64,000 nucleotides of DNA from Anolis carolinensis (GCF_035594765.1 NC_085845.1:127426897-127490896), one strand, 5' to 3'; shown: positions 1 through 64,000, counted from the first letter of the stretch. Translations and numbers: made by a program. Notes: generated by a model not told the origin, from the letters alone.

Positions 1-455
1 ATTTATACCTCTCCTCTATCTCCCCCGAAGGGGACTTGGGGCAGCTTACATGGGGCAAGCCTGGATAAAAACAATAACAATATACAATACATCAATAGAC
101 AAAAACTTACACAATTATAAAATTTAAACATTAACCTATAGAAATAAAAAACAGACTTAATAAAACATGGAAGTAAAACAGTGAGGTTGTAATAATAGGC
201 TAGGTAAAGTGTACATTTTATAAAGTTGTAAACTCGAGGTAACTGATAAAGTGCAGGAGAGTTGTGGGAGAGCAATTTGGGATGGGAGAAACCTTGAGTC
301 AATGTCAAATTAACCAGGAAAAATGCAAACGGTGCAGAAATGGTCATGGAACATGATTGTTATGGGGATGGGCAATCTTTATCCAAAGCCCTGTGTGAAG
401 AGCCAGGTTTTCAAGCTCTCCCTGAATGCCACCAGGTTGGGGGCTTGCCTAATTT
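1..455 (-). mobile_element. L2-clade LINE, 3' fragment
   Basis: Reverse strand reads IRQAPNLVAFRESLKTWLFTQGFG*, a typical L2 ORF2 C-terminus. It is followed by an AT-rich 3'UTR and the GTCCCC..GGAGAT tail shared with 41071-41672. Confidence 0.75.
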
Positions 456-959
456 TTAGGAATTATTTGTAGAATAAGTGTAAGGGTCTAAATCAGAATA
501 TATATAATATGTATAGTTTCTAACATTTTACCTATGACAATTGTCAGTGCCTGCTCCAAATAAAATTATGATAATGAGAATGACATGATGTATTTGTTTG
601 TTTTATATTCTGCCTTTTGCCCAACATGAAGTTCTGCCAAGTGCATATGTTCCATTGCCTTTGGGAAAACATGAAATTGTTGCTAAACTTTCCTGACTAG
701 GCTACTATAAAAAGCACTATTACTTATGCATATAGAAGAGGACTGACAAAATGAATAAAGGAAGTGATAATTGTCCTTTTTTTATCAAGATAAGGTTCAA
801 AAATGCTTAAAAGAGGAAACTTTAAAAACAGCAATAATCTTTCTAAATGCCATGCCTCTCACAGATTAATACTTTATTTTTGAGCAAGATGGGCATTAGT
901 GCTACAGGCCAGTGAACCTGACCTCAATACCGGAAACAATTTTATATAGGAATCTGTTT

Positions 960-1240
960 GCAAATATTTTGATGACAATACAGTGATTACTGATTAGCAG
1001 GAGCCAGCATGGCTTTGTCAGGCACAAATCTCACCCAACTAACTTAATATCTTGTTTGATCAGCTCACTAATTTAGTAAATCCTGGGAATGCTGTGGGTA
1101 TCATTTATCTTCATTCCAGAAAAGCATTTGTTGAGATCCCCATAATATTTTGATTAACAAACTGACCAAATGTGGAATGGATTGTAACTGCATGGAATTG
1201 TGTTTGGAAAACCTATTTCAAAGAGTTGTCATCAGCTGCA
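960..1240 (+). mobile_element. Degraded CR1 LINE reverse-transcriptase fragment
   Basis: Decayed translation SQHGFV..KS..TNLI...GNAVGIIYL..RKAF...H.ILINKLTKCG matches the CR1 RT motif region. Confidence 0.7.
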
Positions 1241-1604
1241 TTTCTCAGGAAGGGAATTTTCCATCTTGTTTAAAAGAAATGGTGGTATGAGCACTCCCTG
1301 AATTTCCTGGACTGAAACAACGATGGATCTATATCAAGTCTTCCTTTTTAGGGGAAAAGGTATCGATAAGACTGTTGCTTCTAGGTTATTTCCTGATGCA
1401 AAGGAAATCTCCTGTGCCTAATATGGCCAGGGAAGGCAAAGGAAAATCATAGAGAAATGCTGCCATGCACCCTAGAGAGCATGGAGTAAATTTGCAGACA
1501 CTTTTGGGGGAACGTTCAAGGAAATTGTTGAGTTTACTTCGTGGAGCAAAACACAAAAATGGCAAAGCCAAGGTTTGTTTTTTTATTTTTTAAACATATT
1601 TCCA

Positions 1605-1662
1605 AATTGTAGGTGGTTGAATCCAAGGACACAGAACCTGTGGATAGAAAGAGCCAACTGTA
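1605..1662. mobile_element. Tc1/mariner (Tigger-like) terminal remnant
   Basis: ggttgaatcc...gtggatagaaagagccaactgta resembles a Tigger-type right TIR ending in TA. Confidence 0.4.
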
Positions 1663-2633
1663 CTGGAATTTACAAATACAAAACAAGCTAATTTCTGCTA
1701 ATTTCTGAAACATTCCAGTGTGTTGTTTGCTTAGATTTATTTTAAAAGGAACGTATTAATGACCCAGAAGCAGTAATGATAAAATATGAACTAATCCACA
1801 ACTTCCACAACTCAATGTCTTCTCTTTCCAAATAGCTGCTGTCTACAGTTTCTTACTGATATCCATGGTTCACATGTTTCAGTGCCTTTTTGATCCGTGA
1901 AAACAGTAATGGGCAATCTAAATGGAATGATGAATTGGCATTCTGCATCTAAAGCCAGTTTATCTCATTCTAAAGCTGCAAGAAATTAACTAAGGACTTT
2001 ATACCACATAGTCTTTTCTCTGTTTCTCTGCATTGCTAAAACAGAATACCATGGAGGCAAGACCATTTCTGGTGGTTACCTATGAGACTCCACGGCAGCA
2101 GTGCAGGGAAATAGAGGGAAGACTGTGTTTTCAGAAGCCAACAAGAGAAAAGAGAGATAAGCTGGATAGAAATGGGGAAAGGCAGCGAAAAAACAAGTGA
2201 TGGCAACTGACCTCTTGCCATCACACAAGATGGAAAGGAATGGGACCTTGACAGTAGGGAATGAAAAAAGACAGTTCTCTCCACTTTTCCCCACTTCCAC
2301 CCCCCCTCCCCATTTGATGAGGTGCTATATCAACTTCTAAACAACAAGAATGAATATAATTTATTTAAAACATGTCTGTCAGCATAAATCATGCAATGAA
2401 ATTAATACTTAGTCTTTGGACAAAAGTGTGGCCAATACCATTAAAATGTTTTTTCTAATATTTACACTTTATAAGAACCTTTCCTCTTAGAAATTGAAAG
2501 AGGCATGATAGAAGGCATGACGTGAAAGTCTTGTCTATGCACAATAATTTGAAAGTGATTTCACTGTAACTTCCCTAGGCAACCTATTCCATTGACAAAC
2601 TTTGTATATTTAGGTATTTCATGGCAACATTAA

Positions 2634-3552
2634 CTTAGTCTCACTGAACGTTGAGAAAACCAAAGTGCTTTTCCAACAGGCACCAGCTAATCCCTCTGCA
2701 ATGCCAGGAATACAGCTTAATGGTGTCACATTAGAAAATGTTGACCATTTCCGCTACCTTGGCAGCTACCTCTCCACAAAAGTCAACATCGACACTGAAA
2801 TACAACACTGCCTGAGCTCTGCGAGTGCAGCATTTTTCAGAATGAAGCAGAGAGTGTTTGATGATCGGGACATCCATAGAGAGACCAAGGTGCTTGTTTA
2901 TAAAGCTGTTGTCCTCCCAACCCTGCTCTACGCCTGCGAAACGTGGATGGTCTACAGACATCACACCCAACTCCTGGAGCGTTTCCATCAGCGTTGCCTC
3001 AGAAAAATCCTGCAAATCTCTTGGAAAGACAGGTGGACAAATGTCAGCGTGCTTGAGGAAGCAAAGGCCACCAGCATTGAAGCGATGCTCGTACGCCATC
3101 AACTTCGCTGGACTGGTCATGTTGTCCGAATGCCTGATCACCATCTCCCAAAGCAGGTACTCTACTCCGAACTCAAGAACGGGAAACGTAATATTGGTGG
3201 GCAGGAAAAGAGATTTAAAGATGGGCTTAAAGCCAACCTTAAAAACTGTGGCATAGACACTGAGAACTGGGAAGCCCTGGCCCTTGAGCGCTCTAATTGG
3301 AGGTCATCTGTGACAAGCAGTGCTATGGAGTACGAAGAGGCACAAATGGAAGGCTTAAGGGAGAAACGTGCCAAGAGGAAGGCCCATCAAGCCAACCCTG
3401 ACCAAGACCGCCTTCCACCTTGAAACTGATGTCCTCACTGCGGGAGAACATGCAGATCAAGAATAGGTCCCTTCAGCCATCTACAGATCCATCCCCAAGA
3501 TAGCGAAGATGGAGGACCATCATCCTCGAACTACAAGGGATCACCTAAGTAA
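2634..3552 (+). mobile_element. RTE-clade LINE, 5'-truncated
   Basis: RT C-terminal ORF, (TAAG)n tail, and a perfect 11-bp TSD GGCAACATTAA at 2623-2633 and 3553-3563. Confidence 0.92.
2665..3423 (+). pseudogene. RTE LINE ORF C-terminal part (RT thumb region), truncated
   Basis: Motifs FRYLGS, KAVVLPTLLYACETW, QLRWTGHVVRMPD, GGQEKRFKD. The frame stops just before the C-terminal CPHC motif. Confidence 0.88.
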
Positions 3553-3648
3553 GGCAACATTAAAACCAAATCTATTCAGAAGAGGAAGGAACAATTGTTG
3601 AAACATGCTATCAAGTAACCTTCCTATCTTTTGATACCACCTCCATTG

Positions 3649-3650
<2 letters not shown>

Positions 3651-3700
<50 letters not shown>
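3651..3700. repeat. (ATT)n microsatellite, probably the tail of a minus-strand L2/SINE remnant
   Basis: Seen directly. It explains the poly-Ile ORF. Confidence 0.95.
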
Positions 3701-3701
<1 letters not shown>

Positions 3702-3710
3702 GTTTATTTA

Positions 3711-3970
3711 CTGGAGATCAACTGTGACCAGTAGTGCTGTGGAATTCAAAGAGGCACAAATGGAGGGTGAAAGGGAGAAACATGCCAAGAGGAAGGCGTG
3801 TCAAGCCAACCTGACTGGGACCACTTTCCACCTGGAAACAGATGCCCTAACTGCAGAAGAACATGTGGGTCGAAAATAGGATTCCACACTCACCTACATA
3901 CTCACCACCAAGACACTACAATTGAAGGGCCATCATACTCGAACAACGAGGGATCGCCTAAGTAAGTAAG
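3711..3970 (+). mobile_element. Short RTE LINE 3' fragment
   Basis: Homologous to 3298-3552, with a (TAAG)n tail and a 12-bp TSD TATGTTTATTTA at 3699-3710 and 3971-3982. Confidence 0.9.
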
Positions 3971-6109
3971 TATGTTTATTTATATCCCACTTTTTCTCTC
4001 CATAACATTAAAAACATTACAATACAATTTTAAATGTACAAATCAATAGAATATTAAAACAGTATTAAACATCATTAGTAACAGTCTATCCAATTTATTA
4101 ACAGAAACATGTTTGCTCCTTATCAACCTCTTAATTTACTTATATGTGACCCAGAGGCAAACAAAAATCAGAATAGCCAGAGGTATTTTTGAACTGCTTA
4201 TTTTTTCCAGCAAAAGTTTCAAAAGTTTCAAACAAAACTTTCCAGTCCCAGAATGATCCTTGTGCCAAGAAGAGTCAATGTATAAATTTGGAAAGTACAT
4301 ACCATTGCACTTTCTTCAACTGATGTTTCTGAGCCTTGTTTCTATATCATGGCTTTATTGTCCATAGCAAGTTTTGAAACTAGATAGAAGTGTGTGCCGA
4401 TTTAATATAGAACAGTTACATATTTGACCCGACTTCTTTTTCTAGTCATGCTAGTTCTTGTGGCCAAAGGTTATGCCATGGCAGAAGCTGATGGGGATAT
4501 AAGAACCAGTTTCCTTTAATGATAAGAGCCAGAAATGATGGATTGAAGAGTTCCCTCAGAGGTTTTAAAGCAAAAGATCAATTGTACTTATAGCAAGTTG
4601 GGACAAATCTACAGCTGCACTGGTTGAGATAGCTAATCCTTTAGCACCCCACAGGGAGAAAATGCTGCCTGAAAAGGTTTTTTTTTTCCAGAAAAACTAA
4701 TGTGGTACTCCTATATGCTTCACAGATTTTAGTGGGAATCTGGTATTTTGCTTAGAATCTAACCGTATGTCTTTAAAAACATCTATAGGTCTATTTAAAA
4801 GTATATGATGCTGACATAAGTGGAATCTATTTCCAAGCAAATATGCATTCTAATTTCTCCCACCCTTAGCAAAGTGGTTGAGGAGCTGGTGGAGGGATAC
4901 TTTGCTGGTCTCCAAGGAAAAGAGACTGATAGAACTCATGTCCTCGCATCATGTGCTAAGATGCAAAGAAGAGGAGGGCAAAAGTGAGTCTATTTAGGGC
5001 TCATTTACTTTCTTCTATCCCTCTTGTGACTTCATTGACCCTCCCTCTTGCCATCTTTCACAGTATAAATTGTCTGGTCACTTTGGGGACAGGTAGTAAT
5101 TTCCCCCTCCTCTCCTGCTAGTTCTCCTACATTCTTGTGGAGGACAATTGGCCAAAGGTAATGTCTTAAACCCTCTTTGACAGGAAGAGGTATAAGTTCG
5201 ATGAGCACATATTTTTTTACCTTTTCACATGGGGGAGGCCCCCTCCGGTGATGTTTCACCAGCAAGAATGGCATAATGGCAGGCGCGAGGGACAACTTCA
5301 TCCCGCATGCTGCTTCAAAGTGGCAATGCTTTCTCCATCATACAGACTCCATTGGAGGCAACACAACACGGGAAGCCTCTCGTGTTGTGGGGAAAGCATC
5401 TGGCTTTCCCTGTTGGGGGTGGAGTCTTGCAACATTATGTGATGGCCAGCATGAGGCTCTGAGGAAGAAGTGTCCCAAAAGTGTTTTAGGACGCTAAAAT
5501 CCCCTCATGTGATGAAGTCCTTAGTATCCATTTGGCAAATGATGGGAATCTGGAACTACCCCTACTGTGATCTGGAATGGAGAAATTATTGTTCTTGGGG
5601 TTGATCTTCACCATTTTCAGGAGCCATACAGTTTGAACGTTGACACCCTTAGGCAGGGCCGGCCCAAGGAAATTTTCAAGTGTAAGCGAAACAGGATTTT
5701 GGTGCCCCCCCCCCTCAAAAAAAACCCAATCACTGAGAAATAAAAGGTAGAAGGTAGAGGTGAATAGAATGGATAAAAGAGTTTACCTTACAACCAGAAG
5801 TTTATTAACAACATTATGTTCATATAGTAACATTACATAGAATTAACACCAATCTTGCATTTTAATAAATAAATATTTTAATAAACTTTGCAACAATTTT
5901 AATTTTTTTGTTATTTCTAGTCTACAAGTACTACACAAAGGTTTCCTGGTCATGATATCTCTTCAGAAGATTTTTCAGACTTCGGACTAGCTTCAGATCA
6001 GTTTTGTTTGGGAGAACGGAGCCCCAGGAGAATAGACACTTCCTTTCTCAGGAAGTGAACTCTTGTCCTTCAGAAGTGCCACGCCAGCGTGGACCATTGT
6101 AATGGGTGT

Positions 6110-6420
6110 AGCAAAGCAGGGGAAATCCAGTCATGAATCAATCAGGGCCAGCTAACACCTCCCAACAAAGTATTCCCATCATCAAAGTCTGGTAAATCCT
6201 CTGTTTTCTCACGGCCACAGACGGCAGAAGCACATACCATATCGCAAAGAACACCACTCTGAAAACGGGAATTCCAGACAGGAAACAATCAGGGCCAGCT
6301 AACACCTCCCAACAAAAAATTCACTCAGAGAGGAAACAGCCTGGCTGTAAATCTGCAAAGCCATTACATCCTTATTATTTTTCCTAATTGCAGCATTCAT
6401 ACTTGCCTCTAACAGACAAA
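6110..6420 (+). mobile_element. Penelope-like element fragments (duplicated aatcagggccagctaacacctcccaacaaa)
   Basis: The same motif occurs at 40615-40650 and 49890-49925. Confidence 0.65.
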
Positions 6421-6467
6421 AAAAAAATCAGAAATATTGTATATTCACAACCTTTAAGAAATAATAT

Positions 6468-6792
6468 CCCCTGATGGCACAGCATGTGAAAGCGCTGAGC
6501 TGCTGAAATTCTGGACTGAAAGGCCGCAGCAGATTTGAATTGGGGGACCAGAGTGAGCCCTCACTGTTAGCCCCAGCTTCTGCCAACCCAGAAGTTCAAA
6601 AACATGCAAATGTGAGTGCATCAATAGGTACTGCTCCAGCGGGAAGGTAACGCTGCTCCATGCAGTCATCCCACATGACCTTGGAGGAGTCTACGGACAA
6701 CGCTGGCTCTTTGGCTTAGAAATGGAGATGAGCACCAAACCCCAGAATCAGACATGATTGGACTTAATGTCAGAGGAAAAACATTTACCCTT
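6468..6792 (+). mobile_element. Sauria SINE
   Basis: Diagnostic body aaacatgcaaatgtgagt..tcaataggtac..gggaaggtaac and an ACCTTT-like tail. Homologous to 37436-37762 and 51490-51795. Confidence 0.88.
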
Positions 6793-6880
6793 TAGGGTTG
6801 TTGTATGTCTTTCAGGCTGTGTGGCCATGTTCCAGAAGTATTCTCTCCTGATGTTTCGCCCACATCTATGGCAGGCATCC
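6793..6880 (-). mobile_element. Penelope-like 3' end fragment
   Basis: ttctctcctgatgtttcgcccacatctatggcaggcatcct matches 49600-49650. Confidence 0.7.
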
Positions 6881-7467
6881 TTGCTGAGGAGCAACCTGAT
6901 TTTATTTTGGATTTATCTTGATGCCTAGGCTGTTTTCTTCCAGGGAAGCTGGGATGTTTGGTCTTGGTGAGACCTATTGCCCCAACTGTTCCTACATTAT
7001 GTTTTCTCTTCCCTTTTAGTTTTTGTTTGTCACTAAAAACATTTAAATAGGAAACAATTAATAAAGCTGCACTTATTTCAGTCCATATCTTTTGTCTGGT
7101 CTGATTATTCCATTGATTGGTCAGAGAAGAATTTAGACCTCCCTCAGACCATATATATGTAGCCCAATCCTATAGTCACATGGTGTACCTAGTCTAGGCC
7201 TATGCAAGCAATGAACAAAAATTTAAATACTTATTATTAAATTGGAGGGGGGGAACAAGGTGGCAAATAGTTTCTAAAGCATTTCTAAAATATCATAAGG
7301 AGTCCGTTTCATAACTCTAATAATATAACTTTTTTTGTTCTTTTCAAAAAGTTTCAGAATGTTTCACACATACACTGATTTTCAGAAATTTAAAAAAGTT
7401 TTTATGAACTTTTTTTAAAAAAAAAAACTACAAGAGCTCTCTCCTTGAATTTCTGTTTTCATTAATA

Positions 7468-8300
7468 ATAACAGACTCCCAAAATTGTGCTTCTTAGAAC
7501 AATCTAATGGCCAAAACCAAGATTCATGGGCAGAACAACTAACTAGGTATCTTCACATCTGTGGATTACAAATTACTTCCTTAGGCCAGAATAGGGAAGC
7601 TGAAAGAAGGACAGTAACCCAAAGGATCCTAGATATTGAAGCCCAGAAAGACATAGCCACCCTGTCAAACACAGGATCTCTGAAGTGGTTAGGATGTTTT
7701 AAACGTAATTTCCAGCGGGCATTATACCTAAAAGCAGATATGCCAAGACACCTAAGAATTGCGTTCACCAGGGCAAGATTCGAACAAAGGGAGTCCATGG
7801 AGAGATATGGCAGATTCAACCACATCCCATATGAAGAAAGATTATGTATTTGTGGCGCCCTTGAAGTCGAAAATTTGAACCACACTTTGCATAATTGTAA
7901 CTTATACGAAAAAGAAAGGAAACAATACTTATGGCCTTTTATTTGTAATAAAACAAGCTGGGACATAGCAGCCAAAACTACATTTTTATTGGCCGGTTAT
8001 AACCCCATTGTGACAACAAAAGTGGCCCTGTATTTGTTAAAAGCTGCTAAAAGGAGATCGGAGTACATAGATCAGATTGGGGTGCAGTGTAGGGGAGATG
8101 AGGATAGTTGATGCATACATTAGATATGCATTGATGCATACATGAGGATAGTTGATGCTAAGCTACATTGGCACCAAGCTGGCAAATACCTGTATATTTT
8201 TATTTTATTTTAAGTGTACCAGATGTATGTTGTATTTCATGTTTGTATTGTCTGTGCTTGATAAGGCCAACTGGCTAATCAATAAATAAATTGTTGTTGT
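7468..8300 (+). mobile_element. 5'-truncated LINE, probably RTE-X clade
   Basis: ORF 7485-8111 has AFTRARFEQ..GRF.HIPYEERLCIC..VE..H...C (CCHC-type C-terminus). AATAAA plus (TTG)n tail. 14-bp TSD TGTTTTCATTAATA at 7454-7467 and 8301-8314. The clade call is from motif recognition. Confidence 0.8.
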
Positions 8301-8417
8301 TGTTTTCATTAATACAACATAACCAGGGCAACATTCCCCTCAAGTTTCAGAAAGATTTTCACATCCACTGATTTTTAGGGAATTTTAATCAACATATCCT
8401 TGACAGTATTATTTCAC

Positions 8418-8510
8418 TAGAAGACTCCAGGGGCCATCCAGTCCAACCCCTTTTTTCCAGGCAGGAAAAACACAGTCAAAGCACCCCCAACAGATGCCCA
8501 CCCAGCCTTT
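8418..8510 (-). mobile_element. CR1 3' end fragment
   Basis: Reverse complement matches 15916-15990 (ggggttggactggatggcc). Confidence 0.65.
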
Positions 8511-9261
8511 GAAATAATAATTATAATTATAATTTGAAATCTACTAGGTAAACTTTGGAGTTACTACCTCTCAACTTTGCCTACCTCACAGGGTTGATTC
8601 AACTCCAAACAATCCGCGTTTATCTCAAAATCCCTTTAGGAAATGAACACAGGTTTTTGCCCACTAAAACTTTCAGGGAGGAGGAGGAGAAGGAGGAGGC
8701 ACAAGGTGATAAGTAGAATTCTGGAAAAAGTTGTTTGGGAAGACAAGAACCCCAGTGGCAGAAAATTCAAAAGGCCCTGCGCTAAACTACATTCCCCAGA
8801 ATTCTGCTCACTTGAGTTGGTTCGGGCATTCAAGCCTCAATGTGATGGTCTCTGACTGTCTCTCTCTGGGCTGGCCATGTGCCGGAGGAGCTTCTTCCTT
8901 GCCTGGACATCCAGCCAGGCATCCCTCCCTCCTGCCCTCCCGCTGCCCTGAGCCCTTCTCTTGCCCCCTCTGGGGAAAGAGCAGAGCTTCTCCCCCGACT
9001 CTGGTCTCACCAACCTCCTTGTGGCCCCATTGGGGGAACCAAACCCAGCCCTTTTCAGGAAGAAGCGGCACTCACAATGGAGACTTGTAGCCATTTACAA
9101 GACTTACATAACTCTTTTGAAAGTCATAGGACTGTGTTTTTAATCTGATGTTTTTTCCTGTGGACACCACCCACATTTCTTCATGTTGAATCATGTGTAC
9201 AAACCTTATGAAATAGATATGACAAATGAGGCACAAACAAATTTTTGCACCACCCTAGCAC

Positions 9262-9455
9262 CTACACTGCAGAATTGATTATGTGACCCTACTTTACCTG
9301 CTATGATATAGAATAATGGTAGTTGTAGCTTTACAAGATATTTAGCCTTCTTTGCCAAAGAGTGTTGGTGCTCATCAAACTATAATGATACGATTCCATA
9401 TCTTTGATCCATGACAGTTCACGTGGTGTCAAACCACATAAATTCTACAGTGTAG
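9262..9455. mobile_element. Palindromic MITE (CTACACTG..CAGTGTAG, Harbinger-like)
   Basis: Imperfect long inverted repeat. Homologues at 23760-23972 and 34662-34850. Confidence 0.6.
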
Positions 9456-9496
9456 CTGAAGCCACAGCTAACCCTATGGAATCAATGAGTTGAGAT

Positions 9497-9774
9497 CAGG
9501 GCCATAGCCAGAAAAAATTTTTGGAGGGGGTTTTGAAATTTTTTGGGTGGGCAGGGGGTTGAACCTCTAGACCCCCCCCCCCCTTGGCTACAGACCTATC
9601 AATATCTGCTTGAGATAGTGCCTGGAGGGACTCTTAATTTTTTGTCTCATAGACTTAGCATGGGAATTTGGTTAACCAGTTAAAATTAATGAGTAAACCA
9701 GGGTTTTTTTAACCTGAAAATTTTTGGGGTGGTTTGAACCCCTAACCCCCCCCCCCCCCCCCGCTACAGGCCTG
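9497..9774. mobile_element. Non-autonomous hAT transposon
   Basis: Termini CAGGGCCATAGC / GCTACAGGCCTG and a perfect 8-bp TSD GTTGAGAT. Confidence 0.88.
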
Positions 9775-11180
9775 GTTGAGATCCATTAAATTATACAGGT
9801 GTGGGTTATAAGGATGAAGTTCTAAATCCATTTATTGGGAAGTGTATCTCCCTGAATAAAATAGTACTTTCTTCTTAGCTAATGTTCAAGTGGTGAGACT
9901 ATAAGAAGCTGTCAGTTTTCAGCCACAACCAAAGTTACCTTGAAAGGATTTCAACAGAACGACAACATGCTTAGCATACTATGTGCAGAGAGCTCCACAA
10001 ATAGCCTTGATGCACAGTGACTCAAGTGAAATTGTGCCTATATGAAAGTGCCACATTTCAGTTGTGAAGCTTTCTTTTTGTGTCTGCATGTGTGCCTCCC
10101 ACAAAGGCTTAACCGCATAAACAACAGGGTTGTTTTTTATGTATTTGTGTAATCTCCCCAGAAAAATATCTATTACAGTCTAAATCTTTCAACATCTTGC
10201 TTAGCTGCAAGTATATCACCATACCAGAGCTGAAACCTTGAAATCCTTCCCCTGTTTTTTCCCCATGCTGTGTAAAATATTTGCTTCAAAGCTGAAGCCA
10301 GATTATCTCTCTCATAATTCCAGCCAAGGGCCAGCTACTTACAAGCATTGGGAATAACCTTCTGCAATCTCAAGAGTGAGAATGTGTAGCAAGAGGCCCA
10401 TCTCCACAGACAATAAAAGCAAACCATTCATACAAGTGTAAAGGATTCGCTTTCAAAGAGCAATTAATACTGCCTGTAGCTACTGTATTTGGCTTAAAAA
10501 ACAAGGAGATTTCTAATACCCCCATGCAATGTTCTCTGCCACATGAAACAAACTCTTTTTTTTGTGCCATTAGGGCTATTTTGCTACTTCATAAGAACAG
10601 CTTGTGAGGAGCAGAGTCTCGGCAGTGTGGGAGATTTACAAAAAAAGATAGAAAAGCAACAGTTACTGTTATTTTTTAAAAAAGAAAGTACCATAAAACA
10701 GTAGTGCCATTAGCTAGTGATATTGTTGAGATAAGCTCCACATTAAAAGGCATTATCGTGTTAGCCTGTGAACCACAGGCTATTCCACAAAAAGACTATA
10801 AAGCAGCAGCTGTAAACTTACATAAAATGTTATCCACTGTGACCCAGCTAGTGAACAAATGCCCAAACGATATCTCCTTTGTGGCTGAATGTTCTTACAG
10901 CTAGATCGTACGTTATTGAAGTGAAGGAATTCTAAACTCCCAAATGCTTTACATTTTATAGGGGGCTTACATTTCTGTATCAGCACAATCTTCTTTCATG
11001 TTTGGTGGCCTTGTATTATACAAAAGATGCCCATGGGATTTATAAGGACATAAGAAGGGAGAATTTACAAACCACAGATATTATGTGCACATTTTTATTA
11101 GCCAATGCATGTGATATTGCTTGTCTTTGCTAATAAGGTGAGTGGACATGAACTTTTTAAAAATTCTGTGGCATAGGTGA

Positions 11181-11217
11181 ATTGCATCTCAGCTCTTTGG
11201 CTAAGATCAAGTGTAGT
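11181..11217 (+). pseudogene. RNU2: 3'-truncated U2 snRNA pseudogene (U2 nt 1-37)
   Basis: attgcatctcagctctttggctaagatcaagtgtagt matches vertebrate U2 ATCGCTTCTCGGCCTTTTGGCTAAGATCAAGTGTAGT at 32 of 37 positions. Confidence 0.85.
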
Positions 11218-11513
11218 TGTTGGCCACATTGTCAGCCCTCAACAAAAGAGTTTTATGTCACGTTAGGGGTGCTATAAACATAACTTTATTTTTGCCTAAC
11301 AATTATTTATACTGTCTTTCCCACCAAACAAAAGTGATCAATGGCTTGGCTCGATAAAAGCAATGTTTGGATATGTGCTTCATTGCCATATTCTGAAAAC
11401 CCTGGTAGAATTTGGCATGGCATCAGCATTGCCTACCCTCTGAGAGCTATATAAGAACTGCAACATCATGATATGGGCTGTAGAAGATGAGACCACAATT
11501 TTAGATCTGCTGT

Positions 11514-11944
11514 TAGCTTTAAGCCCATCTTTAAATCTCTTTTGCTGTCCACCAACATTCCTATTTTTCATTCTTGATCTGAGAGTAAAGCAACTGCTTT
11601 GGAAGATGGTGAACAGGCATCCGGACAATGTGGCCACTCCAACGAACCTAAAATGAACCTTAAAAATGTGGCATAAACACAGAGAACTGGGAAGCCCTGA
11701 CCCCCGAGCACTCTAATTGGAGGTCAGCCATTACCAACAATGTTGTGGATTTGAAGAGGTATGAATAATGGGTGAAAGAGAGAAATGTGTTCATCAAGCA
11801 AACTTTTTTCAGGAGCACCTTACATCAGGAAATTTACTCACTGTGAAAGATCATGAGGATCCAGAAAAGGTATCTGCAGTCACCTACGGACCCACCACCA
11901 AGACCCCTGGAAGACAATTATACTCTGCCATGTGATAGCCGATG
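11514..11944 (+). mobile_element. RTE LINE copy with an inverted 5' segment
   Basis: 11514-11640 is the reverse complement of an RTE segment (GHIVRMP..GGQQKRFKDGLKAN). 11656-11944 continues it in sense orientation. TSD AGATC(T/A)GCTGT at 11503-11513 and 11945-11955. Confidence 0.85.
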
Positions 11945-12739
11945 AGATCAGCTGTGGGGTGAATCAGAGTTGTCTAGTCAGCCCAATTCTTTTCAGCTTT
12001 ACTATGGTGTCCCTCCTTCATGATATTATCAATGGTCTTTGGGCTTCGATCTATACAGAATCATAGTGAGCATTTTAACTTTTGATGGTGATTTGGTAGT
12101 TGGGATACCCGAATGGATTGATAACATGCTAAATGCCACTGCATGCATTGTGGATTGGATGGGTCTGGACTTTAATGTTAAATGTTCCTCTCTATCAACA
12201 AAATATTGAAAGATCAGGTTCTACTTATATCTTTACTGTCCAAGAGGAAACCATGACTCATTTCAAAGAAGGAGATACTCATCAACATCTGGGTACTTTT
12301 CTGAGGTGCTTATAGAGGTAATAGAAGGGGAGTTGACTCGTCTTGTTGTGGTGAAGGCTGCTCCTGCATTTGCTAAATCTTTATCTCATGAATCAATCTG
12401 GAGATCAAGCCATAAGAAATAAGATACAAATGCTATATAGTATATAGGATGGAAATGGATAAAGATAAAGATATAAAGATTGCCTCACAAAGAAACAAAT
12501 ATGTAAAAAGAAAACAATCCTCGTGTTGGTGGTGGGAATTGTAAATGTTTTGTATGTCTACAGTATGTATTTTTTGTGTTTTTAAAAATAAAAAATTTGC
12601 TTATTAAAAAAAGCTAAATCTTTATCTCCTGGAGTAATGGGCAAATTGAAACCTCCCCCTATGGATGCTTCAATGGCTGGATTGGTATTGCATTCTCTGT
12701 GTACTCTGTTTACTTTTTTAATCTGCAAAATTTTGACTT

Positions 12740-12890
12740 ATATGATATGTTTTATATGATATTATTGACTGATTTACTTTTAATTGTCTGCTAATTGTCT
12801 ATTATGTTTTGTACTGACATTGAATGCTTGCCATTTTTACTTTGGAAGCCACCTTGAGTCCCCTTGGGGAGAGAGGGCGGGTTAAACTAA

Positions 12891-12940
<50 letters not shown>
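12740..12940 (+). mobile_element. L2/SINE 3' tail with (ATT)n
   Basis: gccaccttgagtccccttggggagagagggcggg followed by an ATT array. Confidence 0.7.
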
Positions 12941-12942
<2 letters not shown>

Positions 12943-14899
12943 TAATGGAATTCTGATGCTGCCAAACTTTCCAAAGGCCAGTCTTCACACCATTGTGATG
13001 GATTCTAAGAAGATAGATGTGTCACTTTTAGATGTGTGGCAGAAAAAATGATGAGCTTAGAACTTTCCTCCTCCTGACTTTGCTTTTGGGAGATTGTCTG
13101 TACACAAAGCTCTTAACAAGGTTGATCAAGCAATCACTGTTGTTTTCAAGAAGTGGTTCAGCCTTCCTAAATAAGCCACCAATGACATCTTGCGCATTGC
13201 TTAATGGGAGAATAGGGATTCCTAAATGGGAGATTCAGCAGATGCTGCAAATATCATTTAAATATATTGCCTCTTTCTTTGCCTTGACAGGACTGTAAAA
13301 TCGATTGTTCTAGGTTTTCTTAAGCATACAATCAGAATACCATCTGACACTAGTCTGACAATCTGTCTTAGTGGCTCACTTGAAAACCAAATTTGGACAC
13401 AATGGTGGTGATCCCCCCCCCCCCCTTTAGCTGTGCTTGAAATGAAACTATGGAAATTATGATTTTACAAGGTCTTTAGACTTCTCTGTCAACTATTGCC
13501 ACCAAACTACAAATTTCATGCATCTAAATAGGTAGGACTCTGTGACTTACATTCACCTGCAGTTATGAAATAAGTTGTCTCTTTTACTTTGAGGACTGCT
13601 GCATGCCTGTTTTGGGTTTCCAAGGGAAATCTGTGGATTTCTTTTGTAACATAAAACTATACTTTAAAAACAAACTTATTTAGGGACTGTATTCATGTCA
13701 AGTTAGATGGTCCTATTTTTTTTGTTTGGTGCAACTTTTTTGTTGTTTTTTTACTAATACAGTAATTTATCTTGAGCCATTCAATACAATGTTGTACTTG
13801 AAGCCTGGTGAAAGGATGATTGAATTGGCTTTCATTACTGACAGGATCTGTTTCATCCTTTGCTGAAGCAACTTGGCTACTTAGGAAGTGAAAATGAATT
13901 AATCTCTTAATGAGCCGCAAAGTAAGAACTTGGTCCTTCTTTTTTAAAAATGTACAATATTCCCATTGTTCAGTACAATGGGAAAACACTACAACGTTTT
14001 CATGTTCAGGCTGAGGTTTTCAAAATAACATGAATGGTGTCAACTTTTGATGACTGAGGAAGGATGTGTCTCTCAGTATGTGTTAACTTACAAGAAAGGT
14101 GGGAATGTGTATACTTCATTCCTAAGTGTGTCATTGCTCAGTGATGTCCAGCGGAGAATGTGCACTGCCTTCTTTGAAAGATATGGGACTAGAGAAGAGT
14201 ACTTGGTGATTTGAAAGCTCCTGAGGTTCATCCAGTCTCTGATTTCACTTTCACACATCCATATTATGAACTGATGTTTCAGCCATTAAGTGATGCACAT
14301 TTTCATGAAGCATAACAAAGAAAGACCTGATTCAAATAAATTATAATTATTAAAAATGATATCACTGTTAGAGAAGGAGACTAGCTATACAGTATATAAT
14401 AATGTAAACAGAAATTTTGAGTTTCGACGCCAGGCTATGTTTGTGTTTGATGAATGTTGAACTCTAGTTGTATGTATGTATTTTAATGTTGTATTATGTG
14501 TGTATGTATTTTGGTATTATTATACAGCTGTTTTTCATGGCTAGTGCTGACAATAAAGATGTGGAGGAAGGATTACTTCTCCCAGTATTCAAGTTTGGTT
14601 CAAATACAGAGAAGCATGGGCAGCTGGACAATGAAGAGCCCACCATTTCAGAACAGGAACAACAGCAACCCCAAGTTGGCAATGAAAGACTTACCACTCC
14701 TCTGGGCTCAGAGTAAGGGCAGGATCAGGACCTTGAATTGGGAGACCAGGGATTAAGTATTCTCGACCGGCTACAATTAAGGACAGATAGGATTCAAATG
14801 TGGAGATCTAGTCAGTTTGCTGAGGAGAGGGCTGGCAGGTGGGATCACTTGAGAGATCTGCATAAATAGCTGAAGTTTGGAATAGCCATTGCCCTCACC

Positions 14900-16395
14900 A
14901 TAAAAAAAGAAAAATACAAAATAATGGTCTTTGCCAAGAAAACTAAGATTTACAACTGGCACCTTGATGGGCACAAAGTGGAACAAGTGAGGATATTTAA
15001 ATACCTAGGCCTACACTTTGCGGCCTCTGGGGCATGATCCCGACATCTAAAATTAAGTATCGCAAAAGCTGATAATGCCGTGTAGGCAATTAATAAATTA
15101 TGTAATAATTACTCAGGATCTTTACATCCCTTTCTGAAGGTTCTCAAGGCCAAGGTGTTCCCCATTGCTTTGTATGGAGCTGAAATATGGGAGGATCAAG
15201 ATCTGGCATTGGTAGAAAGATTCCAACTTCGCCACTTGAAAATTGGCTTAGGTGTGGAGAGATCATCCCTGTCAGCTGCTGTGAAAGCAGAGATGGGAGT
15301 ACCCCCAATTTCCCCCAATTTCCACAGTAATCCTGAAGAGGCAGATCAATTGGTGGTACAAAATAAGACAAATGCAACCACATAGACTCCCAGCCATATG
15401 CCTATTAGAACAAGAAAACCACCAAGAGTGGTCATCATGGCTAAGCAGACTAAGCACACGGTCAGTAAGATAGGTTTTGCCCCACATGAGCTAATAAATT
15501 TCGGGGCTAAAGTGTGCTCAATTGTATACCAAAGAGCCCTCGACATTGCTGCACAAAATGATCTTATGATCATAGCGCAAGCAAGAGCCACTCCATACCT
15601 GGCCAAATTTAAATGCAACGTGGGCACGGAAACCTACCTCTTCATGACTCTTCCATTATATATTAGAAAACTTTTTACCCGGGCTAGATTCGAGCAGCTT
15701 GACATTAAGTCCAAGCTAGGTAGACATCAGAATATCCCCTATACGAAGAGAACCTGTGGGTGTCGTGAGGTAGATGCAGAAGTGGAGGACTCAGAACATT
15801 TTTTCTTAAAATGCCCCTACTACACCAGGATTCGATCTCTCTATTTAGACCCTCTGCTGGAGAATCATACTCACTTAGAGAATAAGGAGAAATTGCATAT
15901 CCTTCTACAGGGATACTGGATGGCCATCTGTCGGGGGTGCTTTGAATGCGATTTCCTGCTTCTTAGCAGGGGGTTGGACTGGATGGCCCATGAGGTCTCT
16001 TCTATGATTCTATGATTCTATGATTCTAGGGTTCAGATAAAAACTCTATTTTAAAACTGGCCCTTTTAATGCAAAAAAGCGCTAGCCATTCGTGAGAAGA
16101 TGGAAGCTGTGAGCTGATACATTATTGTCACTAACAAAATCCAAAATTTAAATTTACTATGGACAAGACACTTGTTTTACTTACCCCTGTCCTCGTTCAA
16201 ACCTTACCTTAGGAAATTACTAATTTTAACCTTTTTACTCTGTATTTGTCTAGGAGCGGGTTATTAGGCCGCAGGTCGGGATGTTTTGTATCCTTACATG
16301 GTTTTATTGTATGTATGCATAAGTGTGTACGTATTGTATGTTTTACATGTCTTGATATGGTCAAAAGTGACTAATCAATAAAGAATTGTTGTTGT
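14900..16395 (+). mobile_element. 5'-truncated LINE, probably RTE-X clade, degraded
   Basis: KIMVF..VEQV..FKYLG, PIALYGAEIW, LFTRARFEQ..GRHQNIPYTKRTCGC..VED.EHFFLKCPYY. AATAAA plus (TTG)n tail, as in 7468-8300. Confidence 0.8.
15912..16028 (+). mobile_element. CR1 3' end nested in the RTE-X copy
   Basis: CR1 3'UTR with (ATTCTATG)n tail. It interrupts the host ORF. Confidence 0.85.
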
Positions 16396-18209
16396 AATAG
16401 CAACTGGTATTTGGGCTGCAGTCTGAAGCATCGTTTCTTGAACCCTTGGAAGACAGATTGTACCCTGGATATTGAATCGGACTATTCTTAGAAATTGTGT
16501 TGATGAGATATCCTGGCTCTGGAATATTGGAATGGATTTATGTTTTACCCTCTTGCCTCCTCATTGCTTAATGGATTGATTAATGTGTTGATCCCGGACT
16601 GCCTATGGACTATGTTTGTGTGCTTGGCTAATTTACAGAAAATCACTGGGCCAGAGTCTGTCACTTTAGGCTTCCAATGGTGGGAAGATTTTGGGGATTC
16701 GAAGACATACAGTGCATTTTAAGACAGATGTTCTCTTATGAACTATAAGATATTTGTCATAGCACATGCCTTCCCTCATTTATGGCCATAGCATTTAGTC
16801 TGCTTTGTTTTGTGATTGGACATTGGCAGGCAAATGCAGACTTGATGTGAATGTCTGATGCTGAATCATGCAAATTCCATTGTTGGGGGAGGGGGGATTA
16901 TTGGAAATGCAAATTCCCCTTAACATCTCATTTGATTTTTAGTACACCAGCTTAATTTCCATTTTTTTAAATGATATGGCAATCAGAAAAGATTTAATTT
17001 CAGCTTGTACATTTCCCTGAATTTTGTGATGCAATTTTCAGCTTTGAACAATATATATTTTAAAATATGTTTTCAAAAAGATTTAATACATATAAAATGC
17101 TTTTGGTTGTGAAATATATACAGCCTGACTGTGAATGTTTGTGTTACTTTTCAGAAACGATAATGAAGCAAACTTGATTTGACACAAGCAGAACTAATAT
17201 AGAGAAAAAACACTGAAGTTTTTATTCTCATCCCTTTCTATCTATACCCTTCAATATTGAAACAGAAGGTGAAGGCTTACCCTCATTCGGTTTTAGTAAC
17301 TTATCATCCTGTGCTATTTTCAGATGATAACAAGTGCTCGGCCTCACAAAATCCCTTTCACCTTAAGAGTGAAGTATTTATTAAGGGCTTCATCTTTTAC
17401 TATCCATTTATCCCCTTTCTACCTCTATTTTCTCTCCTTTCTCATATATGCTATTTTGAGAAGGGTCAGTGAATTTAGGTAGCTTAAAATTCATTGGTGA
17501 ACAATTACATTCTTCCATTAATAACATAACTTCATCTGAACTTATTCTTTCCTGACAGAAATAATTACATACGATCTGCTAAAAGTCTTGGCTTTATTTC
17601 ATGTTAAGCAGAGGAGCTGTATTTCTTCATTATTGGCTTTGTCCATGTAGTGTGTGTATTCTAATGAGCATATAATACTGAGAAAATTAGTCTAAATTTA
17701 ATGATCTGCAGGCCAGTTGAGCTTTGTAATAAAACGGATCTCTTGGACTGAAGCCGAATGAGCACTAGGTATGGCTCATGGTTTAAGCAGGCAAGTTGTG
17801 TGTTTGTATGTGCTTGGATTCACACCAAAATGGGCGAATAAGGCACACAACAGACTCCTGCATCATCCATTGGTGCTGAGCAGCATATAAAGCTCTGTAA
17901 GTACAGAATTCAGGAAAAAATCTTTATGTGTACTGGGATCCCTATATGGGCAACAAAATACCATTCTGCTCAAAGAGAAGATGGTTAATCTATATGAATA
18001 TAGTTGTGCAATGACTAGAGTCTTCTGTGTTATGAATCAGAGGAGGAGCGATGTTTCAATGCCGGAAAGAAAGGATACTTCTCCTCTCCATTTATCTTTT
18101 CATAAGAAATAAGTGCCTGATAATGGAGTACTATAAAGCTTTCATTAGAGATAAGTCCCATTGAATTCTTTGGTTCTAACTTGCACATGAACTCTATAGG
18201 ATTGCATAC

Positions 18210-19764
18210 TGAGTCCCAAGAGGCATCGGTATCTCCGCTGCTGATGAAACCAGACTTAGATCGTTCAGTTCCCGCTAGCTACCGCCCAGTCTCGAACCTT
18301 CCGTTTCTGGGCAAGCTGGTTGAGCAGTGGAACAGTTGCAGCAGTTCCTCAATGACACAGCCGGACTTGATCCCTTCCAGTCCGGCTTCCGTAGGGGGCA
18401 TGGGACGGAGACTGTGCTGGTTGCCATCACAGACCAACTTCGCTGCCAGAGGGATCAAGGCGGATCAGCGCTGCTCGTGTTATTGGATCTCACAGCAGCA
18501 TTTGATATGGTCGACCACAATCTATTGACCCACCGCCTAGCCATGATGGGGGTTAGGGGGATACCCCTGAAATGGGTGTTCTCCTTCCTCCAGAATTGGG
18601 GACAGCGGGTGGTGAGGGGAGGGATGGTTTCCGCGTGGTCTCTGCTAACTTGTGGGGTCCCACAGGGAGCTATTCTCTCTCCTCTATTATTTAACATCTA
18701 TATGCGACCGCTTGCCCGACTGGTGCTGAGCTTTGGGCTCGAGTGCCACCAGTACGCTGATGACACTCAGCTCATTCTGAGGATGGAGGGTCAGCCGGAC
18801 TCTGTACCTGATAGTTTCCATCAGTGCCTTGAGGCCGTTACTGGATGGTTGAGTGCCAGCAGGTTGAGGGTGAATCCAGCAAAGACGGAGATCCTTTGGC
18901 TGGGCCATCCGGGTGGGAGGGAGATCCAGCTGCCTACCCTGGATGGTGAGACACTACGTCCGTCATCTTCTGTAAAAAATCTTGGTGTCTTATTGGACCC
19001 TCTGCTCACAATGGAGGCCCAGGTCTCTGCTGTGAGCAGATCTGTGTTTTTCCATCTACGTCAGGCTAGGCGACTGGCTCCCTACCTATCTAGGAACGAC
19101 CTGGCGACGGTGATCCAGGCGAGGGTCATCTCGAGGCTCGACTACTGTAATGCCCTCTACATTGGCCTTCCTCTGTCAGTGATCTGGAAACTGAAGCTGG
19201 TGCAAAACGCGGCGGCTCGTCTTCTCGCCGGGGTGCCGGCGAGGTGGCGTATCACCCCAATTCTTCAACAGCTGCACTGGCTACCGATTGAGTACCGGAT
19301 TACTTTCAAGATACTGGTACTAACTTTCAAGGCCTTACATGGTCTGGGGCCAACGTACCTGAGGGCCTGCTTATCCCCCTACCAACCCCAGAGATTACTT
19401 CGGTCCGAAGACCAAAATTTGCTTGAAGTCCCTAACATACGGACTTATCATTTGTCTTCTACTAGGCATAGAGCCTTCTCGATTGTAGCCCCTCAATTAT
19501 GGAATGCCTTGCCAGTTGAAACTCGAACCACCCGAGACTTACTTGCCTTTCGGAAAGCCTGCAAAACCTTGCTCTTCTGACAAGCTTTCAATGGGTGAAA
19601 AACTCGGGGCTATGTCTGTTTTTATTGTTGCTTTTATTGCTGTTTTTATTGTTTTTATTGTTATTTTAAAGCCAAGTGTATTGTTTTAATCTATTTTTGT
19701 AAACCGCTCCGAGCCAAACTGGGAGTAGTGGTATATAAGTTTAATAAATAAATAAATAAATAAA
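18210..19764 (+). mobile_element. L2-clade LINE, 5'-truncated, young
   Basis: Long open RT frame, retained CpGs, (TAAA)n tail. Confidence 0.92.
18327..19580 (+). pseudogene. L2 reverse transcriptase ORF2 fragment (417 aa)
   Basis: QSGFR, LDLTAAFD, GVPQGAILSPLLF, QYADD, RLDYCNAL, LHWLP. Frameshift after YRPVSNLPFLGKLVE. Endonuclease domain absent. Confidence 0.92.
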
Positions 19765-21039
19765 ATACACTTCCTTTGTCTCTCTTTATTTATTTTGAAT
19801 TGAGCAAGTGTGGTCCACCAGAAACTCTAGAACAGCAACAACCAGCAGATCTAGAATCACAATCATTTCTTGAAGAATCATGGATGTTCAAGTCCAAGTG
19901 GATAAATCACAAGTTGATCACCTCTGAAATTGATCCCAAGCAGGTAGCGATTGGTACATGCCTTAGAACAAACTATTAAACACATGGATTGCTCAATACA
20001 TGTCCTGATTTACTGTCCTTAAAAAAAAGAATTGCTCTAGTTGGTCCATCTATTCTAAGTACTATTGAGGACATCCCACTGTAGACTGAAATCAAAAGAC
20101 ATTAACACATCGACACACATACTTATGGTGGCCAATACAGACACAAAATTCAATGCTTGTGTTTTAAAAATGTTTCACGTATCGACTGAAATGAAATAAT
20201 CAATAGCATGTTCATTCTGAAAATCAAAGAACCAAAATGCAGAGTGGGATGTTTTGTGATATCTCTATGGAAAGACATTGGCCATAGATGTTTTATATTG
20301 ACATATCCTGTCTTCAAAGAAGGTTCTGCCCATACATGTGTTGTATAGCAGCTGGGGGGGGGGGGGGGGAAGCAAACCAGAGAAGGGTGTTGAATCAACT
20401 TTACAAAAAGCAGATGAAAAAAAGACCTCATAAATGAAAGATGACAAGGGTAAATATTGTTGAGGTAAATGTTATATAAAACCAGTAGTTAGGAAAAGAA
20501 ATGTAAAATAAATCTTTCTTAGGCCTTTTCTATCTCAGGATAAAAATGTCTGTGCCACTTTCAATTATTCAATATTTGAAGTTTGTTTTGTTATGAAAAA
20601 CCATGTTTCCTTTCACAAAGAAATTGGTATGGTAAGGCAGCTTTATGAACTTATATATCTTTTCTCTTTCTTAAAGCAGAGCTGCATAACAATGGCATTT
20701 TTATTTCTGGTTAGACTGCCACTTCCATCAGCCTTAGCAAACATAGCAAATTGCTAGCATGCTGGTAACTGTAGTGAAACAAAATGTGTCAGAGTTGCAA
20801 CTCTGTCATGCACATATATGTGATTCATTTAACTGTTTGTGGTGAAAGCTGGTTCAGATATAGATTTCAGAGGCCATGGTTATTTATTTAATGTATATAC
20901 CTTCCAAGTGGAAAAAGATCTACAGCCACTTTGAAAGAGAGGGATCCCTTCTTTACGCCAATGAGCCCCACCCCCCTCCCCAATAACAGTAGAGAATAAA
21001 TGTTTCCCAGATTTCAATTCTTCTTTAAAAAGCTAATAT

Positions 21040-21703
21040 TATTCTAGGCTGAATTGATAAAAGTATAGTGCCTAGATCAAGAGAAATAATATTATCACAT
21101 CTTTCTACTTTGGTCAGATGACACCCATAATATGACCAGTTCTGGGCACCTCAATTCCAGAAGGATATTAATGAGCTAGAACATACCTAGACCTATCAGG
21201 AAGCCAAGATCTGGAAGCCAAGACCTATCAGAAGTGGTTTAGAATGCTGGGTCTGTTAGCCTGGAGAAGAGTTCACATGGTGGCCATGTTTAAAATAAGG
21301 ATATCATACTGAACATAGAGCAAGATTGTTTCATATTGATCCAGAAAGAGCTGAGTAGCTAAAGTGTGCATTCCACTTTAAATCCCGTGGTTGCCTTTTA
21401 TAGAATTCTAGGGTTTGTAGTTTAGGTAGAGGGCTTTAAAATATTGCAAATAATGCTCAGCCAGATAGGTCTTGCACACAACAATATAGATTCAAACTAA
21501 ATGAAAAGCAATTCCACCCAAACATTAGAAAAACTTCCTGAGGATAAGAGCTGTTTGACAGTGAAATACACTGTCTCACACTGTGATGGGGAAGTTCTTA
21601 AACAGAGGCTGAATGGCTGTCTGTTGGGACTGCAATGATTGTGTATTCGTGTATGGCAGGGAGTTGATCGGTCTCTTCTAATTCTATGGTTCTGCAATTC
21701 TAT
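21040..21703 (+). mobile_element. Degraded CR1 LINE 3' portion, interrupted at about 21350-21480
   Basis: Remnants of LVR..Y..QFWAPQF.KDI.ELE and a decayed ATTCTATG tail. Confidence 0.7.
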
Positions 21704-22328
21704 ACAGTAGTTAGGAACATGTGTAGTCTAGTAACTGAGGAGGATATTTCATGACTAAAATACGCATAGCCATATTAAAACTATACACGTTTTAGAAATA
21801 AGCCATTGGAACCCATTCTTGGGTCACTTTGGTCTTGGAACAATGGTTCTGACAGACAGAAAGAGAGGTGCCGTCCACTCTCTTTCTTCCCCCCTCTGTC
21901 CCCTCACCCTTTTAACCAAAAATTAATTCACATTTGCTACTCTGCTTTTTCACTACAACAGATAAATTATTTGCAATATTTCCCCTTTTGTGGGACAGAG
22001 AAGAAGGCTCCTTCGACAATCTCAATTCCTGGCATATAGGAAAGAGATTGTATTGAGATCTCAAGTAGTTAAGATCTTTGAATTCTGATCACTTCAGTTC
22101 TGACCAAATGCAACTGGCAGCCAATATTGTGTTCCTTGAAGACTGGTTTTGTCTGTGCAATACTCTGGACAAGCTTTCTGCTAATTGTTTTTACTAGCTG
22201 TACCTTCTGAGTCATTTTCAAGGACAGCCTACTTAGAGTGTACTACAATAGTCTAATTGGGATGTCACTAATGTTTCAACTATAGTTACCAAGTTATCCC
22301 TGGCCCAAGAAACAGCATAGCTGGCAAG

Positions 22329-22627
22329 CAGAGCCAGTCCAACAATGAGGTGAACTAAGCGGTCGCTTCAGGCGCAAAACATACGGGGGCACAGTCGAGA
22401 CTGCTTTTTCTGTTGATTTGTTGTAAAACATGATGTTTTGATGCTTAATTTGTAAAATCTTAATGTCATTTGATGTTTAATAGGCTTTTCCTTAATTCCT
22501 CCTTATTATCCAACATCTTCGCTTATCCAAAGCTTTTATTTTTCAGTGATTGGTTTTTTTTTGGTGGGGGGGGGGGTTGCCAAAATTCTGTTCGCCTACA
22601 CTTGAAAAATACCTAGGGCCAGCTCTG
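22329..22627 (-). mobile_element. Non-autonomous hAT transposon (CAGAGCC family, short form)
   Basis: Inverted termini and a perfect 8-bp TSD CTGGCAAG. Confidence 0.9.
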
Positions 22628-23045
22628 CTGGCAAGCCACTCAAATTCATGGCCTACTACCTCATCAGATGGGCAAAATTGTCCATTATATAATGCACAGA
22701 GTCCACCGGCTTCCATCCCATGACATAGATCTACTTCTGGCAGGGCTTTATGGTGCAAGTGAAGAGGGAGTATCATAAGCTGCCATAGCGGCAACACGAG
22801 AGGCTTCTTGTGTTGCTTAGGCAACAACAAGGGGAAGCCAAGTGGAGGATGCTTCCCCCCATGATACGGGGTGAGGGGGAAGTCAGGTGATGTGGACCGA
22901 AAGGCTCTCCTGCCCTCCCCCCCCCACACACACACACTGGGTCAGGCTTGCCACGATGCATGTCAAATCCTGGTCTTAATGTTATGAGGTCTCAAGTTGT
23001 AATACACTAGGCTCTGTGGTTATCTGGTACTAAAGCTGATGTGTA

Positions 23046-23277
23046 GCCCGGGCTGTGGCGCAGGCTGGTGAGCAGCCAGCTGCAGCCAGCTGCAACAAAT
23101 CATTCTGACCAAGAGGTCATGAGTTCGAGGCCAGCTCGGAGCTGCGTTTGTCTCTGTCTTTGTTCTATGTTAAGGCATTGAATGCTTGCCTTATATGTGT
23201 AATGTGATCCGCCCTGAGTCCCCTTCAGGGTGAAAAGGGTGGAATATAAATACTGTAAATAAATAAATAAATAAATA
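23046..23277 (+). mobile_element. tRNA-derived SINE with L2-type tail (Anolis SINE2-like), short form
   Basis: A-box TGGCGCAGGCTGG, B-box GAGTTCGAGGCC, (TAAA)n tail. Near-identical to 54219-54456. Confidence 0.85.
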
Positions 23278-23759
23278 GGGTACAATTAGAAATCCCTTGT
23301 TATTTGTCCGTTTTATTTATTTTTACTCACTGGTCACCATTTTCTAATGGAGATAGCCTACAAAGACAAGGAGTGTACAATTCCAGCTTATAACTTGCCC
23401 CTGCAATTTACAAATGATTTTGCTACTTTCATCCTCCTCCTCTCTGTGCCAGTCAAGGGCACTGCGGGGCACATGGACTAATTGCAGAGCCATAGGCAAT
23501 TACCCAGTAATATTTCCTCTACCTTCTGTTCTTAATGAGCCTAATGTTTTTTTTCTTGTTTCATGTCATGATTAAAGCTCTCACAACATCTCTGTTATCA
23601 CTTATTTAATATTATATACTAACAGGATTCATTTTTGTGCTATCAGTTAAGTCCAAGCACTCACAATTGTTCAGTGCGGTTGATAGTGAGACTGTTACTG
23701 CCCCATAGAGGCACTTTGTGTCCCTTCCATAATAGTTTCCAAGGATCAATCAACAAAGA

Positions 23760-23972
23760 GTACATCCACACTGCACAATTATAGCAGGTAAATCACTTTA
23801 GGCTATGAATCCTGGGATTTTTAACTCTACTATGAAATCTGTAGTGTTACCGAATTAGAACATTGATGAAAATTCTGAGCACCACCATCCCACACCACAA
23901 ATCCCAGGACTCCATAGAATGGAGCCATGACACTTAAAGTGGGATCACACAAGCATACAATGAGTATAGATA
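23760..23972. mobile_element. Palindromic MITE (same family as 9262-9455)
   Basis: Internal inverted repeat tcctgggatt / aatcccagga. Confidence 0.55.
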
Positions 23973-25261
23973 CCACAAAGACGCATTTGAATAAATAAGA
24001 GTAAATGTAAAATGTTTCTCAGTTTACACTTCAGGAATACGGAAATCCTATCATGCCAGTGGGTCAGGTCCTGCCTGCATAAAGAGAAAATAAGAAATCC
24101 CACATATCTCATCATTCAAATGAAACAAGTGACAAGATTTTGAATTCTGTTTTGTAGACACTTTCTTTGACACAGTGAAAGAGGCAGGATTTTAATGAAT
24201 GCCATTTTTGACTATTGTAATATCATTATCCGAGAAATGTGGGATTTTCCCAAAGCTGATATTTGGATGATGGTCTTTTTTTATTATTCTTAGTATTGTG
24301 CTAATAATAAAAAAGATTGAACAAGTCTTTGAATGACCTTGCCAGTGGGAATCCTGCATTTAGAAGTAATGAGCATGTTTTCAAGAAAGCTACAGCTTGG
24401 AATAATAAAAAGTTTCCATTGGCCAGGATGTTTATTGGGCTAAAAGACTGAATGCATTTGGTTATCAGAGAAGACTACAGCAGTACAGTTGTATTAAATT
24501 CTGGGTCAGCATTTATTGCAATGCACCAGCTGTCAGGTCCAGTGGCATTTCAAGCAATTCTGACAGTGTCAAGCCAAGAGTTGTCAAGAAGCTGTCATTG
24601 ACAACTTGACTGTGTGGAATAAGTACTGTGGTCCACTTTTAGGAGCAGACAATTGGCCCACAGTGACCTCAAGTCTCTTTGGTTGAAATTTGCTATTCTA
24701 CCAGGTTATGAAGGGGCACAACTGACATATAACTGACCATCCTATCAAGCTGCCCTGGGGTTTCTGTCTGCAATTTTTCCTGCCTCTCTTTTTCTTTTTC
24801 CTCCCTCCTTTTTAATACTTCCTACCTTGACCATCTTTAAAAGGCTCTCTATGGCCTAGCATTATTCCTGTCACTTTATCAAACACTATTCATAAGTGTA
24901 CAGTTCCAATGCCCATCTTGGTAATCTTTATTATTCCATCTCACAGGTTGGATACACATGTGTGTCTGATCTGGTGGGCTGTGATTGTCACCTGCCTCAG
25001 TTCCTGTGAAGACAACTCAAAACTCAACATCTAAGGCTGTAATTTTCTGCACATGCGATCTCAGAAGCACCTATGTTGAACATATTCTGGATAGGGATTT
25101 GTCTGTCTCAGAGCTGTGTGTTTTTTTATTTTATTTTCCAGGGTGTGTGCAGTATCTCAATTAAGGATATTAATAGCATATTCCCCTCCCACATATTTTA
25201 CTTGTGAGCTTGTAGATGCATCCATCTGATCTGAGCAGTACAGTAAAATAATAGCTGCTAT

Positions 25262-25487
25262 CAGAGCTGGCTCTAGGTATTTTTCAAGTCTAGGTGAACA
25301 GAATTTTGGCGCCCCCCTCCCCCAAAACAATCACAGAAAAATAAAAGCATTGGATAAGCGAAAATAATATGGATAATAAGGAGGGATTAAGGAAAAGCCT
25401 ATTAAACATCAAATTACATTAGGATTTTACAAATTAAGCACAAAAACATCATGTTTTACAACAAATCAACAGAAAAAGGAGTCTCGG
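25262..25487 (+). mobile_element. Truncated hAT element (CAGAGCC family)
   Basis: Matches 40214-40430 and ends abruptly at a hairpin. Confidence 0.8.
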
Positions 25488-26184
25488 CACTATAGAAAGT
25501 TATTTCTATAGTGATTAGTTACAGTTACATTTCCTGGCACAAAAAAGTAGCTATTTACAATTACTGTCATTTTAAGGCATTGTTTCACGTAAATTTGAAT
25601 AACAAATAATATTTGCTTCTAAAAGTAATACTTCAGATTCATCAAAATGCCACAACCCTTAAACTGTGGTACACAAATGAACTTAAGTAATGAGGCCTTA
25701 AAATTAAAAATGTAAACAAAATTAGTCGTAGTTGCACTGAAAAACGAGTGAAAATCACTTTAATGTAACTTTGTAATTATTGAAAAAAGTACAAAATCCT
25801 TTTGGAATGCTGCATTGAACTGTATTATATAAATCTATATTGACCATATAATGCAGTTTCATGCTGTATTCTATGGCAGTACAGATCGTGCCTGCAATAA
25901 GGTATCTATCAAACCAGTGAAGGTGACAGTAATATAAAGAAGAAAGTGATACTTTAAGCTGTCTGAAAGGAAGATATAGGAGAAATGGGCTGCTTGGAGC
26001 TGGCAGACTTGATCTGCATTCCCTCAACATACACAGTAATGTATCCCTAAAAAAATTGAATCTACAGCATAATGTAGCAAGAGGAATCCAGATATTGGAG
26101 ATCATCCGGAGGCATGGGGTGGGGTGCTATTGATACGCTGATGACATCCAAGTGTATTTCTCCATGCCTTCCAAAACAGCTCTA

Positions 26185-26455
26185 GCTAAGGGTAGCATGC
26201 CTCCTTTGAATGAATGCCTGAAGGAAGTAATGGGTTGAATGAGGAAAAACAAATTGAAACAGAATCCAGACAAAACAGAGGTGCTTGCCATGAAGGGGTC
26301 CTAACTAGGGATGGAGGTGTATCAACCAGTTCTGGATGGGGTTACACTCCTCCTGAAAGACTGTGTTTGCAGCTTAGAAATGCTCCTGGATCTGTCTTTC
26401 CAAATGTCAGTCCAGGTAGATGCAATGGTTAGAGTGCTTACTACCAGCTTCGGCT
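26185..26455 (+). mobile_element. Degraded L2 RT fragment; 3' end resumes at about 27350-27560
   Basis: LNECLKEVMG*MRKNKLK.NPDKTEVL motif. Confidence 0.7.
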
Positions 26456-26461
26456 AAATAC

Positions 26462-27350
26462 TAGGGCTGCACAAAATTATTGTTAGTTCTTGTAAGTCAG
26501 ATCAAATTTGTTAAATTTTTACTTATGATGTGATATTCGACACATGGGTGTGGCCTGTGCCAAAAACTTAAGAATCAAAACTTACCCAATATTTTTTCAT
26601 TGGAATTTTGTAAGACTCAGAAGCCACCCAAAGTCAGTCTCATTTTCAGTGCAAGCAAGCAAAGCAAAGCCAAAAAGGCTGCCATTCCTCTTTAAATTAA
26701 TGACCTCTTGCCATTGGAAGAGGGAAGCAGCAGGGAGAGGGCAGAGTTCACTAGGAAAGAGACTGACAAAGCACAGAATTCTGGGAAATGTAGTTTGGGA
26801 AGGCAAGGAGCCCTATGCCAAATAACTCCAAAGGCCCTGCCCTAAACTACATTTCCTAGAATTCTGCTCAGCATCAGAAAGAGATCAGGAGATTTTTTTT
26901 CTCCTTAGCATTAGCCATTGCCAGCCAGAGTTCCAATATATTGCTGAATATGCAAAGAAGAGGACTGACCGATACTTCTAGTAAGTACATTTCTGTGCTG
27001 GGCTTGGAAGAAATCCCTAAATTGAAGTTCTTTTGGTTAATAAGAAATACATTCAATGAGATAGCTGTTGTGGCTTTTAAAAATGTTTTGTCAAAATCTT
27101 AGAAAAATCCCTAAAATCAGTATATGTATGAATATTTCTGAAAGTTGGGAGAAATGATCCCCTATTGTCTTGTGTCATTGTATAGAAAATTCAAGAAGAT
27201 AGCTCTTAAGGTTTTTAAAATGTTATTTATAATTTTTTTGGAAATTCCCCAAAAACCTATGGATAAGTGAAACATTCTGCAACTTGATGGGCCTGCCAGA
27301 ATCTGACTTTTCATCAACTGCCCAAGACTGTGGAATTACTGCCAAAAGAA
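26462..27350. mobile_element. Non-autonomous DNA-transposon-like repeat (TAGGGCTG start); related sequence at about 7300-7460, 8315-8390 and 8640-8830
   Basis: Shares the internal hairpin agaattctgg..gtagttt..aaactacatt..cagaattct and AT-rich blocks with the 7-9 kb region. Confidence 0.5.
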
Positions 27351-27550
27351 GTCCAAAAGCTAGATCCGCTGTCAGAATTATGGCTCATCTCTTCCAGCAA
27401 GCCTACCTTGTCAGTTTTGAATTGATAATTTTAATCTGCATTTTATCAGTGGTTTTAATATATATATTAACTCTGTGTATTTTGTTTTATGTTTTTTAAT
27501 AGTGGTTTATTTTTTTTTAATGATGTTGTATCCCACCTTGAGTTGTAGGG

Positions 27551-27560
<10 letters not shown>

Positions 27561-27618
<58 letters not shown>
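27561..27618. repeat. (ATT)n microsatellite
   Basis: Seen directly. Confidence 0.95.
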
Positions 27619-28360
27619 TCTATTGTTGTATTATAGTGACATAAGCCAGACTTACTACATTGCAACTGACTTGTTTGATTGATGCAGAGGCTGGAACTCA
27701 CTACTCACTATGCAACAACCTGAATCCCAACAAAGTCCACCTTTTAGCAGCTACATCCCTGGGTACCTGGTCATTTATGGTCAGTGGAGAGCAAAGAAAA
27801 CAGGAAAAACAGCAAAGAGCATCCAAGTATTTTGCTTTAGCAGGACCCAAAGCAATGACATATTCTGCAGGGAATTCCAGGGAACCCCCGGAGGCTCCTG
27901 CACATGTTTGATACTGTGTATTCACTCCAACTACAGGAAAATAGCTGGGTGCTTTCCTCTTGCTCTTTATTGATCAAGCAAAAAGCTCAGTTCAGGAAGA
28001 TGCTGCTGTGAAAATGGGGGTTGGCTGACATTGAATTTGACACTACTGTAGCTGTATCTGTTAGCAACATCTCCTGACTCGGGATTTCAGTCAATATGTG
28101 TAACTAGTTGCTTCCCACCTCTGGGACAGAGGTGCTTGCAGTGAGGTTTGAAAAGTATATCTGCAAACACAAAGTAAATATACACCTTGTTGTCTTTTTT
28201 AGTACTAGCTGAATTCTGTGGTGGTATTTCAGCCTTGTAGAATAAAGGGAAACAGGTGCAAAATCTATAAACCTAGCAAATGATGGTTCATAGAGTATGT
28301 AGTCTTCCAGGGAAGCACAGAAGACCAGATTGGGCCCTTGAAATGTCTGTTTGCCCCTCA

Positions 28361-28499
28361 GGGCCCCTCCACACAGCCATATAACCCAAAATATCAAGGC
28401 AGATAATCAACAATATCTGCTTTGAAGTGGATTATCTGAGTCCTCGTGGCCATATAATCCAGTTCAATGTGGATTTTATACAGCTGTGTGGAAGGGGCC
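28361..28499. mobile_element. PIF/Harbinger-type MITE
   Basis: TIR GGCCCC(T)TCCACACAGC and 3-bp TCA flanks. Confidence 0.75.
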
Positions 28500-28605
28500 T
28501 CAGTCTGTGCTTTCCCCTACCTGCTTCCAGCACATTTTCTATTGACATTATGGTATTTCTTATGTGTCTGTACATTGTTTCTGAATTATGCAATCCTAAC
28601 ACGCC

Positions 28606-28869
28606 CAGGAATATAGCCAGAAACCCTTTTCGGGAGTGGGGGCTGAAACTTTTTTTTAGCGAATCATGAAGAGTAGTTCCATAACGCAAAATAATGTAGA
28701 AATCAAACTCCATCGAGAAACTTCAGTAGATACTCAAGACAGATAAATTTCAGTGGACACTCATGGGGATTTTGTTAATCAGTTAAAATTAATAGGTAAA
28801 CCATTTTTTTAACCTGAAATCATTTTGGAAGGTTGAACCCCCCCCCCCCCACCCTCGGCTACAGCCCTG
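28606..28869. mobile_element. Non-autonomous hAT (family of 9497-9774)
   Basis: Shared internal ttaaccagttaaaattaat block. Decayed TSD AACACGCC / AATACACC. Confidence 0.75.
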
Positions 28870-28879
28870 AATACACCCT

Positions 28880-29050
28880 TCATAGTGCAGTGGGTTTTTG
28901 TTTTGTTTTTTGCCAAGATTCGTTCAGAGGAAGTTTACCAAAGCCTTCCTCTAAGGCTGAGAAGCATGGGTTGTCCAATGTGAGCCAATGGGTCTCCATG
29001 ACTGAGTGAAGATCTGAACCCTGATCTCCCAGAGTTCTAGCCCAACAATC
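28880..29050 (-). mobile_element. Old tRNA-SINE with RTE/BovB-type tail
   Basis: Homologous to 36045-36240, 49180-49390, 54975-55160 and 62365-62550. Confidence 0.55.
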
Positions 29051-30846
29051 CTTCAAAAATGTCATTTTCCACATTTCTTTAAAGGAGCATTAAAAGCACA
29101 AACAAGTCACTCCATTGGAAGCCATTAAAGAAACTAAAGAGAAAAGCTCTTTAGAAAAAATGTAATTATATAGATAAGAAATATCTTGAACTATGGTATA
29201 AGTGATGGTATTATTTTGTTACATAGTGAGAAAATCTTTATAACTTGATTGATAGCTACTTAAAGAAGTGAAGAATATCATTACTGCAACTTCCAACTTT
29301 ATTTGATATACCCACAACAGCATACTTCAGCTACTTTCTAACTTTCTTATGCATGCAGTTCAGAAAACAAAGGAACAGACCGACAGCTTAAAATTCAAGA
29401 ACTCAAATGCTTCCTCTGGATACTGACAACAAGCAATTAAGGAGCCCTGCAACCTTCAATTTGCTGGCAATCATACGCATCTCAAGAGAATAAAGCAAGC
29501 AGAAGTCTAGGCAGTAAACTTCTTAGAGATGCAGATCACATAATTTTTTATTTGTTTTTATCACCTTAACTAAAAAAAAAATCATCACCCTTTCATCCAG
29601 TAATAAATAAGCAAACAGATATATACAAGAGATTACGCAATTATTTGTCTCCATTGTACATAATTAAATGTTGATATCAGATCCCTTAGAGAAGTAATTG
29701 ACAAATCCTGCCCATGGGTATATGATGTTTTTCAACATCACTGTTGGCCAAACTGTTCTACTCTAAATCATAGTCTCGTCCATTATTGACATGTTGGCAC
29801 CATGGGAATGGCTTAGCAAGCCTTACAATTAGATGTTGAATGATAGCTGTGCCACACCAGAGCCTAGCTAATATTATATGAAAACAAGAAAACCTATGGT
29901 TTAGTCACAACATAGATTTTGAACTTTAGTGAAAACAATAGATTTTGAACTTTAGTGAAAACAATAGTGCTATCAGAAGTTTGGGTGCACTAACTGATAT
30001 CAGATCCAGGACACCGGAGTTTGTCAATCCTTCAGGATGGGATTGTAAGGGACAAGGAAACAGAGACTCCCTGAAGTGGGAGACAAAATGATACTTAGTT
30101 GCCGGAGATAATAGTTGACATTATCCACCTGTGAAGAGAAATGCAGACCTGGTTTAGAAAATAATAATTAGCAGAGAAACAACTTTTTTAGTATGAAAAA
30201 GTTTTCCATGTTCACTCAGGCTCCAAATTGCCAAGAAATTGTAGATATTTTGGACTATCCGCCTAATAAAACTATAATTTAGGAAATGAGCTATATTATG
30301 TTAAGTGTACAAATTTCTCTATCTATTTTGGTCATTAATGAAAAGATTCACATTCATATTGCATGTCATTTCACCTCCTGTCTCATAGATGTACACATGG
30401 AGTTTCATGAATCTGAATGTGGCCCAAATATTGCATGCACAGTTCATTACTATATTCCCTTATATTTGCAATGGAGTCACATGCTTCTGTGTATGGATTC
30501 ATAGATTGCATATGTTTCATTCCATTTAGTCAATGAATTCAGTTGCTTTGATGCACTGAATGCATGACAATAAATACAATTCATGCTGTGGGTGTGAAGT
30601 AAAAAAGAATACTCAGCATTTTGAAATGGCAGCAGAGTGATCATTCTATAACCAGATGTTGAAGGGTGTTCATACACTTGATTTGTACATTTATACAAAA
30701 CTCTTTTTACAAATTGTAGCTGCAAAAAGAGTAGAACTGCAATCTGTAGAACAGGAAAAAAAGATCATTTTGTGATTTGATGTGAAATCCTATTGCACCT
30801 CTAAATGTGTGGTATCCTGGGACCACACCTTATACTAGAACTCTAG

Positions 30847-30847
<1 letters not shown>

Positions 30848-30887
<40 letters not shown>
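30848..30887. repeat. (CAAT)n microsatellite
   Basis: Seen directly. Confidence 0.95.
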
Positions 30888-30888
<1 letters not shown>

Positions 30889-30911
30889 CCTTGCTGACAA
30901 ATGGAAGTATT

Positions 30912-31352
30912 AATTTATTTATTTACAGTATTTATATTCCGCCCTTCTCACCCCGAAGGGGACTCAGGGCGGATCACAATGTATATATACATGGAAAACA
31001 TTCAATGCCATTAGACATATGATACACGCAGACAAAGACACAAAGGCCATTTAACATTTTTCAGCTTCTGGCTTCATGAGGGTATGCTCAATTCCGGCCA
31101 CAGGGGGAACTGCCGCTTCATCATCCACTGTAACACCGAGTCCTTGATGGAGTAATTCCTCATTCTTCTGCACGCACGCTGCTGGACATTTTTATGGTGA
31201 CGTAAATTAGTTAAATTAGCCTCCCCGCATATGCGGTCTCTAAATTTTCCTACTTGACAGATGCAACTGTCTTTTGGGTTGCTTAGGTAAATAACGAGCT
31301 AGACTATGTAATGGTTGGGCACTCAATCTGACCCGAGCTTCCAACTCATGAC
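30912..31352 (-). mobile_element. Anolis SINE2-like element, long form
   Basis: Same head and tail as 23046-23277 plus an internal segment of about 200 bp shared with 46283-46750. Confidence 0.85.
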
Positions 31353-31671
31353 TTCTCAGTCAGTAGTGATTTATTGCAGCTGGCTACTAACCAGCTGCGC
31401 CTCAGCCCGGCCACAAATTAGTAGGATCTCACTTGTAAAGTTAGTTCAGTTTTTTCTTAGTGATTATGTAACACATAAATTGGTCTTCATTTGGCTGCAA
31501 AAAAAGGGAGAGCTAGATAAAACTGCCACAGATTGTCATAGAAACTCAATAGTATTAATTTGATTTTCTTGTTAGAAATTTACTTATAACTTGTAATGTT
31601 TTATTCTTTATACAAGCTTGGAAATTAATTTGGTTACTGTCTTTTGTGCTTTTCCACGAAAATAAGACACT

Positions 31672-32819
31672 TGTCAGAGACAGAACGCCAGCAAGTAAAA
31701 CAAAACTCAGTTTATTGAGGTTACAGAACAAAAAATGCCCGTAGGAGACAAAGAACAGGGCAAACACTTGACTTCAGTGTGATAAGTAACAAAAAACAGC
31801 TCAGTTTGAGCTTAAACGGTTCAAAGGGATAAACCGGGTTAAACAGAAGTATAATCCGGATTAAATAAAAGTGCTTACTTCAGCCTGGCAAACAATGCAA
31901 ACAAAAGAGGATCAACAGGAGACAAAATGTAAACAACAGACTGGTGGCAGATTCCTCTCTGCTACTCAGAAACAGCAGGGGAATAAACCAGGCTTGTTTA
32001 TTCCTTCCTGCAGCGAGCGAAAAGAGTGGTCGTAGTCAGGATCCAGTTTAGGGTTCAGCGGCCAACGATATCCAGGTCCAGGCACAGCAGTCAGGGTAAC
32101 GGCAGTCAGCAGGGTCCCAATCCGGTCCAGAGGTCTACAGCCAAGCGAAGTCGTCAAGAAATCCAAAGGTCTCACCGATAGCCAGCAGAAGGGATAATCC
32201 GGAATCGAAGTCAGTCAGTCCAGCGTCAATTCAGTGCGAGTAGGTATTGCCCGTCAAAAAGACGACGGAGGTCAAGGTATCCAGTAACGAATCACACCCG
32301 TCTTCAGGAAGTTCCCCAACAAAAGCCCAAGCGTCCGTCCAGATTACCTTGCCCAACGCAATTAGACATTGGTCCCAAACCCCATTTTATCCCAGTTCAA
32401 GCTCATCATCGCTGTCAGCTGCCATCCCAATTCCAGGTGCCCCAACATCATCATCCTCATCAGAGCTTAAGCACCTTTGACTACGCCCCACAGCATCCCC
32501 AGCTGTGGATCCTGCTCCATCCCTCCAGCCAGTCCATGGGTCTGATCCTGCAACCCGCCAATCACCTCCCATGCTTTCATTGCCTGTTTCCCCAACACCC
32601 AAATCCTCCCTCACACGAGTCCATTCCATGTCATCCTCCTCCAAGCTGGCCATCTCTTCCTCCAAACCCTGAGAAAAACCCTCAAATGAGTCCTCATCTG
32701 TCGGGTCTGTAAACAAATCCCGGAGCCGTTTCCTTTCACGCTCCTCGAAAGAGTCTGACTCTCGAGGAGTCTTATGACCCCTTCTTCTATTACCGGAGCC
32801 CGAAGGCTCAATCATAACA
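31672..32819 (-). mobile_element. Solo LTR of an LTR retrotransposon (Gypsy/BEL-like)
   Basis: TG...CA termini, perfect 5-bp TSD ACACT, and a minus-strand AATAAA about 40 bp from the 3' end. The 3' terminus resembles 56900-56946. Confidence 0.9.
32387..32815 (-). CDS. LTR-encoded basic/acidic protein, 142 aa, function unknown
   Basis: Intact ORF starting 4 nt inside the LTR. Protein-level homology to 55601-56029. Confidence 0.6.
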   Translation of the reverse strand: MIEPSGSGNRRRGHKTPRESDSFEERERKRLRDLFTDPTDEDSFEGFSQGLEEEMASLEEDDMEWTRVREDLGVGETGNESMGGDWRVAGSDPWTGWRDGAGSTAGDAVGRSQRCLSSDEDDDVGAPGIGMAADSDDELELG

Positions 32820-33507
32820 ACACTGCTATATTTATTTTCCCTCCAGAAGACACACTATGGCTTATTTTCAGGGGATGTCTTATTTTTATTACATATGGTA
32901 CAACAATCTACATTATTCAAATATAGTTATCTTCTTCTGGAACATCGTCATAACTCTCCAAACCTGGAATTCCATCCTGAATTTCTTGCGACCCCATTTC
33001 CTTTAGAACCATTGGCCCCAATCTTTCATGTTGAGCAATAGAGCTCTCATTAAATGACAACAACAACACTGTCAGTGATTTTATTACTTGTTGATGGTCA
33101 CCTCCAAGATAGCAGCTGTCATGAGGGGCAGATGAGAAAGGCTGCTTGTCTTCTTTACTGCTCCGTGCCAGTACTCTGCATAGCCATGCCTATCACTGTG
33201 TCTTATTTTCAGGGTATGGCTTATATTGCGCAAATGCTTAGAAATCCTACTACGGTTTATTTTATGGCTATGTTTTATTTTGGGGAAAACAGGGTAGTCT
33301 ATATATTTTATAACTCTTTGTCATGGCCTTTAGTTAGCAGAATAAACATATTGATTGAATGATTGAATTTAAGTCTTAGATCTAGCATGTACATGGTCCA
33401 ACACATATCTACCACAAAGAATACACACCAAATTTATCATTCCATATCGCAAATTCTTAACTGAAAACCTGAACATAGTAAGCTTAAGGCGCTATCCCAT
33501 CTGATTA

Positions 33508-33578
33508 TCTCAAGAACTTTTTCCGATAAAAACCAATCAGTGCCACTGATTGGTTTTTATCGGAAAAAGTTCTTGAGA
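33508..33578. repeat. Perfect 71-bp palindrome (35-bp arms, 1-nt spacer)
   Basis: tctcaagaactttttccgataaaaaccaatcagtg-c-cactgattggtttttatcggaaaaagttcttgaga. Confidence 0.97.
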
Positions 33579-34661
33579 AAAAGTTCTATGCTCTCTCTCA
33601 GTTTGCTACATATCCAGACAATGTTTTAGAACAGTGGTCATACAATACAGGAGATAGTAACTCCAACTTCCTCCTATGCTCCATTGGGGTGTCATGTGAT
33701 TTCAGCTTCACTAAAACTGAGGGTTCAGGGCATGGAGTACCAAGCTTCCAAAGGACCACATAAGAAGCAGAAGGGTTGAAGGCAAAATCAGACGTATTTA
33801 TTTCTTTTGGCCAAAGAGGATGTCAGTGAAGTCTGTGCTCCCAAAGACTGACATCACTCAATGTAAACATGCAGAAATATTTACAGCACCTTAACAGCAG
33901 TTTGAAACAGAGGACTTCTGAGTGTCAATTGGTCCATTTCATGGCAAGCTAGGATCTACAGGCCCGCTGACTGAGATGTATTATCTACTGTTGTTGCTGA
34001 TTGCTCCCTGAGTTTGGAGGGAACTTTAGTAAACAGTCATTGGTTTATTTGAAGGCTTACGTTTGTTTATTGATCCACTCAGGAGAAGTGTGAGAGTGGA
34101 AAGAAATAAGGGGTGGCAAAACATAATGGGTTGAAATGGGTTTTGATGTTCTTGCTATGTGTCGGTATAATGGGTGTCAGTCAGGTAGACAAAAAAGTGT
34201 TAGGGTATTTGCATATACAATGGAGACTTCACAGAAGGTGGTCTGACCCAACACTATAAATGAGGAAACTTCCCAAGATAAAATCAGATAATATTATGAC
34301 AACCCTATGTGTTTCCTGTGACTTTTCCAGAGTATTGTAAATGTTAAATATCTGGCTATCCTGAGGTCCAATGTGTGGAGAAAGGTTAGGCAACATTCCA
34401 GGGAAAAGCTGGTTGAAGGTTAGCTTAGAATTAAGGAAGAGGTCAGTGTGCTCACTGTTTGTCCCAGTGGGGCTGCACTATTTTGGGGGTCCAATTTTAG
34501 ATAGAAGTGGCACAACATGGCATCCCAAAACTGTTGCCCATGCACAATGGCAAGGTATTAAGTATACACTACTGCATTTGAGTCTCATATCTGTAATTTT
34601 GCTTGTTTTCACAGAACATTGAGTAATCTTATCTGTAGAATGCCTAGAAACAACTGAGGTT

Positions 34662-34850
34662 GTATCTCCACTGTAGCATTAATGCAATTTGACACCGCTT
34701 TAACTGCCCGAGGTTTAATCCTATGGTATCCTGGGATTTATATTTTGATGAGACAGCGGGCTAAAGATCTCATAAAACTAGAACTCCCATGATTCCATAG
34801 CATTGAGCCATAGTAGTGATGTCAAACTGCATTAATTCTACAATGTAGAT
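34662..34850. mobile_element. Palindromic MITE (same family as 9262-9455)
   Basis: gtagcattaatgcaatttgacacc ... gatgtcaaactgcattaattctac form an inverted pair. Confidence 0.7.
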
Positions 34851-36044
34851 CCCCCCATGGAAAGAGGTTGTTCCTAAATATCCTTTGTCTTACTTGGAAT
34901 ATACAGAATTCCCAAGACTTAATGCAATGCCTAAATTGATCATGAACCTAGTTAAAAAACAAGTTAATTGCTTTTAGTGTGCTAATGCAGACAAATGATG
35001 CATTCTGGCATAAAGCAGTACTACCATAAAGTATTACCGCTATAAATTCTGCCATAATGCAGTGCTGCTGGAGGCAAACAATCCCTACAGTCTTTTCCTT
35101 ATTTTCATTTCTGCTCATTCCTCCCCCAAATTAGACTTCTGTGCTAGGCCTGAGCTAATTTATAGGTGCCGTAGAACTGACTGCTTTCAGAACTTTTATC
35201 ATTCTCCCTTTTGTTGTCTAAAGCACTGATTCACTCCAAGAAACCCACAATTCAAAGTGCTAAGTAGAAGAGCAGCATAGCACATAGACCCTTGAAACTT
35301 TCCCGTGCAGTGAGCAAAATATCTCTGGAAACCTTGAGAAACCATATTCTCAACACATAAGTAGTTCAGCAAACAATATATCTTGTGTAGTTTTATCTGC
35401 TCTCTTTAATTAAGGGGGTTGTTAAAAGCTCCTCTCTGTACTTGACATTTATGTGGAATTTTGCTGGGTTGAAGCTTCTGTCTCAAGAGCATGATAATTA
35501 ATTAGGGATAACTTTGAAGGACCAATCCTTAGATTTAGGAGTGAAAGTGGAAATGTTTCATAATACTTTTGTGCTATTTTGGGCTTTGTTTGTTTGCTAG
35601 TTTGGTTATGTGTGGCATTTGTTTATCACTTTTCACCTCATCAAACCCCCTGGGGCAAAGCAAACATTTCTGTTCTGTTTTTGAAAATATTTTAATTGCA
35701 TAAGCTTTGTTGAGTTCAAAATTTGTGAAAAAGCAGAATAACAACAGCAACAACAACATTTGAGGCAGGGATACACAACAAACTCACTTTTATAAAGCAT
35801 CCTATAAAGAGAAATGAGGAGAAATGAATGATAATTGAGTCATTCCTTATAAGAATTTAGCAGCACCCATCTATTTAATCATATCCACAATTCACAAAAG
35901 CTGAGAATTAAAAATTCAAATGTGGCAGGAACTGAAAGCAAGAGATTTTTTTGTTGAGAACTAGGAAATACATTCAGAACTTGTTAAAAGTTTGGAGTAA
36001 ATCTCTTTGAATTTAATTGCATTAGTGTTGAATTGTGAAAGCTA

Positions 36045-36240
36045 CTATGGTATAGTGATGTGAGTTTCGAACTAGGAATCCAGGGTTGAAATTCCTGCTC
36101 AACTATGACCCACTAGGTGAACTTGTACAGCTCACACTCTCTTAATCTAATAGGAAGACAATGGCAAACTTCCTCCAAAGAAATCTGGCCAAGAAAACCC
36201 AATGATAAGGTTGCCATAAGTCACAGTCAACTTTTAGACA
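36045..36240 (+). mobile_element. Old tRNA-SINE with RTE/BovB-type tail
   Basis: gggttgaaattcc B-box-like motif and a gccaagaaaaccc..ttgccataagtc tail. Confidence 0.6.
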
Positions 36241-36994
36241 TGAAACATTTGAGTTGTTATCTTTTTGTGTGTGGAAGACACTCCTCTTTTTTAGCAACTA
36301 TAAGGTCGACTCCATGCTGGGAATAGAGGTATCTATTGAATTTGGCCAGTCGTAATGGGAGAGAATTTAGCTTCCATTTGTTTTTTAAAGAATCTATTAC
36401 ATTTTGTACATTTCTTCATATTTAGAGCCAGGACATGAGGTCTTTAAAATGCCACAAGAAAAAAAATCAGATTTCTCCAGCACCAGAAATAAAACTGTAT
36501 CAGCACACATAACACCTTTGTCCTAATCAAAACCTCTATTTTTCACCTGTCCTCCAAAGAAAGTGTTATGAGGGGAAAAGGTATGATTGAATTTCAAGTG
36601 AACTCCTTTGTTTAAACATGGGCAATTTTAGTTTTATTTCTGAAAGCATATTTCACTTTAAAACTAAAATTATCCTTGTTCAAAGTATTGACCCAGATCT
36701 TGTCTTTTTAGCACAGTGGTGATCCTAAAGAAAGATATTCTTAATACTAGGCAGGTAGCAACACTGGAAGCAGCAGCAATGCGGATTTTACAAATTAATC
36801 AAAGACAATTTTAATTCCTGCATTTCTTTATTAAATTTCTTATAGCAAGATTATCTGGCTACCAAAGCACAATTTGAAAACCAGAGAGAATTAAAGCATT
36901 CCTTCCAGACAAAGTGAAAACAATGACAACATCCACAAGCCTGATGAAATAATACAGGTTTGCTGCTTATAGAAAATTTACTAAGGAATGACTT

Positions 36995-37135
36995 GGGCCC
37001 CTTCCACACAGCTGAATAAAATCCCACATTTTCTGCTTTGAAGTGGAATATATGGCAGTGTGGATTGAGATAACCCAGTTCAAAGCAGATATTGTGGGAT
37101 TTTGTGCCTTGACATTCTGAGTTATATGGCTGTGT
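36995..37135. mobile_element. PIF/Harbinger-type MITE, right TIR truncated
   Basis: Reverse-oriented homologue of 28361-28499. Confidence 0.7.
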
Positions 37136-37139
37136 TCTC

Positions 37140-37240
37140 GGTGGCACCCGGGCCTCCCGGTGCAGCCCGGTGGCGCACGGGCCTCCCGGTGCCGCCCGGA
37201 CCTCCCGGTGCCCGGTGGTGCCCAAACCTCCCAGTGCCCA
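37140..37240. repeat. GC/CpG-rich degenerate minisatellite (cctcccggtgc core)
   Basis: Four copies of the core seen directly. Confidence 0.75.
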
Positions 37241-37284
37241 ATGTCTGTGCCCTTGTTCAGAAAATTTCCCTCACTTTCTGTCCC

Positions 37285-37317
<33 letters not shown>
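37285..37317. repeat. (GAT)n microsatellite followed by a minus-strand L2/SINE tail
   Basis: Seen directly. It explains the poly-D and poly-M ORFs. Confidence 0.9.
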
Positions 37318-37435
37318 AATTATTTATTTATATTCTTTTCTATCTCCCCGAGGGGACTCAGGGTGGATTCCAGCATACACAAACACAAAGGCAAACATTC
37401 AATGCTAGAAACAACCATAACACAGATAACATAGA

Positions 37436-37762
37436 TAAGGGTAAAGGCATCGCCTTCTGTCTCTGAGGGGTGGTGCTCATCTCCTGCTCTGTGGGTTGGT
37501 GCTCATCTCAATTTCTAAGCTGAAGGGCCAGCGTTGTCCATAGAAGCCTCCAAGGTCATGTGGCCAGCATGACTGCATGGAGCACCATTACCTTCCCACC
37601 AGAGCAGTACCTATTGGTCTACTCACATTTGCATGTTTTTGAACTGCTAGGTTGGCAAAAGCTTTGGCTAACAACGGGAGCTCATCCCATCCCATAGATT
37701 CAAACCGCCAATCTTCCAGTCAGCACATCTGGCAGCTCAGTGGTTTAACCCATCACAGCCCC
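37436..37762 (-). mobile_element. Sauria SINE
   Basis: Reverse-complement homologue of 6468-6792. Confidence 0.88.
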
Positions 37763-37854
37763 TTTTCCTGAAATATAGAAGCGCATTTGTGTTAACAATT
37801 TATTTCCCTGAGAATTAAAATAGCCACATACACAGGCAAAGTAGTTGCATTGCA

Positions 37855-37990
37855 TACAGGTTGAGCATCCCTTATCTGGAATTCCAAAATACTCCCAAAT
37901 CATCCAAATGGATGGCTAAGATTGTGACATCTCTGCTTTCTGATGGTTCAATGTACACATACTTTGGTTGTGCACACAGTTATTGAAAAA
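37855..37990. mobile_element. Tigger/MER2-like DNA transposon left end
   Basis: TA-CAGGTTGAGCATCCCTTATC terminus. Confidence 0.55.
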
Positions 37991-39392
37991 ATTGGTTTGT
38001 TGAGGAAACAAGGATTGGTGAGAAAGCTTCAGTGGGTGCCCCCTTTCCCCATAATAATTCTTTCAGCAGTGAATTTCCATTCCTAGGCGTAGATTTCTCT
38101 CACTTCCTGTTGTCTCACCCCATTCTTAACTATGATGTTTATGACTCGTCATTACCTGTATTGTACATCTGCAATTATTCCACATGTAGATCTCTGGTCC
38201 CTCCACTATCAGCTGGATCCATTCACGTCATCCAAGAAATCACGTCACATGTGTAGCACACCTTATGACAACATAGATTATATGGCAGTGCAGATAAGGC
38301 CTCACAGTCAAGGCTTTTGTCTCTTTTATTTTTTCATTCTACACACATCCTTATGCTGTGAATTCTGTAAATGTCCAAATATATTAGAAGAGTAATTTTT
38401 CCCCCCATTACTGACTAATTAGTGCAGCTGACTAATATGTAGCACTATTTGTTTTTCACTGCACTTAGACTGCTGCACCCAATTTCCAGTAGTTTTGTGA
38501 GTACTATATGCCTTTTTGCCCTCAACTAGTAGAAAAAAAACAGAACCTGGAGATATCAAAGATTTTTCTTGATATATGAGATCACAAATTCAACTTCTCT
38601 CAGATTTCATTGACACTAGTCAGGAGTAAGGATGTGTGCAGTAATCTGTGTCACATTTAACATCTGTATATGTGCAGTGTCATGTTCTGTGCTTGACAGG
38701 GGTTTTAAGTGAAATGAAATTTTGTTGAAAGAGCTGGAAGAGCCTGTTAAAATGCTCCAAAACCTATTGGAAGTTCATAGCATTTTTTGCTTGCCTTAAT
38801 ACTCACCAGCACCCCACCTCCTTGCAATGATATGCTGTCTCATTGTCAAGTACTCCAAGATCTTCATAATCAGTGGTAAAATCCATTTTCCCCTAAAAAA
38901 ATACAAGATTTTGGTTGTTTCACATTTGTAAGAGACCTGCATTACAGTTTTCAAACTTATATGCAGATGGAAATGTCATTTTCACACTTCCTATAGATTA
39001 GCCTACAGATCACATAAGCAGCTAAATATATTGTAAAATATTTAAGTTTGAAATAAATGAGGGACTGGATATTTCAGATTAAAATGAAATGCCTAGGAGA
39101 ACAAGTATGTGTGAAATTCCTTAACAATCTGCAATTTCATCGTTTCATTAGTGATGCTAATCATAGCTCTTGCATGTATAGTTGTCGTAGTCAATAATGG
39201 ACATTCTTCCAATAACACGTCTCTCCATACTTACCTAAACTAGCTGAGAGGTGACAAAGAACTGCAATTGCTGTAGAATATGTCAGACATAACACTCTAC
39301 TGACACATGTGTATCTATGTGCTTTCAACCCTAGGCAAGGAATGGCAAGAGTTGATTTTGCCATTTTCTTCATTTGAAATATATCCTACAAC

Positions 39393-39452
39393 ACTCCCAT
39401 CCAAGTACTAAAACGGGCTGACTCTGCTTAGTTTCCAAAATTAGACAGAATC
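39393..39452 (-). pseudogene. 5S rRNA-derived fragment (SINE3 head remnant)
   Basis: Reverse complement ggaaactaagcagagtcagccc..ttagtacttggatgggag matches the 5S box A/C region. Confidence 0.7.
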
Positions 39453-40213
39453 TTGTGTTTTTAGGTTATATTTGACATAGCCTTTGAGAAAACAAGACTA
39501 TCCCAATGTCATGATGTCATGATGATGCAGCAATGACGATTGTAGAAAATTTTGTAAAATGTGCAATTAAAACTGCATTAAAAATTAATGAAGAAACAGG
39601 ACCAAGTGGATATAGGACTGGCCACGTGTTGAGCTAAGATGGATTAGGAACAAGGTCTGTGCATATATCAATTTTGAAAAACGGGCTCCGGCTGGTTCAG
39701 ATGGTTTAGCTCTTTCAGCCAGCCAAAATGGTGCAGATTCCACCACCATTTTTTATTGGCCGCAAATGACCACGTGGCTGCTGAAAACAGCTGGCTTTGG
39801 TTTCTTTCAGTTACATGAGGGGAAGGCAGGTTTCCCTGTGAGACTGTGAGCCCTGTTGCCTGCCTGAGCCAATCTGAAGAAGAAAGCCACTCAAGTATTC
39901 TGTGTTCCATCTATCTCAATTCTAATCTTTTTCTTTGGCAATTTCATTTTTGGGCTGTGAATGGGCATTTGGGGGAGGGGGTGCTTGTTTAAATATTGGG
40001 ATGGTTTACTGAAGTGAGAATGATAGCCCTCTCTTGCATTCCCACAGAGAGAATTCAATTCCTCCTCAGGTCTAACTGAATGAGATCAAAGAGATGGATG
40101 CTAGAAACAGGGGTTTCTTAAGCCCGATGCTTTAACCAGGGCTATCTGAAAAAGAAAAGAAAAAAAAGGAAAGTATGCTAAAAGCATGGGTTTCTTAAAC
40201 CTGATGCTTTGGC

Positions 40214-40999
40214 CAGAGCCGGCCCTAGGTATTTTTCAAGTGTAGGCGAACAGAATTTTGGCACCCCCCCAAACCAATCACTGAAAAATAAAAGTGTTGG
40301 ATAAGCGAAAATGTTGGATAATAAGGAAGTATAAAGGAAAAGCCTATAAAACATCAAATTACATTATGATTTTAAAAATTAAGCACCAAAACATCATGTT
40401 TTACAACAAATCAATAGAAAAAGCAGTTCAATACATGGTAATGTTATGTAGGAATTACTATATTTGCAAATTTAGCACTAAACATTGAACAGGGATATAG
40501 GGCAGTGTGGACTTAGATAACCCAAATAGCCCTCAGTATTAAAACAAAAACTCTAAAATCAGGACAATAAATAAATAACAACACTCTGAAAACAGAAGAA
40601 ATCCAGACAGTAAACAATCAGGGACAGCTAACTCCTCCCAAAAAAAGATTCTCCCAGGCAAGAAGAAGCCAGGCCTTGAAGCCACAGGGCCATTAAATGC
40701 TAATCAAGGTGATTAATTACAACATTCACACCTGCTTCAAAGAAAAGTTCTTTCTCCCACCCTGGACCTTCTACAGATATATAAACCCTACATACCTAGC
40801 TTCCAAGTTTCTACAGACCTCACAATCTCTGAAGGCCCCAAAGGTGGGCTTGCGTGGTGTGAAGGTGGGTCTGCGCTGGCCGGAAGGCCCGAAAGAGAAG
40901 GAGGTGGAGAGTGGTGCCCTCCTCCCAGGACGATGGTGCCCCCGGGACAATGGCGCCACAGGCAAATGCCTATTTCACCTTATGGTTGGACCGCCTCTG
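40214..40999 (+). mobile_element. Composite non-autonomous hAT (CAGAGCC family, long form) with Penelope cargo
   Basis: Inverted termini and a perfect 8-bp TSD GCTTTGGC. Internal 40580-40830 is Penelope-like. Confidence 0.9.
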
Positions 41000-41070
41000 G
41001 CTTTGGCCCAGGGCTATCTGAAGGAGATTAAAGGAGAGGATGCCAGAAGCAGGGAGTTCTTAAGACAGAT

Positions 41071-41672
41071 AATAATAATAAAACTTTATTTATACCCCAC
41101 CACCATCTCCCTGCGGGGACTCGGGGTGGCTTACATGGGACAGAGGCCCAAACAACATAGAACAAAACATAGGCAACATAATACAAATCACACTATAAAA
41201 AGATAAAACAGTAATACAATATATCAATTAAAACAAAAATACAGGATAAAAAATTGCATTTAAAACACATAAATGGTAAAATCGTAATAAAAACGGGATA
41301 GATTATTAAAAACCCTCTGGGGCGGATTAATTAATGACTGTATCCCCAAAGGCCTGCCGAAACATCCAAGTCTTCAGTTGTTTCCTGAAGGAAGGTAGAG
41401 AGGTAACCAACCTAATCTCCCTGGGGAGGGAGTTCCAGAGTCGGGGAGCCATGGCCGAGAAGGCCCTCTCTCTCGTCCCCATCAAACACAGTTGTGAGGA
41501 GGGTGGAAGTGAGAGAAGGGCCTCCCCGGAAGATCTCAGTGATCGGGTGGGTTCATAGGGGACGACGCGGTCACGAAGATAGGCAGGTCCTGAACCGTTT
41601 AGAGCTTTATAGGTAATAACCTGCACCTTAAATTGGGCCCGGAATATAATCGGCAGCCAGTGGAGCTGCTTG
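41071..41672 (-). mobile_element. L2-clade LINE 3' fragment
   Basis: KQLHWLP..KALNGSGPAYL..RAFSAMAPRLWNSLP..FRKQLKTWMF, with 3'UTR and tail. Confidence 0.9.
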
Positions 41673-43328
41673 ATGCCCTTAAAATAATGGAAAGGGGAGC
41701 CTCGTAAGTTCCCCATTGCCACCAATGGGCCAGATCTTCCCAGATCTTTTGGCTGTCAAACTGAAAAACAGATTTTTTTTCCCCTCGGCTGAATTCAGAG
41801 GCTACCGAAAAATGAATCGGGGGATCACCAAAATCCATTCACCAAAAACAGCATGGGGTTTAACCAAATGGCACACCCTATTAAGAACAGGCTTCTCCAT
41901 CCCTATTGTGACCTCATGAGATAGGGCTTTTAAAGCATTGTAGGATGCTTCACAGGCAGTCCAGCAATTAATGGGCATGTTGCCCATACCACAGCATTCC
42001 TGGACTTCAGGCAAGGTGGAGTGGAAGCATTCCTCCCAACATGGAGGCCTGCCCATGTTGTGATGGTTCCAATGAAGCCAGCACGGATCCTGGACACTCA
42101 GGCAATGCTTCCCACATATGATAGGAAGAAGCTGTGTGCAGGGCAACAGATTTTCCTCACTGCCCATCTTTTTTTAGTCAAGCTAGATGCTTCACCTGGC
42201 TTTTGTGATAAGGTTGCCTGACTGCTATGATAAAATATGACCAGAGGCTTACTATAAACTATTGTTTGTACTTTGCAGACAAAATAACCTGGATTTGTGC
42301 TGATTTGGATAATATAGGTGATATAGGTTCAGTGAATGTAGCTTTTGCCCAGATTTGATGTATATTTTTCAGTTTGTACGGGCTGAGAATGTGGATAGCA
42401 TCCTTGGAGGAGTGAGCACCATCCCATTAATATCAAATCTTTGCCCTTCCTGGCCATTAAACAGACTGGAGAGAACAAACCAAATGAATAAAAGGAATGG
42501 TCGGTACCTCACTAGACAAAAGTAGAATTCCAATATGCTAAATGTAAGCATTTATAGGATCTATTACAGCCCTTGAACCCCAAAAAATTCAGGATGAAAT
42601 TAATTTACATTTGGTGTCTAATCAAATTCATCATTTCAGTAAATGACCATACTAAGAACTAGAAATGTATTGATTCTGTTGGACATTTCTGCAGATCGTG
42701 ATACTACTGAGCATGGTATCCTTCTGGGATGTCTTGCTTCACAATGGCTCCATTCCTTGTTGAGTAATTCTTTTTGAACTCCTTGACCAATGCATTTGTG
42801 GAGTCACCTCAGATATCTCTCCTTCACCCCTTTAATCTGTACACAGAAGTGCTAGGAGATATTGTCTGAAGTTTGAGGTTCATCTGTGACCTATATATAG
42901 TGCTAACTGTATCCCAAAATTTGCCCAAGCACATGGTAGTGCCTCTTGAAGAGTTGGGAAATTCCTATTGGCCAATTGGGGTAAAAATGCTTTTCAGAGA
43001 GGAATGTGGAGAGTATGATGACAAGCATGCCTTTAGGGACTCTTGTGGACCCTATTAGCAGAATGTGAGAGTCATCGAGAAAAATACAGCCAGGCCAACA
43101 TGTACAGGTACACATTCATGGAGCAGATAACCTACAGTTCCTGCTTTTCCTAGGATTGCAATGACATAAATGTTTTAGACACTAGTCAGGAAAATATCTG
43201 GAAAATCAGCCCCATTCATCTAAATGGCTTACAATTTGTGGAAATAAAACTTTAATTATTGCTTTAAAGTATTTACAAGGGGTCAGATTCTACCGGCTGT
43301 TATTTCCATCCTTTTTGTTTGCAGGTGG

Positions 43329-43617
43329 CAGGCATGTAACCAGGGGGGGGGGGGGGGCTTGAGGGGCTTCAGCCACCCCCCCCCCCCCGAAATTCTCAGG
43401 GTGGTCCGTGAAAAGGCCTTACATTTATTATTTAAACTGCTATGTTTATTCATATCATAATCTGATCACCATGCTCAATATATCCCTTATGCATGGGGGT
43501 ATTGGGATAACGATACCAAAGGTTTGCTAGGGTAGATCGTCTCTCACCCAGACTCAGCCTCCCCCCCACAACCAAAATCCCAGTCCCTCCCAAACCAAAA
43601 TCCTGGCTACGGGCCTG
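43329..43617. mobile_element. Non-autonomous hAT transposon
   Basis: Termini CAGGCATGTAACCAGG / CCTGGCTACGGGCCTG and a perfect 8-bp TSD GCAGGTGG. Confidence 0.88.
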
Positions 43618-44467
43618 GCAGGTGGTATAATATTATCTATTATAATTCATTAGTTAATATATGTTATATTTTGCATTGTTCAGCTCAAGGCAATGTACAT
43701 TGCTACCTACTTCCCTCCAGAAAAAAAATCACAAATTAGTCCAGGCCAAGGGAGCAACTAGCCCAAGTTCATCCAATAAGTTTCATGAATCAGTAGAGGC
43801 TAGACCTCGGTCACAGTCTAATGTGTCTGCATTTATGAGCTAAACACAGTAAGATAGTACGTCGCTCACTTCCATGCTCATAAACTAACAGTTGGCTTAC
43901 AGAATTAGCTTCTTGCCTGCAACATAAAGACTTCTTCACATGAGGATTTTTCTTGTCAACACAGGAAGGTTCTTCTGGTGGGTGATACTTCCACCATGTG
44001 ATAGGGGAAGTGTTGCCGCACCTGCTGCTTTGCCATACTTGCTGGCAAAACTGCAAGGGGGGTGGGTGTTATAAAGTCATTTATGTCTGACTTTTTTACA
44101 GTGAGATAAGAAAGAGCTTTGTGTCGATGCATGCAAAATACTTTGAATACTTTAAATAACTATCTCTGTCTAATTATCTGACTGTCTAGCAAACTCTATT
44201 TCTATCTCTCACATCAAAAATAGCAGGCTATGGTAAATCTGAAACTATTAATTTCTTCACATTTCTTTCCTTTTTTTTCTAGTAGAAGCACATCTACTAT
44301 CCAGTACATAAGTACATCCACCAACCTAGTCATTAAAGCAAATTGACCTACCCATCTAGGAGAAAATAAAGAGTTTTAAATTTTTTTAAAAAAAAAACAT
44401 GAAAAAAGAGAATGCGCTATAGCAATAATCCTCTGCTTCCGGGCAAGTGAGAGTCATTTTCTTAACT

Positions 44468-44663
44468 TTTTTGTGTGTTAGGAATGACTTGAGAAACTGC
44501 CAGTTGCTTCTGGTGTGTGAGAATTGACAGTCTGCAGTCTCCCCACACAGGGAGCTAGAGCTGACAGATGGGAGCTCACCCCACTCCCTGGATTCAAACC
44601 GCTGACCTTTTGGTTGGCAGTCCTGTCAGCACAAGGGTTTAACCCACTGCATCACAGGGTCCT
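44468..44663 (-). mobile_element. SINE with Sauria-like tRNA head and Vingi-like LINE tail
   Basis: The head matches the Sauria SINE (gggagctcaccc..ggattcaaaccgc). The tail gcagtttctcaagtcattcctaacac-A-rich is different. TSD-like TTTTCTTAACT. Confidence 0.65.
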
Positions 44664-44816
44664 ATTTTTTTTCTTAACTAAATAACATGATTCAAATGTT
44701 ACAATGTTGGTGTGAGTTTTGTTTTTCTGATTAAGAGGTCTAGGACCAGCTTTGTCAGTAGTATTGTGAGATTTTGTATGCCATTAAAAACATATATACA
44801 CACACTTGAAAACACA

Positions 44817-45080
44817 CAGTCAGCCCTCTACATTTGCTGGGTTTCAGTACAGGACCCTGTAAATGTGAGAAAACTGAATAAGAAATTGGGCATTTTAAAC
44901 TGAATGAACATCTCTCTAGGAATTTTTTTGATCATCCATACAGCTCCATGATCAGCTTCTGGGATAAGTTGATCCTAGAGTCACACTGAAAGACCTAGAC
45001 ATTTCTAGAAAGATCATATTAATCAGTCCACCATAATTAAATCTGCATAATTTAAACCTATAAACATAGAGGGTCTACTG
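44817..45080. mobile_element. Tigger-like MITE
   Basis: Inverted ends cagtcagccctcta / tagagggtctactg. Related copy at 62570-62825. Confidence 0.55.
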
Positions 45081-46282
45081 CAGAGACAGACAGACAGTCA
45101 ACTGACCAACCAATCATACACAGCAAAAGGTGTTGTGGGGGAGGCATTAAGGAAACAAATAAATTCCAACTTGCCTGTATTTATTTGTTAAAAATATGTG
45201 TTTTAATAAATATAGGCATGCTTACCCTGATGTTTTTTCTTTTAGTATTGTTTTGCCACAAAAACAATTTCTTAGCTATTTAAAGATTTTATGATATTGT
45301 TTTTATTGCCAGACGGAGAGAATGGCAACTGTAGGAAGTACTATGCTCTGTTCCAAAATATGCTAACCTGACTTGGGTACTATATATCTTGACTCTGGAA
45401 GATAGGCACTATTTGCTATTCTGCCTGAAGCAGCAAAATGCCTTGGGCAAACCCCAAGGAAGTCCACTACTGGTATTTTCCTGAATTTCTTCCTAATGCA
45501 GTGCCAGGCTGTTCCCTTCCACTTAATTGTGATAACTTGTAGACATTGAGAAAATAAAATCAATTTCTTCACATTGTAACATAACACTGAGATTTATCAA
45601 ATATTTCTGTTCTTTCCTGTTGGTTTTTTTTCAAGAAAGAGTCTCATTTTTTCATTGTTTCTCCGTACTCATACATATCATTCTTCCATCCTTGAAGTGA
45701 ATTTGAATGTTGATGTACTTCTGCAAGTTTAATAAGGCATAGGCATCTTCACAACTGCCTTGTGTCAATGTACCTGTTACATGGCTTAATAGTCCATGAG
45801 GAAATGGAAGGAAGGGGGAGTGGAAGCGACAGTAAGTTGGTGGGGCAAGCGATAATGAGCTACCAATTACTGCAGGAGAATACAGTCACTGAAATATAGT
45901 AATTAAATGTTCTATCTTGTTAAATTAATTGATCACAATGGGAAACAGGCACTCTGAAAGTAGTGTGCTGTAAAGTCATATTAAAAGAACAGCTTCTAAA
46001 ACAAGCCACATTTGCATTTGGCTAGCTCAGCTGCTACACTATTTAACTGTTGTTTTTGTTTTAACAATACTTTTTCCTGAAAAGAATTCTGCACCATAAC
46101 CAGGGGCTATACCATCCCTGCTTTTTTGACTGACAGGTTGCTCCATTCTTTCCTGTTTTAACTCAGGAACAGTACAGTGTCAGAGGTGAAGCAACCATCC
46201 TTGACACATACTTTCTCTTCCAAGACTCAGGCTTGGAAACATGGGAAGCTACAAATGACATTTTTTCATCACTTTGTAGTTT

Positions 46283-46750
46283 GTTTATTTATTTATTTAC
46301 AGTATTTATATTCCGCCCTTCTCACCCCGAAGGGGACTCAGGGCGGATCACATTATACACACATAGGGCAAACATTCAATGCCCATAAACACATCAAACA
46401 GAGACCGAGACAGACAGACGCAGAGGCAATTTAACCTTCTCCTGAGGGGATGTTCGATTCTGTCCACAGGGGGGAACAGCTGCTTCATCATCCACTCTGA
46501 TGGAACTTCCTCATTCCAAGTCGTAAATTAGTTAAACTTGCCTCCCCACTTTTTTTATAAGTGGTACCTTATTTCCTACTTGATAGATGCAACTATCTTT
46601 CGGGTTACTAGGTCAGCAACGAGCAGGGGCTATTTTTAATTTTTAATTGACAGGTGCTCACCCCGCCACAGGCTGGCCTCGAACTCATGACCTCATGGTC
46701 AGAGTGATTTATTGCAGCTGCTCAATAGCCTGCACCACAGCCCAGCCCCT
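46283..46750 (-). mobile_element. Anolis SINE2-like element, long form
   Basis: Homologous to 30912-31352. Confidence 0.85.
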
Positions 46751-47331
46751 GCTAGCAACTATTAATTTCTAAACATCTGGAGTTAAAGAATTGGACTTCC
46801 AAACCAAGTACTGTATACTGCAGCAGAACTAGATTAAAATATACTAGTGTCCATCACTTGTTGACTGGAGTAAAATTGTGTGGGGTGCCAGAGCAACATT
46901 GAAGAACTGTGGAAAGGAGGAATTTCCCCCTTCTTTCCTTGCCTCCCTTCTCTGGTCGCCCCATCACTCATTACTCCAGGTGATGAGTAATGGACACAAG
47001 TCACATTGCACCTGCTGGCTGCTGTGATAATGAGAACAGGAGAGGGAAAGTGAGTGTCATCTCACGTCTTTGGGTTGCCTGAGCCTGGGAAATATGGAAT
47101 GGCTGTATAAACAATTCCATCTGGTTCCATCTTGGAACTGGTCCAACTATTTACACAGGCCTGAAGTCAGTTTGCTCTGGATTCTTGGGAGAATGCAGAG
47201 CAAAATGGTTAACTTGGTTCAAGGCCTCATTGACCTACATCAGCTCCATGAGTCACGCAGCCACTACAGAACTGATCACATCCCAATTTGGCATAATAGT
47301 CAGTGCATGCCTGAGAAACATTACTCTAAAC

Positions 47332-47467
47332 CAGTGGTACTCAACTGGTGGGTCCCCAGGTATTTTGGCCTACAACTCCCAGAAATCCCAGCCGGTTTAC
47401 CAGCAGTTAGGATTTCTGTGTGTTGATAGGCCAAAACATTTGAGGACCCACAGATTGAGATCCATTG
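47332..47467. mobile_element. hAT MITE, hairpin type
   Basis: CAGTGGTACTCAA / TTGAGATCCATTG ends and TSD CTCTAAAC / CTCTAAAT. Confidence 0.85.
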
Positions 47468-47915
47468 CTCTAAATTGTTAGGCTCATGTGGTTCCATATT
47501 ATTAGTGAGTGAAATGGTCACAATTAGTGTTAGAGAAGGGAGACAACAATATCTTGTGTACTTGAGATAGAGTTATACAAGCTGCCTGACATCCTCCCAT
47601 ATACAATTAAACATTGTAGAATTTAGATCTGAATAAACATCAACAGGAATCAACTGTCCAGGAAAATACAGGTGACTATGTGCCAACTGTCTACTGTGTG
47701 GAAGTCCTACAACTTGTCCCTAAATTCTTACCACACACAGGACAATATCCTGTTAGTGACTGTGGTTGCTCACGTCTTTCCTCATCACAAGTGTATATAT
47801 TCTTGTCTACTCTTTGCAACGACCAAAGCTCTTTCTCATGAGATCTACAGTTTTGATGTGATGGTCCCTCTGGATAGCTGTTCTATAATTGATGGAGAAC
47901 ACTGTATAATTATCC

Positions 47916-48203
47916 CAGGGCCGGTCCAACAATTAGGCAAATTAAGCGGTCGCTTCGGGAGCAAAACATACAGGGGCGCAGTCAAGACTGCTTTTTCTGT
48001 TGATTTCTTGTAAAACATGATGTTTTGGTGCTTAATTTGTAAAATCTTAATGTAATTTGATGTTTAATAGGCTTTTCCTTAATCCCTCCTTATTATCCAA
48101 TATTTTCGCTTATCCAACGCTTTTATTTTTCAGTTATTGGTTTGGGGGGGGGGGCACCAAAATTCTGTTCGCCTACACTTGAAAAATACCTAGGTCCAGC
48201 TCT
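47916..48203 (-). mobile_element. Non-autonomous hAT (CAGAGCC family, short form)
   Basis: Near-identical to 22329-22627. No clear TSD. Confidence 0.85.
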
Positions 48204-49179
48204 TATATATGTACCATAGTCCAACACAGACCAATGACATCTGTCAAGCATTGGCCAGCATGAAGGAAGTGGGAAAACCTTCTTCCTGATCACATGAGCA
48301 TCCTGTTCTGACATAGGTGGAGGTACCTGGTTATGTGGGAACTCTGTTGATATCACAGTGGGGCACCCATGCAACCAATGACCCAGATTCATAATTAATG
48401 CCTAGGATCCAAGACTGCTCTCTGGCATATTTTCACCAGGCTAGACTACCTGGTACAGATGAACCCCAAGAATAGGTTTAGGCTACAGAACTGTGTCATT
48501 CCACATGCAAGAGACTGACTGGAGAGGACATGAGAGATAAGACAGAAGCACAGAGGGAAGGAGGGAGCAGGAAGAAAGAATGAGTTATAAATATAGAATA
48601 TCCAAAGTTTGCCTAAAGACCTTCGATATTTAATTGTCAGTCCAACTGTCATAAGGACAGAAAACAAATTAGAAGGGTGGGGGAAAATGCTAGATTTACA
48701 TCCAGTTCTAGACTGTGATCCCATTCAAAATTCAGCAGTGGTTTCAGTGCCAGGAACTCTTTCAGGCACACCTGACAGGATGAAAAGCTGTCAGAAATTG
48801 ATTCTCGCATGTTGCTGAGGACAGAACAAAAAGTAATTGGCTTTAAGATGCAGCAGAGGAAAATATAAGTTAATTTTGTTGGAAATGGATCAAGCTGGTA
48901 AGAGGGGATATGTTATCACCTCTACTGGAAATATTCAAGGCTAGGCTACTGTGTGAAGGACTCTCATGGGGCAATGAAATCAATTTTGTCACAGTGCGGA
49001 GGAATGCAATTGCACATCCTTTCTAGTCCTAATGATTCATCTGAGACATGTTGCATGCTATATAGAAAATGGCATGATATACATAGTTTAGCAGAATTGC
49101 TAGTAATTGTGTGTGAGAGAGAGTGGGGGAGGGAGAGAGATTGTGTGTATTGGTTTTCTGACTTGAGAGGTTGTGCAGG

Positions 49180-49390
49180 TAATGTTGTTTGGTTTAGTGC
49201 TGGACTATGAATCTGGAAATCGTTCGAATCTCCACCATAGAAACCCACTGGTCAACCTTGATCAAGTCGCAATCTTTCAGCTTAGGATGAAAACAATGAT
49301 AAACCTCCTATGACCAAATCTTTCCAAGAAAACCTTGTGATATGTTTTAAGGTTTTCATAAGAGGGAAACAACAGAAAGGCCAACAACAA
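49180..49390 (+). mobile_element. Old tRNA-SINE with RTE/BovB-type tail
   Basis: gttcgaatc B-box and ccaagaaaacc tail. Confidence 0.55.
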
Positions 49391-49557
49391 CAGTGAAAAC
49401 ATATTTTCCATTGGTAACTATTGTCAAAACTGGTTGAATGGGCATTTTTCAAAAATAGAAGAAGCCAACTAAAAATGTGGCTAAACCACCCTTTGAGAAA
49501 CAATGGCTTGCATTCTGTTACAAGTTATGAAGTTGTAAGCCAGACGTGCAACCTCAC

Positions 49558-49928
49558 AACTGGGTTGCTGTGAGTTTTCTGGGCTATATAGACATGTTCA
49601 AGAATCATTTCTCCTGACATTTCACCCACATCTATGGCAGGCATCCTCAGAGGTTGTGAGGTCTGTTGGGAACTAAGCAAGTGGGATTTATATATCTGTG
49701 GAATGCTCAGGGTGGAAGAAAGAACTCTTGTCTGCCAAACGCAAGTGTGACTGTTGCAATTTGCCAACTTGATTAGTATTGAATAGCCTGGCAATTTCAA
49801 GGCCTGGCTGCTTGCTGCCTGGGGGAATCCTTTGTTGGAAACACCAAAGAACAACACTCAGAAGACAGGAGAATTCCAGACAAGAAACAATCAGTGCCAG
49901 TTAACACCTCCCAACAAAGGATTCCCCC
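49558..49928 (-). mobile_element. Penelope-like element fragment with an inverted segment
   Basis: Minus-strand 3' end joined to a plus-strand piece. ggggaatcctttgttgg / ccaacaaaggattcccc form an inverted pair. Confidence 0.75.
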
Positions 49929-51128
49929 ATAATTTTGTCACCCCATGCTCTTGGGCTATATATCCTTTACCATGGTCCAACTCACCATTTTCTTTTGTTT
50001 AGATGCCCCCAAATACCTTTTAGAGGATGTGAGTACATTTTGCCATGTTTAGTTGATTTCGCATTTTAATCAACAGGAACTGGGTGGAAGTGACTTTCTG
50101 TTCACATCTTGTTTTTGAAAACACTGTCCTGGGCCTAAATTAACCTGAGGGCAAAAATTGTATCATATGGGGGCAAAAAATTGCAAACCTCCTACAGAAA
50201 AATGAGTTGTGCCTCCAGGAGGGTTCTGAGGGACCACAAAAATGTCCCTGGAGTGCATGCAACCCTTTTATGCAACCTTTGTTTAGGCATTATAATTGTT
50301 GGGCAAGCGAGATTTTGTACATTCATGTTACTGACAAATTTATCTTTTGCAGTTTCTGCCCTAATGCATTGAAAGACCCATAAGATTTAAAACAATGGTC
50401 ATTATTAAGGATATTATTTTTGTAGAAGGAAAATAGCATGAAAGTACACACTGTGTCTAATGATAACACAATCAATTAGTGCTTAACTCTTCTGGCTATA
50501 TTTAGAAGATTTTTTTAATTTTAAAAAGGACTGGTTATGTTACTGGAATTGTGGTTATTTTTATTGATGCTATGCAATATTCTCATTTTCTGTTTTGGAA
50601 CCCTGCTGCTGTTAACATTAAATGTTCTCTCAATGCATCTTAGAAACACTTGGACTTCTGGAAAATGGAATTAATCCTATTTCTTCATTTGAGCAAATTA
50701 GCCTGTGTGCTTGGAAACACTGGATTATACAAAAATCAGAGCTTGAATGTCATTTTTGGAGCACAGGCTCCAGAATCCTCACAACTCTTCTCTTTGGCTA
50801 TTCTGACTAGATGTTGCTCAAGCTGCCATTTCCAAAAAAAGTAACGTTTCTTGACTCTGATAGGAATGAGACGTCTATAATGCTGTCTATCATTCTGCCA
50901 TAATATGTAAACCACCTTCTAACACTTTTTCAATGATATGATAATGGAACCAGTATTTGACAACACAAATAATGCTATTCAGAGATGATTGTTTGATTAA
51001 TTGATTTATTTAAAATATTTGTTGGCTATTAGATTTTTAAAAAACCCTCTCATGGTGACCTATTATTATTATATTATATTTATTTATATCCCACTTTATC
51101 TCCCCAAAAGGGACTCAAACTGGCTTAT

Positions 51129-51129
51129 C

Positions 51130-51188
<59 letters not shown>
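51129..51188. repeat. (ATCT)n microsatellite between two minus-strand L2/SINE tails
   Basis: Seen directly. Confidence 0.95.
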
Positions 51189-51489
51189 CACATTATAAAT
51201 TGCAAAAATCCCCAAGATTATTTATTTATTTATTTATTGCATTTATATATCGCTTTTCTCACCCTTGGGGGACTCAAAGCGGTTCATACCAAATAAATGG
51301 CAAAATTCAATGCCTCATAAATAATAAAAACAGTACATTACACATCTAGAATCGTGGCCTATCATTATAAATTAGACCATTAAAACCATAAACATCTGAC
51401 ATGAACATAAAACAATTAAAAATTGCACTGATCCCGAAGTTGTCATCCATAATTTAAAATTAATATATGTAGACATACAATATTGTTCA

Positions 51490-51795
51490 GTGGGTCAAAC
51501 TGCTGAACTTGCTTATTGAAAGGTTGGCAGTTCAAATCTGGGGACCTGGGGGAGTCCTCGCTGTTAGCCGCAGCTTCTGTCAACCTAGCGGTTCGAAAAC
51601 ATGCAAATGTGAGTACATCAATAGGTACCGCTCCGGTGGGAAGGTATTTGCACTCCATGCAGTCATGTCAGCCACATGATCTTGAAGGCATTTACGGACA
51701 ATGCTGGCTCTTCAGCTTAGAAATGGAGATGAGCACCACTTCCCAGAGTTGGACACAACTAGACTTCATGTAAAGGGGAAATCTTTACCATTACT
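51490..51795 (+). mobile_element. Sauria SINE, 5'-clipped
   Basis: Homologous to 6468-6792. Confidence 0.88.
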
Positions 51796-51800
51796 TTAAC

Positions 51801-52541
51801 CAGTGTTTCTCAACCTTCCTAATGCCACAACCCCTTAAGACAGCTCCTCATGTTGTGGTGACCCCCAACCATAACATTATTTTTGTTGTTACTTCATAAC
51901 TAATTTTCTACTGTTATGAATCTTATGTAAATATCTGATATGCAGGATGCATTTTCATTCACTGGACCAAATTTGGAACAAATACCCGATACGCCCAAAT
52001 TTGAATAGTGGTGGGGTGTGGGGGTGGGGATTGATTTTGTCATTTGGGAGTTGTAGTCACTGGGATTTATAGTTCACCTACAATCAAAGAGCATTTGGAA
52101 CTCCACCAACAATGGAATCAAATCAAACTTAGCACACAGAACTCCCATGCCCAACAGGAAATACTGGAAGGGTTTGGTGGGCATTGACTTTGAGTTTGGG
52201 AGTTGTAGTTCACCTACATCCAGAGAGCACTGTGGACTCAAACAGTAATGGATCTGGACCAAGCTTGGCACAAATACTCAATATGCCCAAATTTGAACAT
52301 ATTTGGTGGAGTTTGGAGAAAATAGATGACATTTGGGAGTTGTAATTGCCGGGATTTATAGTTCACCTACAATCAAAGAGTCCCTTGAACACCACTAACG
52401 ATAGAATTGGGCCAAACTTCCCACACAGAACTCCCATGACCAACAGAAAATACTGGTCTTTGGCAACCCCACTAAGTCCCCTGCACAATCCACGCCCCCC
52501 CCCCCCCCCAAGGGTTCTGACTCCCAGGTTGAGAAACACTG
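51801..52541 (+). mobile_element. SPIN/URR1-like non-autonomous hAT with internal tandem modules
   Basis: TIR CAGTGTTTCTCAACCT at both ends. The left ~140 bp resemble the URR1/SPIN MITE (ccttcctaatgc..ctcatgttgtggtgacccccaaccataa). TSD CTTTA(G)AC. Confidence 0.85.
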
Positions 52542-52579
52542 CTTTAGACATACAATAACATCAACATAAAAACATCTAG

Positions 52580-52795
52580 GTGTTCTTGTAGGTGTCTTCA
52601 AGTCACCGACCAACTTATGGTGACCCCATAATTTCCTAGAGTTTTCTTAGGTAAAGAATACTTAGAATACTTTCTTAGGTAAAGAATACTTCCTCTGAAA
52701 AATGGTCGACAGCACCTGATATTCACTAGTATCCCTCAATTGAGTACTAACCACAGTTTACTCTGCTTAGCTTCCGAGAACAGATGGGGTCTGGA
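52580..52795 (-). mobile_element. 5S rRNA-derived SINE (SINE3) with RTE/BovB-type tail
   Basis: Reverse complement tctcggaagctaagcagag..ggttagtact..gaatatcaggtgctg is 5S-like, then a ctaagaaaac..gggtcaccataagt tail. Confidence 0.7.
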
Positions 52796-54218
52796 CCATG
52801 AGAGTTTTTAGGCCTTTCATTATAACTTAAAACCAACAGTCTAATAAGAATCTTTTAATGCAAAATAGATCCCTTTAGATGTTTTAGACCAACTGCCAAG
52901 ACTTCCTAGGTATGGCTTCTGAGAGCAAAAGAATCCCAATTTAAACAAGTAAAAAAAAAAAAACCTTCCCGTTCTTAGAAAATGACAAGAAACAAATTGG
53001 GTAGGACTCTTTTAAAGCTCTGAAGTGATATTGATATTTCTGAGATTTGTGAAATTATTACTCAAAAGATCAAAAAATCAAAAAAAGGACCAAAGCAAGA
53101 TAGTATGTCACAATGGCCATTATGAGAATCTGTTAAGAGAATAAAGAGTAAGGAGAGGAAAGAAGGCTAATAGAATGAACATTAACAGATTTATGGAAAA
53201 CCTTTTTTTGTGTGCCTTCATAATAATTATATCAGCCATTCATGACAACGTGTTGTCTGGAGAGAGAAGTCATCAGAAACATCTTGAGGGGGTAAAAATT
53301 GCACCGCTTTCAATCACAGTGCTAATCATAAAGTAATTATCATCGTTGAGATTGGCATAAGAATGATCATTAACTATGTACTAAACTGCAATCATCTGTC
53401 TCAAAAATCTAATAAAGAATCTGTGTGATCAATATTCAGCACCATTAGCCAGAATGACAGATCTGTTTTCCTTATTTTTAGTTTCAACAGCAAGCAGGCC
53501 TCCTTTACGTACAGTGGATTTCTTTTTTCCTTTACTTTTTTTCCAAACGGGAGGGGAGTACTTACTCTTTAATTAACCTGAACTTGGCAGGGAACAAGAA
53601 AGAAGAAAGAATCCAGAAAATATTTTTTTTTTCTGAAGCAGATACCTATTTTTCTTCACAAGGCAAAGTTTATTGTTACCTCGATCTTGTTCAGCTAAAG
53701 CTCAGTTTTAAACGTAATCTATGTGTTGTGTGTGATTAAACATTGTGAGTTCGAACTTGCTTAGCAACAATGTAAAAGCTAGGTTGCTGGCATACTTATG
53801 CGTTGCTAGCTAAACCAATCTTGCATACCCTTAGGCCATAAATCCCTGATTTATGTAAAGACTACTGCTGTTCTAGCTTGTCTATGATGCCAAGTGCAAA
53901 GCATCCCCACCTGTTTTTCCTTTTAATGTCTCATTGAGATGCATCTGAATTCTTGACTTACTTGAATTTAGTTTGTGGCACCTGCATAAATTCCCCGAGG
54001 TATAATCCACTATATGTCACTCTCGTTAAACCAAACATTTTAGTATCTGTTTCCAGTCAAATCCAATGGTGCTATTTACAAAGGTTTGTCAGGTTTATGT
54101 GCACATGTGGTAGGCAGAAGTATAGCTACAGGTAAATTTTACCTCCTATTAAGTTCCCTTTCATCCTCTGATTTCTCGTATTACAGACAGAAACCCTGAA
54201 AATGATGTTTATGTCATG

Positions 54219-54456
54219 ACCGGGCTGTGGCGCAGGCTGTTGAGCAACCAGCTGCAGCCAGCTGCAATGAATCACTCTGACCAGGAGGTCATGAGTTTGA
54301 GGCCAGCTCGGAGCCCCGTGTTTGTCTTGTCTTTGTTCTATGTTAAGGCATTGAATGTTTGTCTTATATGTGTAATATGATCCGCCCTGAGTCCCCTTCG
54401 GGGTGAGAAGGGCAGAATATAAATACTGTAAATAAATAAATACATAAATAAATAAA
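54219..54456 (+). mobile_element. Anolis SINE2-like element, short form
   Basis: Near-identical to 23046-23277. Confidence 0.85.
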
Positions 54457-54974
54457 TGACTCCTACCAAAGTGTCATAACTAGGTAAAGTGGGAGCAAAA
54501 TTAGCACACATCCCCATTAAGAAAAAAAATTCCCACCCAAATTGAATTTTTCTTTAGCACAAGATTTCTAGCATTGCAGATTTTGGACTAGAATTCTTAT
54601 ATTTGTTGAATTCACATTCCCTTGGCAACTTTTCGCCTTTGCTTTGGATGCCTAAACTGCATTTTTAAATGTTCAACTGAACATTTTATATTACAAAAAT
54701 GCTAGGAATTTTAAATTTCATTGGGGTACAGTTTCTATTTGAGAGACTAGTGCACTCATCTTCCTGTCTTGTAACTCTATCCTCCTGCATAAGGAGAAAA
54801 TGTATTATCCCAGAACCTACTTCCTTGACTTGGTCTCCTATCATACTGTGCCTCAGAATGTCACTTCATTTACCAGAGCCTTGGATCTCAATAGAACATC
54901 TCAGTGCCTTAAAAAATTGCAATTCTTTTGACAAAACTGGGTGGACTTTATAGGCATAGGATACGTATTGAGAG

Positions 54975-55160
54975 TCAGTGTAGTGTAGTGGTTTGAGTGT
55001 TAATGCAACACCAGGGTTGGAATTCCTGCTTAGCCATGGGTGAGCTTAGCATGTCCTCATCTTTAGAGGAGAACAATGACAGATTTCTTCTGAACAAATT
55101 CTACTGAGAGAGCACTGTAATAGGTTCTTCTTAGGATTGTCAGAAATTACTTGAAAACAC
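54975..55160 (+). mobile_element. Old tRNA-SINE with RTE/BovB-type tail
   Basis: gtgtagtggttt head. Homologous to 36045-36240. Confidence 0.5.
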
Positions 55161-55599
55161 CAACAGCAGCAGCAGCAACAAAAACAGGATCATCTTTGAA
55201 GGAGTGGACAAATACCTGTAGAGATTTTTAAATAAGTACCAAGGTCATGGGTGCCCTTTCAAATAAGTATGCATAGGATTTCAGATTTAAAGTCCCCTTC
55301 AGAGGACCTAAAGCAAATCAAACTTCAGATGTAAGAATCACATTTGAATGCAGCTCCACGGAAACATTCTATGAATATTTCAAGCACAGAACTACCCCAA
55401 GGAGCTTGTCCTTAACACACCAAGATCTGATATACCTGACTTCTGTTTATTAATAGTTCTAAATATTTCCTTAGCACTTTCAAATGTTCACTGGTCTAAG
55501 GCTATTTAGCAAGTCCAGAACATATTATTAAGTTCTCCTTTAGAATGAATTTGATGAGGCATCATTCATGAAAACACAGTTTAGTTACACATATGCAAG

Positions 55600-56946
55600 T
55601 GTTGTGACTGCGCCTTCGGGGATTATGGTTGATGGTTATGGGATTCGAAAAGGAAGAAAAAACCCTCGTGATGAGGGTTCACTGGAGGAGTTGCGCAGGA
55701 AGTGACTTAGAGAGCTATATGGGGGATCTTCTGAGGAAGATTCAGATGGGGAGTTTGGGGAAATGGATGCTGAGGAACAGGTGGTGGCTGGGGAAGTGGG
55801 CACTGAATGGGCACAGCCACCGGAGATGTCTGGGGATTTGGGGCCTATGGATACTGCTGAACCTGGGGTTTCTGCAGGAGCTGATCCCACTTGGGATGCT
55901 TGGAGAAGGGAGGATGGTTCTTTAAGTGTTCATGGGGCTAAGTGTGGGCAGGATGATTGGGACTCCGACGAATTGCTAGGTACTCCGGATCCACGAGCTC
56001 TAGCTGTGTGGAGTTCGGACTCTGAGTAGATTTGGGACACCTGGTGTTTGGGTGTGAGTGTTTGGTCACCCAGGAGGAAGGGGAATGTTTGGCCACTGCA
56101 CTTTGCGTGTGGCAAGGTGTTGCTGAGGCGCCATTGGGATCTCTGTGTTTCCGTGAAGACTGGACTTGGACTGTGATTCGGATGTAAGTTATCTGGGACT
56201 GCTCTGCAGCAGAGGGATGGAACTGTGTGGGTTTCCCTGGACTGCATTCTGATTACTATTTCTAGCTGCTGATACCATCTGGCTTGGCTCTCGCTGTGTC
56301 TTATCGTGGACCTGGTTTGGATGACTGCACCCTCTTCGGACTTTGGATTGAATTTGACCTGGCTTCTGTCTACGCCCTCTGACTGACGACTACTCCCGGC
56401 TTCTGACTACTGGTTTGCCTTTCGGAATTTGCTGCTGCCTCCTGACCTGACCTTGGATTCTCCTGACAACGGCTATTCATCATCCCTTTGAAGCTCTCGG
56501 CTTTATCTGCACCGTGGAAGCAGTTTACTGCTCTTCTAGTTTGTTTGTTTTCAAGCCAGTTTTCTGTTTTTCTTTTGGGAACTGTCCCTTTAAATCCACA
56601 GAGCCGGCTGTCTGTTTTCAGAAACGGTTTGGAACCAAAAGAGGCTTTTGCACTTTCAGTTATACTCTGCAGCTTCTGGAAGGTTTCAAGCCTTCGTTTA
56701 TTTTGCATATTTTCTAGCAGTCAACTCAATTTGTTCTCCAAAGCTGAATTGAAGCGTCTTTTAGTTTTTATTGAATGCCAGCGTGGGAAAATAGCGTGGC
56801 TTGTTTTTGAGTTATTTTTGTCCAAACTACTCTTGAAACACTGATAAGTGAAGTGTTTCAAGGATACCTTCTGTGTTTATGTTATTTCTGGCTTATCTTT
56901 TGAATAAACTCTGTTTTGTTTGTTAACTGGCATCTGACTCTTGACA
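55600..56946 (+). mobile_element. Solo LTR of an LTR retrotransposon (Gypsy/BEL-like)
   Basis: TG...CA termini, perfect 5-bp TSD GCAAG, and AATAAA about 40 bp from the 3' end. Confidence 0.9.
55601..56029 (+). pseudogene. LTR-encoded basic/acidic ORF with one premature stop at 55703-55705
   Basis: The frame is open from the LTR edge: VVTAPSGIMVDGYGIRKGRKNPRDEGSLEELRRK*LRELYGGSSEEDS... The TGA aligns with Arg in the other LTR, consistent with CGA>TGA decay. Confidence 0.6.
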
Positions 56947-57899
56947 GCAAGCACATACACATTGCAATAGAACCCTCTTTTCCACTGGTCCGCTATCTAG
57001 ATATATTTTCATTTATCTTTGTCTGACAAAATATGCACTCTCTTTTCCTTTTTCTCACAATTCCTCTTTTTTACTTATAGTTAATAGCAGGGGAAACCAA
57101 CTACAATGAGAAACATTGGTGGGCGCTAGAGACTTTTCACATAAGGGCTCACAATAAAAAAACATAGTGCTCTTGTTTGTTAGTGAAAAAATCATGATAC
57201 AGCTCCCGACTTCTTAACCTCTCACTTTCCCATGTGGATGATTCTGAAATCAGACATGAAGGTTAAAAAAAAAAACCTATAAGATTGCAGAGAAATTTCC
57301 AGTTATTTGAGCACTGTAGCAGCAGTTACCATATTCATAAATGCAGTTTGCTTAATTTTAGAGGTTGCCTTTAGGGTAGTGTTTCACTTAACAAATGCAT
57401 CTATTTTACAACCCCCAAAATGACGAGACCACAAACAATTTGGGATTAACAATGGGCAACTTTTATTAATTTTTGTGACTTTCAAAAAATTTCTAAAGGG
57501 GCATGAACTTGATGTGGATTAAGCTGAGGCAGTGGCCATCTTGGACCTACTCCTTGAATAACTTGGGTGAAACACCTGGGTCCCCGAATGTAATAAACTG
57601 TACCATTTTCAGAGAGACCACTCAGGGAAACGTAACTGAGAATTCTGCCCCAACTCAAAAGGATGTATTGAGACCAGAACTCTTCCCATTCCAAGGCCTT
57701 TTCTGTTCTCTCTCACCTCAGTTATTTGAACCACAGGTGAGAGTTTGCATTCCTGGCCTACACCACAAAGGGGTGCCTTAGGTGTACATCAAAATGTAAA
57801 TCAATTGATGTTTTCTGCCATAGATTAGGGGTAAGAATCAGCTTTACCCCTATTCCCCACCAAGTCCACCAAAGCAGGCCAAATGCTCCTTTGCAAGTT

Positions 57900-58443
57900 G
57901 TACAAACATTGGTGGTTGCTTGTGTCCAAAAGGATAGGTACCTTTTTCTACCATAAGCATGGTAGAAATCCTGTCTAAGGTGTGTAATGTCATTGTTAAT
58001 GTAAGAGCCCATACCGTCAGCTAAAGCGTTCCTTATGACCCTGTTCACTCTCATTCTCACTCCATCAAGCTTTTTAACATATCTGCCACTTCAAGCATAG
58101 GATGATCGCAGACAATAAAATATAGGTGTGAGGCCATGTCTCCTTGATTTTGTGAAAATCGGCCAATGCTTGAAGAAACTGTGCTCTACCTTTGAGAAAG
58201 CCGAAGTCATTACAACCCAGATGGATAACCAAAACATCAGGAGGGAATCCTCTCCTGAATCAAACAGCAATGGGCACAAGCTGTCCCAACAGAGACCTCC
58301 TCTGCCCCTCCAATCAGTGGGGGCCAGGGAGGCAAAATCCAGCTGCTGGCTATAGGAACTTCTACAGGCCTGTCACTCAGTCCAATGGATATAGCTACGG
58401 ATGCAGATCAAGACCCATCTTCTATGTACCAGCAACCCCTCAT
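57900..58443 (-). pseudogene. Ngaro SGNH-hydrolase-like ORF remnant
   Basis: VLICIRSYIHW (GxS block), WRGRGGLCWDSLCPLL, PPDVLVIHLGCND, R.RVNRVIR. Frameshifted. Confidence 0.75.
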
Positions 58444-58477
58444 CTGAAAAGACACATAAATGTTAATGTAAAGAAAC

Positions 58478-59560
58478 TGGGCAAACATATGAACAACAAG
58501 CTTTATACTTCCATCTGCCTAAAGTTCAAATCTTGCTAACATTGTAGCCCATGTCTGCTGCTGTCAAGGTGGCCCCTATCCAAAAAGTATAGTTCCAAAT
58601 TTTTGACCTTGTATGCCCAGTGCTTTAAGCACTTTGGATGTGAATAACCAAACTGATATTTTGTGAGTGGAACACTGTCTTGGTAACAAAAGAGAGAGCC
58701 AGCGGCATTACCCCTAATAGCAATATAATGTGCCATTTATGTCCGGACATAAATCCATGTCACAGCTCATGAGCCTAATGTAGGATCCTTTGGTTTTTAG
58801 ATTGGTTTTAGACCTTCTAACAAACAAGTGCAACATTTTGGGCGCTAAACATATGTCTGCAAACATCAATGCCCACTGAAATTGATCCAATTTTGATCCC
58901 AGTACTACCTTTATGACTCTAAGTGCTACAAAAAAGGCTGTGAGTGCAGATGCATGAAACAGTAGCTCTTTGTAATGGGAGGCACAAACCTGGGGCCAAA
59001 TTTCTCCAAGGCCCTTCAAAATCCCCAGTGTAAGGGACTGCCAAGTATCGCGGGGTCTGCCATAATCATGTGATCACTAGGGTTGTGCATTTCGGCTACA
59101 CCTTGATCCATTTCCCTTCTAGTGGCTGCCTCCCTTCCTGTACTCAACATGTAACCAAAAGAAACTGAAAGCAGCCAGTTTTCGACAGCTGCTGTCGTGA
59201 CCTCCCCCCCCCCCCAAAAAAAATGACAGTGGAGCCCATGTTGTTATGCGCATTCAAACCAGTTGAAGACCGTTTTTGAAAATTGATCTGTTCACAAGCC
59301 TAGTGACTACCCTTCTAATAGTTTACAGACACGGAAATCAGTGATAGACTCAGGGAAGCCCTGGGCCATAAGCCAAAAGGCAAGGGCAGATAGTTTTGTC
59401 CAGATGAACTACGGGACTAAAGCTTTTCTTTCAGGAAAAAAGAAAATTGTATTCCTGTCATAATATCACTTATTGTATAATTTTGCCTGAAATCTGTGAA
59501 TTCTCAGATGACTTTGATGTAAGACTTTCTGGAATTCAGTGCCGACCCGATACCCCTGAC
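58478..59560 (-). pseudogene. Ngaro tyrosine recombinase remnant
   Basis: LLFHASALTAFFVALRV, VRRSKT, LCP, PLTKYQF, FGT...IGATLTAADMGY, LGRWKYKACCSYV. Confidence 0.82.
59078..59302. mobile_element. Small hAT-like insertion inside the recombinase gene
   Basis: Ends TAGGGTTGTGCA / TTCACAAGCCTA and decayed 8-bp TSD GTGATCAC / GTGACTAC. Confidence 0.6.
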
Positions 59561-59594
59561 TAATTTGTCAGTCCAATTTGATTTGGACTCTTGC

Positions 59595-59780
59595 CGAATG
59601 CCAGCATTGGATGCTAGTTGCCTAAAGTGCTCCATCTGCAGGCAGGACAGAGCATCAGCTAAAGCATTGTCAGTCCCTTCTGAATGAAAAGTGCAAAACC
59701 ATATGTTGTGCTTCAGGCAGTGGAGTGTAAAATGATGGACCGCCCCCAACATAGTCATGTTGACGCCATGTTTAGAATTA
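59595..59780 (-). pseudogene. Ngaro RNase H C-terminal remnant
   Basis: HFTLHCLKHNIWFCTFHSEGTDNALADALSCLQMEHFRQLA. Confidence 0.8.
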
Positions 59781-62364
59781 TTAATGATCACCATTAATAT
59801 CCTTGTTATATTCGAGTTATGTCCTGCCATAATTGAGGTTTCCTAAAATTCATGTTCATATATAATGTTCAGATTTGGGGAGGGGCAATCGTGTAGGCCC
59901 TGGTAAACCACTAATTATGCAAGCTGGTTGGTGATTGTTTCCCATCAGAGGAGGGCGCAGAGAAATCTGGCCACAGCCATCACACCAATACTGCCCCAGG
60001 AGCCAGGGGCATGAAAGGGGGTAGCACAGCAAAGCCAGGTGAGCAGTGCCACCATTCATACCAACCTGAAGGAATGGCACTGCCCCCTGCCCACCCTCGC
60101 TGGGAGAAGGAAGATGCCATGGAGGAAAGATATCTTTTAGACTTGGCAAGGCCCTGCATGATTTGCGGCGGGCAGAAGGGAAAGATGGGAACCAACACTC
60201 CCCAATCCCCATAGTCCCCCCCCCCCACTCCTGGGGCCAGGAGTGGTGGCTGGCCTCCACCCCCAGCACCCATGAGTGCCCAAGTGAAGCTGCAGGGTGG
60301 GCGGGAGGCCAACGAAGCCTAGACTAAAAACTCACGGACATCCAGGGGAAGCAGCCATCTGTCCGATTGACAAACTCAGAATGACGAGATCTCCTATGCA
60401 GCCCCACCCACTAGAAATAGTTCCAGCCAGAACTATTTCAAGTAATAGTCCCTGTCGATGGAGGTGGCAAGTCACCCCACAATCCCCACAAAGCAGGGGA
60501 GGGAAGCTAATTGTCGTCGTCGTCATTTCCCCAAGCAATTCACAGAAAAATCGTTAATAGAGTTTGAAAAAGATCTGTTCTATAATGGTTGGAGAACCTG
60601 GGTATCTTAAACAACAACAACGCATTTCCTTCCAATTTCTGCACATCCCCAGATTTTTATTGAAACTTTTCCATCTCTAGAGGGGATTTGAAGAATGCAT
60701 GCAACTGTAAGAGAAAACAATGGATGGCTAAAATCTATTTTCATGAGTCTCCTTAAGTCAACTTAGTAACCAACTCAGTATTGTGGGATTTTTTAAGATG
60801 AGTAACAACAGGAGATATCACATGGGCACCCAAATGTCACACAAGAATGAAACCTAAGAAAAGGCAGCCATTGTATGGCAAATATTTGATAAAGGAGAGG
60901 GATTCATAGTATTAATATAACCCACAAAACCCAATCTAAAACTTTAAAATAAGAATAGCTATTACAAATGCACTGCACCAGGTCATATTTTGACAGCCAA
61001 ATGGGAGTTCTACTAGCAGAAGAAGATAGTATGCTATTTCTAAATTATCACAGATAAATTTGTCCTTATATACTTCCCACTAGATGAGGTTTCAACATAC
61101 ATATTTTTGTGTATATGCAACCCAATTGCTAGATGTATTTCACCTGGCAGCATCTCTGTGTGTTTTGGCATTACATTTGAGATATTATATTGTAAGTAAT
61201 ACAATATAATATGGGATCATAAGTAAACACTGTTGGAAACAAATAATTCATAGCATGACCCACCCTTTTCCCCAAATGTTGGATACCGTTGGGAGGCTAC
61301 GGACACGTACAGTTGCTTCTGTACTTTTTTATGACTAGTTAAATATGAAACTATATGACATTCATTCCATTTTAGTCCATGTCGCCCATGACAGTCAAGT
61401 GTAATACTTCATGTTCTAAATAGAAAAATATATTCTCTGTTATTTCATTTTAGGGTAGAGGGAGCTTCTGATGGAGTTTTAATATTATGGACTATCTTCA
61501 ATGCTGAAAATTAAATGGTATACTAATTTTACAATTTGCATTGTTGGAATTACTTTCACTATGTTTATCATTTAATCTCCCTTCCTCTGTTTATTTTCCA
61601 AACACTGCAGGAGGGTCGAAAATATATTGGAAATGCATGGAATGAAAGCTTATTTTTCAAAGTTTATTAAAGGTATATTTCAGTCAAATGCAATTTAATA
61701 AGCTTGATACAGTAATAGAGAATATTTGACTGGGTTTAAAACATAGATTTGATGAGATAATATTGAAATCTATGTCATGATACAGTCATTAAATAACATG
61801 GGGGAGAAGAGAGCAGACAGGAGACCTTGTTTGGTTTCAATGGGGAAAAAAAGACATCTCCAAATGTATTTGTTTCACAATTAAGTACTGGCAGAAACAA
61901 GAGTGAGACATCTGGGGCTGAAAGAAAATTAAGTGTCTGAGACATAGCTCCAGACCAGATATTATTGTAGTTACACAATTTCAGTGCAATTTTAACCATC
62001 TGTTTCAGTACAATTTTATCATCTATCATGTACCAGGGCAGGACATTTTAAAGTCACATTTTCTTTCAAAATTCACTTAGAACTAGATCTACACACAAAA
62101 TGTACTGTACGTTTTACCTGGCATTGTTACTTGAACCATTAGAAATTAGGTGAACATGTATTTGATATACAAATAGATTAGATGGAACAAATATGAAACC
62201 CAATTGCTATGTCATTTTTGGTGGACGATGATACAGCAATTCTCAAGTCTTTTACATCAGATTTGTGGGGACGGGGGGAAACTTTGAATTTTGGTAAATT
62301 CTTATAAAAAATTAGATATTTTCACTCATTTGTAGGTTAAAATCATAATTATAGTTTTCAGAAT

Positions 62365-62550
62365 GTCTGTGGTTTGAGCTCTGAACTACAGCTCTGGAAA
62401 ACATATTCAAATCCTTGTTTTGCCATGAAAGCCCACTGGGTGACCTTGGGCAAATCACACACACTTACCTTCAGAAAGCTCTATGATATTTTTGCCTTAA
62501 GGTCTCCATAAATAAGAAATAATCTGAACGCATATAACAGCATCAACAAC
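62365..62550 (+). mobile_element. Old tRNA-SINE with RTE/BovB-type tail
   Basis: ttcaaatcc..cccactgggtgaccttgggcaaatcaca..tctccataa, followed by a (CAA)n-like tail. Confidence 0.55.
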
Positions 62551-64000
62551 AGGCTTTCAGTAAATATGGAAGTTAGAGGGCAATTCACTCACCAGTCCTC
62601 CAATTCACTGGGGTCGGAAGCACAATGCCCTTGTGAAAATGGAAAAGTGCAAATAAAACCCCAATTTTTTTTTAGCTGAGAGAACATCTATCTAGAAATT
62701 TCTAGACCCTCCAGTATGATGTACTGGAACTTCACTATAGAATTACATTGGAGGATCTAGAAATTATTCACAGATAATCCAATTTGCAAAAGTTCAGTCC
62801 ACAAGTTTGCACAGTTTTTTACTGTATTTATTTGGAAACGTTTGAGCTCAGAAGTATGCAGACATTTAAGCATAATAATAAAAATAGTTTTATAGAGTAC
62901 AGTTGAAAAGAAAGTGTGCTATGTGTTCATACATTTCTCCATATGTGTGCACATCCATCTATGCACATGATCCACATATGGCAACATTTGTCTACTGATT
63001 AAAATGACATTACCTTGTAAGGGAGATCACAAGGGGAAGCACCCATCAGTGCTGACTTCATTTGTCTTATTTATAGTGGCAAATGAAATAAACTTCTTAT
63101 GAATATGGAAAAAAATCACTGTTAACTTAATCAGTGTGTCAGGCTTTTCAGTATGAAACCAATTTAGACACTGTAAGCAAAGTAAATTATTCTAATTTAA
63201 TCCAATCACTGCCAAGAATTATGTGCTCCCCATGCTCTTCAACTTGTTTAGAGAGAATTTAACAGAGTAGGAGCTTCAAGCTAGAGAGTTACCAATCTCA
63301 TCCAGTTTCTTTCATTTTGAAAAGAGAGATTCTGAATAAGTCTGAACAGCCATTCATAAATTGCTTTGGGAAGGAAAAAAAAGTCTATTTTGAAAAACAG
63401 CCAAAATTTGGTATACTCTGATGAGTTCAAACTTCACATTGGCATTACTCCTTCCTACTATAATCACCGATTTCAAAACTTAATTTTTAATGTGAAGACT
63501 AAAGGAATGGGAAGAAAGGATAATTATTTACAAAAAAGTTGATGTTTAATGTTTGCCTGCCATCTGAACTGTGTATAGTTATACATAGGAAGAGCTAAAT
63601 CACATATCAGTAGAGTAAAGATCAACACAAATCTAGCAGACTTTGAAGTTAGAAAAGAAAAAGACTGCCGTATGTTGGTTTCAAGTGTTCTAGACAGCTG
63701 TACAGAGATGTCAGAAAGGGCCAAGGGCGGAAAGCTAAGATTAGAGCTAAAAGAGAATTTTTGTTATTTTTTTAATGCATTTATCTACTTTACGATCTAT
63801 GGGACTATTAACAAAAGTGCATCATCAGAATGGCTATGTAGACTTTTTTCTCTTGGAATAATGAACAAATATATATGCACTGCAAAATGTGCACAAATGT
63901 ATTTTTGTGTGTAGGGGTACTGCAAAGGCAAATGTCTTTCCAGGTATGAACATGAATAATAAAGGTATGCACCAAGATGCGCAAATATTTGCATTTAGGA

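What the first reader, a model, noticed from the sequence alone, without database searches (positions are those of the whole stretch)
32387..56029. Conserved protein-coding ORF inside two divergent solo LTRs (32387-32815 and 55601-56029)
Seen in sequence: two solo LTRs with different lengths and little obvious DNA similarity outside their termini both carry an ORF that is open from the LTR's first bases. The translations align along their whole length: VMIEPSG/VVTAPSG, RRGHKTPRESDSFEERERKRLRDLF/RKGRKNPRDEGSLEELRRK*LRELY, DEDS/EEDS, MEW/TEW, AGSDPWTGWR/AGADPTWDAWR, SSDE/DSDE, DSDDE/SSDSE. All three Trp of these blocks are kept and the substitutions are largely conservative. The single stop fits CpG decay. 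In the first LTR the stop codon overlaps a TATA-like GATAAAA, which places the ORF in U3. Established knowledge: U3-encoded proteins are known in retroviruses (HIV Nef, MMTV Sag, foamy virus Bel ORFs), whereas retrotransposon LTRs are normally non-coding. Inference: this squamate LTR-retrotransposon lineage encodes a selected accessory protein or Pol extension in U3, with an NLS-like basic patch and an acidic/aromatic activation-domain-like body. Every solo LTR would leave a copy of it in the genome.
Basis: partly seen in the sequence, partly recalled or inferred. Interest (0 to 1): 0.85.

Follow-up and report, generated by a model that had tools for sequence, protein, structure and literature searches.

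The report
Integrase tail mimicking LEDGF-binding motif
The two reading frames are the tail end of a lizard retrotransposon's integrase gene, which runs on into the element's terminal repeat and in three of four related families carries a short motif like the one host proteins use to grip the chromatin tether LEDGF, so it likely helps steer where the element inserts.

Summary
Both solo LTRs belong to sister families (A, B) of self-priming Tf1/sushi-type Ty3/Gypsy elements. In full-length copies, pol (RT-RNaseH-integrase-SH3, no chromodomain) reads through the polypurine tract into the 3' U3 in this frame, so each ORF is the last ~140 residues of integrase. The tail is under purifying selection (dN/dS 0.17-0.30; 1 in-frame indel against 74 indels downstream). 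Its stop lies just before the inferred transcription start, so a solo LTR cannot express it from its own promoter.

Pol running into U3 is known from plant CRM elements. New here: family A carries helix + 8-residue acidic linker + FxGF, the layout of LEDGF/HRP2-binding TIM/IBM motifs. Related families D2 and D repeat it two and three times; a separate Podarcis lineage has two similar motifs. A profile built from the element motifs finds the LEDGF-JPO2 complex as top PDB hit (E=0.005). Family B lacks FxGF. Binding and targeting are inferred, not shown; crude insertion-site proxies show no difference between families.

Verdict: new variant of a known kind; Pol tail about 97%, LEDGF-type tethering about 45%.

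The parts
31672..32819 (-). Solo LTR, family A (Tf1/sushi-type Ty3/Gypsy), TG...CA, 5-bp TSD at 32820-32824 and 31667-31671
   Evidence: 1668 first-look candidates in the genome
32387..32818 (-). U3-encoded C-terminal tail of Pol/integrase, family A (143 codons + stop)
   Evidence: same frame as Pol in 29 of 30 integrase loci; dN/dS 0.17-0.30
32762..32788 (-). Basic patch (residues 11-19), possible NLS, untested
   Evidence: basic in A, B and D
32711..32749 (-). Only predicted helix of the tail (residues 24-36), ending in L-x-x-[LI]-F
   Evidence: AlphaFold2 model, mean pLDDT 56, helix 24-36
32675..32725 (-). TIM/IBM-like motif: helix end, 8-residue acidic Ser/Thr linker, FxGF (FxGF itself 32675-32686)
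   Evidence: motif definition in PMC9987994
32385..32391 (-). TATA-like box overlapping the stop codon
   Evidence: 31-32 nt before the inferred start in A and in B siblings
32349..32359 (-). Inferred first 11 nt of the transcript (start of R); complementary to the family's PBS, as in Tf1 self-priming
   Evidence: PMC7175516
31711..31716 (-). AATAAA near the LTR 3' end
55600..56946 (+). Solo LTR, family B (sister of A), TG...CA, 5-bp TSD at 55595-55599 and 56947-56951
   Evidence: 2189 first-look candidates
55601..56029 (+). U3-encoded C-terminal tail of Pol/integrase, family B; broken in this copy by a stop at 55703-55705
   Evidence: same frame as Pol in 14 of 14 B integrase ends
55706..55747 (+). 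Helix-like end plus acidic Ser-rich run matching A's motif position, without FxGF
56105..56115 (+). Inferred first 11 nt of the transcript; its complement predicted the family PBS
   Evidence: 54 exact genome matches to LTR end + predicted PBS, 0 in the control pattern
56903..56908 (+). AATAAA near the LTR 3' end

Best explanation
Both ORFs are the selected C-terminal tail of the integrase of chromodomain-less Tf1/sushi-type Gypsy retrotransposons, encoded in the 3' U3, and in family A this tail carries a helix-acidic-FxGF motif that likely binds the integrase-binding (TND) domain of LEDGF or HRP2 and so would likely tether the integration complex to chromatin in place of the lost chromodomain. 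Shown: fusion to Pol, absence of a chromodomain, purifying selection, motif layout and repetition. Inferred: translation, binding, phosphorylation of the linker, and any effect on insertion sites. Family B keeps the helix and acidic run but not FxGF, so it may bind another TND protein or none. The Pol-tail part alone is about 0.97; the confidence given is for the whole mechanism.
For: Pol fusion: L061 has 99.3% identical LTRs and a Pol frame running into the 3' LTR; in frame in 29 of 30 A integrase loci, 14 of 14 B integrase ends, 29 of 30 pattern-sampled loci, and 5 of 7 D/D2 junctions. Pfam finds RT, RNaseH, integrase and SH3 but no Chromo in A and B Pol, and finds Chromo in family C and Podarcis P0027. 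Selection: dN/dS 0.17-0.30 in 5 subfamily pairs, upper bootstrap bounds at most 0.49, Fisher p 4e-6 to 4e-11; the other sense frames give 0.9-2.4; 1 gap event (6 nt) in the ORF against 74 after it, 9 of them multiples of 3, in 16 LTRs. Motif: a TIM is a helix + 8-16 acidic residues + optional FxGF, and FxGF marks LEDGF/HRP2 partners (PMC9987994 passages). The tail is predicted disordered except helix 24-36. D carries three copies and D2 two; across 14 chosen repeats only F, G, F are invariant. That profile's top hit among 177,635 PDB sequences is the JPO2 motif in 6EMO (LEDGF IBD-JPO2), E=0.0052, with the same 8-residue spacing. The whole D tail, with no window chosen, also lists 6EMO (second hit, E=0.4). 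A separate Podarcis lineage has an LxGF and an FxGF motif after its chromodomain in 10 of 10 members that reach the region (12 in the cluster). FxGF appears in 1.2% of shuffles of tail A. The host has PSIP1/HDGFL2-like IBD exons.
Against: Family B, which spread to many copies, has no FxGF, so the motif is not needed for this lineage to transpose. I chose the 28-residue window after recalling the motif; the A-only window gives E=0.48, no better than unrelated hits of a control window (E=0.34-2), and the whole A/B tail profile and single tail do not hit 6EMO. Within A, the whole 24-residue stretch is nearly invariant in 113 copies, so FxGF does not stand out there. Insertion proxies do not separate motif-bearing from motif-less families: contigs above C6 hold 12 of 150 A, 9 of 150 B, 10 of 150 D hits (hand count), and flank GC is 0.40, 0.39, 0.39 (n=29 each). 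The Podarcis lineage has both chromodomain and motifs, so the motif is not strictly a replacement. The Podarcis first motif has L instead of F, and a strict regex missed both (0 of 97 tails).
Confidence: 0.45

Rival explanations
1. The tail is part of integrase and does bind a TND-domain host protein, but not to choose sites: it serves nuclear retention, protection from degradation, stimulation of strand transfer, or binds another TND factor (TFIIS, IWS1, ELOA, MED26), which would also cover family B.
For: B keeps helix plus acidic run without FxGF, and many TIMs lack FxGF (PMC9987994). No insertion-site difference in the crude proxies.
Against: A, D and D2 keep FxGF, which the same review ties to LEDGF/HRP2; LEDGF and BET tethering by integrases is known to set insertion sites (PMC4176367 passages).
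Confidence: 0.25
2. The tail is a selected but non-TIM integrase extension (basic nuclear-import signal plus acidic spacer, possibly cut off by the element protease); the FxGF likeness is chance or serves an unknown partner.
For: Weak E-values for A alone; selection covers the whole tail, including Trp motifs far from FxGF (dN/dS 0.25-0.60 in the C-terminal half); basic patch present in A, B and D.
Against: Two- and three-fold repetition of helix+8+FxGF in D2 and D with a variable x, the E=0.0052 match to JPO2 with identical spacing, and similar motifs in a separate Podarcis lineage.
Confidence: 0.22
3. The ORF is made as a separate accessory protein (Nef/Sag-like or transactivator) from a spliced or internal transcript, or from solo LTRs by read-through.
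For: A has an ATG at codon 2; gene predictions join the tail to unrelated upstream frames (P0003, P0005, P0008, P0130).
Against: No shared start codon in B or D; constant in-frame fusion to Pol; the inferred start site lies after the stop.
Confidence: 0.06
4. The frame stays open passively, through purine-rich composition or DNA-level constraint on the U3 promoter.
For: dS is lower in U3 (0.38-0.60) than in the integrase core (0.62-1.41) for the same A pairs, which hints at DNA constraint or recombination.
Against: Third-position excess (e.g. 28/20/57 changes by codon position), dN/dS below 0.5 only in this frame and its exact antisense, and frame-keeping indels.
Confidence: 0.02

Closest known systems
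Tf1/sushi group of Ty3/Gypsy chromoviruses (Tf1, Sushi-ichi)
   Same: gag then PR-RT-RH-IN-SH3 order, 5-bp TSD, PBS complementary to 11 nt of the LTR (self-priming; PMC7175516 passage).
   Different: Families A, B, D, D2 have no chromodomain, and pol continues 140-200 codons into the 3' U3.
Plant CRM group A centromeric retrotransposons (CR motif)
   Same: Chromodomain replaced by a putative targeting motif encoded in the 3' LTR by pol read-through (PMC3059260, PMC3605345 passages).
   Different: Vertebrate lineage, self-priming, dispersed rather than centromeric; the tail is acidic with helix+FxGF. No sequence comparison with CR motifs was run.
TND-interacting motifs / LEDGF IBD-binding motifs (JPO2, IWS1, KMT2A, MED1)
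   Same: Disordered context, helix + 8-residue acidic Ser/Thr linker + FxGF; profile match to JPO2 in PDB 6EMO.
   Different: Encoded by a retrotransposon integrase tail, one to three copies; binding not tested.
Lentiviral integrase-LEDGF and MLV integrase-BET tethering
   Same: Integrase uses a host chromatin reader; MLV does so with a disordered C-terminal tail peptide (PMC4176367 passages).
   Different: HIV-1 integrase binds LEDGF with a pre-arranged folded site rather than an unstructured IBM (PMC10854676 passage); here a linear host-type motif would be used.
U3-encoded retroviral accessory proteins (Nef, Sag, Bel; recalled, from the finding)
   Same: Coding sequence overlaps U3.
   Different: Those are separate proteins; this frame is fused to Pol and has no shared start codon.

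Membership tests
Ty3/Gypsy LTR retrotransposon | gag-pol between LTRs with PR-RT-RH-IN order, no env | tested here: met
   L061, L170, L137 ORFs and Pfam; no further ORF of 100 codons between pol and the 3' LTR, as pol runs into it
Ty3/Gypsy LTR retrotransposon | TG...CA LTRs with short TSD | tested here: met
   5-bp TSDs at both window copies and siblings
Tf1/sushi group | Self-priming PBS complementary to the first 11 nt of the transcript | tested here: met
   11-nt complement in 4 of 4 elements checked; predicted B PBS found 54 times, control 0. The start site itself was not mapped.
Chromovirus (strict, by domain) | Chromodomain at the integrase C-terminus | tested here: not met
   No PF00385 in A or B Pol at E<=0.01; present in family C and P0027
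Chromovirus lineage (by descent) | RT-RH-IN groups with chromodomain-bearing elements | tested here: met
   A+B (100) group with chromodomain-bearing Podarcis P0015 (97; 98/96) among chromodomain Pols; midpoint root, no named Sushi reference
Plant CRM group A | pol extends into the 3' LTR | tested here: met
Plant CRM group A | CR motif, tRNA-Met priming, centromeric concentration | tested here: not met
   Self-priming PBS and copies spread along all large contigs; CR motif itself not compared
TIM/IBM (LEDGF-type) | Short helix ending in hydrophobic residues within a disordered region | tested here: met
   Predicted helix 24-36, rest without structure; low-confidence model
TIM/IBM (LEDGF-type) | Acidic linker of 8-16 residues with Ser/Thr | tested here: met
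   8 residues in A, D, D2
TIM/IBM (LEDGF-type) | FxGF | tested here: inconclusive
   Met in A (F, G, F in 112, 113, 112 of 113 copies; one of them changes x), D and D2; not met in B
TIM/IBM (LEDGF-type) | Binding to the LEDGF/HRP2 TND, enhanced by CK2 phosphorylation | not testable with these tools
   Needs a binding assay
Retroviral U3 accessory gene | Separate ORF with its own start and transcript | tested here: not met
   Fused to Pol, no shared start codon; a spliced RNA could not be excluded

The most novel reading that the evidence does not exclude
Lizard Tf1/sushi-type retrotransposons have replaced their chromodomain with a U3-encoded integrase tail that copies the host's own LEDGF/HRP2-binding linear motif, in zero to three copies depending on the family, and a second lizard lineage gained such motifs separately: a retrotransposon route to the same tether that lentiviruses use.
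Probability: 0.4. Interest if true: 0.85.

Novelty: new variant of a known kind. Interest (0 to 1): 0.66.

Why it matters
LEDGF tethering is known for lentiviral integrases, which use a folded surface. A retrotransposon integrase using a host-type FxGF motif would show a second, independent way to reach the same chromatin reader, and would give a concrete, testable partner for a U3-encoded targeting tail, which plant CR motifs lacked in the 2011 survey I read. The natural series (0, 1, 2, 3 motifs, with or without chromodomain) in one genome with thousands of insertions allows a direct test of whether motif number shifts insertion sites. It also explains a class of spurious lizard gene models that end in this LTR frame.

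Tried and rejected
Complex prediction: no intact LEDGF IBD was obtainable. A lizard processed pseudogene (L224) has a stop inside the IBD, so its two natural pieces were folded with tail residues 22-58; verdict 'no answer', score 0.01, no evidence either way. A metagenome scan for a spliced IBD gave two intron-containing loci only.
Expression: no RNA holder listed; contigs of 4 runs guessed as RNA cover the element but cannot show starts, strand or level, and none of the joints listed joins the internal region to the start of U3.
Finding B elements: a guessed PPT pattern gave one false hit; the top 150 tail copies had no frame above 304 aa; the longer-protein search found none; 10 long-frame loci were fetched and showed only LTR matches. 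The PBS pattern worked.
Finding D elements: the PBS pattern hit the LTR's own antisense strand, not a PBS, in the 30 loci read; the PPT pattern worked.
Homologues outside Anolis: a tail profile over 1.84 billion representatives gave 5 hits, of which three are these LTR frames (two named Anolis, one unnamed Logan record) and two look unrelated. ESM Atlas blank. Pfam has nothing for the tail. PDB search with the single tail, the A/B profile and the family C tail gave nothing relevant.
Tree: one search dropped 11 of 24 database proteins and L155 through a pattern miss; one search kept 26 of 29. D was not placed.
Earlier findings: nothing.
Primary papers on IBM/TIM (Tesina 2015, Sharma 2018, Cermakova 2021) were not held.
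Full report
Observation. The window lies on contig C5 of a 1.85-Gb genome; proteins 98% identical to ORF A are named Anolis carolinensis Gypsy integrase-like proteins. LTR A (31672-32819, minus) and LTR B (55600-56946, plus) are solo TG...CA LTRs with 5-bp target duplications. Each has a frame from base 2: A is open for 143 codons, B has one stop that 5 of 30 near-identical copies share. The DNA aligns only in 10-36 nt patches, but the proteins align with score 144, reached by 0 of 2000 shuffles of either kind. Both are young, abundant families (1668 and 2189 first-look candidates; best 40 hits at 98-100%).

What the ORFs are. Two A hits 5.3 kb apart are the LTRs of a full element (L061, 99.3% identical), with gag, then pol running through the purine tract into the 3' LTR in the frame of ORF A. 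The frame enters the LTR in 29 of 30 top A integrase loci and reaches the natural end in 20. L061's PBS is complementary to 11 nt lying 31-32 nt after the TATA-like box, the Tf1 self-priming arrangement (PMC7175516, passages). Applying that rule to B predicted a PBS found 54 times (control 0). Of 20 such loci fetched, 14 showed a B integrase end; all 14 enter the LTR in frame and 9 reach the natural end. Pfam shows RT, RNaseH, integrase and SH3 but no chromodomain in A and B. A and B are sister families (support 100) nested among chromodomain-bearing Pols (midpoint root). So each ORF is the C-terminal tail of Pol/integrase. Since the inferred start site lies after the stop, a solo LTR cannot transcribe it from its own promoter (inference; start not mapped).

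Selection. Between natural copies of A subfamilies the tail has dN/dS 0.21-0.29 in 6 pairs, against 0.02-0.04 for the integrase core; the N-terminal half is lower (0.12-0.26) than the C-terminal half (0.25-0.60). A second set of 5 pairs gives 0.17-0.30 with bootstrap upper bounds at most 0.49, while the other sense frames give 0.9-2.4. Among 16 LTRs there is 1 gap event in the ORF (6 nt) and 74 after it, 9 of them multiples of three. A versus B is saturated at silent sites. The pairs share ancestry and are not independent.

The motif. Tail A reads helix (predicted 24-36, the only structure in a model of mean pLDDT 56), 8 acidic Ser/Thr-rich residues, then FxGF. I recalled this as the LEDGF-binding motif and checked it: a review defines TIMs as an obligate helix, an 8-16 residue acidic linker and an optional FxGF that all known LEDGF and HRP2 partners carry (PMC9987994, passages). 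In 113 distinct A tails the helix F, F, G, F are kept in 111, 112, 113 and 112, but neighbours are kept about as well. The stronger signal comes from other families. A tail profile found P0130 (E=7e-4, named A. carolinensis), an older family D whose U3 frame has three repeats; anchored on the helix alone, F/G/F occur in 38/36/38 of 40, 33/33/33 of 36 and 43/41/43 of 43 repeats read from 50 loci, with x being E, L/M or V. Family D2 has two repeats. D and D2 are also chromodomain-less Pol tails: 5 of 7 junction loci show SH3 in frame with the tail. An alignment of 14 repeats I picked from A and D has only F, G, F invariant, and its profile ranks the JPO2 motif of PDB 6EMO (LEDGF IBD-JPO2) first among 177,635 sequences, E=0.0052, same spacing. 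Controls temper this: A alone gives 6EMO first at E=0.48, the whole D tail second at E=0.4, a neighbouring control window gives unrelated hits at E=0.34-2, and the whole A/B tail gives no 6EMO hit. Among 97 other Pol C-termini scanned, only Podarcis muralis P0027 has such motifs next to integrase (two; one LxGF, one FxGF), after an intact chromodomain and, judging from the protein alone, before the purine tract; 10 of its 12 cluster members reach this region and all 10 have both. P0027 is not sister to A/B, so the motif is either old or gained twice. Family B keeps the helix-like end and acidic run but has no FxGF.

Mechanism. Shown: a selected, mostly disordered tail fused to integrase, encoded in U3, in a lineage without chromodomain. 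Inferred: Pol is made from the genomic RNA, whose 3' end holds U3; the tail stays on integrase; the motif binds the TND of LEDGF or HRP2 (IBD exons are in this genome), which read H3K36me2/3, and so biases integration to transcribed chromatin, as LEDGF does for lentiviruses and as BET proteins do through the disordered MLV integrase tail (PMC4176367, passages). Against: B thrives without FxGF; Podarcis has motif and chromodomain together; and crude proxies show no shift (contigs above C6: 12, 9, 10 of 150 hits for A, B, D by hand count; flank GC 0.40, 0.39, 0.39). These proxies are weak, as selection after insertion blurs them and no gene annotation was available.

Comparison and novelty. Pol read-through into the 3' LTR, with a putative targeting motif replacing the chromodomain, is described for plant CRM group A and some Beta chromoviruses (PMC3059260, PMC3605345, passages), so the architecture is a known kind. 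I found no paper describing it, or an FxGF/IBM motif, for a vertebrate Gypsy integrase in nine searches of open PMC and bioRxiv text (listings and abstract starts only, apart from the papers cited by passage; PMC3601003 passages on Sushi LTRs mention no ORF). Subscription papers, Repbase and Dfam could not be searched, and UniRef already holds these Pol sequences with the tail attached but unannotated. HIV-1 integrase binds LEDGF through a pre-arranged site rather than an unstructured IBM (PMC10854676, passage), so a host-type linear mimic on an integrase would be new.

Verdict. Observation confirmed; interpretation partly supported. New variant of a known kind. Pol tail under selection about 0.97; binding to some TND protein about 0.7; LEDGF/HRP2-type tethering that shapes insertion about 0.45. 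Interest 0.66.

Noticed in passing
L141:4538-8323; L204-L223; L063:5764-6114 and 8169-8480: Family C, far more abundant (4705 genome matches to its shared PPT-LTR junction pattern, mostly C among the first 100 listed), keeps its chromodomain and also reads 85-97 codons into U3, with a different tail: an acidic DEEEN[LM]GF block and a C-terminal RRS[AL]RIAA block. The latter recalls nucleosome acidic-patch binders such as HMGN (from memory, untested; PDB profile search blank). Podarcis P0015 ends in a similar block.
   Followed up: partly
L137 vs L136 and L149: Two B subfamilies differ at silent sites by 0.33-0.54 in pol but only 0.03-0.04 in the U3 tail, which points to recombination or a sweep of one U3 across subfamilies.
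   Followed up: no
window 56075-56095: The window's LTR B lacks the 11-nt stretch with the TATA-like AATAAAA box found in 28 of 30 copies, so its promoter is probably crippled.
   Followed up: partly
L224:1474-1900 (G000:C2:143718346): Processed pseudogene of PSIP1/LEDGF with a stop inside the IBD; the intron-containing gene is at C2:235.4 Mb and an HDGFL2-like exon at C9:37.6 Mb.
   Followed up: partly
G000:C4:80501151-80521652; C1:26753597-26764579: Tandem arrays of A-type elements spaced about 5.2 kb apart.
   Followed up: no
L063, L134, L141, L150, L151: These families often insert into each other (C into B, A next to B).
   Followed up: no
P0003, P0005, P0008, P0130: Database gene models that join LINE-like or other frames to this LTR tail; probably prediction artefacts caused by the long open frame in solo LTRs.
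   Followed up: no
window 2614-3420, 7449-8108, 15386-16012, 18324-19577: Long frames that look like non-LTR retrotransposon (RT-like) fragments by eye; no other piece of families A-D was found in the window.
   Followed up: no
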